NCBI GenBank assembly: GCA_964402425.1
Contig: CAYOCD010000001.1
Span: forward strand, 4,349 to 68,348
Length of the DNA stretch: 64,000 nucleotides
Direction of reading: 5' to 3'
Origin: an uncultured Gammaproteobacteria bacterium
Lineage (GTDB): Bacteria; Patescibacteriota; Patescibacteriia; UBA9934; GWF2-40-263
How positions within the stretch are numbered: the stretch's first letter is position 1; each line of letters begins with the position of its first letter. Shown here one piece after another: positions 1 through 64,000 of the stretch. Made by a program: the position numbers and the translations under genes. The notes under the pieces are model-generated. The model was not told the DNA's origin, did no database searches, and was given only the letters and a program-made list of their open reading frames with translations.

Positions 1-1621
1 CTTCAACTGGACCAAATCCCGCAAAGGAACCGACTGTATTATTGAGTGCGTATCCGCCATTTGCACTTGCAACCTGAGCCGTTCCTGTTTTTCCCGCAAT
101 GTAGTACCCAGAAACACCCGCACGCTTTCCATGACCATGTTCCACAACAGACACAAGCATCGCCCCGATTGTTCGCGCCGTTTTTGGACTCACGACTTGT
201 GTAATATCTTGTGGTGTTCGTTTTTCAATCGTACCGTCCGGATAACGAATCTCATCAATGATCATTGGTTTTTTAAGGACCCCTCCATTTGCAAGGGCAG
301 CATACGCCATAACCACCTGAAGCGGTGTCACGGAAATTCCCTGTCCAAAAGACGCTGTCGCACGATAAATTTCTGATTTCTTTTCCATGGAACTAATGTC
401 ACCAGCAGATTCTGTATCAAGTTCCACACCTGTCTTTTTTCCAAATCCAAACTTTTTCACCGCATCTGTAAAAACATCTCCTCCCATTTTTCGCATAGAA
501 AAAATCATTCCCGTGTTAATCGATTCTTCCAAAACGGTTGTCATGTCCACTAAGCCGTATTTTTTATTCTCAGCGTTTTTAATAGGTCTTGGCCACCCTT
601 CTACCATAGATTCTCCGGTGTCCTCAAACAATGTTGTTGCCGCAACCGCCCCAACATCAATGGCTGCTGCCATGGTCAGTGGTTTAAAAATCGATCCAGG
701 CTCATACGAACCAAAAATAGTTGGATTATTGTAGACCATTGAATTTTCAACTTTATTAAATTGATTTGGATCAAAATCCGGCGCAGCACACATGGCAAGA
801 ATACGTCCCGTATCCGGATCCACAACCACAATACTTCCGGAATCGGCTCCATGTTTTTTTACCGCTGCTGCCACAAGCGAGCAAGCTTTAAACTGAATCA
901 CACGATCAAGTGTCAAAACAAGATCTGATCCGTTTTGTGCTGGTGTAAGCGAGTGATCCGCAATCGCAATGATGTTTCCCGCAATATCTCTGTCCGATTT
1001 CAAAAATCCTTGTGTTCCCGCAAGGTCTTTCTGAAAATACCCTTCAATCCCATAACGTCCTTTTTGTTGACCTTCCGCATCTGAACCAAGAAATCCCAAG
1101 ATCTGTCCTCCGAGATTTTTTTCCGGGTACAATCGTACGGATTCCATGATAAAAAATATCCCAGGAAGTTTTAACGCAACGATTTTATCTAATGTCTCTT
1201 TTGCAATTCCCCGTTGAATCGGTTCATACGGATCTTTTGTGTCACTAAATTTTGTTTCAAGTTTTGCCTTGCGTTCATCATCAAACATCAAAATCTTTGC
1301 CAGTGCTTCTACGGTTTCTTTTGGGTCTTTGATGTATCGAGGGTCCGCATACAAAAACGCGAGTTGTTGATTTGTGATAACAGGAATCAATTGTTCTTGA
1401 TCGCGCATAAACACACGCCCACGTTCCGGATACAACTTTTTAAAAATCTCATGCTGACCACTTGCAAGCGCGGAATAATTTCCATGCTGGACGATTTGAA
1501 TCAAAAAAAGCTTGAGGACAATGACTGTGGCAAACAACAAAAAAACAGAACGCAACGCATCCATGCGCCAATCGCGTTTTGTTCCTGTCTGTTGTTGCCA
1601 TTGTTTTTTACGTCGTTCCAT
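1..1621 (-). CDS. ftsI: Class B penicillin-binding protein transpeptidase (FtsI-like). The C-terminus lies beyond the window start.
   Basis: Manual reverse-complement translation gives an N-terminal membrane anchor MERRKKQWQQQTGTKRDWRMDALRSVFLLFATVIVLKLFLIQIV starting at the ATG at 1621. Near position 1-150 it reads VEHGHGKRAGVSGYYIAGKTGTAQV, which contains the PBP KTG motif. It is absent from the ORF track because it runs off the window edge. The plus-strand ORFs 131-734 and 1214-1726 are antisense to it. Confidence 0.75.
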   Translation of the reverse strand, partial: MERRKKQWQQQTGTKRDWRMDALRSVFLLFATVIVLKLFLIQIVQHGNYSALASGQHEIFKKLYPERGRVFMRDQEQLIPVITNQQLAFLYADPRYIKDPKETVEALAKILMFDDERKAKLETKFSDTKDPYEPIQRGIAKETLDKIVALKLPGIFFIMESVRLYPEKNLGGQILGFLGSDAEGQQKGRYGIEGYFQKDLAGTQGFLKSDRDIAGNIIAIADHSLTPAQNGSDLVLTLDRVIQFKACSLVAAAVKKHGADSGSIVVVDPDTGRILAMCAAPDFDPNQFNKVENSMVYNNPTIFGSYEPGSIFKPLTMAAAIDVGAVAATTLFEDTGESMVEGWPRPIKNAENKKYGLVDMTTVLEESINTGMIFSMRKMGGDVFTDAVKKFGFGKKTGVELDTESAGDISSMEKKSEIYRATASFGQGISVTPLQVVMAYAALANGGVLKKPMIIDEIRYPDGTIEKRTPQDITQVVSPKTARTIGAMLVSVVEHGHGKRAGVSGYYIAGKTGTAQVASANGGYALNNTVGSFAGFGPVE

Positions 1622-1765
1622 ACTTATGTATCTAATCCAGACAACAATCTTTTTCCTCTTAGGCGCATATTTTTTGAACATTCTTCCATCACTCACCCCA
1701 AAAAAAAAGAAGAGATTCGTGCATGACAGAAAGGCTGAAAGGTCGGAAAGGTTTGAAAAGAAATA

Positions 1766-1795
1766 AAAATACAAACGTTTTGACGTTTGTATTTT
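1766..1795 (-). terminator. Rho-independent terminator hairpin after the 146-aa gene
   Basis: Inverted repeat AAAATACAAACG/CGTTTGTATTTT with a 6-nt loop. On the minus-strand transcript it is followed by a U-run (revcomp of GAAATAAAAA). Confidence 0.5.
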
Positions 1796-1819
1796 ACAGC
1801 ATTTTTTCTTCGTCTCCAA

Positions 1820-1870
1820 CATTTCCGCCCTTTCATCCTTTTCAGACCTTTCCGCCCCTTCCCCTAAATC
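1820..1870. repeat. Dispersed pyrimidine-rich repeat, copy a (intergenic, straddles the stop codon of the 1864-2304 gene)
   Basis: ATTTCCGCCCTTTC...CCTTTCCGCCCCTTCCCCTAAATC matches the core shared by five other loci. Confidence 0.6.
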
Positions 1871-2304
1871 TCCGAAAGATCGTCTTCTGAAACAGTTCTG
1901 CCAAAGTAAGAGACCGCATCCCCCGTGTTTTCATTCGTAATGACACGAAGGGTTTCACCGTCTTTTGATTGATAGTCAGAAAATCCATTACGATCTTCTT
2001 CTTCCAAAAAGGCGTCGCCATCAACTTGCTTCACGACCCCAGCATCTTCATAACTAAATTCGTATTCTTTGTTTTGAAACAAGATCACTTCTGATGGCTC
2101 GATCTCTTCTGTGATTTGGTGAAAGAGAACAATTTCATCTTCCTTTGGCGCAACAGACAACATGTTGTCTTCATCGTCATACAACCAGAACATGGTTGTC
2201 CCATCATCAAGCGTAATTTCCGCTTGTCCAATTTTTGTGAATGGCTCGTTGGCAACACTCACGCTCTCACCTAATTCCATGGCCAAAAGATCGCTGATTT
2301 TCAT
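1864..2304 (-). CDS. Hypothetical acidic protein (146 aa)
   Basis: ORF-track ORF, strongly Asp/Glu-rich, with no recognisable motif. Its stop codon TAG sits inside a copy of the dispersed CCTTTCCGCC repeat. Confidence 0.45.
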   Translation of the reverse strand: MKISDLLAMELGESVSVANEPFTKIGQAEITLDDGTTMFWLYDDEDNMLSVAPKEDEIVLFHQITEEIEPSEVILFQNKEYEFSYEDAGVVKQVDGDAFLEEEDRNGFSDYQSKDGETLRVITNENTGDAVSYFGRTVSEDDLSEI

Positions 2305-2427
2305 ATTGATTTTACGTTGGAGCAGTTCCTCCTTATTTTTTTACTTCTTTGGCGATTATACTCGATAACGAAATTCTGTCTACACGCAGAAAACACCCAT
2401 TTTACGGGCACTTTCTGCGCCCAACTC

Positions 2428-2456
2428 TTGACAAAACCCCATTTTTATGATATATT
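2428..2456 (+). promoter_or_regulatory. Near-consensus sigma70 promoter driving the high-GC gene
   Basis: TTGACA at 2428-2433, a 17-nt spacer ending in TGA (extended -10 TG), then TATATT at 2451-2456. A 155-nt structured leader follows, then the RBS AGGAG at 2607-2611 and ATG at 2618. Confidence 0.6.
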
Positions 2457-2617
2457 GTGTTGTCGATGATGCAATGCGCCCACATCGTTGCTGACGAATC
2501 TTCGTCATAAGCGATGTGGTCGAATCCTAGTCTGGATGAAACCCGAACCGTGTGCAAAGCGCAAAAGCGATGCACTAACTTGGACGCGAAACCGCGTTCT
2601 TTCAACAGGAGTTCTAG

Positions 2618-3238
2618 ATGAGCCTCAGCACCAATCCGATCATGGAACGTCTTCTCTCGAACCTCTCGACGGTGGACCGCGACTCCACGAACAATGGCAT
2701 GCGAAAGCGCGTGCTCACGATCGTGGACGTCCAGGCTAGCATCTCGACGAAGGACGTCGAGTTCAAGGCAGATAAGACTCCCGACGGCACCGACTACCTC
2801 TACGCCAACATCAAGGGCGTGGACGTACACCTGCGCGACGGCCTCATGCCGATCGGCGACACGGTCACCGGCCGGATCGAAATCAAGATCCGCACCTGGG
2901 AAAAGGCGGATGGCACTGGCTACCGCAATTACCAGTTCTACCTCAACTGCTTCCCGGCGACCAAATCGCCGACCTGCCAGATCGTGTTCCACGACCCCGA
3001 AGAAACCCGATGGGCGCGGGACATCGACGGACACAACGGCGTCTTCGCCCACGTGTCCTCGGACCGCAAGCGGAACCATCACCTCGAGGTCTGCGGCTTC
3101 AACGTCGAGACCGACGCCGCGAACCGCCGCCCGCGCCGCCCCGTCTTGACCGGAACTCCGCGAGAGATGGAGGTCTATGAACGGTGCGGTACCGAAAATC
3201 TCCTCAACGAACTGGACAAGCGCTACAATCAGCTGTAA
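2618..3238 (+). CDS. Hypothetical protein (206 aa) encoded by a high-GC island, a probable horizontally acquired gene
   Basis: GC is about 60% with strong GC3 codon bias, against about 42-45% in the flanks. The RBS AGGAG sits 6 nt upstream of the ATG. The overlapping ORFs 2402-3340(-) and 2694-3149(+) are stop-poor artefacts of the high GC. No family was recognised; its fold is unknown. Confidence 0.65.
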   Translation: MSLSTNPIMERLLSNLSTVDRDSTNNGMRKRVLTIVDVQASISTKDVEFKADKTPDGTDYLYANIKGVDVHLRDGLMPIGDTVTGRIEIKIRTWEKADGTGYRNYQFYLNCFPATKSPTCQIVFHDPEETRWARDIDGHNGVFAHVSSDRKRNHHLEVCGFNVETDAANRRPRRPVLTGTPREMEVYERCGTENLLNELDKRYNQL

Positions 3239-3315
3239 GCCACCCACTTGCCCTGAGCAAGAAGAAAACCTCGAGCGTAGCTCGACGTCACTTTCTTCAC
3301 AGCTCGGGGTTTTCT

Positions 3316-3440
3316 TTTTGAAAAAAGGCCTGAGAGGCAAGAGAAGCTCGAGATGCTAGAGAGGTTTTCAGACATGATTCACAAAAATTTTTAATTCGGC
3401 TTCTCAAGCCTCTCTTGCCTCTCCAGCATCTCAAACCTTT
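3316..3440. repeat. Long imperfect inverted repeat downstream of the high-GC gene
   Basis: GGCCTGAGAGGCAAGAGAAGCTCGAGATGCTAGAGAGG and, about 40 nt later, GGCTTCTCAAGCCTCTCTTGCCTCTCCAGCATCTC share the complementary blocks CTCTTGCCTCTC and AGCATCTC. Confidence 0.45.
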
Positions 3441-3458
3441 CTGCTATACTACCCTCAT

Positions 3459-5006
3459 ATGCAATTAAAATCCGCATGGATTGGTTACGATTTTCCGTTC
3501 GACACCGTTGAAGCACATCCGCAAATTGTGGAGTGGAGAAAAAATGGATTAGAAAAGCGAGTCAAAATGCCGGAGCATCATATGACGCTCGGGTATTTTG
3601 ATTCTGTTGATTCTGAGAAGCTTGTCGAAGCACTCAAAAAACTTAGCGCTCCCCTTTCACAAACAACTGTTGTGTTTGATGGGTTTGGCGTAATCGATGG
3701 CTATACCTATCTCACTCCAACCCTTGTGGAAGGCGATTCTTCGCGCATGATCCGTAGAGAACTTCTTGCTTCAGAACTTCTCGCCCCAGAAAACGATAAG
3801 GACTTTCACGTATCGATTGGCGGAGCAGACCCGTTCACAAGCAGCAAACCAAAAGAAACAGATCTTGTTCCAACATTATCCATTGATGGACAACTTGTTC
3901 TTGTTGGCAAAAATGGAGAAAAATTTGTGAAACTTTTTTGGGATGATGCAAAGCAGAACTTCGTTGATCCAACCGCAAAACAAACACACACACCCATTCC
4001 AGTTGAAGCGATTGTCATCTTTCCAAAAATCCAAGCAGACACCTGTGTCGCGCTTTATCTTCTTGCCCGATTCGGTAAAGAAGCGTTTCCAGGCATTGAT
4101 GTTGCTCCGGTTCTCTTTTGGTCATCTCTTCCGGAAGGAAAAAATCCAGATCAACTTCTTTCGGAAGAACATGTACTAACAATTGACCTTGGTGGCGGAT
4201 TGTTTGATCACCACATCGCAAATGCAACTTCTGGAAGACGTGAAAATTGCGCGTCAACACTGATTGCAACATACCTTGAAATCGATCAAAATCCCGCACT
4301 CAAAAAAGTCCTTGCCTGGGCAAAACGCGATGATCTTGAAGGAAAAGGTACGATCAGCGACGATCCGCTTGATCGCGCGTTTGGTCTCTCTGGACTCATG
4401 ATGAATTTAAATCGTGCCTTTCCGAACGATCCAAAGCGCACGCTCGACTATATTCTTCCACTCATTCACTTCCATGTTTTGGAAGAACAAAAACGATCTG
4501 AAGAACTTCCACGTGAATGGGAACAACTCCTTGCAAACGGAAGTGCAAAACAATTTGATCTAAAACAAGGAAGTGCAGATTTAAAATGTGCCTATCTAGA
4601 AACGGATAATATTGCCCTTGCAGGTTTTCTCCGTGCTGCAAAGCGCATGGACTTGATTATCCAACGTCGCGCATCAAGTAACCACACAAACATCATTACA
4701 CGACAATTACGCAGTATTGATCTACGTCCAACAATTGAGGTGCTTCGTAAAGAAGAAGCAAAACGTAAAACACCACCCGTCCCCTTTGATCGCGTTGTGT
4801 TTCAAACAGCTGGTCGTGTTGAAGGAATTGATGAATGGTTTTATGACGATGCGGCAAACACCATTCAAAACGGTGGTGTAAACCCAGGCACAACTCAAGC
4901 AACACACATGAGTGGAGAGGAAATTCTTGATATTGTGAAACGTACGATCCCATTTGGAATCATTGGAGCATTGAAACGAAAGAAAAGTATTGAACTCGGA
5001 AAATAA
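3459..5006 (+). CDS. 2H-phosphoesterase (LigT / 2',3'-cyclic phosphodiesterase-like) N-terminal domain fused to a large uncharacterised C-terminal domain (515 aa)
   Basis: The two H-x-[TS]-x motifs of the 2H superfamily are present: HHMTLGY and FHVSIGG, spaced about 65 aa apart. The C-terminal roughly 370 aa contain a GGGLFDHH segment but no family I can assign. Confidence 0.55.
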   Translation: MQLKSAWIGYDFPFDTVEAHPQIVEWRKNGLEKRVKMPEHHMTLGYFDSVDSEKLVEALKKLSAPLSQTTVVFDGFGVIDGYTYLTPTLVEGDSSRMIRRELLASELLAPENDKDFHVSIGGADPFTSSKPKETDLVPTLSIDGQLVLVGKNGEKFVKLFWDDAKQNFVDPTAKQTHTPIPVEAIVIFPKIQADTCVALYLLARFGKEAFPGIDVAPVLFWSSLPEGKNPDQLLSEEHVLTIDLGGGLFDHHIANATSGRRENCASTLIATYLEIDQNPALKKVLAWAKRDDLEGKGTISDDPLDRAFGLSGLMMNLNRAFPNDPKRTLDYILPLIHFHVLEEQKRSEELPREWEQLLANGSAKQFDLKQGSADLKCAYLETDNIALAGFLRAAKRMDLIIQRRASSNHTNIITRQLRSIDLRPTIEVLRKEEAKRKTPPVPFDRVVFQTAGRVEGIDEWFYDDAANTIQNGGVNPGTTQATHMSGEEILDIVKRTIPFGIIGALKRKKSIELGK

Positions 5007-5009
5007 AAG

Positions 5010-5041
5010 AAAAAACCAAACGTTATGCGTTTGGTTTTTTT
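5010..5041. terminator. Bidirectional terminator between convergent genes
   Basis: AAAAAACCAAACG-TTATG-CGTTTGGTTTTTT hairpin with A/T runs on both sides. It overlaps the stop of the minus-strand methyltransferase gene. Confidence 0.6.
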
Positions 5042-5568
5042 GTGAACAAATATATCTTCTGACTCCCCTCCGCCTCATCCACAACATCCGGTGTCCATCC
5101 AGGAATCGGCCATACATATGTAATGACGCGTGCACCAGGCTTTAATTCTTTCTCAAGCTTTGGACGAATCTTCTCATACGTCTCTGGCATAAGAAACATG
5201 TACACCACGTCCACGTTTGAAAGATCTGCATGAAACGCATTACCGAGTTTTATTTGGATATTTGTAAGACCCGCGAATGTTGATTGAAACCACGCGATCA
5301 CAACTTGCGCAATCGAAAGCTCAACACCAATCACATGTGCATCTTTCGATCTTGCCGCAACCGCACGACACACGCGCCCGTTTCCACATCCGAGTTCTAT
5401 AAATACCTCACCGGATTTGAGATTCGCAAGCTTTACGATCCGCTCGAAATCTTTTTTCCACGTTGGAACCCAAGGCGCACCCGCGTTTGCGGCGTAGGCG
5501 AATGAAATAAGAAGAATCAGAAAGAGGGCGTAGAGGATCCACATAATGACGTCATGGTAACATTTCAA
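5023..5568 (-). CDS. Membrane-anchored class I SAM-dependent methyltransferase (181 aa)
   Basis: N-terminal TM helix, then the SAM-binding motif FIELGCGNGRV and VIGVELS. It is a paralog of the 38274-38822 gene. Confidence 0.55.
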   Translation of the reverse strand: MKCYHDVIMWILYALFLILLISFAYAANAGAPWVPTWKKDFERIVKLANLKSGEVFIELGCGNGRVCRAVAARSKDAHVIGVELSIAQVVIAWFQSTFAGLTNIQIKLGNAFHADLSNVDVVYMFLMPETYEKIRPKLEKELKPGARVITYVWPIPGWTPDVVDEAEGSQKIYLFTKKPNA

Positions 5569-5634
5569 TACGGAAAAATACAGAAATAATATTCATTTCA
5601 CTTTTTTCGCATCCTTTGATATCCTTCCTTCGTT

Positions 5635-6366
5635 ATGAAACCAATTCTCCTCCTCCAAATACGCCCAGAAGACGCTGCATCAAACGGTGAATATGAGGCC
5701 CTTTTAAAATTCGGAGAGCTCTCAGCTCAAGATATCCATCGCGTACGTGTTGAACAGACAGGTGTCCCAGAAGTCACGTTTGAAAATTACTCAGCAATTA
5801 TTGTTGGTGGTGGCCCATGGAACCCAGGAGATCCAGAGGAAAAAAAATCGGATGTTCAAAAGCGTGCAGAAGCGGCATTTGCCCCACTTATGCAGAAAGT
5901 GGCCAAACAAGATTTTCCTTGTTTAGCTATTTGCTACGGACTTGAAATTCTCACAAAAAGTCTTGATGTCGCTATTACACACGACTTCCGTGAAAAACCA
6001 GGAGCTGTTGATCTCATGATCACAAAAGAAGGTACTCAGGACCCGCTTCTCACAGGACTCCCTCAATCATTCCGTGGATTTGTTGGACACAAAGAAGCAG
6101 CGGCACATGTTCCAGAAGGCGGAACTTTGCTTGTTTCCTCAAAAGATTGTCCTCCACACATGTTCCGTTTAGGACAAAATGTCTACGCGGTTCAATTCCA
6201 TCCAGAACTTGATGTCGAAGGAATGTGTGCTCGCACAGATATTTACAAACATGCTGGCTATTTTCCCCCAGAACAAGCCGAAGAAATTAAAACAATGGTA
6301 CGGCGCGAAAACATCACTATTCCAATGGAAATTTTGAAACGTTTTATCAAGCGATACCACGCATAA
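5635..6366 (+). CDS. Class I glutamine amidotransferase-like protein
   Basis: GATase1 signature with a catalytic Cys in CLAICYGLEIL and a His in VQFHPEL. Confidence 0.6.
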   Translation: MKPILLLQIRPEDAASNGEYEALLKFGELSAQDIHRVRVEQTGVPEVTFENYSAIIVGGGPWNPGDPEEKKSDVQKRAEAAFAPLMQKVAKQDFPCLAICYGLEILTKSLDVAITHDFREKPGAVDLMITKEGTQDPLLTGLPQSFRGFVGHKEAAAHVPEGGTLLVSSKDCPPHMFRLGQNVYAVQFHPELDVEGMCARTDIYKHAGYFPPEQAEEIKTMVRRENITIPMEILKRFIKRYHA

Positions 6367-6372
6367 AAAAAG

Positions 6373-6405
6373 AAAACTCGGCAATGGCCGGGTTTTCTTT
6401 TTTGA
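6373..6405. terminator. Terminator hairpin shared by convergent genes
   Basis: AAAACTCGGC-AATG-GCCGGGTTTT followed by TTTTCTTTTTTG. Confidence 0.55.
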
Positions 6406-6411
6406 TATTTT

Positions 6412-7392
6412 TTAAAAATCCAAACCCTCTCGTGCCTTTACCCCTGAATAAAAATAATGTTTCCTCAATCCAACTTCACTGATCAAATGTGCACGATCAC
6501 GAAAAACATCCGGAACATTTCGACCTGTAAGCACAAGTTCTGTATTTGTTGGTTTCTTCTCAAGCAACTCAAGAACACGTTCGACAGACACCATGCCAAG
6601 ATCCATTGTTGAGTTGATCTCATCCATGACAACAAGGTCACATCCCGCATCGAACATGCGTTCAACTTCAAGAAGTCCTCGTGTAGCTTCATCTCGATCA
6701 ATGTCTTGAATCGAAAAATCAAATCGTCCAGTAACCGGATCAATCCGATCGCGACCAGTCGCAACAAGATCCACTCCCAATTTTCGAAGAACATCGCGTT
6801 CAAAATAGTGCGATTCCCCTCCTTTGTCGAAATATACGACTCCAACTTTTTTTCCCGCACCAACCGCGCGAACCATGAGTCCTGTTGCGGACGTTGTTTT
6901 TCCTTTTCCGTTTCCGGTAATCACTTGAATCAACCCAAATCCTTGATGACCAATCAGATCGCGATCATTTGCAACAACAATCCCTTCGCTTGTGCGATAT
7001 GCATCAAGAGCGCGTCGAAGCGATTCGAACATGGGAACGGTAGTTTCTTGTCGTGGATCGATCCAAACGTATTCCGTATGTTCTTCAGAAAGCTGAATCG
7101 ATACTTCTCCAATCGGAATCACATAAAAAATACCAACAACAGCATCTTGCTCACCACCCTCAAATCTCCAATGGTCTGTATGAAATGGTCGTGCCTTTCT
7201 CGGATCAATCTCGATCCCCAACTCTTCACGCAATTCTCGTTGCAATCCTTCAAGAAGAGACTCCCCTGCATTCATGCGCCCGCCAGGCGGTTCATAACAT
7301 GCATCCGCTCGCTTACCCGTATGACGCACAAACAAAATCTTTCCTTGTGGGTTGATGAGAAACGCTTTATTTGAAACAAATTTCTTTTCCAT
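6412..7392 (-). CDS. Fusion protein: N-terminal NUDIX hydrolase domain plus C-terminal cob(I)alamin adenosyltransferase (CobA/BtuR family)
   Basis: NUDIX box GGRMNAGESLLEGLQRELREELGIEI near the N-terminus. The CobA P-loop VITGNGKGKTTSATGLMVRAVGAGKKVGVVYFDKGG is in the C-terminal half. Confidence 0.7.
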   Translation of the reverse strand: MEKKFVSNKAFLINPQGKILFVRHTGKRADACYEPPGGRMNAGESLLEGLQRELREELGIEIDPRKARPFHTDHWRFEGGEQDAVVGIFYVIPIGEVSIQLSEEHTEYVWIDPRQETTVPMFESLRRALDAYRTSEGIVVANDRDLIGHQGFGLIQVITGNGKGKTTSATGLMVRAVGAGKKVGVVYFDKGGESHYFERDVLRKLGVDLVATGRDRIDPVTGRFDFSIQDIDRDEATRGLLEVERMFDAGCDLVVMDEINSTMDLGMVSVERVLELLEKKPTNTELVLTGRNVPDVFRDRAHLISEVGLRKHYFYSGVKAREGLDF

Positions 7393-7436
7393 AGAGAACT
7401 ATCCACCCAATAAAAACGAATTAAACAAAAAAGATG

Positions 7437-7931
7437 TCACAAGCGTGACACCCCATCAACTTCTGATAAATATGCAGCGATTTCTTTTGGAACGAGCGAT
7501 TGCCAATCACTGCCTGTTTTCATTTTTTCACGGATCATCGTTCCGGAAATACCAGGGACTTCTTTAATGGGTTTCACCGGAATCACACCCTCAAAACATT
7601 TTGCTGTCCATGCATTCCCTGTCCATACAACATCAACAGGACCTGTTTGTTCTAACACCTTTTGACGCCACGCTGTATCATCTGTTTCATCTGGAAGCTC
7701 AACGAAATTAATGTCAAACAACGGGATTAAATCTTTTCCTTGAAGAGCACGTTGAAGCATCTCTTTACGCTCTTGAACCGTAAATGGATCATCTGACGTA
7801 TGATGCTTCTGTGAACTCCCAATTCCAATCCAAATTTTGCCACATAATTTAGTCATCCCTTCTATGACAAGCATGTGTCCATTGTGAAGCGGCTGAAAAC
7901 GACCAATAAAGAGTCCGGTTGGTTTTGGCAT
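7437..7931 (-). CDS. Nicotinamide-nucleotide adenylyltransferase (archaeal-type NMNAT, cytidylyltransferase fold)
   Basis: The (H/T)xGH motif appears in GLFIGRFQPLHNGHMLVIE, and the length is 164 aa. Confidence 0.7.
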   Translation of the reverse strand: MPKPTGLFIGRFQPLHNGHMLVIEGMTKLCGKIWIGIGSSQKHHTSDDPFTVQERKEMLQRALQGKDLIPLFDINFVELPDETDDTAWRQKVLEQTGPVDVVWTGNAWTAKCFEGVIPVKPIKEVPGISGTMIREKMKTGSDWQSLVPKEIAAYLSEVDGVSRL

Positions 7932-8026
7932 AGATAGAATAGGAAGAGAAGATATGCAAAAAGTATATCGGAATTAAATGGATTCATCAATCCTCCCTAC
8001 GAACGATAAAATGGGGGGTGAGAAAC

Positions 8027-8194
8027 AAAGGATATTGGGTTCACTCTTAAAAGGACTGTGTAAACTACATGCTTTCTCCGTTCACCCAAAATCCCTGCAA
8101 CAAATCGATCACAATACGTCACATCAGGGATATTGGGTTCACTCTCGAAAGTCTACGGCCATTCAAGACTTTCTCCGTTCACCCAAAATCCCTG
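8027..8194. repeat. Two tandem copies of a roughly 70-nt hairpin-forming intergenic element
   Basis: Copy 1 is 8027-8097 and copy 2 is 8125-8194. Each is GGGATATTGGGTTCACTCT-(~30 nt)-CTTTCTCCGTTCACCCAAAATCCCTG. The 18-nt ends are imperfectly complementary (15/18). Confidence 0.55.
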
Positions 8195-8257
8195 TCCGAC
8201 AAATTATTCTAGCGGATGATCAGGAATAATTTGTACCCCAGCTTCGCTGGGGTGGAA

Positions 8258-8300
8258 CCAAAGAAAAAGACTCACGATAAACGTGAGTCTTTTTCTTTGG
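8258..8300 (-). terminator. Terminator hairpin immediately 3' of tRNA-Gln
   Basis: Perfect inverted repeat CCAAAGAAAAAGACTCACG-ATAAA-CGTGAGTCTTTTTCTTTGG. A U-run follows on the minus transcript. Confidence 0.6.
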
Positions 8301-8371
8301 TTCCCGGACAGGGATTCGAACCCCGATACTCAGGACCAGAACCTGATGTCCTGCCGTTAGACGATCCGGGA
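8298..8371 (-). tRNA. tRNA-Gln (anticodon CUG)
   Basis: Manual fold of the revcomp TCCCGGATCGTCTAACGGCAGGACATCAGGTTCTGGTCCTGAGTATCGGGGTTCGAATCCCTGTCCGGGAACCA. It has a 7-bp acceptor stem with a U1-A72 pair typical of bacterial tRNA-Gln, the anticodon loop UUCUGGU, the T-loop TTCGAAT and an encoded CCA. Confidence 0.8.
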
Positions 8372-8408
8372 GTGAAGAGAGTGGAATGACCACAAACCGA
8401 AGGTTTGT

Positions 8409-8479
8409 GTGAATGTGAAATGATGGCAGAAAAACAATTGTCTCTGTTATTATTTTTCTCCCCATCATTTCACATTCAC
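8409..8479. repeat. Perfect 18-bp inverted repeat with a 35-bp spacer, upstream of tRNA-Gln and downstream of dnaX
   Basis: GTGAATGTGAAATGATGG at 8409-8426 and CCATCATTTCACATTCAC at 8462-8479. It is flanked by small hairpins CACAAACC-GAA-GGTTTGTG and CCACC-GGA-GGTGG. It also explains the mirror-image ORFs 8220-8486(-) and 8405-8716(+). Confidence 0.6.
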
Positions 8480-8602
8480 CTACCACCGGAGGTGGAGGCC
8501 ATTCCCGAACGAAGCGACACGGATATTGCCTCGCAATATCCGGAAGCCAGCCCGTTTCTTTCGCGCGAGAAATATACCAACCCTTCAGGTCTTCGTCAAT
8601 CG

Positions 8603-10219
8603 CTACGCCACGCTCCCACCAAACGCATCCATGAGCGAGGACACAACCTCATCCTTTTCTTTTGCTTTACCGAGCACAGCGTGAATTCTGACAGCTCTTC
8701 CAAGCACGCGCTCTAAAATACTTTCAACAAGTTTGCGGTTTTTTTCTTTGTTCACGGTCTGTACGTATAAATCATATTCAAATGCGAGTTCAACCATATC
8801 CCCGCCAACACTGTTTACTTCACACGCTTGTAAAAACAACGGAAGTGATGCGTTGCATTCTTGAACTTGTGCAAAAACCTCCGGCCATTTACGACGTACT
8901 TCATCTACACTTATCACAGGAACACTGTCAAAAACCTGTTCCGTTGTTGTAAGCGGTTGTCTGTGCACCGGTTCAAGAACCAATTGATCTATCATTTCCA
9001 TCACAGGAACGGTTGTTTCTGTTTCTGTGATGGGTTCTAATGTGACACGTGGTACCTCAACCACAATCGCTTCAACAGAAGGAGGTATCACCGGAATCGT
9101 TTTAACAGATCCACGCACTGAATCAACCCCCGACAACTTGAAATCCCCCGTGCTTTTTACCCTTTCCGCCCTTTCCCCTCCCCCTAAACACAATTCCACA
9201 ATCGCAAGCTCAGCTGGAAGTTGTGGAATCTCATCTGTGCGCATGTGACGACGTGCCGTTAGAAACAAATCAATCGCACAGTTCAAAAATGACATGCGAT
9301 CAGAAGCTTTTGGATCTGCAACGGACGCAAGTAACTGATCACGCAAAGTAGAAATAACATCATCCAAAAAATGCATGAGATCAACACCTTGTTCAATATG
9401 TGCATTCAATTGACGAATCGCTATTGCGGCGTCCCTCTTTGCAAGGGCATCTATAAAATCATTTACAAGAACATCTGTTGTCATGGGCAGCACGAGAGAG
9501 GCAACATCCATACTGATATCCCCCTCATCCAGAGACAAAATTTGCCCGAGCATGCTTTCTGCATCTCGCTCTGACCCTCCGGAGTGTTTTGCAATTCCCA
9601 AAAGGACACTCTCATCAACGTTCCGCTTTTCTTGTTTTGTGATGGATGCGAGTCGTTCGACCATGGCATCTTTGGAAATCTTTTTAAAATCGAAACGCTG
9701 ACAACGACTGAGAATGGTTGCGGGAACTTTATGAATTTCTGTTGTGGCGAGAATGAAGAGGGCGTGTGCCGGCGGCTCCTCTAATGTCTTCAGAAGCGCG
9801 TTAAATGCGCTTGTTGAGAGCATGTGTACCTCATCGATAATGTACACTTTTTTCTTGAGAACACTGGGGGCAAATCTAACATTGCGAATGATGTTCTCGC
9901 GCACATTATCAACGTCCGTATTTGATGCCGCGTCAATTTCAAACACATCCATCGCTTTGCCACTTGTAATTGCAAGACAAGCTTCACATGCATTACATGG
10001 TTCAGCATTATTTCTGTTATCGCAATTCACGGCCTTTGCAAGTAAGCGTGCAACGGTTGTTTTTCCGATTCCGCGTGGGCCCGTAAAAACATACGCATGC
10101 GAAACAGAACCAGACATAATCTGGTTCTGAAGTGTTTGTGTCACATGCGTTTGACCTGTGACATCGGAAAAAACAGAGGGACGATACGTACGATAGAGAG
10201 CCAACATAGGAGATTCCAA
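8603..10219 (-). CDS. dnaX: DNA polymerase III subunit gamma/tau
   Basis: Walker A GPRGIGKTTVARLLAKAVNC, a zinc-binding CDNRNNAEPCNACEAC segment, the DEVHML Walker B and the SRC motif (TILSRCQRF). Confidence 0.9.
   Translation of the reverse strand: MESPMLALYRTYRPSVFSDVTGQTHVTQTLQNQIMSGSVSHAYVFTGPRGIGKTTVARLLAKAVNCDNRNNAEPCNACEACLAITSGKAMDVFEIDAASNTDVDNVRENIIRNVRFAPSVLKKKVYIIDEVHMLSTSAFNALLKTLEEPPAHALFILATTEIHKVPATILSRCQRFDFKKISKDAMVERLASITKQEKRNVDESVLLGIAKHSGGSERDAESMLGQILSLDEGDISMDVASLVLPMTTDVLVNDFIDALAKRDAAIAIRQLNAHIEQGVDLMHFLDDVISTLRDQLLASVADPKASDRMSFLNCAIDLFLTARRHMRTDEIPQLPAELAIVELCLGGGERAERVKSTGDFKLSGVDSVRGSVKTIPVIPPSVEAIVVEVPRVTLEPITETETTVPVMEMIDQLVLEPVHRQPLTTTEQVFDSVPVISVDEVRRKWPEVFAQVQECNASLPLFLQACEVNSVGGDMVELAFEYDLYVQTVNKEKNRKLVESILERVLGRAVRIHAVLGKAKEKDEVVSSLMDAFGGSVA
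9160..9190. repeat. Dispersed pyrimidine-rich repeat, copy b, in frame inside dnaX
   Basis: CCCTTTCCGCCCTTTCCCCTCCCCCTAAAC. On the coding strand it encodes the LGGGERAERVKS linker. Confidence 0.6.
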
Positions 10220-10250
10220 TCACAAACAAAAATGACGCATGACGTTCCGA

Positions 10251-10871
10251 TTATCTTCCAATAACCCGCTCAAGAGCCGCCCATACGGATTTTCCGCTTC
10301 CGGGCACAAGAATAACTACTTCATCTCCTGGTACGCCCTTATGATACGAAACGCTTGCTTGTAGAACTTTATACACGTCTTCTCCAACGATGACAATCGG
10401 GGTGTTACTAACGGAATCAACCCCCAAAAGCCCCGTCATTCGACGTCTTTCCGTTGGGGCAATTTGTTTATACACATGCCTTCCGTCCGGCGTCACAATC
10501 AATTTCATCATGTCTCCTTCTACTAATTTGGACTTAGATGCATAATTTTCTGGAACCGCATGACGAAGCCCAGCTGAAGTCACCACAAACATTCCATCAA
10601 AAATACCTTCATGGGTACATGCTCCCGTTTCTTGTTCCACTGTTTGTTCAAACGATTTTTTTCCCATGACAAAATTCACCATTTGGCGTGTAGCACGTGT
10701 TGTGTCGCCATCTTCTAAAAGCTGAATCACATGTGTCATGGATTGTTGAACCTGTTTCAACATCTGAAGAGCGAGTTTTGAGCGAACATCTAGGTCTGCC
10801 GCACGCGGCACAGAGCCTGTGTGCGATGTATCCGGCTCAGAGGCGAATTCGATTTCGTCTTCATCGTTCAT
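10251..10871 (-). CDS. Hypothetical protein (206 aa) adjacent to the VirB4-like ATPase
   Basis: ORF with an acidic N-terminus and a repeated GDxxxLxVxPDG-like beta-rich C-terminus. No family assigned. Confidence 0.4.
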   Translation of the reverse strand: MNDEDEIEFASEPDTSHTGSVPRAADLDVRSKLALQMLKQVQQSMTHVIQLLEDGDTTRATRQMVNFVMGKKSFEQTVEQETGACTHEGIFDGMFVVTSAGLRHAVPENYASKSKLVEGDMMKLIVTPDGRHVYKQIAPTERRRMTGLLGVDSVSNTPIVIVGEDVYKVLQASVSYHKGVPGDEVVILVPGSGKSVWAALERVIGR

Positions 10872-10891
10872 ATGTTTTTTTATTTTTGTTT

Positions 10892-13540
10892 TTACCCTTC
10901 TCCAAACGGAGAAGGTTGTGGGGCGGATTGATTCAAAGAGGTTCGTTCTAAAATTTCCTCTTGAACAATCTGTCTGTTGCGTCCGTATTTTAATCGAGAT
11001 AATTCTTTAATCGCCTCCGCAAGTTTTTTATCTCCTTTTGGCGCTTGAAAAATATTCATGGTGAATGGTTTCATTTGCGCGTTATCAACGATCATTTTTA
11101 CGTACCACGTATACTTGTCCGAGTTCATGAGGTCATAGCCCGTAAAATCCGGTGTGTAAATTTTTTCAAATACCTCTACATCTTCTGGTCCGATACGCGC
11201 CACAAATTGTGTTCCAACGTTTCCAAACACCGCGTCTTTGATCTTTGTATCGTTATTTTTAACAAGCTGTCCTACGTACTGGTGAGCGATAATCAAATTT
11301 AAGCGATACTTACGTGCCTCAGACAAAATAGTCGCAATGGAGTCTGTAATAAAGTTCTGAAACTCGTCAATGTAAAGATAAAAATCATGTCGATCTTCTT
11401 CTGGGATATCTGCACGACCAAGTGCGGCCATCTGAAGTTTTGAGACGATGATGAGTCCGAGCAACTCCGAGTTTACATCCCCTGTCTTTCCCTTTGAAAG
11501 GTTGACGAGCAAGATCTTTTTCTGATCCATGACTTCTCTGAAGTCAAACGCGGACTTTTGTTGTCCGATGATGTTTCGCATCATTTCGTTTTCCACAAAT
11601 CGACCAACCTTTGAAATCAAATACCCGAGCATTTCTGATTTGTGAAAATCTGACGTCTTATCGACTTCATTCTCCCAAAACGACTTCACAACCGGATCTG
11701 TTAATTTTGCACGCCACATTTTTTGAAATGCCTCATCCGACACCATGCGCGGGATTTCTGCGATCGTTCCACACTCATTTGGATCGCTCATGAGCGTTAA
11801 CATGAAGTTACGCATGTTATGCTCAAACATTGGACCGATCATCTCTGGCGGAAACAACTTATAAAAAATAGCGATCATTTCCTGCACGGCAAAATCCTTC
11901 ATGCTTTCATCCTTCACTTCAAGCATGTTGAGTCCCATGGGACGCTCAAGATCTGACGGATTAAACACAATCACATCGTCAATGCGTTCACGTGGAATAT
12001 TTTGAAGGATGCGTTCAATCAAATCTCCATGTGGTTCCACAACCGCAACACCATGTCCCGCCTTAATATCCTCAAGCGCATAGCGTGCGATGGTTTCCGA
12101 CTTACCCGAACCAGACTTACCAATAATGTACATGTGACGAGAACGATCTGCTGCTTTCATCCACACTTCCGTCTTCACTCCTCGATACGTGTTATATCCA
12201 AGCTGGATATCTCCGCGTCCTGGACCATCAGGAACACCTGTTGGAACCGGACCTTTGCGAGCAATCAACCATTCAATGTTTGGTGTTTCCGTCCAAGCAA
12301 GCGGAAGATGCCAAACACTCGCCATCTCTTCCGCATTCATGACAATTTTGGATTTATGCTCAAATGTTCGATAAATAAATTTTTGCACGACCTTCTTCTC
12401 TGAACCTGGAAATACTTTTACGAATGAATTTCCGTACTCATACACATTGTATTGCGAAAACGCATTTAACATGTTTTGCATGAGCATTTTTGCGGATGAT
12501 ACGTTTGTTGAAGAAGCAATCAAGCGAACACAGACATCCATTCCAGCCTTACTTGCTTTCTCTTCAAGACCTTTTATAACTTCCTCTTCTTGTGGTCCAA
12601 GTCTATAATCTTTTTTCTCAACCTTTTCTTCTTTACTCACAATTCCAGAAAGTGTTGCGAATTCCCCAATAAAACCCTGTGATTTTTTTTTCCCTGCAAC
12701 AGCTTCACTCATCTTCATTCCTTGTTGCATGCGACGTGCAATTTCAATTCCACGCGCGCGCCATGAGCTCCGTGCAGAACGTACGATAAACTGAAAAGCA
12801 CCCCCGTCTTCTTCTGGAAGTTTTGAAAAGACGTTTGTAAGAGCGTTCAACGGGTCTTTATCAAGCTTTTTATATGTTTTAATTGGAAACGCACTTTCAC
12901 GTTTAAACGACAAATAACTTCCAAGAATAACTCCTTTTGGATGAAAAATATTGTAATCTTCTACCTCTTCCACGTGTGCAAACGGAAACGCGGAACTGAT
13001 TTGCTGTTCCGCAAACTCTTTATATTTAACGGGGGCGATCAAAAAAAACTTGATCAATTTTTTTTGCACCACAATTTCAAAAGAAAATTCATCTGTTCTT
13101 CCGTGTAGCCATGCATGAAATCCTTTTTCTGCTTTTAATCCACCAATAGCCGCAAAAAAAGTCTCTGCTGCCGCAATAGCCTCCTGCACCTGTTCTTTTT
13201 GTGGACCACGCTGACTTTCTTCTTCATGACGAAACTTAGGAAGGGTTACTTGTAAAATAACCTTATGAAAGGTTTTACTACGAAGTGTGGTGAAGTTGTG
13301 AAGAATATATCTATAAAGAAGCAACCCTAACAAAACAAGAGCTCCAACACCAAGCGCAGCAAAAATGATGTATGCATATGTTAAATCAAATTCCACCGCA
13401 TTGGTCGCGACGGAAAGTAATTCATCTTCTGCTTGAAATCCAAGGGCAAAAAGTATCACATTATAGATTGGACCCTCGTTTTTTTTCTTCTTCTGAGACA
13501 AGCAAAATTTTATCCGTCTTAATTTTTGCCTCTTGTTCAA
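10892..13540 (-). CDS. Membrane-anchored P-loop ATPase of the VirB4/TraG/HerA-FtsK type (AAA_10 / DUF87-like), 882 aa
   Basis: N-terminal TM helix AYIIFAALGVGALVLLGLLLY, Walker A IIGKSGSGKSETIARY and a Walker B-like YLYIDEFQNF / NLIIAHQYVGQL. The start is uncertain because it overlaps the 13461-13994 ORF by 80 nt. Confidence 0.6.
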   Translation of the reverse strand: MNKRQKLRRIKFCLSQKKKKNEGPIYNVILFALGFQAEDELLSVATNAVEFDLTYAYIIFAALGVGALVLLGLLLYRYILHNFTTLRSKTFHKVILQVTLPKFRHEEESQRGPQKEQVQEAIAAAETFFAAIGGLKAEKGFHAWLHGRTDEFSFEIVVQKKLIKFFLIAPVKYKEFAEQQISSAFPFAHVEEVEDYNIFHPKGVILGSYLSFKRESAFPIKTYKKLDKDPLNALTNVFSKLPEEDGGAFQFIVRSARSSWRARGIEIARRMQQGMKMSEAVAGKKKSQGFIGEFATLSGIVSKEEKVEKKDYRLGPQEEEVIKGLEEKASKAGMDVCVRLIASSTNVSSAKMLMQNMLNAFSQYNVYEYGNSFVKVFPGSEKKVVQKFIYRTFEHKSKIVMNAEEMASVWHLPLAWTETPNIEWLIARKGPVPTGVPDGPGRGDIQLGYNTYRGVKTEVWMKAADRSRHMYIIGKSGSGKSETIARYALEDIKAGHGVAVVEPHGDLIERILQNIPRERIDDVIVFNPSDLERPMGLNMLEVKDESMKDFAVQEMIAIFYKLFPPEMIGPMFEHNMRNFMLTLMSDPNECGTIAEIPRMVSDEAFQKMWRAKLTDPVVKSFWENEVDKTSDFHKSEMLGYLISKVGRFVENEMMRNIIGQQKSAFDFREVMDQKKILLVNLSKGKTGDVNSELLGLIIVSKLQMAALGRADIPEEDRHDFYLYIDEFQNFITDSIATILSEARKYRLNLIIAHQYVGQLVKNNDTKIKDAVFGNVGTQFVARIGPEDVEVFEKIYTPDFTGYDLMNSDKYTWYVKMIVDNAQMKPFTMNIFQAPKGDKKLAEAIKELSRLKYGRNRQIVQEEILERTSLNQSAPQPSPFGEG

Positions 13541-13994
13541 GAAAAAAACGATTTACACCTGGGATCGTTTTGAGCCAAGCGCGGATCAGTTGAAAAATTT
13601 TTTTAACATTTACATGCGCAGCACGCACAAGTTCTCGGACAGCAGAGAGTGTTTCTTCTCCTTTTTGACGAAACATTGCTTGATTCTCTTTTGGCAAAGC
13701 CAAATAAAGATCTTTTAAATCTTCTTCCAAAATTTCTTCAATTTCTTGCGTAAACCGATCCTTTGCGGGTTTGTGTACAGCAACAGGAGCGGGTGGTGGA
13801 GGGAGGTTTCTCTCAACACGCACAGATTGCCCCATTTGCATTTCTTGTTCTTTTGGTTGTTCTTTTTCTTTCTTTCCAACAACCTCAACAACCGGAGAAA
13901 CTTCCGGTGTGATGAGTTGATTTTGCGCAACTTCTGGTTGTGCAAGAATCACTTCTTTTGACGGTTCTTTTTTTACAGCAGAGATCGGATCCAT
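13461..13994 (-). CDS. Hypothetical Lys/Glu-rich protein with a Pro-rich segment (177 aa)
   Basis: ORF only. Contains NLPPPPAPVAVHKP and a charged, coiled-coil-like C-terminus. Confidence 0.35.
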   Translation of the reverse strand: MDPISAVKKEPSKEVILAQPEVAQNQLITPEVSPVVEVVGKKEKEQPKEQEMQMGQSVRVERNLPPPPAPVAVHKPAKDRFTQEIEEILEEDLKDLYLALPKENQAMFRQKGEETLSAVRELVRAAHVNVKKIFQLIRAWLKTIPGVNRFFLEQEAKIKTDKILLVSEEEKKRGSNL

Positions 13995-14009
13995 ATCACG
14001 ATCATTGTA

Positions 14010-15386
14010 TCACATTTCACGTACCTTCTGTCCGTCTGATTTATCCTCAACAATAAATCCTAATTTTTCAATCTCTGTGCGCAGACGATCAGACTCCGCA
14101 TAGTTCTTTTCTGATCGGGCCATCGCACGCATATCAAGAAGATGTTGCACCTCAACAGGGATTTCAACAGACTTTCCAATAAATGACTGAAGGTTCAACC
14201 CAAGCACCTGATCAAACTTCAAAAGAGATTCTGCTTTTGCAGACGTTGACTCATGAGAATCAACCAGTTGCCACAAAATCGACAATGCTTCTGGTGTATT
14301 CAAATCATCATTCAATGACGCAAGAAATCGCTCCTCAAATTCAGCACAACCCATCTTTGGAGCATCCCACGACCGAACCGTTTGACGCAAACGATTCAAC
14401 GCATTCTGCGCCCCCTCAAGAGACTCCCATGTAAAATTCAACTTTGATCGATAATGCGCTTGCAAACACAAATAACGAAACGCAAGTGGATCAAATCCCT
14501 TCTGAATCAGCTGATCGATTGTGTAAACATTCCCGAGGGACTTGGACATTTTGCCGCCATCTACCGTAATAAACTCATTGTGCATCCAGTAGTTTGCTTC
14601 AAGCTCCCCTTCTGCACCCTGCGTCTGCGCGATCTCATTTTCATGATGAACGGCAATGTGATCGATTCCGCCTGTGTGAACATCAAACGGAACACCGAGA
14701 TATTTTTTTGACATGGCAGAACATTCAATGTGCCAACCGGGGAATCCAACACCCCAAGGCGACTCCCATTCCATTTCTCGTTTTACATCCAAAGGACTGA
14801 ACTTCCAAAGCGCAAAATCTGTTGCATTTTTCTTTTCTCCCATATCCACACGAGATCCCGCTTGTTTCTCTTCTGATCGTTGACCGGATAGCCGACCATA
14901 GTCCGGCAACTTTGACGTATCAAAATAAATCCCATCAGAAGTTTGGTAAGTAAATCCATTCTTTTCGAGCTGAGCGATCATTTCTATCTGTTCACGTATG
15001 TGATCGGTTGCACGTGGATACCTTGTAGCAGGAGTGATATTTAATTTCTCAAGATCTTGGAAAAAAGCTTGCGCATAAAATTCCGCAATATCATAAGCCG
15101 TTTTACCTTCACGCATCATGGCAACAATCATTTTGTCTTCTCCTTCATCACCATCACCAACAAGGTGTCCAACATCTGTGATATTCATCACTTGTTCAAC
15201 GGTAAATCCATTAAATCTGAGTGTACGACAAAGCACATCTGCAAACAAAAAAGCTCGCATGTTTCCAATATGTGCAAACCAATAAACGGTCGGGCCACAT
15301 GAGTAAACACCGACAGTATTTGGGTGAATCGATTGAAATTCCTGTTTTGATCTAACGAGAGTGTTATAAAACAACATACGAAGCAA
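14010..15386 (-). CDS. cysS: Cysteine--tRNA ligase
   Basis: Class I HIGH motif (CGPTVYWFAHIGNMRAF), KMSKS motif (GGKMSKSLGN) and Zn-binding Cys residues. Confidence 0.9.
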   Translation of the reverse strand: MLRMLFYNTLVRSKQEFQSIHPNTVGVYSCGPTVYWFAHIGNMRAFLFADVLCRTLRFNGFTVEQVMNITDVGHLVGDGDEGEDKMIVAMMREGKTAYDIAEFYAQAFFQDLEKLNITPATRYPRATDHIREQIEMIAQLEKNGFTYQTSDGIYFDTSKLPDYGRLSGQRSEEKQAGSRVDMGEKKNATDFALWKFSPLDVKREMEWESPWGVGFPGWHIECSAMSKKYLGVPFDVHTGGIDHIAVHHENEIAQTQGAEGELEANYWMHNEFITVDGGKMSKSLGNVYTIDQLIQKGFDPLAFRYLCLQAHYRSKLNFTWESLEGAQNALNRLRQTVRSWDAPKMGCAEFEERFLASLNDDLNTPEALSILWQLVDSHESTSAKAESLLKFDQVLGLNLQSFIGKSVEIPVEVQHLLDMRAMARSEKNYAESDRLRTEIEKLGFIVEDKSDGQKVREM

Positions 15387-15452
15387 GTATAGCAGAAAGA
15401 CAAGGAGCAGGAAAAAGAAAATCGACTCATGATAAGTCGATTTTTTTATCCG

Positions 15453-15878
15453 TTATTTTGCAAACGCAACAGACCCTTCACGCACATCCACATACACAGC
15501 TCTGTCAACAGGAACCATTCCAATCATTTTGACAGCGTGTTGAATATTATCAAGAGATTGCGCTTGATGAATTTCTAATTCAGATTGTTGATTTGCGACT
15601 GAAAGCTCATGAATCGTTGTTTCCAAATCGCGGATTTGATACCCCTTGGATGTTGTACTGTTTACTTGCACAATATATGCCAAACAAACAATCAACAGCA
15701 CAGCAAATGTAACAATGTTTACACGTGTAACATTTGTCGTGATCCAAAGCGGAAGCGAACTTGCTCGAAATGGTCGAGCTAATTGATACGTAAGCGATGT
15801 TTGAGCGAATGGGGACATAGCGTGGGGGGCTCCTTTTATTTTTGTTTTATATTTTGATGGCGACCCGGAGTTTTGCAC
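15453..15878 (-). CDS. FtsL/FtsB-like septum formation protein (start uncertain)
   Basis: A single TM helix followed by a short coiled coil (IRDLETTIHELSVANQQSELEIHQAQ). It sits directly downstream of rsmH as in dcw clusters. The annotated N-terminus overlaps the rsmH 3' end. Confidence 0.45.
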   Translation of the reverse strand: MQNSGSPSKYKTKIKGAPHAMSPFAQTSLTYQLARPFRASSLPLWITTNVTRVNIVTFAVLLIVCLAYIVQVNSTTSKGYQIRDLETTIHELSVANQQSELEIHQAQSLDNIQHAVKMIGMVPVDRAVYVDVREGSVAFAK

Positions 15879-16722
15879 TTCTCGATCGAGGATTTGCTTT
15901 TATTTCCTCACGAGACGGGGCAACAGGACGCTTTGTCAACATCTCCAAATTGGGATGTGACTTAAAAAACTGTTTGACGATTCTATCTTCCAGTGAATGA
16001 AACGTGATGATTCCAAGGCGTCCACCGAGCGCAAGTGCATCCACGCATTGTGGAAGAGCACGCTCAAGTTCACCAAGTTCATCGTTCACGGCAATGCGGA
16101 GTGCTTGAAACACCTTTGTTGCCGGATGAGTAGGTCCGTGTTGATGCACAACGGTCGTGACAAGGTTTGCCAAGTCGGTTGTTGTATCAATTGCGGTGTG
16201 TCGTCGAGATTCGACAATCACACGTGCAATGTCTGCCGCACGAACTTCTTCTCCATAAATACGAAAGATACGCGCCAACGATTCCTCGCTCCACTCATGC
16301 ACAATTTCTGCGGCAGTGACTTCCGACGTCGGATCATAGCGCATATCAAGCGGACCTTCCTTCATAAAAGAAAATCCACGAGACGCATCTTCAATGTGCA
16401 AACTGGAATATCCTAAATCTAGAAGCATTCCATTTGCCCGATTGAAATCATGCGCGCGTGCAAGCTCGGAAACATTGGCATACGAATCGTTTACATAAAC
16501 GATTTTATCGCCATAATTTTCTAAACGCTCACGAGCGATTGCGAGATTGACTGGATCTCGATCGATTGCGAGAAGACGGCCCCCAGGGAGGATGCGTTCT
16601 GCGATGGCAGATGCATGCCCTCCCTGCCCCACGGTTCCGTCAATAAAAACCTGATTCGGCTCCGGTTGAAGGTAGGTCAATACCTCCTCAAGTAAGACAG
16701 GAATATGTTGGATCTTGGTCAT
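15847..16722 (-). CDS. rsmH: 16S rRNA (cytosine1402-N4)-methyltransferase
   Basis: DGTVGQGGHASAI, LLAIDRDP and DLGYSSLH motifs characteristic of MraW/RsmH. Confidence 0.9.
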   Translation of the reverse strand: MTKIQHIPVLLEEVLTYLQPEPNQVFIDGTVGQGGHASAIAERILPGGRLLAIDRDPVNLAIARERLENYGDKIVYVNDSYANVSELARAHDFNRANGMLLDLGYSSLHIEDASRGFSFMKEGPLDMRYDPTSEVTAAEIVHEWSEESLARIFRIYGEEVRAADIARVIVESRRHTAIDTTTDLANLVTTVVHQHGPTHPATKVFQALRIAVNDELGELERALPQCVDALALGGRLGIITFHSLEDRIVKQFFKSHPNLEMLTKRPVAPSREEIKANPRSRSAKLRVAIKI

Positions 16723-16867
16723 ATATTCTTCTGCCCCCTTTTATAGCCGGGAGAAAGTATTTGTCATCCTGAGCGACTATTTTCTGTTTAGCTGAAGAAT
16801 CTCGCGTTAGCATAAGATTCTTCGCTTTGCTCAGAATGACACAGACACACTCTCCCGGCTCTCCGAG

Positions 16868-17299
16868 TTATACACCGAGCTCTCCGAGTTGCTCCGCAAC
16901 CGACTCTGCATCCTCCTCCATCTTGGATTTATACGCGTTCCATGATGTTTCGTCCCAAAGTTCGAGACGTGTGTAGAGTCCAGCGATGACAACAGACTTT
17001 TGAAGCCCTGCGTATACTCGGAGATATTCCGGCAACATGACTCTTCCCTGCTTATCAACCTCCACGTCCATAGCACCCGCAAGCATGAGTCGGGCGAAAG
17101 CGCGTGAATTTGATTGCCCCAGGGGCAAACTCGCTAATTTTTCAGCGAGCTTATCCCACTCCTCCTTGGGGAACAGAAAAAGAGACGTATCGAGACCTCG
17201 AGTAACGACCGCACCCTTTGATAAATCTGCACGAAATTTAATGGGAATCGCTAAGCGACCCTTTTCGTCGATTGTATGTTTATACTCGCCTATAAACAC
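16868..17299 (-). CDS. mraZ: Transcriptional regulator MraZ
   Basis: 143 aa with the two tandem SpoVT/AbrB-like halves: MFIGEYKHTIDEKGRLAIP and VEVDKQGRVMLP. Confidence 0.9.
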   Translation of the reverse strand: MFIGEYKHTIDEKGRLAIPIKFRADLSKGAVVTRGLDTSLFLFPKEEWDKLAEKLASLPLGQSNSRAFARLMLAGAMDVEVDKQGRVMLPEYLRVYAGLQKSVVIAGLYTRLELWDETSWNAYKSKMEEDAESVAEQLGELGV

Positions 17300-17368
17300 A
17301 GGGGGTACGATTTAAGTGGTGGATTATTTTTTAGAAAATAAAGTGAGCACCGGATGTTCATCCAGTCC

Positions 17369-17432
17369 CCACTCTGTACCACTTGCAACCATTTTAAACC
17401 ACCAAGAACCACGGGTCAACACAATGTTCCAC
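17369..17432 (-). promoter_or_regulatory. Putative MraZ operator: phased GTGG repeats upstream of mraZ
   Basis: CCAC (GTGG on the gene strand) recurs at 17369, 17379, 17399, 17409 and 17429, a 10/20-bp phasing that resembles the MraZ-box direct repeats described upstream of mraZ in other bacteria. Confidence 0.4.
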
Positions 17433-17495
17433 TCTACTGTGGATAACCTAACAAAAAAAGAATCGTATTGATTCTTTTTGATTTCACATCTGAAT

Positions 17496-18551
17496 TTATT
17501 TCACTTCTTCGATCAATTTTGGTAATGCTTCTACCACTTTAATCACAAATCCAATCCTTCCTATGACCTGTCCTCTTTCTGTTTCCATTCTTACTCTCCA
17601 TTTTCCAGGTACGAGATTTGATTTCAACGAATACCCTCGGTATCCCTCATCTCGTCCGCCGGAAAGCGTAAAGGATGACCGATTTTTATCAATCCATTTC
17701 TTCTGAACAGGATCGAAATATTGCCAACGATGAACGATCGTCGTTTTTAATTTGAGCGGAGCAAAGATGGCAGAAAAAACATAGACACGATTCGTCATTG
17801 GGACATGAAGGACTTGTCCTGGAATCACTTGATCAAGCCAGGATTCTTTTTCCGCAAGCGCAACATATCTATTTCCGTTCCGTTCAACCTTGTGATACAC
17901 ACCCGCCTCGCGAAGAGACAACGGAATCGGCGGAATCACATTCAATACATACAGAGCATTCATGGAGATAAAAATAGTCGCCATGACAAAAAGAATCCGC
18001 CTTTGTATTTGCTGAATCGATTGAACGTATTTTGCTAACACATTCGAAATGATCCACACAGGAACAAACGCAAAAACCCCTGCCGCAACGAACAAAATCG
18101 GATCCAATGAATTAAATGCGTATGGAAGCGCAAGCGCAAAAAGTGAAAACGAAATGAAATAATACAACCCAATCTGAACAAGCGGTTTCAAATAATACTG
18201 ATTGAACACTTCATTTGAAACCATGAGGAGCGCGAGCAAAATCATGATCGGCCAACTTGCCGAGAGCGCACCACTAAACCAGTAAAACACAAGCGACGAA
18301 CTCAATAATGCTCCAAACGTAAACTGAATCAAAAACTTTGCCACCATGCGCAAACGTTCATATCGAACTGTATTCAGCACAAAAATACAGACAGCGGCGA
18401 TCACGTAATAGATTCCTAGGATCCAGAACGTTGTTTCCACGTTCAGTGTTTTAAACGTCACAAAATCAACAGCCGTACCCAAAAGAAGCGTTGCTGGCAT
18501 GAGCAGACGCTCGTATGTTTCAAAAAGTTTTTTGATGGTTTTAAATGGCAT
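17496..18551 (-). CDS. Polytopic membrane protein with a C-terminal soluble beta-rich domain (351 aa)
   Basis: About 8 predicted TM helices, then roughly 120 aa of soluble sequence. No catalytic motif recognised. Confidence 0.45.
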   Translation of the reverse strand: MPFKTIKKLFETYERLLMPATLLLGTAVDFVTFKTLNVETTFWILGIYYVIAAVCIFVLNTVRYERLRMVAKFLIQFTFGALLSSSLVFYWFSGALSASWPIMILLALLMVSNEVFNQYYLKPLVQIGLYYFISFSLFALALPYAFNSLDPILFVAAGVFAFVPVWIISNVLAKYVQSIQQIQRRILFVMATIFISMNALYVLNVIPPIPLSLREAGVYHKVERNGNRYVALAEKESWLDQVIPGQVLHVPMTNRVYVFSAIFAPLKLKTTIVHRWQYFDPVQKKWIDKNRSSFTLSGGRDEGYRGYSLKSNLVPGKWRVRMETERGQVIGRIGFVIKVVEALPKLIEEVK

Positions 18552-18565
18552 GTAGATTTACCCTC

Positions 18566-19093
18566 TTAATATTTCCTTCCGTCATACGCCCAATGCAAAA
18601 GTGTTTGGCGTTGTTTGGGTCGGCATGTTTTATCGCCACGCTTACAATTCTTTTTGAGCTGTGCCACATGGCGTTGAATCGCTTTCCATCGTTTAATTTG
18701 ACGTGCATCGTCTTTACAGCGGCGTCCTAAGTAATAACGACAATACCATTGAAACCATCCGTGCGGATCTTCCCAATAAATCCATCCGCGACGACGCCAT
18801 TCTGAAAGCGGCAAGCTGGCGTTGATTCCAAAATAATTGAGTTCATCGTATTTGTGCGTAGAGCGCGAACGTTTTACTCCTTTGAACCACGACTTTGGAA
18901 GATCCGATGGAATCAACTCTTTTGCCGCAATAAAATACGCACCACCAAAACTCCCGAGCGCAAGCATTTCTTGCGGTGTGAGTTCTGGTTTAAATGCGGG
19001 ATCAAAATTTTTCCCAACGGGCTCTGTACAGGTATACTTATACAACGATTGAAACGCATCAGAATACGTCACGTATTTTGGCATAACATACAA
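18566..19093 (-). CDS. Hypothetical Trp/Tyr/Arg-rich protein (175 aa)
   Basis: ORF containing RRGWIYWEDPHGWFQWYCRYYLGRRCKDD. No family assigned. Confidence 0.35.
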   Translation of the reverse strand: MYVMPKYVTYSDAFQSLYKYTCTEPVGKNFDPAFKPELTPQEMLALGSFGGAYFIAAKELIPSDLPKSWFKGVKRSRSTHKYDELNYFGINASLPLSEWRRRGWIYWEDPHGWFQWYCRYYLGRRCKDDARQIKRWKAIQRHVAQLKKNCKRGDKTCRPKQRQTLLHWAYDGRKY

Positions 19094-19096
19094 CTT

Positions 19097-19627
19097 ATGG
19101 AATGGTTCTATCTTACTCTTCTACGCCCGTTTTCAAAAGGTGTTCTTAAGACACTTGCCTCATTTGCAAACCGTGAGAACAAACTCCCGAACTGGGCATT
19201 TTATCAGATGTCACATGTCGTTCCCTACACTTCTTTTGAATTACTTATCCTTCGAGATGGCACAGATGGGCGTGAAATCTTTCTTACACAGCGTGCACCA
19301 AATGATCCAGAGTGGCCAAACGCATGGCATTTCCCTGGGACGATTATTCGTATCAAAGATTCGTTTGAGAGCATTAAACTTCGACTCGCAAAGAGTGAAC
19401 TTGGACTCACAGAACTTCCGGGTGAAGCACAATTCCTCACCATGTTATTCGACGAGGACAAACCGCGTGGAAATATTCTACATACATTTCACGTCTTACG
19501 TGTCGATTCAGAATTTATGAATTCAAATGGAACCTTTTTTCCGATCGATCAATTACCGGAAGACATCATCAACTTTCAAAAACGACAACTCAAAACGATT
19601 TCCGATCACATAAAAACTTCCTCCTAA
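19097..19627 (+). CDS. NUDIX-family hydrolase-like protein (start chosen at the internal Met to avoid overlap)
   Basis: Degenerate NUDIX box GTIIRIKDSFESIKLRLAKSELGL. The ORF-track ORF 18854-19627 would overlap the upstream minus-strand gene, so the Met at 19097 is preferred. Confidence 0.4.
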   Translation: MEWFYLTLLRPFSKGVLKTLASFANRENKLPNWAFYQMSHVVPYTSFELLILRDGTDGREIFLTQRAPNDPEWPNAWHFPGTIIRIKDSFESIKLRLAKSELGLTELPGEAQFLTMLFDEDKPRGNILHTFHVLRVDSEFMNSNGTFFPIDQLPEDIINFQKRQLKTISDHIKTSS

Positions 19628-20929
19628 TTACGGGAGGAAGTTTTTCTTTCGTCGAGCACGATGAAACGTTATGGCAAAACGATGTGCTTCATCACGAACA
19701 CGTTGAAAAATTTCTTTACCACGCACAGCCGCACGTGCAAGATCTTTGTTGGTTCGATCAAACACAAATCGATCTTGTTTTCGATCAAAGCCTTTTGCGA
19801 TTCCGATGATGGGGATATTAATTCCGAGTTCATCGAGCACTTCTTGGACGCGATTCACTTGTGGTTCTCCCCCATCAATGATCATCACCTCCGGGCGCTC
19901 CCAACCTTTTGTTCCAAGTCGTGCAAGGCGTCTACGAATCACTTCTTCCATGCTTGCAACATCATTTGCCCCCTGAACGGTTTTGATTTTGAATTTGCGA
20001 TACAACGGTCTTGCTGGTTTACCGTCAAGAAAAACGGTCATGCTCGCAACAGGACTCGCCCCTGAAATATTCGAGTTATCGTAAGCTTCAATGCGACCAT
20101 CAAGATCAATCGTATCACCAGATAATTTTTCGATCGGGAGTGTGTAATCTTCTTTCGTGAGAAGCGCGACGTCATGAATATGCTCGAGCGCGAAAATCTT
20201 TTTACGAAGAACCGCTGCTTCCTCGAAATTTAATGCTCGAGAAGCCGCATTCATTTCCTTTGTCATCTCTCGAACGACGACCGATTTCTTTCCATCAAAA
20301 AACTGAATGAGGTGCTTGATGATATTGCGGTAATCTTTTTTTGAGATCGCACCGACGCAGACACCTGGGCATTTCTTGAGTTGATAATCAAAACACGCAC
20401 GCTTTGCGTCTGATAAACAAATGCTCCACGGAATCATGGGTCGAATCAACTCAAGTGCACGCTTCAATGACACACCGCTTGTGTATGGACCGAACACATA
20501 CAAAAACTTTTTCTTTGCTTCTTTTGAGAGCTCCTTATCAAACGGCTTCACCCCAAACTTTTCAAGTTCATGCCCTCGATAAAAAACAGGTCGTGGAAAA
20601 TCTTCATTTGTGATACATACGTACAAATAACTTTTATCATCACGCTGCAAAATGTTGTACTTTGGCTTCTTTGCTTTAATTTGGTTTGCTTCGAGCACAA
20701 GCGCTTCAAGAACGGACGGTGTTTCGATGTAATCGATCCGAACAATATGCGAAACCATTTCAGCAATACGTGGATCAAGCCGTTTTGAGGAGAAATAAGA
20801 ACCAACCCGAGACTTAAGCGACGTTGCCTTCCCTACATAAAGCAATAAATGCTCCTTATCAAAATAAAAATACACCCCGGGATGATCGGGTAGCGCATTA
20901 TTCTTTATTTTGATAGCATTTGGTATCAT
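19628..20929 (-). CDS. uvrC: Excinuclease ABC subunit C (short form lacking the C-terminal HhH domain)
   Basis: N-terminal GIY-YIG (GVYFYFDKEHLLLYVGKATSLKSRV), a UVR domain, and the RNase H-like endonuclease domain motif RVRDEAHRFAITFHR. At 433 aa it is shorter than the usual ~600 aa. Confidence 0.75.
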   Translation of the reverse strand: MIPNAIKIKNNALPDHPGVYFYFDKEHLLLYVGKATSLKSRVGSYFSSKRLDPRIAEMVSHIVRIDYIETPSVLEALVLEANQIKAKKPKYNILQRDDKSYLYVCITNEDFPRPVFYRGHELEKFGVKPFDKELSKEAKKKFLYVFGPYTSGVSLKRALELIRPMIPWSICLSDAKRACFDYQLKKCPGVCVGAISKKDYRNIIKHLIQFFDGKKSVVVREMTKEMNAASRALNFEEAAVLRKKIFALEHIHDVALLTKEDYTLPIEKLSGDTIDLDGRIEAYDNSNISGASPVASMTVFLDGKPARPLYRKFKIKTVQGANDVASMEEVIRRRLARLGTKGWERPEVMIIDGGEPQVNRVQEVLDELGINIPIIGIAKGFDRKQDRFVFDRTNKDLARAAVRGKEIFQRVRDEAHRFAITFHRARRKKNFLP

Positions 20930-20951
20930 GAAACAAATTTAACCATATTTT

Positions 20952-21476
20952 ATGAATAAAATCATTATTGCTTTATCAATTATCGTCCTTATTGGCGCTG
21001 GATGTGCAAAAACACCTGCCCCGCAAAATGAAAACGCGATTGATACCTCTGTCCCAGAATCATCTATTTCGATCACAACAACCAATCCGGACGGAACAAC
21101 TTCGGAACAAAACATTGCGGTTGGTAACAAGACATCCACAGCAAAAAACGTTGAACAAGATGACAAAGGAGTTCCGATGATTGATATTGAATTAACTTCC
21201 CAAAACTCAGTCAGAACCATCGATCTCAAATCAGGCAATTTCTTCTTTGAACCAAAAGTCATCAATGCAAAACCAGGAGAAAAATTGCGTATTGATTTTC
21301 GTGGAACCGTTGGAACACACACGTTTGTCATCAATGAAGCAAACGTAAAACAGACGGTTAAAGATGGATCTGGATTTGAATTCGTTGCTCCAACAACACC
21401 AGGCTCATACACATACTATTGCGACATTGGAAATCACCGAGCTCAAGGCATGGAAGGAACACTTATTGTGAAGTAG
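20952..21476 (+). CDS. Cupredoxin (plastocyanin/azurin-like blue copper) lipoprotein
   Basis: Lipobox LIGAGC, and type-1 Cu ligands His in GTHTFV and Cys-x2-His-x4-Met in YYCDIGNHRAQGM. Confidence 0.7.
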   Translation: MNKIIIALSIIVLIGAGCAKTPAPQNENAIDTSVPESSISITTTNPDGTTSEQNIAVGNKTSTAKNVEQDDKGVPMIDIELTSQNSVRTIDLKSGNFFFEPKVINAKPGEKLRIDFRGTVGTHTFVINEANVKQTVKDGSGFEFVAPTTPGSYTYYCDIGNHRAQGMEGTLIVK

Positions 21477-21477
21477 G

Positions 21478-21512
21478 CAAAAAGCGTCGATCAAAACGAT
21501 CGACGCTTTTTA
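21478..21512. terminator. Bidirectional terminator between the cupredoxin gene and uvrA
   Basis: AAAAAGCGTCGATC-AAAAC-GATCGACGCTTTTT, a perfect 14-bp stem flanked by A and T runs. Confidence 0.65.
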
Positions 21513-21517
21513 TTTTT

Positions 21518-24181
21518 CTACCCTTTCTTCAACACCCGTTTCAAATACTCCCCCGTATGACTTCCTGCGTGTCTTGCAACCTCCTCCGGCGTTCCGGCAT
21601 ACACAACCGTTCCGCCTTTGTCTCCCCCTTCTGGCCCCATATCAATAATCCAGTCGGCTGTTTTGATAACGTCTAGGTTGTGTTCAATCACAATGACAGA
21701 GTTTCCTTTGTCGACGAGCGAGTGCATCACTTCAAGAAGTTTCTTCACATCTGCGAAGTGCAAGCCTGTTGTTGGTTCGTCGAACAAATAGAATGTTCGC
21801 CCCGTCTGCCTCTTCGACAGCTCCGTTGCAAGCTTCACACGCTGCGCTTCTCCTCCCGAGAGCGTTGGTGCAGGTTGACCGAGTTTTATATACGAAAGTC
21901 CAACATCATTAAGTGATGCCAGCTTGTCATAAATATAAGGAATCTCTTTGAAGAACACCGTTGCTTCTTCAATCGTCATTTCAAGAATGTCGTGAATGTT
22001 TTTTTCTTTGAAGGTAATCTCGAGCGTCTCGCGATCAAATCGTTTCCCTTTGCAGATATCGCACGTAACATACACGGTCGGAAGAAAATGCATTTCGATT
22101 GAAATCAGTCCGTGCCCCTCGCAATGCTCACAACGTCCGCCAGGGCGATTGAAACTGAAACGGCCTGCTTTGTACCCACGGAATTTTGCTTCCGTCGTTT
22201 CCGCAAAGAGATCGCGAATGGGTGACCACGCACCTGTGTACGTTGCTGGATTTGAACGCGACGTACGACCAATCGCATCTTGATCAATCAGAATCGCTTT
22301 ATCAATGTATTCAAGTCCAAGAAGCGCTTTATGCTTTCCGGGTGTTTGCGATCCACCATACAGACGTTTCGAAATAGCCTTGTACATGGTGTCATATGCG
22401 AGCGTTGACTTCCCTGATCCGGACACACCTGTCACACACACAAATTTACGAAGAGGAAAATCAACATCAATATTTTTCAAATTGTTTTGTGTTGCCCCTT
22501 TCACACGAATCGATCCACCATCATTCTGACGACGTTCTTTTGGAACTTCGATCTTTTGGTCACCACGAAGATACGCTGCAGTAAGCGACTTCTTGTCTTC
22601 AAAAATCGCTGGCGTCTCGCCAGCGGCGACAACATATCCCCCGTGCACACCAGCTCCCGGGCCAATCTCGATCATGTAGTCGGACGCCATGATCGTATCT
22701 TCGTCATGTTCAACAACAATCACCGTGTTCCCAAGATCACGCAGATCTTCAAGTGTTTTAATCAAACGATCATTATCACGTTGATGAAGTCCGATCGTTG
22801 GTTCATCAAGAACATACATCGCACCCACAAGTCGAGATCCAACTTGCGATGCAAGGCGAATACGTTGCGCTTCTCCGCCCGAGAGCGTGCCAGCTCGACG
22901 ATTGAGCGACAAATAATGCAACCCAACATCAAGCATAAACTTCAAACGATTTTCAATTTCACGCAAAACAGATCCTGCAATCTCTAAATCTTTTTCTGTG
23001 ACGTCCAATGTTTTAAAATACAAAACCGCTTCATCGATGGACATATTTGTAATGTCCACAATCGAAATTCCTTTTTTCTCTGCCATGGGAATAAGCTCAT
23101 CTGATTCCTGATATTCAATCGGTGCGATCGGTGTTTTCTTTTTCGTCACCTTCAATTCCTTTCCGCCCCTTCCGTCCTCTCCGCCCTTCACCACCCCTGG
23201 CAACCACACATGCAACGCTTCCGATCGCAAACGCGCACCGTGACATGTTTCACACAAATCTTCCGAGAATAACTCGACGGTTCCGAGTCCGGTACATGCC
23301 TGACATGCGCCGTACGGAGAGTTAAACGAAAAGAGGCGTGGTTCGATTTCTGGAAAGGAAAACCCATCTTTCGGACAAGAAAATTTTGCCGAAAGCATTT
23401 GCTCGGTTTTGTCTGGATACACAATGGTCGCGACATCATTCCCCTTCTCGACGGCCGTCTCGAGAGCTTCCGCGAGACGCTGACGTGTTTCTTTCGGCGC
23501 GCTCGCGAGCTCGGCAATCGTAATCATATCGACGACCACTTCGATCGTGTGCTGCTGATAGCGCGCAAGTTCAATCTTTTCATCCAAACGATATTCTTTG
23601 CCATCAATGCGCACACGTGCGAATCCAGAGTTATACAAATCGTAAAGCAATTGGTAATACTCGCCTTTTCTCCCAAGAACCACCGGCGCGAGAATTTTAA
23701 TACTTCCCTTTCCGGCCTCTCCAGCCTCTCTCGCCTCTATTGCCTCTCGAGCCTTCCCCAACACAACATCCACCATCTCTTCATTCGTCAACTTCTGAAT
23801 TTGCTCACCGCACTTTGGACAATGCGGCTTTCCCACACGCGCATACAACACACGAAGATAATCATAAATCTCCGTGATGGTGGCAACGGTTGAACGAGGG
23901 TTGGAGGAATGCGCTTTCTGGTCGATCGAAATCGCTGGCGACAAACCTTCAATATCGTCTACGTCTGGCTTTTCCATCTGACCAAGAAACTGACGCGCGT
24001 AAGCCGACAGCGACTCCACATATCGACGCTGCCCTTCAGCGAAAATCGTGTCGAATGCCAAAGAAGATTTTCCCGAACCTGAAACACCCGTGATACACAC
24101 AAGTTTATTCCGCGGCATCTCCACATTAATATTTTTCAAATTGTGCTCGCGCGCTCCCCGCACGATAATTTTGTCTTGCAT
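21518..24181 (-). CDS. uvrA: Excinuclease ABC subunit A
   Basis: Two ABC ATPase modules ([13 protein letters not shown] and [13 protein letters not shown]), LSGGE signatures and Zn-finger CxxC pairs. Confidence 0.95.
23158..23200. repeat. Dispersed pyrimidine-rich repeat, copy c, in frame inside uvrA
   Basis: CCTTTCCGCCCCTTCCGTCCTCTCCGCCCTTCACCACCCCTGG. It encodes [16 protein letters not shown]. Confidence 0.6.
23706..23760. repeat. Dispersed pyrimidine-rich repeat, copy d (degenerate), in frame inside uvrA
   Basis: CCCTTTCCGGCCTCTCCAGCCTCTCTCGCCTCTATTGCCTCTCGAGCCTTCCCC. It encodes [17 protein letters not shown]. Confidence 0.5.
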
Positions 24182-24284
24182 ATGATTCTATATTGCCTGA
24201 GTGAAGAGTCCGACGACGAATCGAAGGCTCTGACTTATTGCCTGCTCCGCGAAGTGGTTCACCGCTTGTCGAAGGCCACGTAAT

Positions 24285-24575
24285 TTATTCCCACTTTCCC
24301 CATTCACCACGAATAAGCTTTTCTTTTTTTGCACGTGTCCATCCTTTTAATTGCTTTTCTCTTTGCCGTGCCTCATCTAAATTTTCATATTCCTCAGAAT
24401 AAACGAGTGCTTTGAATCCGTGCTTTTTTGTATAAACCGATCCAAATCCAGATTCATGCTGACCATAACGAATAGGAAGAGACCATGTCATGCCGACATA
24501 ATAACTCCCATCTAAACATTCAATGATATACACGTACCATTTCCATGATTCCATAACAGATACAGCCTTCGACAA
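24285..24575 (-). CDS. Stand-alone GIY-YIG nuclease family protein (96 aa) between uvrB and uvrA
   Basis: WYVYIIECLDGSYYVGMT...RYGQH...YENLDEARQREKQLK is a typical short GIY-YIG protein. Confidence 0.8.
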   Translation of the reverse strand: MSKAVSVMESWKWYVYIIECLDGSYYVGMTWSLPIRYGQHESGFGSVYTKKHGFKALVYSEEYENLDEARQREKQLKGWTRAKKEKLIRGEWGKWE

Positions 24576-24591
24576 GCTCAGGCGATATTAT

Positions 24592-26709
24592 TTATGCTTT
24601 TACTTTCTTTACCTTCTTCGGCACCGTACTCTTTTTCTCAAGTTCCTTCTTTAACATCGCCACTTCATCCCTCAACAGCGCCGCCGTTTCGAAATCGAGC
24701 TTGCGTGCAGCTTCTCGCATCTCAACTTCTTTTTCTTTTATCACTTCCTGAATCTCATGCGAGTCTGCCTTCAGTTCGAGTTTGAGAATATCCTTAATCG
24801 ATCGCTCTTCACTCTCGCCAAACATGGCGCGGATGTCGTGAATTTCTTTGATGATGCTTTCCGGTGTGATGTTGTGTTTTGTGTTGTACGCAATCTGAAT
24901 CGTTCGACGACGTTCGGTTTCCTCGATCGCGCGTGTCAGCGATCCGGTCATTTGATCGGCGTAAAGAAGAACTTCTCCCTTTACGTGACGCGCCGCACGT
25001 CCAATCGTTTGAATGATGGATGTATCTGATCGCAAGAATCCTTCTTTGTCTGCGTCGAGAATGGCGACGAGTGTCACCTCAGGAAGGTCGAGACCTTCAC
25101 GCAGCAAGTTCACTCCGACGAGAACGTCATATTTTCCTCTTCGAAGATCCGAGAGGATTGTGATGCGATCGAGTGTATCCACGCCTGAGTGCAAATATTG
25201 CACGGCGATCTTTTTTTCTTTTAAGAATTCGGAAAGATCCTCTGCCATTTTTTTTGTAAGTGTTGTCACAAGCGTACGCTCATGAAGCGCAACGCGTTTT
25301 TCAATCTCGCCGATGAGATCTTCGACTTGACCTAGATAACCTTCTGGGGCTTCGACAAGCTCAGCCAATACATAGTCATCTTGCGATTCGCCTCTGTCGC
25401 GTTTGTCGCTTCTGTCACCTTTGACGCCTCCCGCAGTCACTCGTCTCACTGTAATCACCGGATCAACCAATCCTGTTGGACGAATAATTTGTTCCACGAT
25501 TTTTTGTGCATGTTTTTTCTCATACGGACCCGGCGTTGCGCTCACAAAAACCGTTTGACCGATCTTTTTTTCGAACTCATCGAATTGAAGCGGTCGATTG
25601 TCTCGCGCGCTTGGCAGGCGGAAGCCGTGATCAATCAATGAGTTCTTGCGCGCTTGATCCCCCGCATACATTCCACCGATTTGTGGAATGGTTACGTGCG
25701 ATTCATCAACGAGCGTCAAGAAATCCTCCGGGAAATAATCCATGAGTGTGTACGGAGGTTCACCTGGCGCACGGCCATCAAAGAAGCGTGAGTAGTTTTC
25801 AATTCCATTGCAGTAACCGACTTGTTCGATCATTTCAATATCGTATCGCGTTCTTCGAGAAAGACGCTCCGCCTCAAGAACCTGTCCGTTCTCTTCGAAC
25901 TTCTTGAGCTGCTCCGCAAGTTCATGACGAATTTGTCCGATCGCGCGTTCTTTGCGTTCTTGCGAGACAACATAATGCTTTGCCGGAAAAATCCAAAGGT
26001 CTAATCGTGTATCAAGTATTTTTCTTGTGATCGGATCCAACTGCTGAATCGAATCAATGGCATCGTCCGACAGAACGAGACGATAAATCATTTCTTCGTT
26101 TGTTGGCATGATTTCAAGAATGTCCCCCTTCGCGCGGAAGTGTCCGCGTGTGAGATCTGTGTTTGTGCGCTCGAACTGCATGGAGATCAGTTGTCGGATC
26201 AAATCTGTTCGAGAAGCAGATGGGCCAACCTTCAAATGTAAAACAGTCTCTTCATATTCTTTAGGCGAACCCAAACCATAAATACACGAAACGGACGCGA
26301 CGATAATCACATCACGACGTGTGAGCAGCGCTTGTGTTGCCGCGTGACGCAAACGATCGATCTCTTCGTTGATCATCGCTTCTTTTTCAATATACGTATC
26401 TGTACGCGCCATGTACGCCTCTGGTTGGTAATAGTCATAATACGAAACAAAATACTCCACGATGTTGTCCGGGAAAAACTCGCGGAACTCATTACAGAGC
26501 TGCGCGGCGAGCGTTTTGTTGTGCGCAATCACAAGCGTTGGACGCTGCGTCTGCTGAATAACGTTCGCCATGGTGAATGTCTTTCCAGAACCCGTTACAC
26601 CAAGAAGTGTTTGAAACTTTTTTTTATCATGAAGACCCCCAACGAGTTGTTCGATGGCTTTTGGCTGATCTCCGGCAGGCTTATACTTCGATTTAAGTTC
26701 AAATTTCAT
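24592..26709 (-). CDS. uvrB: Excinuclease ABC subunit B
   Basis: Helicase motifs GVTGSGKTFT and DESH, a beta-hairpin region and a C-terminal UVR domain (LRDEVAMLKKEL). Confidence 0.95.
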   Translation of the reverse strand: MKFELKSKYKPAGDQPKAIEQLVGGLHDKKKFQTLLGVTGSGKTFTMANVIQQTQRPTLVIAHNKTLAAQLCNEFREFFPDNIVEYFVSYYDYYQPEAYMARTDTYIEKEAMINEEIDRLRHAATQALLTRRDVIIVASVSCIYGLGSPKEYEETVLHLKVGPSASRTDLIRQLISMQFERTNTDLTRGHFRAKGDILEIMPTNEEMIYRLVLSDDAIDSIQQLDPITRKILDTRLDLWIFPAKHYVVSQERKERAIGQIRHELAEQLKKFEENGQVLEAERLSRRTRYDIEMIEQVGYCNGIENYSRFFDGRAPGEPPYTLMDYFPEDFLTLVDESHVTIPQIGGMYAGDQARKNSLIDHGFRLPSARDNRPLQFDEFEKKIGQTVFVSATPGPYEKKHAQKIVEQIIRPTGLVDPVITVRRVTAGGVKGDRSDKRDRGESQDDYVLAELVEAPEGYLGQVEDLIGEIEKRVALHERTLVTTLTKKMAEDLSEFLKEKKIAVQYLHSGVDTLDRITILSDLRRGKYDVLVGVNLLREGLDLPEVTLVAILDADKEGFLRSDTSIIQTIGRAARHVKGEVLLYADQMTGSLTRAIEETERRRTIQIAYNTKHNITPESIIKEIHDIRAMFGESEERSIKDILKLELKADSHEIQEVIKEKEVEMREAARKLDFETAALLRDEVAMLKKELEKKSTVPKKVKKVKA

Positions 26710-26715
26710 AATTGT

Positions 26716-26732
26716 GTGTAAGAACTTCTTAC
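26716..26732. promoter_or_regulatory. Palindromic operator-like motif upstream of uvrB
   Basis: TGTAAGAACTTCTTACA is a perfect 8+1+8 palindrome 7 nt upstream of the uvrB start. A half-site relative TAGAAGTTCTTAC lies at 26831-26843. Confidence 0.3.
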
Positions 26733-27350
26733 ATTGGATGAGATGCGCCGCGCTGGAGTGAAAAAAAGTTGAGTCGTAGAAAACCTACGGCGAAACTTTT
26801 TTTCACGAAACGCAAGAAGATCGCCAATTTTAGAAGTTCTTACGACAAATGCCCCAAGAGGCTGTTCTCTAGGGGATAGCTGCCACGAACGACCTGTGGC
26901 AGAAGGAATAAAGTTGTACAAACAAGATAGCAAGATAAAGCCTTTTTGTCGAAAAAAACACCACATGTGTGGTGCAAGAGAATATTAGACAGACGATTGT
27001 CCCGCAACGAAACGCAAGATGGCATGTTCTGTGGATGCGGCAAAGAAGAGATGCCCATCTAGATTGAGACTGTTGTCAGGTTGGATCATGCTCGTTTTCC
27101 GATGCAGACCAAAGAAGATGGGTTTTTCGATTCGAACGAAACCTTCTGCGTGGATCAATTGAATTCCATAAACAGACGTTCGTTCACCATCTCTCAACGC
27201 AAAATGAACAAATTCACGGCTTCCTTTTTTGCGACACACAATAAACACGCTCTTCCTCCTTCGTATATTTTTGTGTACCAAAAAATATACAAAAAAAATA
27301 ACACATCTGTCAATCTCACACATGTAAAATCTTGACCGAAAAAAGGTTTC

Positions 27351-28664
27351 TTACTCCTGTTGCAACGCCACAATCGGATTGAGCGCTGCAGCACGTTTTG
27401 CGGGATACAATCCAAAGAACACACCGATTGTTGTGGAAAAACCGACACTCAACACAATCGAAAAAAGAGAAATTTCAAATGGCCATGTATATCCAATTTG
27501 CTGCGCAGCAAACGCCACAATAGCAGACACGGAAACACCAATCACAATTCCAAACAATCCTCCAATAAGGGTCATTGTGACGGCCTCAATCAAAAATTGA
27601 TACAAAATATGTTTCTCTGTTGCACCCATTGCTTTGCGCAAACCGATTTCAAACGTTCGTTCTACAACCGAAACATACATCACATTCATAATCCCAACTC
27701 CTCCCACCGCAAGAGAGATGGCCGCAAGTGCCACAAGCAACCACGTAAGCGCATTTAAAATGTTCCCGACAATTGCTTGTGATTCTTGCATGGTCGTCAC
27801 AGAAAAATCATCTTTATTTGGATCTGTGATCTCATGACGTTCACGCACAATCGATCGAATCTCTTCTGCGGTCGATTCTGAGATCGCCGGATTTTTTACT
27901 TGAGCGATAATCCAAGAAACGTGCTGAATTCCCATCAAGCTTGTTTGTACGGTTCTGATTGGCAAATAGACAATCGAATCCATATCAATAAACCCAGCTG
28001 TACCGATTGATTCAAAAATACCGATCACCCGAAACGGCTGTCCATCAATTTTTACAAAATTTCCAACCGCTTCTTGATTTCCAAATATTTGATTTTTTAT
28101 TTCACTTCCAAGCACAAGCACTGAGGCGGCAGACTGATCTTCTTCCTCCGTAAAAAATCTTCCCTCTGCAATTTCATTTGCTGTAATACGTGCATACGAT
28201 GCTGAGACCCCAAAAATCACAGGTCTCTTGTTGACTTCTCGCACAGAAATCACAGCCTGAGTGGCAAGTCCAGAATACGTATCTTCAACGTTTGGCAATT
28301 GTTTCACCCGATCTGCATCTTTGCTGGTAAGCGTTGTAATACTAACACCTTGACCAATACCTCGTGCATTCTCTTGAGACATTTTCCCTGTTTCCGGGAT
28401 CTTGATTTCAATATTGATCCAGTTATTTCCAAAAGAAGAAATTTGACTCATGATCATTCCACGAATTCCCGCACCGGCCGCAAATACAATCACCACCATG
28501 GCGATTCCAACCAAAATACCAAACACCGTTAAACTGGCACGCAGTTTACTTTTGTGAAATGTTTGCAAGGCCAAAATAAATGATCGAACAAAATACTGTT
28601 TATTCATATCGGAGCGCTTCCATCGGCGGAAGACGAGAGGCTTTACGTGACGGAATAAGCCCAA
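27351..28664 (-). CDS. ABC transporter permease, FtsX/MacB-type (4 TM plus a large extracytoplasmic domain)
   Basis: N-terminal TM, an extracytoplasmic domain of about 230 aa, and three C-terminal TM helices with the FtsX-type motif. Confidence 0.75.
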   Translation of the reverse strand: MGLFRHVKPLVFRRWKRSDMNKQYFVRSFILALQTFHKSKLRASLTVFGILVGIAMVVIVFAAGAGIRGMIMSQISSFGNNWINIEIKIPETGKMSQENARGIGQGVSITTLTSKDADRVKQLPNVEDTYSGLATQAVISVREVNKRPVIFGVSASYARITANEIAEGRFFTEEEDQSAASVLVLGSEIKNQIFGNQEAVGNFVKIDGQPFRVIGIFESIGTAGFIDMDSIVYLPIRTVQTSLMGIQHVSWIIAQVKNPAISESTAEEIRSIVRERHEITDPNKDDFSVTTMQESQAIVGNILNALTWLLVALAAISLAVGGVGIMNVMYVSVVERTFEIGLRKAMGATEKHILYQFLIEAVTMTLIGGLFGIVIGVSVSAIVAFAAQQIGYTWPFEISLFSIVLSVGFSTTIGVFFGLYPAKRAAALNPIVALQQE

Positions 28665-29829
28665 AAATAAGTCCGATCAAAATGGTAAGGATGAGTGAAA
28701 GAGCGATCGCAAAAAACGAAAGAGAAAACACAAATTCATTTCCAAGCAATCGAATCACAAGCACAATAAGATACGATAAGAAAATCCCGATCACACACCC
28801 AACAAACCCTCCAGACAATGCAAGAACAACGGTTTCAATTAAAAACTGCCACATAATATCTTCATCACGCGCGCCGACCGCTTTTCTCAGTCCAATCTCA
28901 CGCGTTTTTTCTTTCACGGCAATGAGCATGATATTCATAATACCAACACCCCCCACAAATAAAGCAATGCTCGCGACAAACACCAAAAAAAACTTCAATC
29001 CGTTTGTAACCGTTGTTAAAATACTAAGTAGATCCGCCACTGTACGAACAGAAAAATCTTCGTCATTATGTCTCTCAAGAAGCGTCTGTTTAATTTCTTC
29101 CGCAGACTGATCTACATATAATTCATCATCAACAAGCGCGCGCAAAAAAGAAACATGACGAATTCCTAACAACTCTTTTTGCGCAACAAAAAGCGGAATA
29201 AGAACAGCTTGATCTGGATTTTCAAACCCAGACGAACCTTTTCGTTCTAAGACGCCAACCACATTAAAATTTTTTCCTTTCAATCGAACAATCTCTCCAA
29301 TCGGATCTTGATTTCCAAAGACATCTTCTGCAATTTCAGCCCCCAAAACCATCACGTGATGTGAAGCGGCATTTTCGGATTCTGTAAAAAATCTCCCGTT
29401 TGCCATGGTGACTTTTTCAACGTGCTCATAAGAAGCTGTGGTTCCTGTATACGTCACTTGTCGCTGAACAGACCTCCATTGCAATTGATCGTTTCCGGAA
29501 ACATATCCGGCAAAATCCATCACATGTGCAACATGCTTTTTATCCAGTAATGCTTCCCCATCTTCATAGGTAAGCGTGGTGGTAATAATACCAAGAGCTT
29601 GTGCCGGAGGACCTTCCGCATCTGACGCTCCCGAAAGCACAGCAATCATGTTTGTTCCACGTTGTTTGAGCTGTCCCAAAATAAGTTCTTGCGCTCCCGC
29701 ACCGATCGTCATTACCATGATGACCGCAGCGATCCCAATCACAATACCGAGCGTTGTTAAAAACGAACGCCGCTTGTTCAAACGTAAATTTTTCAGGGCA
29801 AGTCGAATTGCCACCAAAAATGCGCGCAT
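28600..29829 (-). CDS. Second ABC transporter permease, FtsX/MacB-type (paralog of the 27351-28664 gene)
   Basis: Same architecture, with related motifs (VGGVGIMNIMLIAVKEKTREIGLRKAVGA). Its 3' end overlaps the downstream gene's annotated start, so one of the two starts is probably an internal Met. Confidence 0.75.
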   Translation of the reverse strand: MRAFLVAIRLALKNLRLNKRRSFLTTLGIVIGIAAVIMVMTIGAGAQELILGQLKQRGTNMIAVLSGASDAEGPPAQALGIITTTLTYEDGEALLDKKHVAHVMDFAGYVSGNDQLQWRSVQRQVTYTGTTASYEHVEKVTMANGRFFTESENAASHHVMVLGAEIAEDVFGNQDPIGEIVRLKGKNFNVVGVLERKGSSGFENPDQAVLIPLFVAQKELLGIRHVSFLRALVDDELYVDQSAEEIKQTLLERHNDEDFSVRTVADLLSILTTVTNGLKFFLVFVASIALFVGGVGIMNIMLIAVKEKTREIGLRKAVGARDEDIMWQFLIETVVLALSGGFVGCVIGIFLSYLIVLVIRLLGNEFVFSLSFFAIALSLILTILIGLIFGLIPSRKASRLPPMEALRYE

Positions 29830-29831
29830 AC

Positions 29832-30548
29832 TTATTTTTTTAATTCCCCATCTGCGGCATATCTTCGCACAGCAACAGGTTTATCTGATTCGATCTTTCC
29901 ATCACGAATACGAACAATCCGTTTTGCATGATCTGCCGTATCTTGCTCATGTGTCACCATCACAATCGTGCGACCTGCTTCATTCATGGATTGCAAAATG
30001 GCGAGAACTTGATTTCCGGATTTCGAATCCAAATTTCCCGTTGGCTCATCCGCAAAGATGATATCCGGATCGTTCACAATCGCGCGTGCAATCGCCACAC
30101 GTTGTTTTTCTCCTCCGGACAATTGGTTTGATAAATTTTGCTTACGGTGTATAAGCCCAACAGATTCAATGGCGCGATCCACAGCCTGTTCATCGACTCC
30201 TTCTTTTGCATAAAACAACGGCAACATAACATTTTCTTTCACGCTTGTTCGTGGCAAAAGATAAAATGACTGAAACACAAATCCCACACGTTCATTACGC
30301 ATGATGGCAAGAACGTCCTGAGATAATCCAGACACATCTTCTCCCTGGAATAAATATGTTCCGGATGTTGGTGTATCAAGGAAACTTAATAAATGCATGA
30401 GGGTGGATTTTCCAGAACCGGATGGACCCATAATGGCAACAAAATCTCCTGGAAAAATTTTTAAATCAATCCCATGCAGAACATGTGTCACAACATCCCC
30501 ATTCGCATATTCTTTTGTAATGCCATTAATTTCAATAAGTGGGCGCAT
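29832..30548 (-). CDS. ABC transporter ATP-binding protein (MacB/LolD family)
   Basis: Walker [10 protein letters not shown], signature LSGGEKQR, Walker [13 protein letters not shown] and the H-loop. Confidence 0.9.
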
Positions 30549-30593
30549 AAAACAAATCGTCGGGAAGAGACACGTCTCTTCCCGATGACAACA

Positions 30594-32417
30594 TTACTTA
30601 ACATTTTCTTTGATAAAAGTGATGACGATTTCTCCTTCTTTTAATCCAGAGAGAATTTCGATCTCCCCATCACTATTGCGAAGGCCTGTTTGAACAGGAC
30701 GTTTTTCAAAGGCAGCCGTTTTTGCATTTTTGAGGACGCGTACATAAGACGCATTCTTTTCCATCAACACAGCACGACTTGGAATTTTCAAAACATTTTC
30801 TTTTTTGGCTGTTTCAATAACCGTATTGGCTGTCATTCCAGGTTTAATTTCTAATACCTCACCTGAGGATGCCTCTTGTGGATTCATGCTGATCGTTGCC
30901 TTGTAATAAACCACCCCGGAAACTAATGTTTGTGCCGGATCCACAGACATGATCGTTCCTGAAAAAATACGCTGTTCGCCAAATGCATCAAATGTAAGAG
31001 AAACAGAATTTCCCACCGTTATTTTTGCCACATCTGATTCTGAGATATCGACTTCAATTTTTTGTTCCGCCGAAATAATCGCAACGGCCGGTGTATTCAT
31101 TGCCACATTTTCCCCGACGGAAACATCGATCTTGGAGACGACTCCGCTTGCACGTGCACGTAAAATCGTTTTTTCTAAATCATCCTGTGCCGCCTGAACA
31201 CCGGCTTGTGTGCGTTCGACTTCCGCTTGAAGTGATGCAACATCCACCTGACGCGGAGGAGCAAGAACCGCATCATATGATGCTCGCGCTTGCGCAACAC
31301 GTGCATCCGCAATCACGCGATCAACATCACGTTGTTTCAAGGCTGTTTCATAATCTTGCCCCGCTTTTTGCGCAGCAATTTCATAAGAAGACAAAGAGTT
31401 GCGAGACGTTGTCACGCTATGCGCTGCATTCGTGAGAGCTGTCACAGAACTTGAAATGCTTGTTTGTTGTGCGGAGATAGAAGCCTTCAGCACATCCAAA
31501 TTTGTTTGTGTCATGCCCCCAAGAGGGAGTGTGGCACCAAGCAACACGGATGTATCGACCAAATTTTCACGCACGGCAGACAAAGAACTTTGGACGGAGA
31601 CAACTGCCGCATCAATTGCTATATGCGAACCCGTAGACACAAGCGGATCAATGAGCTTGCGCGTGCTTTGTAAAGCTGATTTCGCAACACCATACGACTG
31701 AAGAGCTCGACCAATGGTTGGTGAGTCCATGATACCCAAATCTTTTTCAAAAGCTTGATTTGCGTAAGTATTATCTACCCCTAAAACACTATCACTTGCC
31801 TGAAGGGCCACCACCATGTTTGCAACGGAATTTTTCAATGTATTAAACAATGTTTCATACGCATCCTGAACGATTTTACTGCTATCACCTCCAGACGCGA
31901 GCTGTAGATTATTTTTTGCCGTTTCAAGTGCCTTCAGTGCCGTATCAACAGATGACTGCGACGTAACATACGTTTTATCACGCTCTGCCTGCACTTGTTG
32001 TAATGAAGCAAATAATTTTTGTTTATCTTCAGAACTCACACCCGCAATCTTCAGATTCAACTGTGCCTGCGCGGATGCAAGTGACGCTTGTGCTTGGCGC
32101 AAACGTACTTGCTGTTGCGTGTTTTCCATGCGCGCAATCACGGTTTCTTTTTCGACTGTATCTCCAACTTTTTTCTCAATGGCAACGACCCGACCGGATG
32201 TATCCCAGCCGTACGCAATATCCAAACGAGATACCACAACCCCCGTCTCACTCACATCTTGAATCAAAACGCCCTTTTCCACATTTGCCGTGGAATACTC
32301 AGGTGGTTTTTGACCACGAAACACAAAAAAGGCAATAGCAGCAACTACCAAGACCACAAGAACCCAAACCCAAGGCTTACGTAAAAATCGGCGCATAAAA
32401 AGATACTTTGAAAACAA
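30594..32417 (-). CDS. HlyD/MacA-family periplasmic adaptor with a very long coiled-coil hairpin (607 aa)
   Basis: N-terminal TM anchor, a biotinyl/lipoyl-like half-domain (DVSETGVVV), extended Ala/Gln-rich coiled coil, and a C-terminal beta-barrel/MP domain. Confidence 0.7.
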   Translation of the reverse strand: MFSKYLFMRRFLRKPWVWVLVVLVVAAIAFFVFRGQKPPEYSTANVEKGVLIQDVSETGVVVSRLDIAYGWDTSGRVVAIEKKVGDTVEKETVIARMENTQQQVRLRQAQASLASAQAQLNLKIAGVSSEDKQKLFASLQQVQAERDKTYVTSQSSVDTALKALETAKNNLQLASGGDSSKIVQDAYETLFNTLKNSVANMVVALQASDSVLGVDNTYANQAFEKDLGIMDSPTIGRALQSYGVAKSALQSTRKLIDPLVSTGSHIAIDAAVVSVQSSLSAVRENLVDTSVLLGATLPLGGMTQTNLDVLKASISAQQTSISSSVTALTNAAHSVTTSRNSLSSYEIAAQKAGQDYETALKQRDVDRVIADARVAQARASYDAVLAPPRQVDVASLQAEVERTQAGVQAAQDDLEKTILRARASGVVSKIDVSVGENVAMNTPAVAIISAEQKIEVDISESDVAKITVGNSVSLTFDAFGEQRIFSGTIMSVDPAQTLVSGVVYYKATISMNPQEASSGEVLEIKPGMTANTVIETAKKENVLKIPSRAVLMEKNASYVRVLKNAKTAAFEKRPVQTGLRNSDGEIEILSGLKEGEIVITFIKENVK

Positions 32418-32507
32418 ACTTATAAAAAGAGATTATCAAAAAATGTGCAAAAAAGCAAGGTGTTCTCAAAAAAAACAGAGACCCAAGGGGGTCTCTGTTT
32501 ATGAACA

Positions 32508-35500
32508 TCAGGAGCATCCAGATGTTGCTCCACAGTTCAAACACTTGTAACACGCCGCATTGCGCACCATCATAGATCCACAGGAATCACATGCGGGAGC
32601 ATCTGACTGATTATCAAATGTTGCTGTCAATGATCTGTTTGTTGCAATTTTTGCTTCAAAAAGTTTTGGTTGTGCCTCCAAAACCTCCGCTGCCTTTGTC
32701 GCTTCTGCCGCTTCTGTCGCTTTTGTCGCTTCTTCCATCACATTCGTTGCTTCAGACAAGCTTTCTTCTCCCACCTGAATACCAAGCGCGATTTGCGATT
32801 CACGTGGCAAGAACTTAAGCGCAAGCCAGCGGAACATATAATCCGTGATGGATTTTGCAATACGAATTTGAGGATTGGATGTGTATCCGGATGGTTCAAA
32901 TCGCATGTGAACAAATTTGTTCACAAGAACCTCAAGCGGCACTCCATATTGGAGACCGATCGAAATAGATGTTGCGAATGAATCCATGAGTCCACTAATA
33001 ACACTTCCCTCTTTTGACATGGTGATAAACACTTCGCCCGGCGTTCCATCATCATACAATCCAACCGTAATAAATCCCTGATGATTGCCGATCTGGAACT
33101 TGTGCGTAATCGCACGACGTTCATCCGGCATGCGTCGACGACGCATTTTGCGATCATCCGCAGAGATGGTCACAGTAGGAACGGAAGCGGAAACCGCAGG
33201 CACGACAAGTGGGGTTTCTTTTTTTGTTTCCAATCCCTTTCCGCCCTCTCCGCCATTTCCGCCGTTTTCATTTTGTTTCTTTGCATCTGACTCTTTGGAT
33301 GTTGTAAGCGCTTGTTGACGCTTTGACCCATCACGATAAATCGCAATCGCTTTCAGTCCAAGCTTCCAACCAGTCATGTACACTTCCGCAATATCTTCAA
33401 CCGTTGCCTCATGTGGCATGTTGACCGTTTTTGAAATTGCTCCGGAAATGAACGGTTGAACCGCTGCCATCATGCGAATGTGGCCCAAGTAATGAATGGT
33501 GCGTGTTCCCTTTGCTGCTTTAAATGCACAATCAAAGACAGATAAGTGTGCGTCTTTAAGATGTGGTGCACCTTCAATCGTGTCATGTTCTTCAATGAAC
33601 GCGAGAATATCTTTACGTTCTGCTTCCGAATATCCAAGACGCATGAGAGCTTCTGGAACGGTGTTATTTACGATCTTCAACATTCCCCCACCGACCAACC
33701 ATTTGTATTTTACGAGAGCGATGTCTGGCTCAACCCCTGTTGTGTCACAGTCCATGAGAAACGAAATTGTTCCGGTTGGAGCGAGTACAGAAATTTGTGC
33801 GTTGCGAAGTCCGAATTGACTTCCGTGATCCACAACATGATCCCATGCTTTTCGTGATTCTGATAAAAGATCTGTTGGAACCCCATGACCATCGAGCTTG
33901 TAAGACGCATCGCGGTGCATGCGCATGACTTCCATACAAGGTTCTGCATTGCGAGCATACCCCGCAAACGCTCCGATCTTTTCAGCGATCTTTGACGATT
34001 GATAATAACAGTGACCGCTTTGAAGGGATGTAATAGCTCCCGCAAGGTTTCTTCCTTCTTCAGAATCATAGGCAAGTCCGCGACTCATAAGGAGCGCTCC
34101 CAAGTTTGCATACCCAATTCCGAGTGGGCGGTAATCAAAACTGTTTTGTTCAATCGCGGGGGTTGGGTAAGAAGAATTTCCAACAACGATTTCCATGGCG
34201 GTGATAATGATCTCGTTTGCTTTTTTAAACGCCGCAACATCGAAAACCATTTCTCCATTCACCTCTTTACGAAAACGCATGAGATTCAATGATGCAAGAT
34301 TACACGCACTGTCATCCAAGAACATGTATTCTGAACAAGGATTGGATGCGTAAATGCGATCCGTATTCTTGCTCGTGTGCCATGTGTTAATGGTTGTGTC
34401 GTACTGCATTCCAGGATCTCCACATTGCCATGCCGCGTCTGCAATCTTATGCATCAAATCTTTTGCACGGAATGTCAGTGATGGTTTTCCACTTACGACT
34501 TCATGTGTCACCCATTCACCATCTGCCTCAACCGCTTTCATGAAATCATCTGTTACACGAACAGAATTGTTTGCATTTTGAAAAAAGACTGATGCATAGG
34601 CTTCCCCGTCCATAGAACCATCATATCCCGCATCCATGAGCGTCCAAGCTTTTTTCTCTTCATTTACTTTACACGTGATGAATTCTTCAATATCTGGATG
34701 TCCAATATCAAGCACAACCATTTTTGCAGCACGACGTGTTTTTCCACCACTCTTAATAACCCCCGCAAATGCGTCCAATCCTTTCATAAAGGAGATTGGA
34801 CCAGAGGCTTTTCCGTTACTTCCACCCAAATATTCCTGCTTTGAACGAAGCTTGGACATGTTCATGCCGGCACCGGATCCATTTTTGAACAACATTCCTT
34901 CTGTGACACACAAATTCAAAATAGAACGCATGTCATCTTGCACAGAGTTGATAAAACATGCGGAACACTGTTGTGGGCGTGGTGTTCCAACATTGAACCA
35001 CACAGGTGAGTTGAATGCTGCCATTTGGTTTACCAAGATGTAATGCAATTCATCTTCAAAGTGCTGTGCGTCTTCTTTGGTTTGAAAATAGCCATCTTTA
35101 CGTCCCCAATTGGAAATTGTTTTTGCAACACGTCCAATGAGTTGTTTGACCGAAAATTCACGATCATCTTTTCCGAGCGTTCCGTAAAAATATTTTGAGA
35201 CAACGATGTTTGTTGCGGTTTGCGTATAAAATTCTGGAACCTCAACCCCTTTTTGCTCAAACACAATCGCTCCTTTTGCGTTTGTGATAACTGCGTCTCG
35301 CTTCTCCCAACGAATTTCATCATACGGATGAATGCCTTCTTTTGAAAAATAACGACCAACCTCAATCCCGTGTCCGTATTTTTCTGTGAGCGTTGACGCA
35401 ACCGCTTTGGTACGAAATTCAGAATATCGTTTTGCAATATGCGGAAGATTGTTGTCGATACATGTTACAACAACAACTTCACGAATATCTGATGCAGACG

Positions 35501-35759
35501 GAATAGAATGACCATCAAATTGTTTGGTCAAACGTGACATCACTTGAGAAGTCACCTTATTAATCAGCTGTGGATTTTGCATGCCGGACGCCTCAAACAC
35601 CGCCCGAATAGAGGATGTTAATTTTTGCACCTGAAACTCTTCTTCTTTTCCATCGCGTTTTAAAACGGATTTAACAGATGTCATAAATTCCCAAACAGCA
35701 TCTGAAATAGCAGATGTGTTTACGGGTGAAACCGAGGTCTTGGAAAGGGATTCAGACAT
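32508..35759 (-). CDS. nrdJ: Class II (adenosylcobalamin-dependent) ribonucleoside-triphosphate/diphosphate reductase with an N-terminal ATP cone and a C-terminal Cys-rich tail
   Basis: ATP cone (VLKRDGKEEEFQVQKL...), class II RNR core motifs (SNPCSEY, the CGDPG region) and the C-terminal CDSCGS...CYKCLNCG zinc ribbon. The start is moved to the Met of MSESLSK at 35759, because the ORF-track start at 35876 adds an implausible hydrophobic leader. Confidence 0.9.
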   Translation of the reverse strand: MSESLSKTSVSPVNTSAISDAVWEFMTSVKSVLKRDGKEEEFQVQKLTSSIRAVFEASGMQNPQLINKVTSQVMSRLTKQFDGHSIPSASDIREVVVVTCIDNNLPHIAKRYSEFRTKAVASTLTEKYGHGIEVGRYFSKEGIHPYDEIRWEKRDAVITNAKGAIVFEQKGVEVPEFYTQTATNIVVSKYFYGTLGKDDREFSVKQLIGRVAKTISNWGRKDGYFQTKEDAQHFEDELHYILVNQMAAFNSPVWFNVGTPRPQQCSACFINSVQDDMRSILNLCVTEGMLFKNGSGAGMNMSKLRSKQEYLGGSNGKASGPISFMKGLDAFAGVIKSGGKTRRAAKMVVLDIGHPDIEEFITCKVNEEKKAWTLMDAGYDGSMDGEAYASVFFQNANNSVRVTDDFMKAVEADGEWVTHEVVSGKPSLTFRAKDLMHKIADAAWQCGDPGMQYDTTINTWHTSKNTDRIYASNPCSEYMFLDDSACNLASLNLMRFRKEVNGEMVFDVAAFKKANEIIITAMEIVVGNSSYPTPAIEQNSFDYRPLGIGYANLGALLMSRGLAYDSEEGRNLAGAITSLQSGHCYYQSSKIAEKIGAFAGYARNAEPCMEVMRMHRDASYKLDGHGVPTDLLSESRKAWDHVVDHGSQFGLRNAQISVLAPTGTISFLMDCDTTGVEPDIALVKYKWLVGGGMLKIVNNTVPEALMRLGYSEAERKDILAFIEEHDTIEGAPHLKDAHLSVFDCAFKAAKGTRTIHYLGHIRMMAAVQPFISGAISKTVNMPHEATVEDIAEVYMTGWKLGLKAIAIYRDGSKRQQALTTSKESDAKKQNENGGNGGEGGKGLETKKETPLVVPAVSASVPTVTISADDRKMRRRRMPDERRAITHKFQIGNHQGFITVGLYDDGTPGEVFITMSKEGSVISGLMDSFATSISIGLQYGVPLEVLVNKFVHMRFEPSGYTSNPQIRIAKSITDYMFRWLALKFLPRESQIALGIQVGEESLSEATNVMEEATKATEAAEATKAAEVLEAQPKLFEAKIATNRSLTATFDNQSDAPACDSCGSMMVRNAACYKCLNCGATSGCS
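32696..32745. repeat. Tandem 9-nt coding repeat near the nrdJ C-terminus
   Basis: GTCGCTTCT/GCCGCTTCT/GTCGCTTTT/GTCGCTTCT encodes the EATKATEAAEATKAAE low-complexity linker. Confidence 0.55.
33235..33270. repeat. Dispersed pyrimidine-rich repeat, copy e, in frame inside nrdJ
   Basis: CCCTTTCCGCCCTCTCCGCCATTTCCGCCGTTTTC encodes ENGGNGGEGGKG. Confidence 0.6.
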
Positions 35760-35944
35760 AGGGCGAGTATGCTCGAAAAAAATTCGAAAGGTGAAATGAA
35801 TAAAAGGACAAAGGAAGAAAGGGGAAGAATGATATTTTGAAAAAATTTTCCAATAAAAAACGATCCGAAGACACATGTCTCATGGATCATCTTGTTTTGA
35901 CCATACGTTCGTGATTCGAGTCATTCTCCATCCCCACGACCGCA

Positions 35945-35993
35945 ACACTATATGTTGTGGTATGAATCTATTTTAGTCCACAACATATTGCGT
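35945..35993. promoter_or_regulatory. Two NrdR-box-like palindromes upstream of nrdJ
   Basis: ACACTATATGTTGTGG (35945-35960) and CCACAACATATTGCGT (35978-35993) match the reported NrdR box consensus acaCwAtATaTwGtgt at 14/16 and 13/16. The starts are 33 bp apart (about three helical turns). Confidence 0.5.
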
Positions 35994-36100
35994 TGCAAGG
36001 GTTCTAGATTGCATACTTTTTTGACTTATCCACACAAACACTCATTTGTCTTTTTCTTCACAAAACCTTTATCGCATTTTTTACCTGCATCGCCTTCATT

Positions 36101-36679
36101 TTAAAATCCCATCGTGAGATTAATCGCTACTTTCTCTTGAACACTTGGAACAAAATTAACAGGAATGGCTTTTCGTCCACCAAGACGATCTTCATAGGCG
36201 AGTGCATTGTATTTCAGGCCATACTCGTACACGTCTTTTGTTACTTTTACATCCTGTAAACAGTAGTCTTTGATTTTTTGAATCTCGCCTTGCTTCCACC
36301 ACTCAACAGCCTGAAGTCCGTGTCCTGATTTGCGTGTTCCAACCGTTGCAGCCGCAACATCATCGAGCTTTAAACGAAATCCGAGTGACTTGTGGATCTC
36401 TGCCAGAATATCAAGCCCAGGAAATGTTAAAAAATTTCCCCCATAGTAATTATTCATGACCGGCAAATCAAATCCAACCGTATTATATCCAATAATTCGA
36501 TCAGCGTGTTCAAGGCGCGGCCAAAGCTTTGCGAGCTCATGCTCTTCAAACGCCTCATACGTATCTGTTTCGTAAAAATAACACCCAATAACCGAAATCT
36601 TCAGTTTTGAGTGGTCATATCCCCCAACATCCTGAAAGGTGTTCTGGGTTTCAATATCAAGGACAACTTCTTTGTTCAT
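36101..36679 (-). CDS. RNase H-like fold 3'-5' exonuclease-like protein (DEDD-type, YprB/PolB-exo-like)
   Basis: VVLDIETQN (Exo I-like DxE), YNTVGFDLPV (Exo II-like) and YCLQDVKVTKDVY (Exo III-like YxxxD). Confidence 0.5.
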   Translation of the reverse strand: MNKEVVLDIETQNTFQDVGGYDHSKLKISVIGCYFYETDTYEAFEEHELAKLWPRLEHADRIIGYNTVGFDLPVMNNYYGGNFLTFPGLDILAEIHKSLGFRLKLDDVAAATVGTRKSGHGLQAVEWWKQGEIQKIKDYCLQDVKVTKDVYEYGLKYNALAYEDRLGGRKAIPVNFVPSVQEKVAINLTMGF

Positions 36680-36755
36680 AGCGGGAAGATTGTACTATAA
36701 AATTCTGTGTGCGTACAAGGAATTGTTTTCCTCTCTTAAACGGAAGAAAAATCAC

Positions 36756-38228
36756 TCACCAAAGAAATTTCCAAACCTCTTTTGGATAACAGACAAGATA
36801 AAGATGAAATTGTTTTTTGAAAAGAGAATACCCTTTCCATGCGTGTGGATTTCCTTTTTTCCAGACCAATCCAAAATTGAAATAGCGCATCCCATCTTGA
36901 ATTCCTTGCTCGTACCAATGATGAATCAACCCAACTCCGATGGAGGTTTGCCGAACATGATCGTGTATAAATGAAACCGTATGAATAGACTGACGAATGT
37001 CGGGATATTGAACAACCGCAAGACCCGCAACGATCTGTCGCGTCTGTTTTTCACAGACTCCATACAGGCGTAAATTTTGTGGATGACGCGTGTGTCGAAA
37101 TGTTAAAACACGAATAAACCCCGTTCGTGTAAGCCAGTCGATTTTTTTTGATGCATGAAACGCCCGTGAAAACTCTTCAAGAGTTACCGTTCTTATTTCA
37201 AAACGATCCTCTTTCAACCACTTCTCCCGGTGCCGTCTTGCATGGGAAGACCATTCCTTCCAGTATGTTTCCCTGTTTTCATCGGTGATCACACCGATCC
37301 CTCGTTGGTCGTGTGTGTCGTCAAACCAATTCGTCATCCAACCTTGCTTCTTTTGTATCTGTTCAATCGGTTTCCAAAAAATCAAACGAGGACGCGGGGG
37401 TGTATTCCATTTCGGCTCGTTTGCCGAACAATAGGAATCAACACAAAACCACCCTTGTTTTGAACGCACTCCAAGACACTCACCTTCTCCAATACATTCT
37501 TTTTCTTTCTCATCCCGGATCTCAACATCAAGAAACATCCGCGACTGTTGTCTATCCACAAATCCAACCGGAACAGGGTCTCCAATCTTTCCCTGTCCAA
37601 AATGGCGATAAATCGCCATTGCATTTGAGGCATAGCGCACATCATTCCATCGGGAAAAGAATGTATCAAACAGTGGAGAAATCGCTTTTTTTTGTTTATA
37701 AAAATTCACCGCAAGATATCCATCCTCCTTCAATCTCGATACAAGTTGTTTCACAAACAGATCCGTTTCAAGAAGCGGAGAAACGGAACTCCCAACAAAT
37801 AAATCCACAAAAATGACATCGTATTTTCTTGTCGATGCTGCCAGCAATTCTCTTGCGTCGCCAACCAAAATTTCAACAGATGTTAAATCTCGTGCATGCA
37901 AATAAATTGTTCGCGCAATTTCAACCATCACCGGATCGTATTCCATCGCCACAATCCGAGCCTTGGGAAATCGTTTTTTAATCTCACGAACAGCTCCCCC
38001 TCCCCCAAGTCCAAGCAACAAAATATCCTTTGGCGCATGCACCAAAGGAATGTACCGTAAAAGTTTCCGAAATAATCGATCAATATACGGACCTGATTGA
38101 AAACAGTTCCCGACAACCAATTCAACAGACCCAAAAAAACGACTTACAAAAATAACGCCGTTTTTTTCAGAAGAAAACGACGTTTTAACACAGAATCTCT
38201 GTCCTATTTTTTTGAGCACTTCCATCAT
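36756..38228 (-). CDS. Fusion: spermidine synthase-like methyltransferase-fold domain plus a FemAB / GNAT-acetyltransferase-like C-terminal domain (490 aa)
   Basis: N-terminal ILLLGLGGGGAVREIKKRFPKARIVAMEYDPVMVEIAR...DVIFVDLF (aminopropyltransferase-like). The C-terminal roughly 250 aa resemble FemABX / GNAT_acetyltr_2 proteins. Confidence 0.45.
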   Translation of the reverse strand: MMEVLKKIGQRFCVKTSFSSEKNGVIFVSRFFGSVELVVGNCFQSGPYIDRLFRKLLRYIPLVHAPKDILLLGLGGGGAVREIKKRFPKARIVAMEYDPVMVEIARTIYLHARDLTSVEILVGDARELLAASTRKYDVIFVDLFVGSSVSPLLETDLFVKQLVSRLKEDGYLAVNFYKQKKAISPLFDTFFSRWNDVRYASNAMAIYRHFGQGKIGDPVPVGFVDRQQSRMFLDVEIRDEKEKECIGEGECLGVRSKQGWFCVDSYCSANEPKWNTPPRPRLIFWKPIEQIQKKQGWMTNWFDDTHDQRGIGVITDENRETYWKEWSSHARRHREKWLKEDRFEIRTVTLEEFSRAFHASKKIDWLTRTGFIRVLTFRHTRHPQNLRLYGVCEKQTRQIVAGLAVVQYPDIRQSIHTVSFIHDHVRQTSIGVGLIHHWYEQGIQDGMRYFNFGLVWKKGNPHAWKGYSLFKKQFHLYLVCYPKEVWKFLW

Positions 38229-38273
38229 AATTCCACACCCCTATACCGACCAAATTAAACATTTCCCAAGCCT

Positions 38274-38822
38274 CTATGGAATTAAATAGAGATAGATCGT
38301 CTCTTTTCCCACTTTTTTTGTTGCTTTTAACGGGAGAGTTGGAAATAAAAACGTACGTGAAACAACACGTGTTCCAGACGGATAATCACGCATCAAAAGC
38401 GGTTCGAGCTTAGCGTTGACTTCAGGAAACAAATAAGAAGAAATAACATCTGCCTTTGGTAACGGCGCTCCATTCAAAAAGTTTTCACGGCGAAACTCCA
38501 CATGCTTTGAAACACCTGCGAGCATCGCACGCATCTTTGCGTAAAGAACGAGCAGACGCAAATATTCAAACCCAATCCCCTTTGCACCAAAATCTTTTGC
38601 CGCCTCAATCACAATCGCACCGTCTCCGGATCCATAATCCACAACAACCTCCCCCGGCTTTACTTCCGCAAGTTCCATCATCGCTTTTGAAAACGGTTTG
38701 TTTGATCGCACAAATGGAACTCCAAAAATTCCACGCACAAGCAAATATAAAATGATTCCAAAAAGACACAAAAGTAAAAATTGAATAAACACCATGATTC
38801 CGATCACAACAGAGGTCAACAT
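38274..38822 (-). CDS. Membrane-anchored class I SAM-dependent methyltransferase (paralog of the 5023-5568 gene)
   Basis: N-terminal TM helix, then VVDYGSGDGAIVIEAAK and GIGFEYL, and a C-terminal TRVVSRTFLFP motif shared with the 5023-5568 protein (ARVITYVWPIP). Confidence 0.55.
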   Translation of the reverse strand: MLTSVVIGIMVFIQFLLLCLFGIILYLLVRGIFGVPFVRSNKPFSKAMMELAEVKPGEVVVDYGSGDGAIVIEAAKDFGAKGIGFEYLRLLVLYAKMRAMLAGVSKHVEFRRENFLNGAPLPKADVISSYLFPEVNAKLEPLLMRDYPSGTRVVSRTFLFPTLPLKATKKVGKETIYLYLIP

Positions 38823-38830
38823 ACGCAGAA

Positions 38831-40237
38831 TTATTCAAGAGTTAATTGAGACGCGGCATCACGGACAGCTTCTGAATACGTAGGAAATGCATGAATCATT
38901 TCGGCGAGTTTATCAATGGAAAGATTCGCATACAAAGCAAGCGAAACCTCATGGATCATCTCTCCGGCATGCGGTCCGATAATGGATCCCCCAAGGATTT
39001 TGCGTGTCTTTGGATGTGCAACCAATTTTACAATACCCTTTGGGGCATGATCTGCAATGGATCTTCCAAGAGATTGCATTTCTGCGCGCCCGACAAGCAC
39101 AGAACCAAATCGTGTTTTAACGTTTTCAGCTGTTACTCCCACACTCGCAAATTCCGGTTCCACAAACGTCACACGAGGAGCTACTCGTTCATCGAGGAAC
39201 ATTTTTTTTGATCGTTTATTAAGGGCAACAAGGGCAGCATTGTATCCAGCAATAAACCCTTCATGCTGTGCCGTACTTGTAAGCATCAAGCCTCCACAAA
39301 CATCCCCTGCAGCAAAAATATGTTTTTTATTTGTTTGCTGTTCTTTTGAGACAACAACGGTTCCGGATGCGTCAAGTTTAAGAGATGCTGCCTCAAAACC
39401 GTTTACGCACGAACGCTTTCCTGTTGCCACAACGATTTGCTCAACCGCATGCATCGTCTTGATTCCCTGAACATCCGTATAAACACCATACACACCCCCG
39501 CGTCCATCAACAATATTTGACACGCTCGCTCCGGTCACAACATCTACCCCCATCGCACGCAATCGCTCTTCTACAAAGCGCGCACACTCTTCATCTTCCC
39601 GAGAAAGCAATCGAGCATTCCGTTGAATCAAGACGATACGTGTTCCGAATGTTGCATAAAATGTTGCAATCTCACATGCGGCAGGACCGCCGCCAATAAT
39701 CGCAAGCGCTTTGGGTTGGCGCTTTTTTGACAAGGCATCATACCAATGCCAAAAATGCACTTGATCTAGTCCTGGAATATCCGGAATAAAATCTTTTGAA
39801 CCTGTTGCGATCACAATCGCTTTCCCATCAAGACGCAGGTCATCAACCATCATTGTATGTTCATCATCAAACACAGCCGATCCATACACAACATCAACGT
39901 GTAAATCTTTAAGGAACTGTTCATATCGCCCACCATGGACACCACCACCTGTCATTTTATCAACAACACGATCGCGATATTTCATGAGATCTTCAAACTG
40001 AAACGCAACAGGACCACACGTAACACCGAATGTTTTGATTTCTTGTGCATGACGATACGCATGTGCAGCGGCAAGCAACGCCTTTGAAGGAATACAGGCA
40101 AGATTCGGACTCTCTCCCCCAAGCTTTCCTTTTTCAACAATACAAACAGATGCCCCTAAAGAGGAAGCAGCTTCCGCAGCCGAAAATCCGGCGGATCCTG
40201 AACCAATCACGATAACGTCGTACGTTTTTTTCGCCAT
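38831..40237 (-). CDS. FAD-dependent pyridine nucleotide-disulfide oxidoreductase (dihydrolipoyl dehydrogenase / mercuric-reductase-like) with only one redox Cys
   Basis: FAD-binding VIVIGSGSAGFSAA, an NAD-binding GxGxxA site and a C-terminal dimerisation domain with HAFPTYSE. The usual GGTCxNxGCIPSK disulfide motif is GGESPNLACIPSK, so the first Cys is missing. Confidence 0.75.
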   Translation of the reverse strand: MAKKTYDVIVIGSGSAGFSAAEAASSLGASVCIVEKGKLGGESPNLACIPSKALLAAAHAYRHAQEIKTFGVTCGPVAFQFEDLMKYRDRVVDKMTGGGVHGGRYEQFLKDLHVDVVYGSAVFDDEHTMMVDDLRLDGKAIVIATGSKDFIPDIPGLDQVHFWHWYDALSKKRQPKALAIIGGGPAACEIATFYATFGTRIVLIQRNARLLSREDEECARFVEERLRAMGVDVVTGASVSNIVDGRGGVYGVYTDVQGIKTMHAVEQIVVATGKRSCVNGFEAASLKLDASGTVVVSKEQQTNKKHIFAAGDVCGGLMLTSTAQHEGFIAGYNAALVALNKRSKKMFLDERVAPRVTFVEPEFASVGVTAENVKTRFGSVLVGRAEMQSLGRSIADHAPKGIVKLVAHPKTRKILGGSIIGPHAGEMIHEVSLALYANLSIDKLAEMIHAFPTYSEAVRDAASQLTLE

Positions 40238-40245
40238 ACGTAAGA

Positions 40246-41247
40246 TTACGGTTGAAATAGTTTCTTCGCTTCATTCCATAATCTGTCTTCTCTGTGTTGT
40301 TTCAAATATACCCACCACTCCGCACCCCAAAGATACACTTCTGGGACATGCATTTCTTTTACGAATTGAATATTCTCTGCAAAATCTTTCGCGGAAAAAA
40401 CATGATACCAATCATCAACCGAACGTTCTCGTATATCTTCCGAAAACCACGGTTCTGCCTGCAACTCTGAAACAAGAACTTGTTTACCAGACCACTGAAT
40501 CGGCCACGTACGCAGACGATACATAAACGGCGAGAGTGGGTACGTCAAATACCCAAACACATTATTCCATGTCTTTCGATAAACAGAAATACCAATTCCA
40601 TCACCAAACGCGGCCGTAGGTCCCCATGGACCAAGCTCCCCACTTGCCGTTACTTGAATCGGGTGCGAATCAAGAGAACGCACAAGATCAATCTCTTTTT
40701 TCAAATCTTCTTTTTGTATTTGTTCGCATACACCAAACGGAAGGAACGGCTCATTTTCAACCTGCCAACGTTCCAAGGCGGTGGAAGATCGATACCGCAT
40801 CACAACCGTTTTAATCATGTCTTCCGTTTCTTGTTGTCGTTCTTTCTTTGAAAGTTTTTGTGCCCAGTTTGGAATAAAACATTCTGGCCAACGCGGAACT
40901 TTTTGACCAATCACAAGCGTCAATTTCACATGTTTCTGTTCTGAATACGCAACGAGTTGATCAAGTTGATTCCAATCAAATCGATCTTGATCCGGTTCAA
41001 TATCTGGCCAATACACAGGCAGACGCACCGCACGCACACCAAGTTCCTCCACAAGATCCTCATACGTTTTTATCACATCAAGTCCAAGATGCCACGCATA
41101 AACCGTTGAATAGGTCACGCCAAATCGTACGGGTTTTGACGCAGATTCACGCATCCAAAACGAAACATACACAAACAAAAACAATCCCATCACAACAAGG
41201 GCGACCAAGATTGCCATGCGAATAATCTGCCAAGGAACCTTCTTCAC
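40246..41247 (-). CDS. Membrane-anchored clan GH-A glycoside hydrolase (GH5-like)
   Basis: N-terminal TM helix, a TIM-barrel-like sequence and the catalytic NEP motif in WQVENEPF. Confidence 0.55.
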   Translation of the reverse strand: MKKVPWQIIRMAILVALVVMGLFLFVYVSFWMRESASKPVRFGVTYSTVYAWHLGLDVIKTYEDLVEELGVRAVRLPVYWPDIEPDQDRFDWNQLDQLVAYSEQKHVKLTLVIGQKVPRWPECFIPNWAQKLSKKERQQETEDMIKTVVMRYRSSTALERWQVENEPFLPFGVCEQIQKEDLKKEIDLVRSLDSHPIQVTASGELGPWGPTAAFGDGIGISVYRKTWNNVFGYLTYPLSPFMYRLRTWPIQWSGKQVLVSELQAEPWFSEDIRERSVDDWYHVFSAKDFAENIQFVKEMHVPEVYLWGAEWWVYLKQHREDRLWNEAKKLFQP

Positions 41248-41283
41248 AAGTTTAAGAAGAGCATGTGTGCCCTGAAAAACAAA

Positions 41284-42897
41284 TTAAATCTCTTCCCGCT
41301 TCTCACGCAAAAACGCGAGCCAGTTTTCAATAAGTTCCACCAGTGCCTTGAACGGTGCTTCGATGATGAAGTCAAAAAAGAACAAGAAGATGTTTACGCG
41401 TGGCGCACGAATAGAAATCCAACGTCCCGCACGAATCATGGGAAGAAACAAGATATCACCAAGAATCAGAAAGAATCCGCGATGGTTCTCAATCAAGAGA
41501 AGATCTCTGCGCGTGTTGCGAATACGGATTCCAAAATAGGCAACAAGGGAAAGGAAGAAAATGAAAAATGTAATGGAGAGCGGATTAAATCCAAACTTAC
41601 GCAAGAACAAGGAAATAAGAATAATCACCGCCATGAAAACAACCGTGTACAATCCGTGAAAGATCCACCACAACACCCCGTACGCTTTTTGTTTCTTTTG
41701 TTTAAACACAAAGGTTGTTTCTTCTCCAAGCCCCAAAAATGCATGCAACTCTGTCAGAATATCTGCTGTGTTTTTCTTTTCCGGAATATGCACACTCAAT
41801 CCGATGAGAGCAAGAAGGAACGGAGGGAACAGAATATTTACCATGAGAGGCAAATAGTACGTTGATTGCAGGATCAAAATTTCATATGGGTATTCAACCA
41901 AAAAGGCAAGAATACTCTTTGTTAACAGCAAAAAGAACGCGGCACGAAACACAGTGCGCACAAGTTTAGATCGGAATTTTCCATAACGTTCTTTTGCAGC
42001 TGCTGTAATCGCTTTATCGATCGATTTTTCATCCGATGCAGAAAGAGCGTTTTGAAACGCTTCTGGATTATCTTGTGCAACATCCGCAATCAATCGAAAA
42101 ACAACCGCATGACGACGTACAAATCGATAAATAGCATCTCCACTTTCATGTTTCAATTCTTTCTCTACCGAGGAATAGACCTTTCGGAAATTCATGGCGA
42201 CTTCTTGCACAACGGCATCGCTTGCGTTTGCTGTACGCCATTTTGGATAATAAAGTGTAAAAATACGATAACGAATCGTTGCCTCATTCGATTTCAATAA
42301 TGCACGATGAACAGCAATATAGAGTTGCAAATCTCGATCCGCCTCTTCTACCATTTTTGTTTGCCAATTTGTGCGAGATCGCATGACTTGATAGGCATAA
42401 CTCGCAAGAGCCTCATCAATACAAGGTGGTCCAACAAGATATTCAATTTCGGTTGAAAGAACATCGAGCAGCCAATCATATTGTTCTTGATCTTCTTTTG
42501 TATTTTCTGAGAGACCCGCAAACAACATTTTATACTTTTCAAACACATCCGCCACCGTCTGAATCATGGCGTTTGGTATTTTGTTGTTAGGAAGATAGTG
42601 CGCCCAAATCAACTCACGAATGAGTTTTGTGGCGAGTTGTTTGGAATCCGAGTCCCCTAATCGACGCTTTAAAATTCTGCGTGTTGCATTGCGTCGCAAC
42701 AAATGCTCTTCATCGTATTCAAGTGTGTTTCTAACAGTTTCATAAATCGAAACAGCCACGGAAACCGTTTCAGAAACACTGATGACATCTTCGGTTGTTG
42801 CATCATCTTCTGCTTCACGGCGCATTTGTGCGACAGTAGCAAGGAGATGCTGAAGGGCTTTTTGTTCCATACAGGAAAGGCGGAGATCCTTAAACAA
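41284..42897 (-). CDS. Hypothetical protein with an N-terminal soluble domain (~310 aa) and a C-terminal polytopic membrane domain (537 aa)
   Basis: ORF with about 6 predicted C-terminal TM helices. No family assigned. Confidence 0.45.
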   Translation of the reverse strand: MFKDLRLSCMEQKALQHLLATVAQMRREAEDDATTEDVISVSETVSVAVSIYETVRNTLEYDEEHLLRRNATRRILKRRLGDSDSKQLATKLIRELIWAHYLPNNKIPNAMIQTVADVFEKYKMLFAGLSENTKEDQEQYDWLLDVLSTEIEYLVGPPCIDEALASYAYQVMRSRTNWQTKMVEEADRDLQLYIAVHRALLKSNEATIRYRIFTLYYPKWRTANASDAVVQEVAMNFRKVYSSVEKELKHESGDAIYRFVRRHAVVFRLIADVAQDNPEAFQNALSASDEKSIDKAITAAAKERYGKFRSKLVRTVFRAAFFLLLTKSILAFLVEYPYEILILQSTYYLPLMVNILFPPFLLALIGLSVHIPEKKNTADILTELHAFLGLGEETTFVFKQKKQKAYGVLWWIFHGLYTVVFMAVIILISLFLRKFGFNPLSITFFIFFLSLVAYFGIRIRNTRRDLLLIENHRGFFLILGDILFLPMIRAGRWISIRAPRVNIFLFFFDFIIEAPFKALVELIENWLAFLREKREEI

Positions 42898-44239
42898 TTA
42901 ACGGCAACTTTCTGATTTCACTCATTCTACCTAACACGATATCTTCGATACGATACGTTCCGTGCGTTGGTGCTTGCACAAATCCATTCCACGCCATACG
43001 CGCAACTCCCCCCGAATCAATCCAGTCAAAAAGCCACTCATCTGTATATGCGGGATCATTTTGAGAAATACCACCCCCAACATACTGAAGCCATGTCCGA
43101 TTAAATTCTTCTTGAGAACCAATGGGAGGTGCCATAATGACAGCTATTCCAAGCCCTGTATAAAACGAGAGTTCAGAAGGCTTTGTCCAAAGAATATCTG
43201 TTGTTTTGAGAAGTTCGTTGAATCCGGAAAAATAAGCATCGCGCGAATCAAATTCAGGTACACAAATCCATGTACCAAGATACTTCTTGAGTCCCGCCGC
43301 AACCACGGCATCGCGATAAAATTTGGCTGTATCTTTTCGGAGTCCTGCAACCAAATTCACACGAATTTTCCCTTGCGCTATTTTATTCTTTAAACTATTC
43401 AACAATTTTACACCGAGCTGACGCTGCGCCCCTGCTCCTCCAACGCTATACGTAAGCGTAAGTGGGTGCGACGTTTTATCAATAACACAACGCGCTGTTC
43501 CCAATTCTGCGCGAAGTGATTTTGCGTGAACATCGGTAAAAATGCCTTGTGGATCAAGGTTACACAATCGATGAGACAATAAATCTTTCAGAATACCTGC
43601 CGTTCCTCCCCCAATAAGTTCTTTTGGGAGGGGGAAACCTGTCAAAAAAATATTTTCATCCCGCACGCCATACAACTTCAATCGCTCAACAACACGTCCG
43701 TTACTCGCAAAATATTTAATGCGACTGCGTTTTGGATCAAGAGGTGCCCATGCGCGTGAAATGTCTGCGTCTGTGGCAACACACCAAATGTCTCCTGGGT
43801 AATTATAATAATCTGCACAGAATGCAGGGATAAAAAATGTGGTGACGAGCGGCATTGGTTTCTCCGCGAGTTTTGCGATCAAATGCTTTCCCAGCCCTTT
43901 TTTGATCATGCGATAAATTTGTGTCAGCTGTAAATTGGGTTTAGAAAGATCACGACGTGGATAAAACGGTGCGATTTGCTGCCAACGATCAAACGCATCA
44001 AACAACATATCACCAACAACCGGCACAGGTTTCAGACGAGAAACCGCTTCATACAGTTCTCTGCTCTCTTTCCAAAGTTTTTTATCAAGATCTGGAATAC
44101 CCACATAATCATTTGCGGACAAAACGGACCCCCCAGACAAATCTTTAAGCGCATGCGCCGCACGACTGTGTCCGTATCCCATATTAACGTCCACGACCCA
44201 TGCGTCGACAGATCCTTGTGTGTGTGAATGCATTTTCAT
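42890..44239 (-). CDS. Putative GT-B glycosyltransferase (MGDG-synthase / MurG-like)
   Basis: N-terminal VVDVNMGYGHSRAAHAL resembles the MGDG-synthase N-terminal motif, and the central YSVGGAGAQ resembles MurG/GT28 glycine-rich loops. The start is placed at the Met of MKMHS (44239) to avoid overlap with the LOG gene. Confidence 0.35.
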   Translation of the reverse strand: MKMHSHTQGSVDAWVVDVNMGYGHSRAAHALKDLSGGSVLSANDYVGIPDLDKKLWKESRELYEAVSRLKPVPVVGDMLFDAFDRWQQIAPFYPRRDLSKPNLQLTQIYRMIKKGLGKHLIAKLAEKPMPLVTTFFIPAFCADYYNYPGDIWCVATDADISRAWAPLDPKRSRIKYFASNGRVVERLKLYGVRDENIFLTGFPLPKELIGGGTAGILKDLLSHRLCNLDPQGIFTDVHAKSLRAELGTARCVIDKTSHPLTLTYSVGGAGAQRQLGVKLLNSLKNKIAQGKIRVNLVAGLRKDTAKFYRDAVVAAGLKKYLGTWICVPEFDSRDAYFSGFNELLKTTDILWTKPSELSFYTGLGIAVIMAPPIGSQEEFNRTWLQYVGGGISQNDPAYTDEWLFDWIDSGGVARMAWNGFVQAPTHGTYRIEDIVLGRMSEIRKLPLIV

Positions 44240-44240
44240 A

Positions 44241-44963
44241 CTAAAAGATCGTGCGCTCCTCTGAACAAGAAACAATTTTATAAGCCTCTTCAACAGTATC
44301 AACAATCTGAACAAGTTCAACATCTACATGAGAAACAGTTTGAAATTGATCACGCGGTACAGCCTTAATCCAATCAAATAGTCCGTCCCAAAATTCTTTT
44401 CCAACGCAAACAACGGGAGTTTTTTGCATTTTTCCTGTTTGAATCAATGTGACGATTTCAAAAAATTCATCCAGCGTTCCAAATCCACCCGGAAAAAAAA
44501 CATATGCTTGTGCTGACGCAGCCATCACAACTTTACGTGAAAAAAAATAATGAAACGCATGCCCTTTATTTACATACGGATTCAAATGTTGTTCTTTTGG
44601 AAGTAAAATATTAAACCCAACAGAAATACCCCCCGCTTTTGCCGCACCTTTGTTTCCAGCTTCCATGATTCCAGGACCACCCCCGGTAATAATTGTAAAT
44701 CCGTTTTTTGCTAATTTTTCTCCCAACTCTTCTGCAAATTTATACCAATGGCTTTCGGGTTTAACTTGTGTCCCTCCCCAAAAAGTTACTTCTTTTGACG
44801 TTTCGGAAAGAAGTTGAAATCCCTCTACAAATTCAGACATGATGCGTAAAATACGCCAAGACATTTCATGAATACTTGTTGGCTCTGTTCCATTGTGTTT
44901 TTCTGAAAGACTAAGCGGAAGACGCACACATTTATCTTGATTTTTTTTCTTTTTTTGAAACAT
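44241..44963 (-). CDS. LOG family protein (cytokinin riboside 5'-monophosphate phosphoribohydrolase / lysine-decarboxylase-like, TIGR00730)
   Basis: FTIITGGGPGIMEAGNKGA and PGGFGTLDE motifs. Confidence 0.8.
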   Translation of the reverse strand: MFQKKKKNQDKCVRLPLSLSEKHNGTEPTSIHEMSWRILRIMSEFVEGFQLLSETSKEVTFWGGTQVKPESHWYKFAEELGEKLAKNGFTIITGGGPGIMEAGNKGAAKAGGISVGFNILLPKEQHLNPYVNKGHAFHYFFSRKVVMAASAQAYVFFPGGFGTLDEFFEIVTLIQTGKMQKTPVVCVGKEFWDGLFDWIKAVPRDQFQTVSHVDVELVQIVDTVEEAYKIVSCSEERTIF

Positions 44964-45000
44964 ATACGTTCAATTTTATCACAGATAACCCAAAAGAACC

Positions 45001-45528
45001 CTACGGGGCTGTGGACACCCCGTGTGGTTTTGCAAGAAAACTCATAAGCACAACAGACTTCTCTTTATCATTTACAGAAAGATCTTTTGTTTCATCAAAT
45101 ATTCCGTCACCATCATCACTTACGAGCTCAGCATAATAAACATGATCCGCCTGAAGTTTGTCTGTAATTTTGACGCGTTCTCCCTCAACACGTCCACGAA
45201 GCACATCAGAAACTCCAATAATATTTCCTGGCATCCCATTTTCATCGGCACGAACAGTAATAAATCCAGGTTTTGCGAAAACAGCATAGCCAACCAAAAC
45301 AACAGACTCTCCAGATGATTGATCTACAAGATAAATTGCATGATCCCCATTTTGAAGCATTTCTTCTGCATTCTGTTCACGTGAAACAGGAAGGGATTCT
45401 TCTGCCGTCTGTGACGGGGCTGGAATTTCTTGTGATTTTGTTGCAGGTTGCAAAAGAGACGCAATCACCAAAATCATCACAAGAATAAAGAAAAAGATCC
45501 AGGTTTTAGGCAATGTGGCACTTCTCAT
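45001..45528 (-). CDS. Hypothetical secreted/membrane-anchored protein (175 aa)
   Basis: N-terminal signal/TM segment, a Glu/Gln-rich linker and a beta-rich C-terminus. Confidence 0.4.
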   Translation of the reverse strand: MRSATLPKTWIFFFILVMILVIASLLQPATKSQEIPAPSQTAEESLPVSREQNAEEMLQNGDHAIYLVDQSSGESVVLVGYAVFAKPGFITVRADENGMPGNIIGVSDVLRGRVEGERVKITDKLQADHVYYAELVSDDGDGIFDETKDLSVNDKEKSVVLMSFLAKPHGVSTAP

Positions 45529-45612
45529 ATATCTGACAGAATAACATAGAGACCCGCTCTGGACAAAAAATCAGGCATTCGCTATACTCCTCACGAATCT
45601 TAACCTTATTCT

Positions 45613-45861
45613 ATGTCGAAATCCTGTTTAATCACTGGCAAAAAAACAATTTCTGGATTTCACGTTTCGCACTCAAATGTTCACGCAAAACGCAAAATGT
45701 TTGCAAACTTGTCAAAGCGAAGCTTGAAAAATCCAGCAACGGGAAGAATGGTCACTATTACCATCTCCATGCGAGGACTCCGAACCCTCAGAAAGTGGGA
45801 CCGTGAAGGAAAAATGTATGACTTGGCTGAAATGAAAAAAGTTGCAGCTATGTGTGCATAA
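45613..45861 (+). CDS. rpmB: 50S ribosomal protein L28
   Basis: MSKSCLITGKKTISGFHVSHSNVHAKRKMFANL is typical of the L28 N-terminus. Confidence 0.85.
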   Translation: MSKSCLITGKKTISGFHVSHSNVHAKRKMFANLSKRSLKNPATGRMVTITISMRGLRTLRKWDREGKMYDLAEMKKVAAMCA

Positions 45862-45865
45862 ATTT

Positions 45866-45891
45866 AAACCCCTGACATTTGTCAGGGGTTT
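45866..45891 (+). terminator. rpmB terminator
   Basis: AAACCCCTGAC-ATTT-GTCAGGGGTTT followed by a T run. Confidence 0.65.
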
Positions 45892-45910
45892 TTAAATTCA
45901 AAACGGATAC

Positions 45911-45975
45911 ATCACGTCGCTCGCGAGCGACGTGATAAAAAAACCACCAGTTATCTGGTGGTAAAAAAATTTTTT
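45911..45975 (-). terminator. Two further hairpins; the distal one terminates the convergent minus-strand gene
   Basis: Perfect 13-bp palindrome ATCACGTCGCTCG/CGAGCGACGTGAT (45911-45936), then ACCACCAG-TTAT-CTGGTGGT (45943-45962) flanked by A7/T8 runs. Confidence 0.55.
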
Positions 45976-45990
45976 TTCTTTGAAGAAAGT

Positions 45991-46887
45991 CTATCTTCCT
46001 GGCAATTCAACGGAGGAGTATGGCAATTGGCTTGGTGAGCTTCCGTCGTCCCATTTAACCGTAACGGTTGAATCATCAAAAGCGGTTACCTTACCACTGT
46101 AGTAGCTCCCATTGTTCCATTTTGCAAGAACACTCTGACCAATAGAAATTGAGCTGTTTGGTTGGTTTAAGTGTGCAACGTTTATAGGTGGCAAGACTTC
46201 GTCGCTTCCATCATCGTAATGCACATAGACCTCATCGCCAGAAACCTTGGTTATTTTACCTGGATACCAACGCGATCCACCTTTCCAACGGCCCAAAATA
46301 TTTTCTCCAACTTTAAAAGTCGCTGTTGCTGCCGAATCTTTCTCTGTATCAGCTGGTAATGATTCATCAGTCTCTACCGATGTTGCCACAGCTCCGCCAA
46401 GTGCCGCAACGACTTTGTCTGCAAATGCCTCGTCACCAGCTTTCCAGTTTGACACGACAGCGTGCGTTGCGTCACCTGGGAGCCAGGCAATACGTGCGGA
46501 CGATGAAAGTTTTTGGAGTGTTTCGTATTGCTCTTTAATCTCTGCAACAACAGTTGCAAGATCTGACGGGGATTTAACCGCAACAACAAGCAAACGTACA
46601 CTTCCGTCACCTTCCGTAAATCTGAACTTAGTCGCTGCTGAAATTTTAGCAGCTGTTTTCATTTTTTCAGCATCCTTTTCAGGTTCTTCATCGTATTTTT
46701 CAATGTTTGCCGCCGCAAGACTGCCGTGAACGAATGCCAAATAGGCATCAGAGCCTGCCGGGACTTGTGCAGCAGGTTGCGACGATTGGGGTGGAGTCTG
46801 CGCCGTATTAGATACTGGCGCTTTTGAACAACCCGCACCGACGAACAACATCGACCCGATCAGCAAGAAGAAAATTTTATTTTTCAT
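45991..46887 (-). CDS. Lipoprotein with two tandem SH3-like/Tudor-like small beta-barrel repeats
   Basis: Lipobox LFVGAGCS. Repeated modules GENILGRWKGGSRWYPGKITKVSGDEVYVHYDDGSDEVL and GQSVLAKWNNGSYYSGKVTAFDDSTVTVKWDDGSSPSQL. Confidence 0.45.
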   Translation of the reverse strand: MKNKIFFLLIGSMLFVGAGCSKAPVSNTAQTPPQSSQPAAQVPAGSDAYLAFVHGSLAAANIEKYDEEPEKDAEKMKTAAKISAATKFRFTEGDGSVRLLVVAVKSPSDLATVVAEIKEQYETLQKLSSSARIAWLPGDATHAVVSNWKAGDEAFADKVVAALGGAVATSVETDESLPADTEKDSAATATFKVGENILGRWKGGSRWYPGKITKVSGDEVYVHYDDGSDEVLPPINVAHLNQPNSSISIGQSVLAKWNNGSYYSGKVTAFDDSTVTVKWDDGSSPSQLPYSSVELPGR

Positions 46888-46966
46888 AAAATAATTAGGA
46901 ATGATACCTCATTCTATAAAACCCGATCAAATAAAACAAGCCTATTCTTGCTTCCATGTGTGCATA

Positions 46967-46999
46967 AAAAAATCTCGACACTTCGTCAAGATTTTTTAT
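46967..46999 (-). terminator. Terminator for the 602-aa gene
   Basis: AAAAAATCTCGAC-ACTTCG-GTCAAGATTTTTT, with one G-U wobble on the minus transcript, followed by a U run. Confidence 0.5.
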
Positions 47000-47015
47000 T
47001 CTCTTCCCTTCAAAA

Positions 47016-47060
47016 CCTTTCCGCCTTCTCCGCCCTTCCCCTACCTCAACACCCCTCCCC
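47016..47060. repeat. Dispersed pyrimidine-rich repeat, copy f (straddles the stop of the 47041-48849 gene)
   Basis: CCTTTCCGCCTTCTCCGCCCTTCCCCTACCTCAACACCCCTCCCC. The TAG stop occupies the same CCCCTA position as in copy a. Confidence 0.6.
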
Positions 47061-48849
47061 ACTCAATCACCGTAAATCCTTTTCTGACGATGGTTGGTGG
47101 TAATTTTGGTGGGTGTTGTACGATTGGTTTTTGCAACTCTGTGTAATCCATAAGAATACGCAAAATCGTGTCTGGGGTTTTTGAGACGGTCATTGGAGCA
47201 AGAAAATCCATGACGCGCGTTCCATGAAACCCAATCTTGTAATATGGAGCGGAACGCATCTTTGGTTCCCAAAACTCCATAAAATCTGCGATCTCTTTTG
47301 TATTGAGTCCAATGTCCACAAGCGTTTCTTTCAAGAACGAAGGAATATCTTGTTTGGCAACAACCCAATACTCCTCAGGTGAGCCATATTCATCTCCATG
47401 CCCTTCCCAGAACAGATACGGATATGTTTTTCCGTCATCACGATTTACAAGCGTTCCGTCAGGAGACGCTGTTACGCGCCATCCGTTCTTGTATACCGGT
47501 TCTGTGAACGTGAAACCCCCTTTTGGCGCGACCGTTACATCAAGGTCTGTTTTTTCTGTTGGGTAAAGATAGATAACCGGCTTTCCACACTCTGCAGCAG
47601 ACTGAACGTTCTCATGGGTAAAACGTAACCATCGACCAAGTGGATCTTTCCAAAAAAACACCGGATGCATTTTCACGAACCCTTCAAACGAAGCTGTTTC
47701 TGTTGTTTCTGGATTCCAAGAAAGACGTTGTTTATAATTCTGATAATACATGTTGGCAGCAGACTCTTGTCCCAGAACTTCCTGCTCTGTCCAAACGGGT
47801 TCAAAAAACTCATACGTTTTCTTATCGGAACCCGTTACGTGTCCCGCGCGTTTCAATGCAGGAATCTCTAAAACGAGATCTGGTGAAGAATGTCCACAAC
47901 CCGTTGAAATCTGACTTGCGTATAAATTTACCCCCATGATTATTCCATCATTCCAAGAAACTTCCGCTTTTTCATCTGTGTTCCATGGAATGACATAGTT
48001 GTATCGAACAATGCGCGTGTCGGGACGCGTAAATGCATAAGCGGAATCATCTGCAAACAAAGAATGCACGTTGCCTGTTTTTGAATCCGTCATGGATAAA
48101 ACGTTTGTTTTTATAGGCTCTGCGACTGCTTTGTCGTTGAGTCCCGAGACAGAAATGAACGTAAATTCATTTCCCTGTTCATCTTTCAAAACATCCGGGA
48201 TCTCAAACGCTTCAATCACAAGATCATCCTCTATTTTTTGTGTTTTTGCATACTCTGTAAACACATCTACTCCCAAAAATTCTTTGAGGGGTTTTTGTGT
48301 GCTTCCATGGAAAACGGAAGAGACGACGTATCTCCCGAGCAACGTCACGTTCTTTTCTGAATCCATCAAATAATAAACCTCATTATTAGTAGACCCAATT
48401 TCAAACAAACTGATCCAATGCGCTATGTTTAATGTATACCCATCATACGTTCCGCCCTCAACATTACCAATCTTGGCCGTATACGCTTCCATCGTCGTAA
48501 TTAATTCTTCGTTTGTATACGGTTTTCCTGTCTTATAATTCTCAAGTGGCACCCCTTGGTTTGCGGCCTTAAACAAAGGTACAAATACATCTGGAACGGA
48601 TTCTCTTTGATATCCATCCTCGGGCGTCAAAAAACGAACAAAGAGCACATTTTTGTTTTCCGATGGAACAACAACGGATTCTAATTCTTGTGGAACCGTT
48701 GTTTCAGGTGCGCGCATCAAAAGAAATGTTGCAAGGGCACCAACAAAAAACAAGACAATCCCCACAAGAACGGCAATAAGAACAATCTTTTTAGATGACG
48801 TTTTAACAACGGGTGGTTTTTCCGAAAGCGGAGGAAGGTGTATTTCCAT
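47041..48849 (-). CDS. Large hypothetical extracytoplasmic protein with an N-terminal TM anchor (602 aa)
   Basis: A single N-terminal TM helix, then about 560 aa rich in aromatic residues. No family assigned. Confidence 0.45.
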   Translation of the reverse strand: MEIHLPPLSEKPPVVKTSSKKIVLIAVLVGIVLFFVGALATFLLMRAPETTVPQELESVVVPSENKNVLFVRFLTPEDGYQRESVPDVFVPLFKAANQGVPLENYKTGKPYTNEELITTMEAYTAKIGNVEGGTYDGYTLNIAHWISLFEIGSTNNEVYYLMDSEKNVTLLGRYVVSSVFHGSTQKPLKEFLGVDVFTEYAKTQKIEDDLVIEAFEIPDVLKDEQGNEFTFISVSGLNDKAVAEPIKTNVLSMTDSKTGNVHSLFADDSAYAFTRPDTRIVRYNYVIPWNTDEKAEVSWNDGIIMGVNLYASQISTGCGHSSPDLVLEIPALKRAGHVTGSDKKTYEFFEPVWTEQEVLGQESAANMYYQNYKQRLSWNPETTETASFEGFVKMHPVFFWKDPLGRWLRFTHENVQSAAECGKPVIYLYPTEKTDLDVTVAPKGGFTFTEPVYKNGWRVTASPDGTLVNRDDGKTYPYLFWEGHGDEYGSPEEYWVVAKQDIPSFLKETLVDIGLNTKEIADFMEFWEPKMRSAPYYKIGFHGTRVMDFLAPMTVSKTPDTILRILMDYTELQKPIVQHPPKLPPTIVRKGFTVIEWGGVLR

Positions 48850-48854
48850 AAAAT

Positions 48855-50609
48855 CTAACGTGAAAAAATAAGATGTCCATTTTTTATTTGATCTTGAAGA
48901 CCCGAATCAGAACGTGAGGCAATCGATTGAAACACCTGTTTTGCTTGCGCATCCGTCAAAGCTGCTGGTTCACCATCCTTTGTGGAAACAGGTAACAAAA
49001 ACAATTCAATCGCTTGTGGCTTCACTATAACACCGATCGTCAGTGCAAGAAATGTTTCTGGCATCGGTTGATCAAAGATGAAATTTCCAAGCGACCACGC
49101 AACCGGCGTTTTTTCAACAAGATCAATCCCTTGTGCAACGTGCGGATGACCGCCGATCACAAGATCTGCGCCCGCCTGCGCCATTTCTGTTGCAAGACGT
49201 TTTTGTTGCGAGTCCGGAAGGGGTGCATATTCTGTTCCCCAATGTGGGTACACAATCACGAAACGTCCGTCTGATTTTGCCGCTCGAATCTCCTGTGCGA
49301 GTACTTGTTCGTTTGGAACAAATGCATGATATCCAATAAAGGTAATTTGCGTATCGCCGATTGTTTGATCCATACGCAAGAGCCCGTTTTGATACGATCC
49401 GAACCAAGGGATCCCTAATCGAGCAAGTTCTGTGAGTGTTTGTATTTCACCTTCCATCAATCGATCGCCCGCATGATTATTTGCAAGGCTCACAAAATCC
49501 ACATACGGTTTCATTGCCTCCACAGATTTTGGATCAAAAATAAATCGATATGGCGCTTCATACGCATGATCACTCAAAGCATCACTCACCGTTCCCTCAA
49601 GATTTCCAACAACCGCATGGGATCCAGATAAGAATCGATGCATGTTTTTCCACGGAGCATCACTCCCCTCTTTTTCGATTTTTTTACGCACATCTCGGTC
49701 CAACATGATATCGCCCACCACGTGAATCGCGGCGAATGGTTCGCTCGAAGGCTTCCCTTTTGTGAAATATCCAAGAATGTGGGATGTATTTTGTTCTGGC
49801 ACGGATGCTGCTCCAAGACCAATCGAAGAATTATGATGTGTGAGATTCCATGTTTCATTTTTTCGTTCCCTATTTACAACAAAGAGCGTTCGTAAAACAC
49901 TGTTTGCATCCACCTCGAGCTCACACCTATCACACCCACCGGATGCAAGCGCATTCAGTGTCACTTCGTCATGATACATGGCCGTATAATTCGGAAGATA
50001 ATGTGACATGTCTGCAGACGCAATCACAACGGCACGCGGAAAATTCTTTGCAATTGTGCGCCCGAGCACTTCAACATTTTCTTCTGAGACAGCATCATGC
50101 AAAATAATCGGAATAATTTTTGCGTGTTTAAACGAACGTTTGATAAACGGTGTCAGCGCAGAAATTCCATGTTCCCCGACAAATGTTTCTGGTTCAATCG
50201 ATGCCCCAACGGCACGCGCAATCGATCGGACAGCGTCATCATCCGTTTTCAGAATCCCATACGGAGTCTGCCAATTTCCATAAGTTGTTTGCATGGATGT
50301 TTTTCCGCGATCAAAATGATTTGGACTGAGCAAGATGACTGTTCGCACAGAATCAGACCCAATACGATCAAACAATTCAGCAATTTTATTTCCAATCAAA
50401 AGATGATGTGCGCTCATCGCAGATAAAGACGAAACGCGTGGTTGTTTTGGAACGGAATCATACGCATCATCAAAAAAGGCCTTTGTAAGTGTCCCCGACG
50501 AAAAGACCGCATCCGAAGTCCTGGACATAAAAAACGAAACACCTAAAGAACCCGAAAAAAGCGTTATAAGCGCAAGAAAACCAAAAGAAACAAGAATACG
50601 TTTCACCAT
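48855..50609 (-). CDS. Fusion: Memo-like (AmmeMemoRadiSam system protein B) domain plus a CapA/PGA-capsule-synthesis metallophosphatase domain, with an N-terminal TM anchor (584 aa)
   Basis: The N-terminal half has Memo-like motifs (AMSAHHLLIG, EHGISALTPFIK, ASADMSHYLP). The C-terminal half has CapA motifs (HVVGDIMLDRDV, ANNHAGD, GGHPHVAQGI). Confidence 0.55.
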   Translation of the reverse strand: MVKRILVSFGFLALITLFSGSLGVSFFMSRTSDAVFSSGTLTKAFFDDAYDSVPKQPRVSSLSAMSAHHLLIGNKIAELFDRIGSDSVRTVILLSPNHFDRGKTSMQTTYGNWQTPYGILKTDDDAVRSIARAVGASIEPETFVGEHGISALTPFIKRSFKHAKIIPIILHDAVSEENVEVLGRTIAKNFPRAVVIASADMSHYLPNYTAMYHDEVTLNALASGGCDRCELEVDANSVLRTLFVVNRERKNETWNLTHHNSSIGLGAASVPEQNTSHILGYFTKGKPSSEPFAAIHVVGDIMLDRDVRKKIEKEGSDAPWKNMHRFLSGSHAVVGNLEGTVSDALSDHAYEAPYRFIFDPKSVEAMKPYVDFVSLANNHAGDRLMEGEIQTLTELARLGIPWFGSYQNGLLRMDQTIGDTQITFIGYHAFVPNEQVLAQEIRAAKSDGRFVIVYPHWGTEYAPLPDSQQKRLATEMAQAGADLVIGGHPHVAQGIDLVEKTPVAWSLGNFIFDQPMPETFLALTIGVIVKPQAIELFLLPVSTKDGEPAALTDAQAKQVFQSIASRSDSGLQDQIKNGHLIFSR

Positions 50610-50634
50610 ACAGGCCCTTTATACCATAAAAACA

Positions 50635-50662
50635 AAAACCAGCTCATTTCTGAACTGGTTTT
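50635..50662 (-). terminator. Terminator after the HU gene
   Basis: AAAACCAGCTC-ATTTCT-GAACTGGTTTT, followed by a U run on the minus transcript. Confidence 0.45.
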
Positions 50663-50669
50663 GCTCTTA

Positions 50670-50951
50670 CTAGAGAATAGAATCTTTACATTGCTTTGCA
50701 ACACGGAACTTTACCACTGTTTTTGCTGGAATCTTGATTTCAGCACCTGTGAGTGGGTTGCGTCCTGTGCGAGCTGCACGAGCTTTCTTTACGAGTTTTC
50801 CAAGTCCTGGAATATTGAATTCACCACTTGTCTTTACTTCCTTATAAGCCATCGCAACGAATGCATCCCACTTTTCAGACGCTTCTTTCTTTGAAACACC
50901 AAGCATTTCTGCCATCGATTGGATAAACTGGCTCTTTGTCATCTTTGCCAT
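50670..50951 (-). CDS. hup: DNA-binding protein HU
   Basis: MAKMTKSQFIQSMAE...GEFNIPGLGKLVKKARAARTGRNPLTGAEIKIPAKTVVKFR is a canonical HU/IHF sequence. Confidence 0.9.
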   Translation of the reverse strand: MAKMTKSQFIQSMAEMLGVSKKEASEKWDAFVAMAYKEVKTSGEFNIPGLGKLVKKARAARTGRNPLTGAEIKIPAKTVVKFRVAKQCKDSIL

Positions 50952-51083
50952 ATGTAACGTTGTTTAAAGACCCTCATAATAAGAAAAGGTCTTTTTTGTT
51001 AATTACTGGGCAATTATAACACCCTTCTATAAATTTGTGAATAAATGCTGGATATTTTGAAGTTCGAGTTATCAACAGGGCTT

Positions 51084-51494
51084 TTACAACACAGTCATCG
51101 TATGACCTTTAAACCAATCACGACTTCTTTTCATATCGTCTTGAATCACTTTCGCCATCTCTTCTTCTCCTGGAAATGGTAAAATATCCCGTAATTTATC
51201 GAGTAAAACAACAGTCATACTCTTTCCTGCGAGCTCTTTTTCTTGATCAAGCAAGTGAACCTCCATTTTTAAATTAACCCCCGTTCTTCCATCACTCACA
51301 CAAATAAGTGATGGATATCGTTCATGGTCCACTTCTGCTTCTCCTACATAAATTCCAAGAGCAGGAATAATAATTCCCTGTTCAATGGCGATATTTGCGG
51401 TTGGACAACCGAGACGGCGAGCCATTCCCTCCCCGCGCTCGACACGCCCTCGAAATGTAAGTGGTTGCATAAAACATCTATGGTCCGTATCCAA
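51084..51494 (-). CDS. Monofunctional riboflavin kinase (RibF C-terminal-domain-like)
   Basis: FRGRVERGEGMARRLGCPTANI matches the flavokinase PTAN motif region. Confidence 0.65.
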   Translation of the reverse strand: MDTDHRCFMQPLTFRGRVERGEGMARRLGCPTANIAIEQGIIIPALGIYVGEAEVDHERYPSLICVSDGRTGVNLKMEVHLLDQEKELAGKSMTVVLLDKLRDILPFPGEEEMAKVIQDDMKRSRDWFKGHTMTVL

Positions 51495-51501
51495 ACAATA
51501 T

Positions 51502-52077
51502 TTATCTTATAGATAAATATCCTAACGCCTTTTTGATGATTGGCGCAAGATCTGAATAATTGGATGTCTGGAGAGCTTTTTTGATAGGAACCCATTTCGC
51601 ATCATATGTATGCTGCGAGGGATCAGACGACAAGACAGCGTCCGGAGCGGTTTCAAACAAAAAATAATAGATATCTTTATGAATCAATTTTCCTTTTTGT
51701 TCGTAACGATCACGGAACCAAATACTAATCTTACCCAACTCTTCCAAAAAACGAATTTCTTCAAGACCAATCTCTTCAAGCGTTTCACGTGCAGCCGCTT
51801 CTTCAAGAGCTTCTCCTTTTTCCACATGACCTTTTGGAAAGGTCCATTTATCATACGAATCTTTCATGAACGCAATCTCTATGCCATATTTGGATCTTCG
51901 GAATACAACACCACCCGCAGAAACTTCTCGTTCTGCGGGAATATTTTTTACCTGTCTACCAGCAGGTACATCTTTTGACGAAAGATTATTTTTTGTTCGC
52001 GGCGGGACTTGCGGCGTCGGAGGGCTTGTATGTGCCGAGAAGAACATCCCGTGCGGTTTGTTTTTGATTATCATGTT
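51502..52077 (-). CDS. NUDIX hydrolase
   Basis: NUDIX box GHVEKGEALEEAAARETLEEIGL. The start is placed at the internal Met (MIIKNK) because the ORF-track start at 52128 overlaps ctpA by 140 nt. Confidence 0.65.
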   Translation of the reverse strand, partial: NMIIKNKPHGMFFSAHTSPPTPQVPPRTKNNLSSKDVPAGRQVKNIPAEREVSAGGVVFRRSKYGIEIAFMKDSYDKWTFPKGHVEKGEALEEAAARETLEEIGLEEIRFLEELGKISIWFRDRYEQKGKLIHKDIYYFLFETAPDAVLSSDPSQHTYDAKWVPIKKALQTSNYSDLAPIIKKALGYLSIR

Positions 52078-53278
52078 CATTTTTCTTAAAGGCTTCAACA
52101 TCGAATTCAACAAGAATATCTGGTTCAATGCCGGTCTTATTTATATTGCGCCCATTTGGTGTAAACCATTCCGCAGTTGTGATTTTAATAGCCGATCCGT
52201 CAGGAAGTTCTTGATAATCTTGAACAGAACCTTTTCCAAACGTTTTTGTTCCTATCAACGTTGCGTATTTGTAATCTTGTAATGCTCCAGCAACAATTTC
52301 TGAAGCAGAGGCACTTCCGCCATCAACAAGAACAACCGTTGGAATCCCATTTAACCGAGGTGCTGTAACCCCATTAAAGGAGTTCTTTGTTGTTTTTCCT
52401 GTTTCTGACACAATCAAATCATATCCAACCCATGCAGACGACACATTCACAGCCGCTGTTAAAAGACCGCCTGGGTTACTGCGCAAATCAACAATAATTC
52501 CTTTAACATTTTTTGAGAGAGCATCCTGAACGGCGCGATAAAAAAGGGGGGTTGTATCTCCGTTGAATGTGGAGATGGAAATCGTCATGATGTTTCCCTC
52601 TTCTATTTTTGTCTTTACAGAATCAACTGTAATTTTTTGTCGAATAATTTTTATTTCTTTTAACGCATCCAATCCTTTTCTACTAATCTGCAAAACAACT
52701 TGCGTTCCATCTTCTCCACGAATCTTTGAGACAGCTTCTTCTACAGACATTCCACTTGTTTCCACCTCATCAATTGTAACAATCCAATCTCCTGACTGTA
52801 CCCCCGCTTTTTCTGCAGGGGAATCCTCAAGAGGTGCGACAACCGTCAACTTATCTTCCTTAATCCCAATATGTGCACCGATTCCAACAAACGACGCGTT
52901 CAAATCTTCCATGAAGGCCTTTGCTTCTTTGGGATCAAAGTAGGCAGAATAAGGATCATCAAGTCCTGATACGAGTCCTTTCAAAGCCCCGTAATAAAGA
53001 TCTTTGTCTGATACGGGTTGCTTATAAAATTTTTCTTTGGTGAGATTCCAAATGTCCCAAAAATCATTAAAATCAATATCTTTTTCCAGCGCAGCAGAAA
53101 CAGACCCTTGTCCTGTAACACGAGCTTCTCCGGCCGGAACAATTGTGCGAGCCGCATGCGATTCTCCAATAAAATATCCCCCACTAAACGAAAGGATGAG
53201 GAACAAAAAACAAAAAAGCACAACAAGCGCTTTTGAAGGAGATTTTTTTGGAAAAGAAGATGACATACGTAATGACAA
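51986..53278 (-). CDS. Carboxy-terminal processing peptidase (S41 family, CtpA-like) with a PDZ domain
   Basis: N-terminal TM, a PDZ domain and the S41 catalytic region GIIVDLRSNPGGLL plus a Lys-containing motif. Confidence 0.85.
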   Translation of the reverse strand: MSLRMSSSFPKKSPSKALVVLFCFLFLILSFSGGYFIGESHAARTIVPAGEARVTGQGSVSAALEKDIDFNDFWDIWNLTKEKFYKQPVSDKDLYYGALKGLVSGLDDPYSAYFDPKEAKAFMEDLNASFVGIGAHIGIKEDKLTVVAPLEDSPAEKAGVQSGDWIVTIDEVETSGMSVEEAVSKIRGEDGTQVVLQISRKGLDALKEIKIIRQKITVDSVKTKIEEGNIMTISISTFNGDTTPLFYRAVQDALSKNVKGIIVDLRSNPGGLLTAAVNVSSAWVGYDLIVSETGKTTKNSFNGVTAPRLNGIPTVVLVDGGSASASEIVAGALQDYKYATLIGTKTFGKGSVQDYQELPDGSAIKITTAEWFTPNGRNINKTGIEPDILVEFDVEAFKKNEHDNQKQTARDVLLGTYKPSDAASPAANKK

Positions 53279-53489
53279 GAGTACCGTTTTTAAACAGACA
53301 CGTCAAAAATGATTTATGAAGCAGATTGTTCTTATTCAAACCCATCACAATGTGCAAGAAGTTCACAATAAGGCAATAAAATCCTTAAGGAATGAAAACA
53401 AGATCACAGGATACAGAAACGGAATTTTAGGATCTTTTGCGCGTTAAAAACAACGTAAAATAAAGCATTTCCTTGAAAATATCAATCAT

Positions 53490-54842
53490 TTGGTTTATAC
53501 TAGACGCACTATGTCACGATTCTGGAGAACTATTTTATTTACCGTTTTTGCGATCGGATTTTTAATTTCCGCCCCACTTGTCGTGTTGTACACAGCCGGA
53601 TACCGCTATCAGTTCGGATCCATGAGTGTCATAAAGGCCGGTATTCTTTCTGTTACAAGCATTCCAAAAGGAGCGACGGTTTCTTTGGACGGAATCGAAT
53701 CCGATAAAAAAACACCATCTGTCATTGATAATGTGTATCCAGGGAAAATAAAAGTCCGCGTTGAAAAGTCCGGATATTCTTCTTGGGAAAAAATACTTCC
53801 TGTAAAAAGCGGACAAAGCACATTTATTCCAAATGTGGTCTTGTTTCTTGAAGGATCCGCCGTTCCGTCCATCAATCAAACGGACGTTTTACATGTTGCA
53901 ACACAAAGCCCATCTCGATACGCCTATCTCGTTAACAATAAAGGCATCCTTGAGACGTGGATCAAAGATGAGACAGCTCCACAAAACCGTCCAATTCTTA
54001 CACAAACATTTCACCCGAAATCCATCTACACTCTATCTTGGTCGCATGATGGTAGCTACCTTTTGATCTCAGAGCATACAACAAAAAAAATACAAACCAT
54101 TATTCGTGCCCATGACGGCACAATCATCCCGTTCCCAACGACATCATCTGTTAATGCGTGGTGGAACGCAGATTCAGGACACACGCTCTTTTATCGGACC
54201 GGAACAGAAATACGAGCATTTGGCATTGACACAGATCTTTCTCTCCCAAAGAATCTCAACGCAAATGATGCAGAATTACATCAAGGAAAGTTCCTTGTTA
54301 TTCAATCAGAGGAACAGAGTGTTGTTTCTCACCTTGATGAAAACGGGATTGCAAATATCATCACCTATCTCCCACGCGGAACATACAAATTTGTATACGC
54401 CCCCTCCCCTTTAATTTTGTTACAAGACATCACCAAAAATCATTTGATCCTCATCGATCCGACCCAAAAAAATTCCATCCTTCTCAACGAAGAAGTTCGC
54501 CATTTCAAATGGTCTCCAAAAGAAGATCGTTTCGTCTTCTCAAACGGATTTGATATCAATGTTTTAACGATTTCGTCCGGCCTCACAGAAACCCTGACAC
54601 GCTTTAGTGAACCAGTCACAGAACTTGCCTGGTACCCGCTCGGGGACGAAGTCTTATACAGCAAAAATGGTGTCATCTATGCCCTTGAGTTAGATCGTCG
54701 CGATGTCCGCAATGAAATTGCCCTTGTACGCGATGCAACCGTCCAATCAATGTGGGTCAATAAGGATGGCTCGAGCCTGTATTTCTTTGGACAAATCGGA
54801 AATGATCCAGCAACCGTTTTTGAAAAAAAACTACAAAAGTAA
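53490..54842 (+). CDS. Membrane-anchored PEGA-domain protein with a C-terminal TolB-like beta-propeller
   Basis: N-terminal TM, a PEGA domain (SIPKGATVSLDGIESDKKTPSVIDNVYPGKIKVRVEKSGYSSW) and repeated WD/TolB-like blades (LSWSHDGSYLLIS, FKWSPKEDRFVFS, LAWYPLGDEVLYS). Confidence 0.55.
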   Translation: MVYTRRTMSRFWRTILFTVFAIGFLISAPLVVLYTAGYRYQFGSMSVIKAGILSVTSIPKGATVSLDGIESDKKTPSVIDNVYPGKIKVRVEKSGYSSWEKILPVKSGQSTFIPNVVLFLEGSAVPSINQTDVLHVATQSPSRYAYLVNNKGILETWIKDETAPQNRPILTQTFHPKSIYTLSWSHDGSYLLISEHTTKKIQTIIRAHDGTIIPFPTTSSVNAWWNADSGHTLFYRTGTEIRAFGIDTDLSLPKNLNANDAELHQGKFLVIQSEEQSVVSHLDENGIANIITYLPRGTYKFVYAPSPLILLQDITKNHLILIDPTQKNSILLNEEVRHFKWSPKEDRFVFSNGFDINVLTISSGLTETLTRFSEPVTELAWYPLGDEVLYSKNGVIYALELDRRDVRNEIALVRDATVQSMWVNKDGSSLYFFGQIGNDPATVFEKKLQK

Positions 54843-54881
54843 CCACAAAAAACACCTCGTTTTAACGAGGTGTTTTCATTT

Positions 54882-55964
54882 TTATAACTCCACAAAACTA
54901 TTGTCTCCAATCACTAATCGATGCCCTGTCTTTGGATGAGATCTGGCAACATCTACAAGCGTAGCATTTGTTCCAATCAAACTGTTTACAATACGACGTG
55001 TTGTATCAATCGTTGCTCCGTCAAAAATAATAGAATGTTCTACTTCTGTATCACAGATTTTCACGTTATTTCCAATGGCTGTGTATGGTCCAATATAAGA
55101 TGAAGTGATCTCACAATTCTCACCAATAACGACTGGTCCACGAATAAGTGTATCTTCGCTCACACGTGTTCCCTTTCCAATGGAAACTTGTCCTTGAATT
55201 TGTGTTTCTGGATGTACATCGCCATTCATCAAGAAATACTCACGAGGAAGATCGTCCATGATCAGCGCATTTCCTTCAATAAGGGCGTCTGGTGTTCCGG
55301 TATCTTTCCACCAACCCGTAATTTCTTCGTGTCCAGTTTTTCCGTTTGCAATATACCAAGAAATCACATCTGCAATTTCATATTCACCACGTGCAGACGG
55401 AGCCATTGTCTTGAAGACTTCAAAATACGTCTGATCGAAGAAATAAATTCCTGTCACTGCAAATGGTGAAGGTGGATCTTTTGGTTTCTCCACCATATGA
55501 GTCAATTTCCCCACTTCATCGAACACAGGAACTCCGAAACGATGTGGATCTTTCACTCTTGAGAGCGCAATCAAACAATCGAGTTCTTCGTTTTGAAATC
55601 GGTCAACCAAATGATTGATGCCGCCTAAAATAATGTTGTCGCCAAGAAAGAAGAGAAAACGTTCGCCGCGCAAATACTCTTCTGCATTTGCCACCGCGTG
55701 TGCAATCCCCTTTGCCCCGCCACGCTGTTCAAGATACTGAATGTTCGCCCCAAACTCAGCACCATCACCAAGCGCATCACGCATCATCTGAATCTCACCC
55801 GGATTCACGTTGACAATAATCTCTTTAATACCCGCATCCGTAATCTTTTTGATCACATACCACAACATAGGATGATTCGCGAGTGGAATCAAATGTTTGT
55901 TGCGTGTCCAGGTAATCGGACGAAGGCGGGTGGCGTGTCCGCCAGCGGCAATAAGAGCTTTCAT
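54882..55964 (-). CDS. Sugar-phosphate nucleotidyltransferase with a C-terminal left-handed beta-helix (long-form RmlA / glucose-1-phosphate thymidylyltransferase-like)
   Basis: N-terminal MKALIAAGGHATRLRPIT (the G-x-G-T-R-L motif) plus C-terminal hexapeptide repeats. Confidence 0.7.
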   Translation of the reverse strand: MKALIAAGGHATRLRPITWTRNKHLIPLANHPMLWYVIKKITDAGIKEIIVNVNPGEIQMMRDALGDGAEFGANIQYLEQRGGAKGIAHAVANAEEYLRGERFLFFLGDNIILGGINHLVDRFQNEELDCLIALSRVKDPHRFGVPVFDEVGKLTHMVEKPKDPPSPFAVTGIYFFDQTYFEVFKTMAPSARGEYEIADVISWYIANGKTGHEEITGWWKDTGTPDALIEGNALIMDDLPREYFLMNGDVHPETQIQGQVSIGKGTRVSEDTLIRGPVVIGENCEITSSYIGPYTAIGNNVKICDTEVEHSIIFDGATIDTTRRIVNSLIGTNATLVDVARSHPKTGHRLVIGDNSFVEL

Positions 55965-56136
55965 ATAGCCGGACTTTAGCGTGTGAGAGACGATTCGTCA
56001 ACGGACAGACATGTCCTGAAATCCCATCCAAGCTTATCCTCGCAAGCTCAAAATCTATAAAAACCCTCCTGAATTACCTCGATTATGAGGCGACGGAACC
56101 TTATCCGCCAAATAAAAAAAGGCCACGTATGACCCT

Positions 56137-57003
56137 TTAGGCTGTATCTGGTGTAAGTTCAATAAGCATGATCGTGACATCATCACTCGGCTCTGTTGGG
56201 GTATACATCTGAACAAGATGAAGAAACTTATCAAGAGACACGCTTTTAAACTCGCATGCAGCGACAAACGCACATTCAACAATGTCCGCCCCGCCATCCG
56301 AACACAAAGCAAACAGGTGTCGTTTTGAGGAATCAAGAGAAAATGTTTTCACTTCAGGAACGCACGTCACCAAAGGTGACATTTCTGGGTCTCCGAAACT
56401 CCGCGTCACACAAAGCCCGCGGATATGAGTTCTGCCAAATTCATCCTTATACACACGAGCAAGACGATTTGGCGTTCCTCTTACCGGAAGAAAGAAAAAA
56501 GCAGAATCTTCCATCAGCGGATAGACACGGGGAGAGAGACGACGAAATTCTTCCGGATGGTCTGGATGATGATCTTCTGTCATCCGTTCAAACGCGCGCG
56601 CACCATCTGGAGTAAACTGATAGAATCGACAATCACCGAGAAATAAAACATTTAGTTCATTTTCTGTGATTTTGACTCGTGTTGCAACGGCCCCCGCTTT
56701 TGAACGCGCAAACAACTTTGACACGTTCCGATTAATTACTTCACAAGAATCCACCGCAGGAGCATCCGCCCGATCTCGTAGCTCGCAAGCTACATAGCGG
56801 GCAAGCGCGTACGTTTCTTTGTTCACCCCAGGATCACCGTGCCCATCTGCCACCACAGCCACAAAAGGCCGTGCATGAGAGGATGAATGAGCAATAACGT
56901 CTTCTGTCATTGTTCCATGAAGGTTTCGTCCGTGTTTCGGAGCAGCATGAACACGCATATGAATCTTCATTTCCAACTCCATAAAAAGAACAATCCAACC
57001 CAA
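56137..57003 (-). CDS. PP2C-family Ser/Thr protein phosphatase
   Basis: VVADGHGDPG (the DGHGG-like motif), LGDCRF and CVTRSFGD (the RSIGD-like motif), and DGGADIV. Confidence 0.65.
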   Translation of the reverse strand: MGWIVLFMELEMKIHMRVHAAPKHGRNLHGTMTEDVIAHSSSHARPFVAVVADGHGDPGVNKETYALARYVACELRDRADAPAVDSCEVINRNVSKLFARSKAGAVATRVKITENELNVLFLGDCRFYQFTPDGARAFERMTEDHHPDHPEEFRRLSPRVYPLMEDSAFFFLPVRGTPNRLARVYKDEFGRTHIRGLCVTRSFGDPEMSPLVTCVPEVKTFSLDSSKRHLFALCSDGGADIVECAFVAACEFKSVSLDKFLHLVQMYTPTEPSDDVTIMLIELTPDTA

Positions 57004-57048
57004 GACTTAACATACAAAAAAGACCGGGTCAATGCCCGGTCTTTTCTT

Positions 57049-57906
57049 TTATTCCTCTCGCACCTGAATTTTTTTTGCCTCTGCGTATTTCATCATTGTA
57101 TCTCTGAGCGCCACATTCACGGGACGCATTTCAATTCCGTATTCCGCAAGGCGTGTATTCGACAAAAAATTATTTGAACGTCCTTTCTTTGCAAGCCCCT
57201 GTTCAACAAGGGCTGCGTTTGGAATCCACTCGCAAGAATGATTTGCGTCAACAAGTTCATGATACAAATCAAGAAGCTCGCGGTGTTTCATTGTGCCTGG
57301 ATTTGAGACATGAAAAATTCCGGTCGCCTTCTTCTCAAGCATCTGATGAAACACACCGATCATATCTTCAACGATTGTGACAGAGTTTTCAACATCAATC
57401 ACTTTTGGATACGTCGCGAGTTTATCGATCATGTTGTTACTCGACGGAATCCAATCGATCGGCATACGGACGCGTGCGATCCCAATATTCGGCAACGTTG
57501 AAAGCACAAGATCTGCTGCCCACTTAGCACGTGAGTAGACGGCAGATGGATTTCCATGATCCTCTTCTTTCCATGCACGATCCTCGTGTTGAGAATCTCC
57601 GTAGAAGATACAACCCGACCCCATGTGGAGCAGATAGAGTCCCATTTCTGCACACGCGTCCGCAAGGATCATGGGAAGGATCGCATTCCCGCGCATGGTC
57701 TCAAGTTGATGATCTTCGCACCAATCCACGTTTGGTTTTCCACGCACCCCCGCTGCATTCAAAATGACATCTGGTTGGTGTTTTGCAAATTCGGCAAGGG
57801 CGTCTTCTTTCGAGTGGATGCGCACATCAGACAAAATCGCTTCGTCCTTCCATGCATCCGCAAGGCGTTGGCCAAGATACCCTTTTCCAAAAATTAAAAT
57901 TTTCAT
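57049..57906 (-). CDS. RmlD-like NAD(P)-dependent sugar-nucleotide reductase/epimerase (dTDP-4-dehydrorhamnose reductase family)
   Basis: MKILIFGKGYLGQ Rossmann start, DVILNAAGV, a YSRAK catalytic dyad and a length of 285 aa. Confidence 0.6.
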   Translation of the reverse strand: MKILIFGKGYLGQRLADAWKDEAILSDVRIHSKEDALAEFAKHQPDVILNAAGVRGKPNVDWCEDHQLETMRGNAILPMILADACAEMGLYLLHMGSGCIFYGDSQHEDRAWKEEDHGNPSAVYSRAKWAADLVLSTLPNIGIARVRMPIDWIPSSNNMIDKLATYPKVIDVENSVTIVEDMIGVFHQMLEKKATGIFHVSNPGTMKHRELLDLYHELVDANHSCEWIPNAALVEQGLAKKGRSNNFLSNTRLAEYGIEMRPVNVALRDTMMKYAEAKKIQVREE

Positions 57907-58919
57907 ACGCTGTGACCTTTATGTTTATACTGCGACTCGTAATATTCTTTATACGCTCCAGACTTACAGTTTGCGATCCATTCTGGATTCTGTTTGTACC
58001 ATTCGATCGTTTGCGCAATTCCGTCTTCAAAATTCATCTTTGGCTCCCAGCCGAGTTCTGTTCTGAGCTTTTGGCTATTAAGGGCATATCGACGATCATG
58101 ACCTGGGCGATCAAGCACATACTCAAGATAAGATTCATCTCGACCCGCATGTTTCAACATCTGACGAATGAGTTCAATGTTCGGCATGCGATGTCCGGTT
58201 CCGATGTTATACGCCTCGCCAACATTTCCTTTCTGTGCAATTACATCAATCGCGCGACAGTGATCTTCTGTAAAGATCCATTCTCGCACTTGAAGACCAT
58301 CTCCATACACAGGAACCTTTTTTCCGTCGACGAGGTTGCAGGTAAATAACGGAATCAACTTTTCTGGAAACTGATACGGACCATAAAAGTTGACGGAGTG
58401 CGTAACAATCACCGGCGTTCCAAACGTAACAGCCGCCGCGTGACAGAGTAAATCTCCCGCCGCCTTTGAGGCTGCGTATGGACTGCGTGGTTCAAACGAT
58501 GCTTTCTCATCAGACTCACCTTCAAGAACCGCACCGTAAACTTCATCTGTTGAAATTTGCACGTAGCGCGGAATTTTATATTTACGAACAGCTTCAAGTA
58601 GATTATGCACGCCAATAACATTTGTCTGAACAAAAACATCCGGATCAAGAATCGATCGGTCAACATGTGTCTCCGCCGCATAGTTTATGAGCACATCTGC
58701 CCCTTTTGAAAGAAGAGCCTCAACATCCTCACGTTTGGAAATATTTCCTTTTACGAACGAGTAACGTGGATTTGAATCCAAATCTGCCAAATTCAACAAA
58801 TTCCCCGCGTACGTCAAATCATCAAAGTTTACCACTTCGACATCTTGATATTCACGCAAAAGATAGCGAATCATGTTTGACCCCATGAATCCCGCCCCGC
58901 CTGTAATGATAATTTTCAT
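57903..58919 (-). CDS. rmlB: dTDP-glucose 4,6-dehydratase
   Basis: MKIIITGGAGFMGSN, ISTDEVYG and YAASKAA motifs, with a 4-nt overlap with the downstream reductase gene. Confidence 0.85.
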   Translation of the reverse strand: MKIIITGGAGFMGSNMIRYLLREYQDVEVVNFDDLTYAGNLLNLADLDSNPRYSFVKGNISKREDVEALLSKGADVLINYAAETHVDRSILDPDVFVQTNVIGVHNLLEAVRKYKIPRYVQISTDEVYGAVLEGESDEKASFEPRSPYAASKAAGDLLCHAAAVTFGTPVIVTHSVNFYGPYQFPEKLIPLFTCNLVDGKKVPVYGDGLQVREWIFTEDHCRAIDVIAQKGNVGEAYNIGTGHRMPNIELIRQMLKHAGRDESYLEYVLDRPGHDRRYALNSQKLRTELGWEPKMNFEDGIAQTIEWYKQNPEWIANCKSGAYKEYYESQYKHKGHSV

Positions 58920-58931
58920 AGTGTCGGCATC

Positions 58932-59357
58932 TTATTTGCTCGATGAAATCTCGTCAACGCTCAATCGAATACGCTTTCCAAGTTCCGCAAGTTCCTCCGC
59001 TGTCACATCGCGATGTCCCCACATTTTATGACCATCGTCTGCAAATCGAGGGATGAAGTGAAAATGCGTTTTCATAATCACCTGCCCTGCAACAGCACCG
59101 TTGTTTGTCGTGAAATTGAAATCCGTTGCGCCCACAGATTGCAAAATCGCGGGTGCAAGTTTTTTTGCGATCGAGCACATATGGGCAAGAATTTCATCTG
59201 AAGTACTCATCATGTTCTCACACAATTCTTTTGGAACAAACAGCGTATGACCAGGATTTACCGGAAAGATATCCAGAAAAACAATCACCTGTTCATCTTC
59301 ATACAAAATCTCCGCAGGAATTTCTTTTCGAATAATTTTGTCAAAAATTGTATCCAT
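58932..59357 (-). CDS. HIT-family (histidine triad) nucleotide hydrolase
   Basis: HTLFVP and the triad HFHFIP. Confidence 0.85.
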   Translation of the reverse strand: MDTIFDKIIRKEIPAEILYEDEQVIVFLDIFPVNPGHTLFVPKELCENMMSTSDEILAHMCSIAKKLAPAILQSVGATDFNFTTNNGAVAGQVIMKTHFHFIPRFADDGHKMWGHRDVTAEELAELGKRIRLSVDEISSSK

Positions 59358-59359
59358 AC

Positions 59360-59746
59360 TTATTTATATTTTAGTAATCGAAGAACAAGAACAGGAATAA
59401 GAAACGAAACGAAACTAATCAAGACACGCCATCCCCCAAAAACACTTCCAAGATTCCACGTAAGCACAGCAGCAAAAATACCACAGAGGAACAAGAGAAC
59501 ATATTGAAGTTGTGGTCGATCTGTATATTCTTGTACAACAGATCCCCACCAAATCCCAAATACCATAATTCCAATTAAAAAGATGTGTACGGAAAAAAAC
59601 CGTGCAACAAATCCTGGACGGATCAGATCAAGCGCCCAAAACAATACATAGGACACAAGACTCACCAAAAATCCTGTTTGTGCCACAGCTGCTTGTTCTT
59701 CTCTTTCAAAATGCATCATAATTTCACGGACGATTAAATGAAGCAA
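59360..59746 (-). CDS. Small integral membrane protein (4 TM, 128 aa)
   Basis: ORF composed almost entirely of hydrophobic helices. Confidence 0.4.
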   Translation of the reverse strand: MLHLIVREIMMHFEREEQAAVAQTGFLVSLVSYVLFWALDLIRPGFVARFFSVHIFLIGIMVFGIWWGSVVQEYTDRPQLQYVLLFLCGIFAAVLTWNLGSVFGGWRVLISFVSFLIPVLVLRLLKYK

Positions 59747-61181
59747 ACAAGTTTTGATACCACAGCATCGGTGCGCGCCTCATGACAAGATCGATCTGTT
59801 TTACATCGACATGCGCCTGCAACTCCTCAATTTCCGGTGTGGAAAATGTAAACTTCCAACTTCCCTGATCAAGATAGAGTTGTTGTGCATCCAATCGAAC
59901 CGTCGCAACATTCCATCCATCACGGACTTCCGGTGGAGTATATTTTGCCAAAATATAATTCACGTGTAACGAATCAAGATCTGTGTGTGGTAAGAGGCGA
60001 ATGGAATCTGGACGAAAATACTGTGCTTCAGAAAACACAATCGGAGCATCTGTTAAAATCTCTACATCTTCTTTTGAAACAGTGACCGGAATCAATCCTT
60101 GTTCTTTTATCGACTCCGTTACCAATTGATACGGAGCGGGAATGTGCAATACACCGGAACCAATCTTCATCGTCTGAACACTTTCTGCGTGACGCGTCTG
60201 TGCAGAAAGACGTTTTGCTTCCGTCCAAAATGTGACCGGAGTGAATGATTCACGATATCCGGATACATCCCCAAGATACACTCCATTCAAAAAAACGATT
60301 TTTTGTTGTGTAGTCTTAATGGATCGCACAAAAATATCACGACTTGCTTGTACATCTATTTTATAAACACCTTCTGGCAACACCCCTGTTTCCACAAGAA
60401 CTGTTTTTAATGTTGTCGCCCGTTTATCCGACGATACATTCCCATCATCTTCCACGCGCACATGTAAAATCGGACGATTTGTTTCATCTGTCACACTTAT
60501 CAAGATCGGATCGGATCCGTTATCCCGATTCATATCCATATAGGAAAACTCGGCGTAAATCGGTTCTTGTTTCACATACACCTTACTTGTATGTGCCCCC
60601 CGCAAAGAAACGGAAATTGTTTGCGCTATTTTTGACGCAACATAATTTGGCAAACGAAACGGAATAAATAAATCTGTATGATAGGTTGCAATTTCATCGC
60701 GTGAGGGTGGGTGTGCAAAAAACTCCGCGACTGTTTTATATGTGGGTGTACGTTGCAACAACAAGGTCTCCCCTTCGTTTATACGCGACCACGGAGATTG
60801 ATCAATGATGAGATTTTGGAGTGTTCGTAAAAAATAACGCGGAGGATTCACGGAAGTGAGCGCACCAAACTCCACAATAGGCGTATCAACATTTTTAAAC
60901 CAAATCGTTGCATCAATCGTATCGAACGTACGATGCGGATGTACAAAGAAAAAAACAGGATCCCCCACAATCGTCTGAAACCAATTTTCGTCCGCATCTT
61001 TTTTAAGAACACCCACACGCTCATTTGGAGCAAGCGCGTCTATAAACGGAGACGCTTCTTCTAAGGAATGGGAAATGGCGAATGTTCCATTCGGGACAAA
61101 ATTTTTTACACCAAGCCAACCGAGAATACTTATCGGAATGAGAATCAATAAAAACTGAATGATGCGCGCAAACAGATGCAT
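59724..61181 (-). CDS. Hypothetical membrane-anchored extracytoplasmic protein (485 aa) adjacent to the GT-C glycosyltransferase
   Basis: N-terminal TM, then a large soluble domain. No family assigned. Confidence 0.45.
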   Translation of the reverse strand: MHLFARIIQFLLILIPISILGWLGVKNFVPNGTFAISHSLEEASPFIDALAPNERVGVLKKDADENWFQTIVGDPVFFFVHPHRTFDTIDATIWFKNVDTPIVEFGALTSVNPPRYFLRTLQNLIIDQSPWSRINEGETLLLQRTPTYKTVAEFFAHPPSRDEIATYHTDLFIPFRLPNYVASKIAQTISVSLRGAHTSKVYVKQEPIYAEFSYMDMNRDNGSDPILISVTDETNRPILHVRVEDDGNVSSDKRATTLKTVLVETGVLPEGVYKIDVQASRDIFVRSIKTTQQKIVFLNGVYLGDVSGYRESFTPVTFWTEAKRLSAQTRHAESVQTMKIGSGVLHIPAPYQLVTESIKEQGLIPVTVSKEDVEILTDAPIVFSEAQYFRPDSIRLLPHTDLDSLHVNYILAKYTPPEVRDGWNVATVRLDAQQLYLDQGSWKFTFSTPEIEELQAHVDVKQIDLVMRRAPMLWYQNLFASFNRP

Positions 61182-61193
61182 ACAGAAACAGAA

Positions 61194-62786
61194 TTACTCA
61201 ACGTTCTTTATGAGATACAACGACTCAACACCAAAAGTTTCAACAAATTCAATACGCAATGCCTGTGGTCCTAATTTCTGTTCATTCAAAAATTGAAGAT
61301 CTTTTTCTGGAAGTGTGATTCCGTAATAATACACAGGGACATGTTCAATAAGGTGAGGAAGCATTGTGTATGTGCGTTCTGATCGAAGCGGAACAAGCAC
61401 ATGACGCCCCGGGAAAAAAAGCTTGTCGGATCTGTCTGTGACAATCACCCCCTGTTCTGGAACGATCGCAAAGATGCGATCTTGAATGTCTTCTGATTGT
61501 TTTAATGTTGCTACCACGCGCACAAAAGCATCTTGTCCCACAAAAAAAACAATGCGCGCATTGAGCGCCCCCAAAATAAACAGACTCGTGCACAACAGAG
61601 CTACGGCAATCTTTTTAGATCGCACACGTTCAGACACCCAAACCAACGACGTGGCGATAAGAGGGGTCGACATCACAAAAACCGGAAGCCAATAGCGAAC
61701 ATAGGAATTGGCGATCGTGATTTGTGCTGGATCCGGATTATCATGCAGCCGCCAGCTTCCGTACCAGACACACACCCATCCCGCAACCAACACAGTAACG
61801 ATCGTATAGATCTTTTGCTTTTTTGTTTTCCAAACAATGGGGAGTGCATACAGCGCAGGAATTGTAAGCCACCAAAATAACAAAAAGAGGTAATCAAGTG
61901 TGTGCCAAAAAACGGCGCGTGGATGAAACCCAAACGGAAAAAGAAATGACATTTTTTCTGCAACATCTTCCTTTACAACATCTTGAACGATTGTGCTTTG
62001 GATCGATGAAACAAATGTATATCCGAACGTAAGTGGATGACCATATGTTAAGAAGTTCATGACAAACATGAGGACCAATACACTCGCAACCCCCGCTCCA
62101 AAAGACATGATACGTTGAACGGAAAAGGATGCCCGAAGCGTATATAAGAGAAAAATAAATAATGGGAGAAGCCAATAAACTTCCGAAAGACGAACAAAAA
62201 GAGCGAGTCCAAGAAACAACCCTGCAAAAAACGGAGCGATTTTTCCGGATACAGAAAAACGCACAAGAAACCAAGTGGAAAAAATAAGGCAACAAACAAA
62301 TAACACATTTGGCATCAATCCTCGTGCCGAGTAATACCAAACAGCCGGATGAAACAGAAACAGAAGACTGGAAAGAAGCGCAACACGCGCAGAAAACCAT
62401 TGCTCAATAATCTGCTTCCACGCCAGTGCCGCAACAAGAACAAGAATTGGCGTGAAAAATGTGAGCGACCATGATCCAAATATGTGTAAAAACATCCCGT
62501 ACAAAAATGCGAGTCCAAGAAAACTTCCCGGAATTAAATACGCACCGTCTGTAATGATTGATCGTGGATGCAAGACTCCCCCAAGTGTTTGATTCCATGC
62601 ATCAAACACACGAAACGAACCAGCTTGCTGAAGGGCGCGTGCAAAAAATGCACTCGCAGTTTCATCAGGGGAAATGAAAAGATGCGTGAAACGTGTGAGA
62701 TAAAACGTGGAAAGAAAAAAGATGAGGGCACACGCAATCCCTACTCCATACGTAGAAAAAAATTTTACAACAGATTTAAATCCCAT
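61194..62786 (-). CDS. GT-C fold glycosyltransferase (ArnT / PMT GT39/GT83-like)
   Basis: About 12 TM helices, with a conserved DE dyad in the first extracytoplasmic loop (ISPDETASAFFARAL). Confidence 0.55.
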   Translation of the reverse strand: MGFKSVVKFFSTYGVGIACALIFFLSTFYLTRFTHLFISPDETASAFFARALQQAGSFRVFDAWNQTLGGVLHPRSIITDGAYLIPGSFLGLAFLYGMFLHIFGSWSLTFFTPILVLVAALAWKQIIEQWFSARVALLSSLLFLFHPAVWYYSARGLMPNVLFVCCLIFSTWFLVRFSVSGKIAPFFAGLFLGLALFVRLSEVYWLLPLFIFLLYTLRASFSVQRIMSFGAGVASVLVLMFVMNFLTYGHPLTFGYTFVSSIQSTIVQDVVKEDVAEKMSFLFPFGFHPRAVFWHTLDYLFLLFWWLTIPALYALPIVWKTKKQKIYTIVTVLVAGWVCVWYGSWRLHDNPDPAQITIANSYVRYWLPVFVMSTPLIATSLVWVSERVRSKKIAVALLCTSLFILGALNARIVFFVGQDAFVRVVATLKQSEDIQDRIFAIVPEQGVIVTDRSDKLFFPGRHVLVPLRSERTYTMLPHLIEHVPVYYYGITLPEKDLQFLNEQKLGPQALRIEFVETFGVESLYLIKNVE

Positions 62787-63390
62787 ACGTAAATAAACTG
62801 ATCACAGCAAGCACAATCGCAAGAGCAAACGTTCCGATGGAAAACGGAATAAACAGATCAAACCCAACCCAAAGGGCAATTAACAACAAAGTGATGCCAA
62901 GTACTTGGAAAAACATTTTTGTTTTTCCAAAAATATTGGAACCCATATGCCGTCCTTGTTTTTTACGAAGATACCCCCCAATCATGATCATCGAATCTAC
63001 AAACAAAATAAGAGCACCAAAAATTGGATTGATATGCTGCATGACTACAAGGATAATCACAGATCCAATTAACAGCTTATCTGCGAGCGGATCATAAAAT
63101 GTTCCCCACTCTGTCACCTGATGACGCAATCGGGCAACAGAACCATCGAGAGCGTCTGTAAACGCCGCGAACAAAAAAAGCGGAACACCGATGTTAAACT
63201 GATCATAAAACAAAAAATACAACACGAACGGAACCATAACCATGCGTGCAATTGTAATCATGTTTGGTGTCACAAAACGCGGCACAAGCGGCACGAACGT
63301 ATAGCGCATGAAATAATCATGCGGGAACAATTTGCTGGGGTCGCGATGGAGCATATGATAAACTGAATGGGTATGCGAAGTCGATTCCAC
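62776..63390 (-). CDS. CDP-alcohol phosphatidyltransferase family protein (PgsA-like)
   Basis: The D-G-x2-A-R...G-x3-D-x3-D signature appears in DALDGSVARLRHQVTEWGTFYDPLADKLL. Confidence 0.8.
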   Translation of the reverse strand: MESTSHTHSVYHMLHRDPSKLFPHDYFMRYTFVPLVPRFVTPNMITIARMVMVPFVLYFLFYDQFNIGVPLFLFAAFTDALDGSVARLRHQVTEWGTFYDPLADKLLIGSVIILVVMQHINPIFGALILFVDSMIMIGGYLRKKQGRHMGSNIFGKTKMFFQVLGITLLLIALWVGFDLFIPFSIGTFALAIVLAVISLFTYGI

Positions 63391-64000
63391 TCTATCATCT
63401 TTCCCTCGCTTTTTCTAGCGTTTTTCAGCATAAACACCTTTCTTCTCACACAGCCAATTCTTGGCGCTTTTTTGCTCATTACCTACCTGATTTTCATTGG
63501 ATCACATCTTGGTATACAACGTTGGCGTGGCATTTGGATCGCCCTTTCTATCATCATGATTCTTGGGTCCATTGCCTATTACAGCGCATCTGTTCCTGCC
63601 ATTTTATTTCAAGGAATCGTTCTTTTCTCCACCATCGCAAGCGGAATCATCTCATTTCAGACAAAGACACAAGAACGGAACGATCACATCCAACCCATTC
63701 TCAAAAACGTCATTTCATCCATCCGAACCAATTTTGCCCCTCCTATTCTCATTGCGTCATTTTGCACTCTGTTTCTTCTTGTTCTCTTTTTTCGCATCCT
63801 TGATGCACACCCCATCGTAAACGCCGTCAGATCTCCATGGGATCAATTTTCTCCAGCAATACTCATTTTATTCGCTCTTGCCACCCTTCTTGTTTCTGTC
63901 TTGTTGTATCGTGGTCGTGAAAAAACCCTTTCCATTTTTCTCTTTACCTTACTCATCGGCTCTCTCTTTTCGTTTATCGCCATCAGTTATCCAATTGGGT
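63367..64000 (+). CDS. Polytopic membrane protein, partial (continues beyond the window end)
   Basis: Manual translation from the ATG at 63367 gives MGMRSRFHSIIFPSLFLAFF...ILGSIAYYSAS...LLIGSLFSFIAISYPIG with no stop before 64000. It is missing from the ORF track because it is open-ended. Confidence 0.5.
   Translation, partial: MGMRSRFHSIIFPSLFLAFFSINTFLLTQPILGAFLLITYLIFIGSHLGIQRWRGIWIALSIIMILGSIAYYSASVPAILFQGIVLFSTIASGIISFQTKTQERNDHIQPILKNVISSIRTNFAPPILIASFCTLFLLVLFFRILDAHPIVNAVRSPWDQFSPAILILFALATLLVSVLLYRGREKTLSIFLFTLLIGSLFSFIAISYPIG

Follow-up and report, generated by a model that had tools for sequence, protein, structure and literature searches.

Dispersed arrays of 9-base repeats in linkers of essential proteins and behind stop codons of a Candidatus Uhrbacteria-like bacterium

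Introduction

What is a short stretch of DNA that recurs in frame within unrelated essential genes of one bacterium, and again exactly at the stop codons of other genes? A preliminary description of a 64,000-nucleotide stretch of a contig (the window) listed six copies of such an element, and proposed either a short selfish insert resembling the Rickettsia palindromic elements or a hotspot of recombination and slippage. The host is a Candidatus Uhrbacteria-like (Patescibacteria) bacterium, with the small genome of the candidate phyla radiation (CPR), and through this genome 9-base purine-rich tandem-repeat units (e.g. GGCGGAAAG) are dispersed. The arrays occur in two settings: immediately 3' of stop codons, and within essential genes, where they keep the frame and encode part of a flexible linker. 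In this study I find that these repeats are a real family at the level of DNA, a variant of minisatellites and of in-frame selfish repeats already known, and not new machinery.

Results

All six copies are present as they had been described, and NCBIfam confirms the essential genes that hold four of them, those for DnaX (8603..10219, - strand), UvrA (21518..24181, - strand) and NrdJ (32508..35876, - strand). These coding arrays, together with two of a second 9-nt family, are the following.

9160..9187, - strand: array b, DnaX linker after domain III (LGGGERAERVK), in the frame GCG GAA AGG
23158..23200, - strand: array c, UvrA variable site 2, where the canonical UvrA insertion domain is missing
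23707..23760, - strand: array d, UvrA variable site 1, six units of the GAGAGGCNN variant with a terminal GCCGGAAAGG
33235..33270, - strand: array e, NrdJ linker directly after the catalytic core (NGGNGGEGGKG)
25388..25430, - strand: second 9-nt family, unit GCGACAGAR, UvrB variable site (GVKGDRSDKRDRGE)
32697..32733, - strand: second 9-nt family, GAAGCGACA units, NrdJ C-terminal linker (EATKATEAAEATKAAE)

The sense unit reads GGCGGARAG or GGTCKGAAA, with a GGGGAAGG-type 5' end and GGCGGAAAGG at the 3' end of the array; a third unit variant, GAGAGGCNN, makes up copy d, which has diverged from the other copies. Arrays are about 25-55 nt long, in whole 9-nt units. TRF reports period 9 for a', c, d and e and 8-9 for f (a' and f are listed below), hence short units placed head to tail, and period 9 in 15 of the 31 arrays of the window and in 43 of 106 across 187 kb of window and relatives. 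None of the unit's six frames has a stop codon, and the three sense frames give Gly/Lys/Glu/Arg/Ala tripeptides. No internal inverted repeat was seen in single copies (six listed copies inspected). On one strand the copies are purine-only except for the C in GCG, so that the earlier wording "pyrimidine-only" has to be corrected to pyrimidine-rich, each unit having a G in CCG.

The 10-mer CCTTTCCGCC matches exactly at positions 1847, 9161, 23158, 33236 and 47016, always on the + strand, and tops the over-representation of 10-mers in the window (5 observed vs 0.098 expected under an order-3 Markov model). Allowing up to one mismatch gives 13 matches vs 2.9 expected from shuffles, a number that none of 100 shuffles reached, and the 11-mer CCTTTCCGCCC occurs 4 times in the window vs 0.021 expected.

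Could the copies be alike because their hosts were selected, convergently and at the protein level, for flexible Gly/Glu/Lys/Arg linkers, the likeness in DNA being a by-product of composition and codon usage? The linkers that hold the coding copies are hypervariable and of low complexity in all homologs examined, which confirms the earlier view that the copies sit in tolerant protein regions and agrees with such convergence, as do the GGxGGxGGKGG motifs (e.g. in Obg) that arise at the protein level in many phyla. Array d is a 12-residue insertion relative to Geobacillus UvrA, and array e adds about 11 residues compared with representatives that are 45-53% identical. However, with peptides and codon usage given, synonymous-codon resampling predicts 0.048 copies of the 10-mer in coding sequence vs 3 observed (0 of 1000 resamplings). 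Among the codons in the arrays are the rarest ones for Arg (AGG, 3% of all Arg) and for Gly (GGC, 10% of all Gly), which argues for similarity in DNA rather than in protein. The reading frame differs between copies, b being read as G GCG GAA AGG (AER) and c, d and e as GGC/GCC GGA AAG (GGK/AGK), and the same DNA is found in the non-coding arrays a, a' and f. Arrays c and f have GAAGGGCGGAGA...GGCGGAAAGGNNTTGAAGG in common and are near-identical across about 30 nt, one unit being their main difference, and c alone is translated. At least eight loci within 64 kb have this unit family in common, some of them non-coding and the others read in one of two frames. Resampling, frames, non-coding copies and rare codons all agree with the earlier claim that the relatedness of the copies is at the DNA level, and convergence of the proteins, already largely refuted, is highly improbable.

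Outside the coding linkers the family and its surroundings consist of the following features.

1820..1866, - strand: array a, non-coding, five 9-nt units, in sense TAGGGGAAG GGGCGGAAA GGTCTGAAA AGGATGAAA GGGCGGAAA
1727..1760, + strand: array a', inverted partner of a, purine-rich on the + strand and pyrimidine-rich in the - strand transcript
1766..1795, - strand: intrinsic-terminator-like stem-loop of 13 bp, then a U-run, between a and a'
3327..3364, + strand: array g1, units GAGAGGCAA, GAGAAGCTC, GAGATGCTA and GAGAGG, downstream of the + strand gene 2618..3238
3400..3437, - strand: array g2, inverted partner of g1, same unit type
47002..47046, - strand: array f, 45 nt (5 x 9) inserted in frame ahead of the last codon of ORF47041..48849

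All copies had been placed on the same strand, which holds for the six originally listed but not for the family overall, given the inverted partner at 1727-1760 and the inverted pair 3327-3364/3400-3437. Such partners are found at these two intergenic loci only. The TAG at a shared CCCCTA position is real, as the TAG stop of ORF1864..2304 is exactly where a begins, and that of ORF47041..48849 exactly where f begins. In a the stop forms the first three bases of the array; in f it is the second codon and the stop now in use, the ancestral TAA remaining in frame at 46997-46999, 14 codons downstream of the TAG.

Array a' pairs with a across 17 consecutive bp, and the region 1722-1870 folds as a 17-bp outer stem that encloses the 13-bp terminator (z = -6.35 vs shuffles). 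The pair g1 and g2 folds into a long hairpin (region 3318-3446, z = -3.6 vs shuffles) just upstream of a promoter-like TATACT box and the gene 3459..5006. Array a' lies upstream of a PBP/FtsI-like gene that is cut off by the left end of the window. That a and a' are the 3' neighbours of two convergent genes was considered and rejected, as the PBP/FtsI-like gene is on the minus strand in L141 and the ORF 1214..1726 (+ strand) is spurious. Two assemblies made independently for the same strain (L140 and L141; one strain sampled) agree fully through a, a', g1 and g2, so that the arrays are neither assembly artefacts nor hypermutable on short time scales. No within-strain polymorphism was seen between these two assemblies in the four arrays, and 15.3 kb more sequence of the strain from the same assemblies holds no additional copy.

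At locus f the array is present in the window and in relative L006 (84% identity) and absent from L005 (92%) and L007 (79%), where CTT CGA TAA is kept and the terminator follows. Host codons that flank arrays are synonymously recoded toward the array (CTT CGA TAA to TTG AGG TAG at this locus, and CGN CTT to AGG TTG), the outcome expected from a conversion tract filtered by protein selection. Comparing filled with empty site shows no target-site duplication at f; the similarity of GGTGTTGAGG and GGTTTTGAAGG is not one, because it is the terminal unit of the array itself, which also occurs at a', in L006 and in L132.

The non-coding copies could be functional nucleic-acid elements, such as part of an extended terminator hairpin, a C-rich Rho-loading site in read-through or antisense transcripts, or a periodic protein-binding site, with the coding copies as tolerated by-products. 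Three non-coding copies stand immediately 3' of stop codons and upstream of terminator-like hairpins, the inverted pairs fold far better than shuffles, a purine array followed, along the direction of transcription, by a pyrimidine array is seen again in L002 and L132, and the coding copies keep their rare codons. Yet L005 and L007 do with the plain terminator at locus f, sequence and unit length differ in sister genomes (9 nt in the window, 10 nt in L139), and the arrays match no Rfam family, the sole match in the window being a tRNA-Gln at 8298-8371. An anti-Shine-Dalgarno role, by pairing of GAAAGG with the 16S 3' end, is unlikely in a genome with almost no Shine-Dalgarno usage, and was dropped: most genes are without such a site and look leaderless, and the window has no rRNA. 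The canonical G-quadruplex motif, four runs of at least three G with short loops, was seen on inspection in copy b only. I consider a function of this kind improbable.

The coding sites also change between relatives. DnaX carries 2-5 units among the window, L008, L009 and L010, and UvrC an array of 45 nt (5 units) in L001 and L002 vs 21 nt (2 degenerate units) in the window and L004. The repeats in UvrA sites 1 and 2, and those at one site in UvrB, differ between proteins that are 93-95% identical; the UvrB variable site (25388..25430) is empty in L004 and filled by other repeats in L001, L002 and L139. The earlier reading of the copies as inserts is borne out in that at least some were gained or lost between close relatives, but it does not extend to copy b in DnaX, which is not a recent insertion; its orthologues in relatives (81-88% protein identity) are arrays of 2-5 units.

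Close relatives fill the same permissive sites with other, genome-specific repeats. In L001 the GAAGCGACA unit is found again, in UvrA site 1 and at the end of a contig, and L139 has a different family, with 10-nt units, in UvrA sites 1 and 2, in UvrB and in a spacer, its two UvrA sites being identical at 47 of 51 positions in DNA. In a set of 42 UvrA proteins, the two sites of one and the same protein have 0.36 peptide 4-mers in common vs 0.021 between genomes (0 of 5000 permutations). Within one genome, different sites are more alike than orthologous sites of different genomes. The contigs of L001 and L006 terminate inside arrays, as expected for dispersed repeats.

A miniature mobile element, comparable to the Rickettsia palindromic elements or the small dispersed repeats of cyanobacteria, moved by a trans-acting enzyme encoded elsewhere and later blurred in length by slippage, would explain the conserved 5' (TAGGGGAAGG) and 3' (GGCGGAAAGG) ends, the clean pair of filled and empty site at locus f with insertion at the same site in two lineages, the unrelated repeat types at the same permissive sites of sister genomes, and two independent events (f in the window, UvrC in L001/L002) of exactly 45 nt each. 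It is nevertheless unlikely, as there are no terminal inverted repeats and, at the filled site f, no target-site duplication, the lengths range from about 26 to 54 nt in whole units, the copy in DnaX is an old one whose number of units varies, and insertion alone leaves the recoded flanking codons unexplained. Scanning 30 window proteins, with Pfam among others, gave no match to a transposase, a recombinase or a reverse transcriptase.

Discussion

The arrays probably represent, though I hold this with considerable reservation, a dispersed minisatellite family that slippage, together with template switching or ectopic gene conversion, spreads and homogenises, the tolerance of the proteins acting as the filter. 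Replication slippage would expand and contract the arrays, while distant loci of one genome may copy and homogenise them through microhomology-driven template switching or ectopic gene conversion, for which no dedicated transposase would be needed. Selection would then retain harmless copies only, in frame in disordered linkers, at the 3' ends of genes, where the array's own TAG can act as stop, or between genes, often as an array and its inverted array that may form a hairpin around or near a terminator. In such a scheme the arrays would be neutral or selfish passengers. Of the two options proposed earlier, the recombination and slippage hotspot is nearer to the data than the palindromic insert.

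Some observations do not fit easily. Slippage alone does not predict exactly 45 nt twice, and the pattern at locus f requires either that one site was filled twice independently or that a precise reversion took place. The conserved ends, TAGGGGAAGG...GGCGGAAAGG, might point to a defined element or to a function, and so might the regular order of purine array, hairpin and pyrimidine array behind genes. A donor-recipient pair or conversion tract was not seen directly.

Alternatively, the arrays may be footprints of templated repeat synthesis by a genome-encoded activity, whose products are captured at DNA breaks; by analogy, candidates would be a telomerase-like or defence-type reverse transcriptase with its RNA (DRT10-like), or a slippage-prone polymerase. 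This would account for the genome-specific sequence and length of the units (9 nt here, 10 nt in L139), for the same repeat at unrelated loci of one genome, for insertions in whole units (5 units or 45 nt in each of the two independent events) and for the absence of a transposase. I regard it as very unlikely; the data analysed contain no enzyme of this kind, and neither the tandem-repeat cDNA of DRT10 nor the TIGR arrays, considered as relatives, fit beyond analogy.

Slippage is the accepted mechanism of bacterial minisatellites (VNTR), whose classical loci are independent of each other. The arrays resemble them in their head-to-tail units, in-frame periods that are multiples of three, and unit numbers that differ between relatives at orthologous loci (DnaX and UvrC). 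They differ in belonging to one family at many loci, evolving in concert within a genome and being replaced by other families in sister genomes. The small dispersed repeats (SDR) and STRR heptamer arrays of cyanobacteria (Elhai et al. 2008, Genome Res 18:1484) reportedly have units of about 7 or 21-27 nt. Compared by their description (PMC2884548), these are likewise very short, tandem and dispersed, possibly mobile with no identified enzyme, located within and between genes and organised in genome-specific families, but in another phylum and with other unit lengths and sequences.

Rickettsia palindromic elements (Ogata et al. 2000, as summarised in PMC10969869) are grouped with MITEs; each is a palindrome of about 100-150 bp that codes for a conserved peptide. 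Like these, the present arrays are short repeats dispersed in a small genome, many of them in frame in unrelated conserved housekeeping genes (DnaX, UvrA twice and NrdJ; UvrC in relatives) at positions compatible with function, with further copies in non-coding DNA. The likeness drawn earlier is a functional one only, since 25-55-nt arrays of 9-nt units, variable in number, non-palindromic as single copies and found in Patescibacteria, have neither that length nor a palindrome, terminal inverted repeats or target-site duplication. REP/BIME and REPIN sequences (PMC3116915, PMC3733652) are strictly extragenic palindromes of 20-40 bp mobilised by RAYT transposases. The intergenic pairs a/a' and g1/g2 are similar in forming inverted pairs or hairpins by gene ends and terminators; here, however, the arms are tandem arrays, half of the copies (four) are coding, and the 30 window proteins gave no transposase-like Pfam match. 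PARCELs are also coding repeats with symmetry at the DNA level, shuffled within genomes and tolerated in proteins, but as 25-residue amphipathic domains in long tracts of accessory membrane or surface proteins, in contrast to 3-residue units in linkers of core enzymes.

If this picture holds genome-wide, CPR core enzymes (DnaX, UvrA, UvrB, UvrC and NrdJ) carry a small set of permissive sites that genome-specific short repeats rewrite repeatedly, evolving in concert inside each genome. Marker-protein alignments and phylogenies would be affected, assemblies would break at the repeats, and spurious ORFs and misplaced stop codons can arise nearby. After Rickettsia, the arrays would be a second and independent case of in-frame repeats that colonise the essential genes of bacteria with small genomes and are tolerated there, and a natural map of insertion-tolerant loops; they could also serve as strain-typing markers. 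The system suits the question of how dispersed simple repeats homogenise with no known enzyme.

The literature searched contains no described 9-nt repeat family in Patescibacteria. An apparent antisense in-frame copy in L002 (8568-8592) falls in a conserved transmembrane helix and is probably a chance match. Scanning genome contigs with GGCGGARANGGCGGARAGG gave, among the matches listed, unrelated and mostly high-GC taxa and no Uhrbacteria; many of the listed matches are genuine (GGCGGARAG)n arrays or Obg-type Gly-rich coding sequence. This says little on relatedness, because the search was conditioned on that very unit. A metagenome scan with AAGGN{0,1}CTGAAAGGTCGGAAAGG gave 8 loci with a GC content of 0.40-0.60, some with inverted partners; these show that the same unit occurs elsewhere, not that the loci share a common descent.

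Tandem arrays in the window

The six repeat stretches on which the preliminary description was built are all present in the window sequence, at the positions and in the form claimed. The repeat elements are tandem arrays with a 9-nt unit, and TRF assigns a period of 9 to 15 of the 31 window arrays, a', c, d and e among them.

Arrays and associated features in the window
1727-1760: array a', inverted partner of a
1766-1795: terminator-like hairpin of 13 bp, between a and a'
1820-1866: array a
3327-3364 and 3400-3437: inverted pair g1/g2, GAGAGGCNN variant
9160-9187: array b, in DnaX
23158-23200: array c, in UvrA site 2
23707-23760: array d, in UvrA site 1
25388-25430: array of a second 9-nt family, unit GCGACAGAR, in UvrB
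32697-32733: array of the second family, unit GCGACAGAR, in the NrdJ C-terminal linker
33235-33270: array e, in NrdJ
47002-47046: array f, at the stop of ORF47041..48849

On the sense (-) strand, an array begins with (T)AGGGGAAGG, continues with units such as GGCGGAGAG, GGTCTGAAA or GAGAGGCNN, and ends in GGCGGAAAGG. Copies c and f have GAAGGGCGGAGA ... GGCGGAAAGGNNTTGAAGG in common and differ mainly by one unit, and only c is translated. The unit contains no stop in any of the six frames and its sense frames encode G/K/E/R/A tripeptides, and is for that reason unusually harmless as an in-frame insert. Five exact copies of the 10-mer CCTTTCCGCC lie in the window, all on the + strand, and it is the most over-represented 10-mer in a strand-specific k-mer survey under an order-3 Markov model (5 vs. 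0.098 expected); in the same survey the 11-mer CCTTTCCGCCC is found four times, against 0.021 expected. Allowing at most one mismatch gives 13 matches to CCTTTCCGCC where 2.9 are expected, a number reached in 0 of 100 dinucleotide shuffles. Independent assemblies of the window's strain carry the arrays with the same sequence.

The similarity had been proposed to reside in the DNA and not in convergent protein composition, and this is borne out. The host genes are indeed DnaX (8603..10219), UvrA (21518..24181) and NrdJ (32508..35876) according to NCBIfam, all three on the - strand, and the codon display confirms that the frame differs between copies, b reading GCG GAA AGG and c, d and e reading GGC/GCC GGA AAG. 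When codons were redrawn from window usage in 1000 rounds with the amino acids held fixed, the three occurrences of CCTTTCCGCC in coding sequence fell to an average of 0.048, and none of the 1000 rounds reached three. The arrays moreover employ rare codons: AGG encodes 3% of Arg residues and GGC 10% of Gly residues. Added to the use of a second frame and the existence of non-coding copies, these figures exclude convergent linker composition as the chief cause.

As had been noted for the intergenic copies, a and f start exactly on the TAG stops of ORF1864..2304 and ORF47041..48849, respectively. Contigs of the same strain from other samples (L141, 99.95% identity; L140, 99.99%) correct the gene map around a. 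A PBP/FtsI-like gene on the - strand, within the region 1-1822, continues past the left window end and is for that reason absent from the ORF list; its start is likely 1681 or 1621. On this corrected map a, the hairpin and a' all sit between two co-directional genes, so that transcription passes the stop codon first, then the purine array, the hairpin and, last, the pyrimidine array. Folding of 1722-1870 gives -43.6 kcal/mol (z = -6.35), a' and a pairing in a 17-bp stem that encloses the hairpin, and the inverted pair at 3318-3446 folds with z = -3.6. Two listed reading frames were rejected: 1214..1726(+) is spurious and antisense to the PBP/FtsI-like gene, as the same-strain contigs indicate, and at 2402..3340(-) the real gene is 2618..3238 on the + strand.

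Protein sites and turnover between relatives

Compared with Geobacillus UvrA (2r6f), the window protein has 12 additional residues at site 1, and site 2 coincides with the missing canonical insertion domain of about 110 residues (2r6f residues 330-442), which a short hypervariable linker replaces in the window protein. In DnaX, copy b comes after domain III, and the linker that holds it is hypervariable in 17 of 17 aligned relatives. In NrdJ, copy e directly follows the catalytic core and inserts about 11 residues that representatives at 45-53% identity lack. The NrdJ array of the second family lies in another variable linker, ahead of the C-terminal Cys motif. Within the DnaX linker a motif (N/D)FKxxGVDSxR is kept across Uhrbacteria (window ~9100-9160, - strand; alignment columns 425-445). 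In the representative library, many homologs of NrdJ are far longer, up to 2151 residues, and match in several stretches, a pattern consistent with inteins; no intein is found in the window NrdJ, whose N-terminal extension matches the ATP-cone-like N-terminus of anaerobic RNR models.

Among close relatives the UvrA sites differ in content. L002 (94% identity) retains the orthologous d, and its site 2 holds a GGAAAGGTY array; in L001 (95%), site 1 is occupied by the GCGACAGAG family and site 2 by a small hairpin; in L004 (93%), both sites hold unrelated sequence. The UvrB site of the window array is empty in L004 and holds other repeat-derived peptides in L001, L002 and L139. In DnaX the array recurs, frame unchanged, in relatives at 81-88% identity and has 2-5 units there, so copy b is old and shows VNTR-like variation. 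The contigs of L001 and L006 terminate within arrays.

At locus f, L005 (92%) and L007 (79%) have no array and end in GTG CTT CGA TAA followed by a terminator, whereas the window and L006 (84%) read AGG TAG followed by an array. The insertion in the window is exactly 45 nt (5 units) ahead of the last codon; the TAG stop is its second codon, and the ancestral TAA persists 14 codons further on in the same frame. The host codons have changed synonymously, from CTT CGA TAA to TTG AGG TAG. In UvrC, a 45-nt array (RLERLERSERSEREG) is present in L001 and L002, and 21 nt (RLARLGT), consisting of two degenerate 9-nt units, in the window and L004; the flank shows the same synonymous swap, CGN CTT to AGG TTG. 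Gains of exactly five units are seen in two independent cases, at window 47002-47046 and in UvrC (L001 9830-9884; L002 11140-11194).

Other repeat-derived peptides (CHPERSEGSLPVSRDSSVVGLPQNDI, VILSAAKDLSLESRDSSVVKLPQNDM and PSPQPSPSKGEGA) occupy the same permissive sites in sister genomes (P0009 UvrA site 2; L001 UvrB, ~2-2149; L002 3585-6293, site 3; L001 2284-4959, site 2). PSPQPSPSKGEGA derives from an CCCTCTCCC/GGGAGAGGG hairpin, and a further hairpin, GGGGCTGG/CCAGCCC, is likewise among the contents of these sites. These loops are therefore colonised by several unrelated repeat types. What looks like a coding copy in antisense orientation in L002 is actually a conserved transmembrane helix.

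In 42 UvrA homologs in which the two inserts are present, site 1 and site 2 within one protein have on average 0.36 peptide 4-mers in common, compared with 0.021 between genomes, and 0 of 5000 permutations reached the observed total. L139 (GCA_964355525.1) has a distinct purine-rich family with the 10-nt unit ACCAAAGGAA in UvrA sites 1 and 2, in a UvrB site and in a spacer (arrays at 5437-5470, 6395-6426, 9167-9209 and 9724-9762), and its two UvrA sites are identical at 47 of 51 DNA positions. Each genome therefore fills the same permissive sites with a repeat family of its own. The spacer copy in L139 lies directly upstream of an Avd-like (PF05635/bAvd) gene.

Interpretation and occurrence elsewhere

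The best-supported reading is that the window arrays form a dispersed minisatellite family. The feature is real, and the earlier observation is extended here. The earlier view of a selfish in-frame insert is partly right, but a better description is that of a 9-nt minisatellite family which is dispersed and evolves in concert. Array length would shift through slippage, arrays could be copied or homogenised among loci via template switching or ectopic gene conversion (no conversion event was seen directly), and the outcomes would then be filtered by protein tolerance. Flanking codons are recoded synonymously, as would be expected of a conversion tract that has survived selection on the protein. 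Alternatively, the arrays may be a defined mobile element, or elements with a nucleic-acid function; there is room for either in view of the conserved ends of the arrays, the occurrence of two events that each measure exactly 45 nt, the site used more than once at locus f and the regular layout around terminators. Pfam scans assign ordinary housekeeping functions to 30 window proteins, with no transposase, recombinase or reverse transcriptase among them, and tRNA-Gln is the sole match in an Rfam scan of the window.

Literature searches did not find the 9-nt family of the minisatellite reading described. The nearest concepts are RPEs, PARCELs and small dispersed repeats or minisatellites, and the likeness to DRT10 tandem-repeat synthesis is one of analogy only. 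A further 15.3 kb of the window's strain contains no additional copy. In a genome contig scan conditioned on the unit, the matches listed came from unrelated taxa and include true (GGCGGARAG)n arrays in other phyla, and a metagenome scan gave the GGTCTGAAAGGTCGGAAAGG array type at eight loci of varied GC, for which no evidence of common descent was seen. Long (GGCGGARAG)n or (GGTCGGAAA)n arrays, in matches selected by the unit itself, are found in Gemmatimonadota, Rhodospirillales, Marinobacter and other taxa (L035, L052, L063, L108, L060, L067, L034, L132 and L133); some of them have an inverted partner or lie at the end of a contig.

Genomic setting

As judged from the homologs of UvrA, DnaX and ORF47041, the window organism is a Candidatus Uhrbacteria-like member of the Patescibacteria. 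Almost every gene is on the - strand; the GC content is 0.42-0.46, with a GC skew of about -0.13. Most genes are without a Shine-Dalgarno sequence and leaderless in appearance, a TATAAT-like box lies 6-10 nt 5' of the ATG throughout the window (examples are at 3436-3461 and ahead of 15386), and two genes are preceded by the recurring motif CTTTCTGCTATAC, which together suggests that leaderless mRNAs are widespread. Directly upstream of dnaX, an 882-residue protein (10892-13540, - strand) contains a TrwB/T4SS coupling-protein DNA-binding domain, and a protein with this domain adjoins dnaX in the relatives L009 and L010 too.
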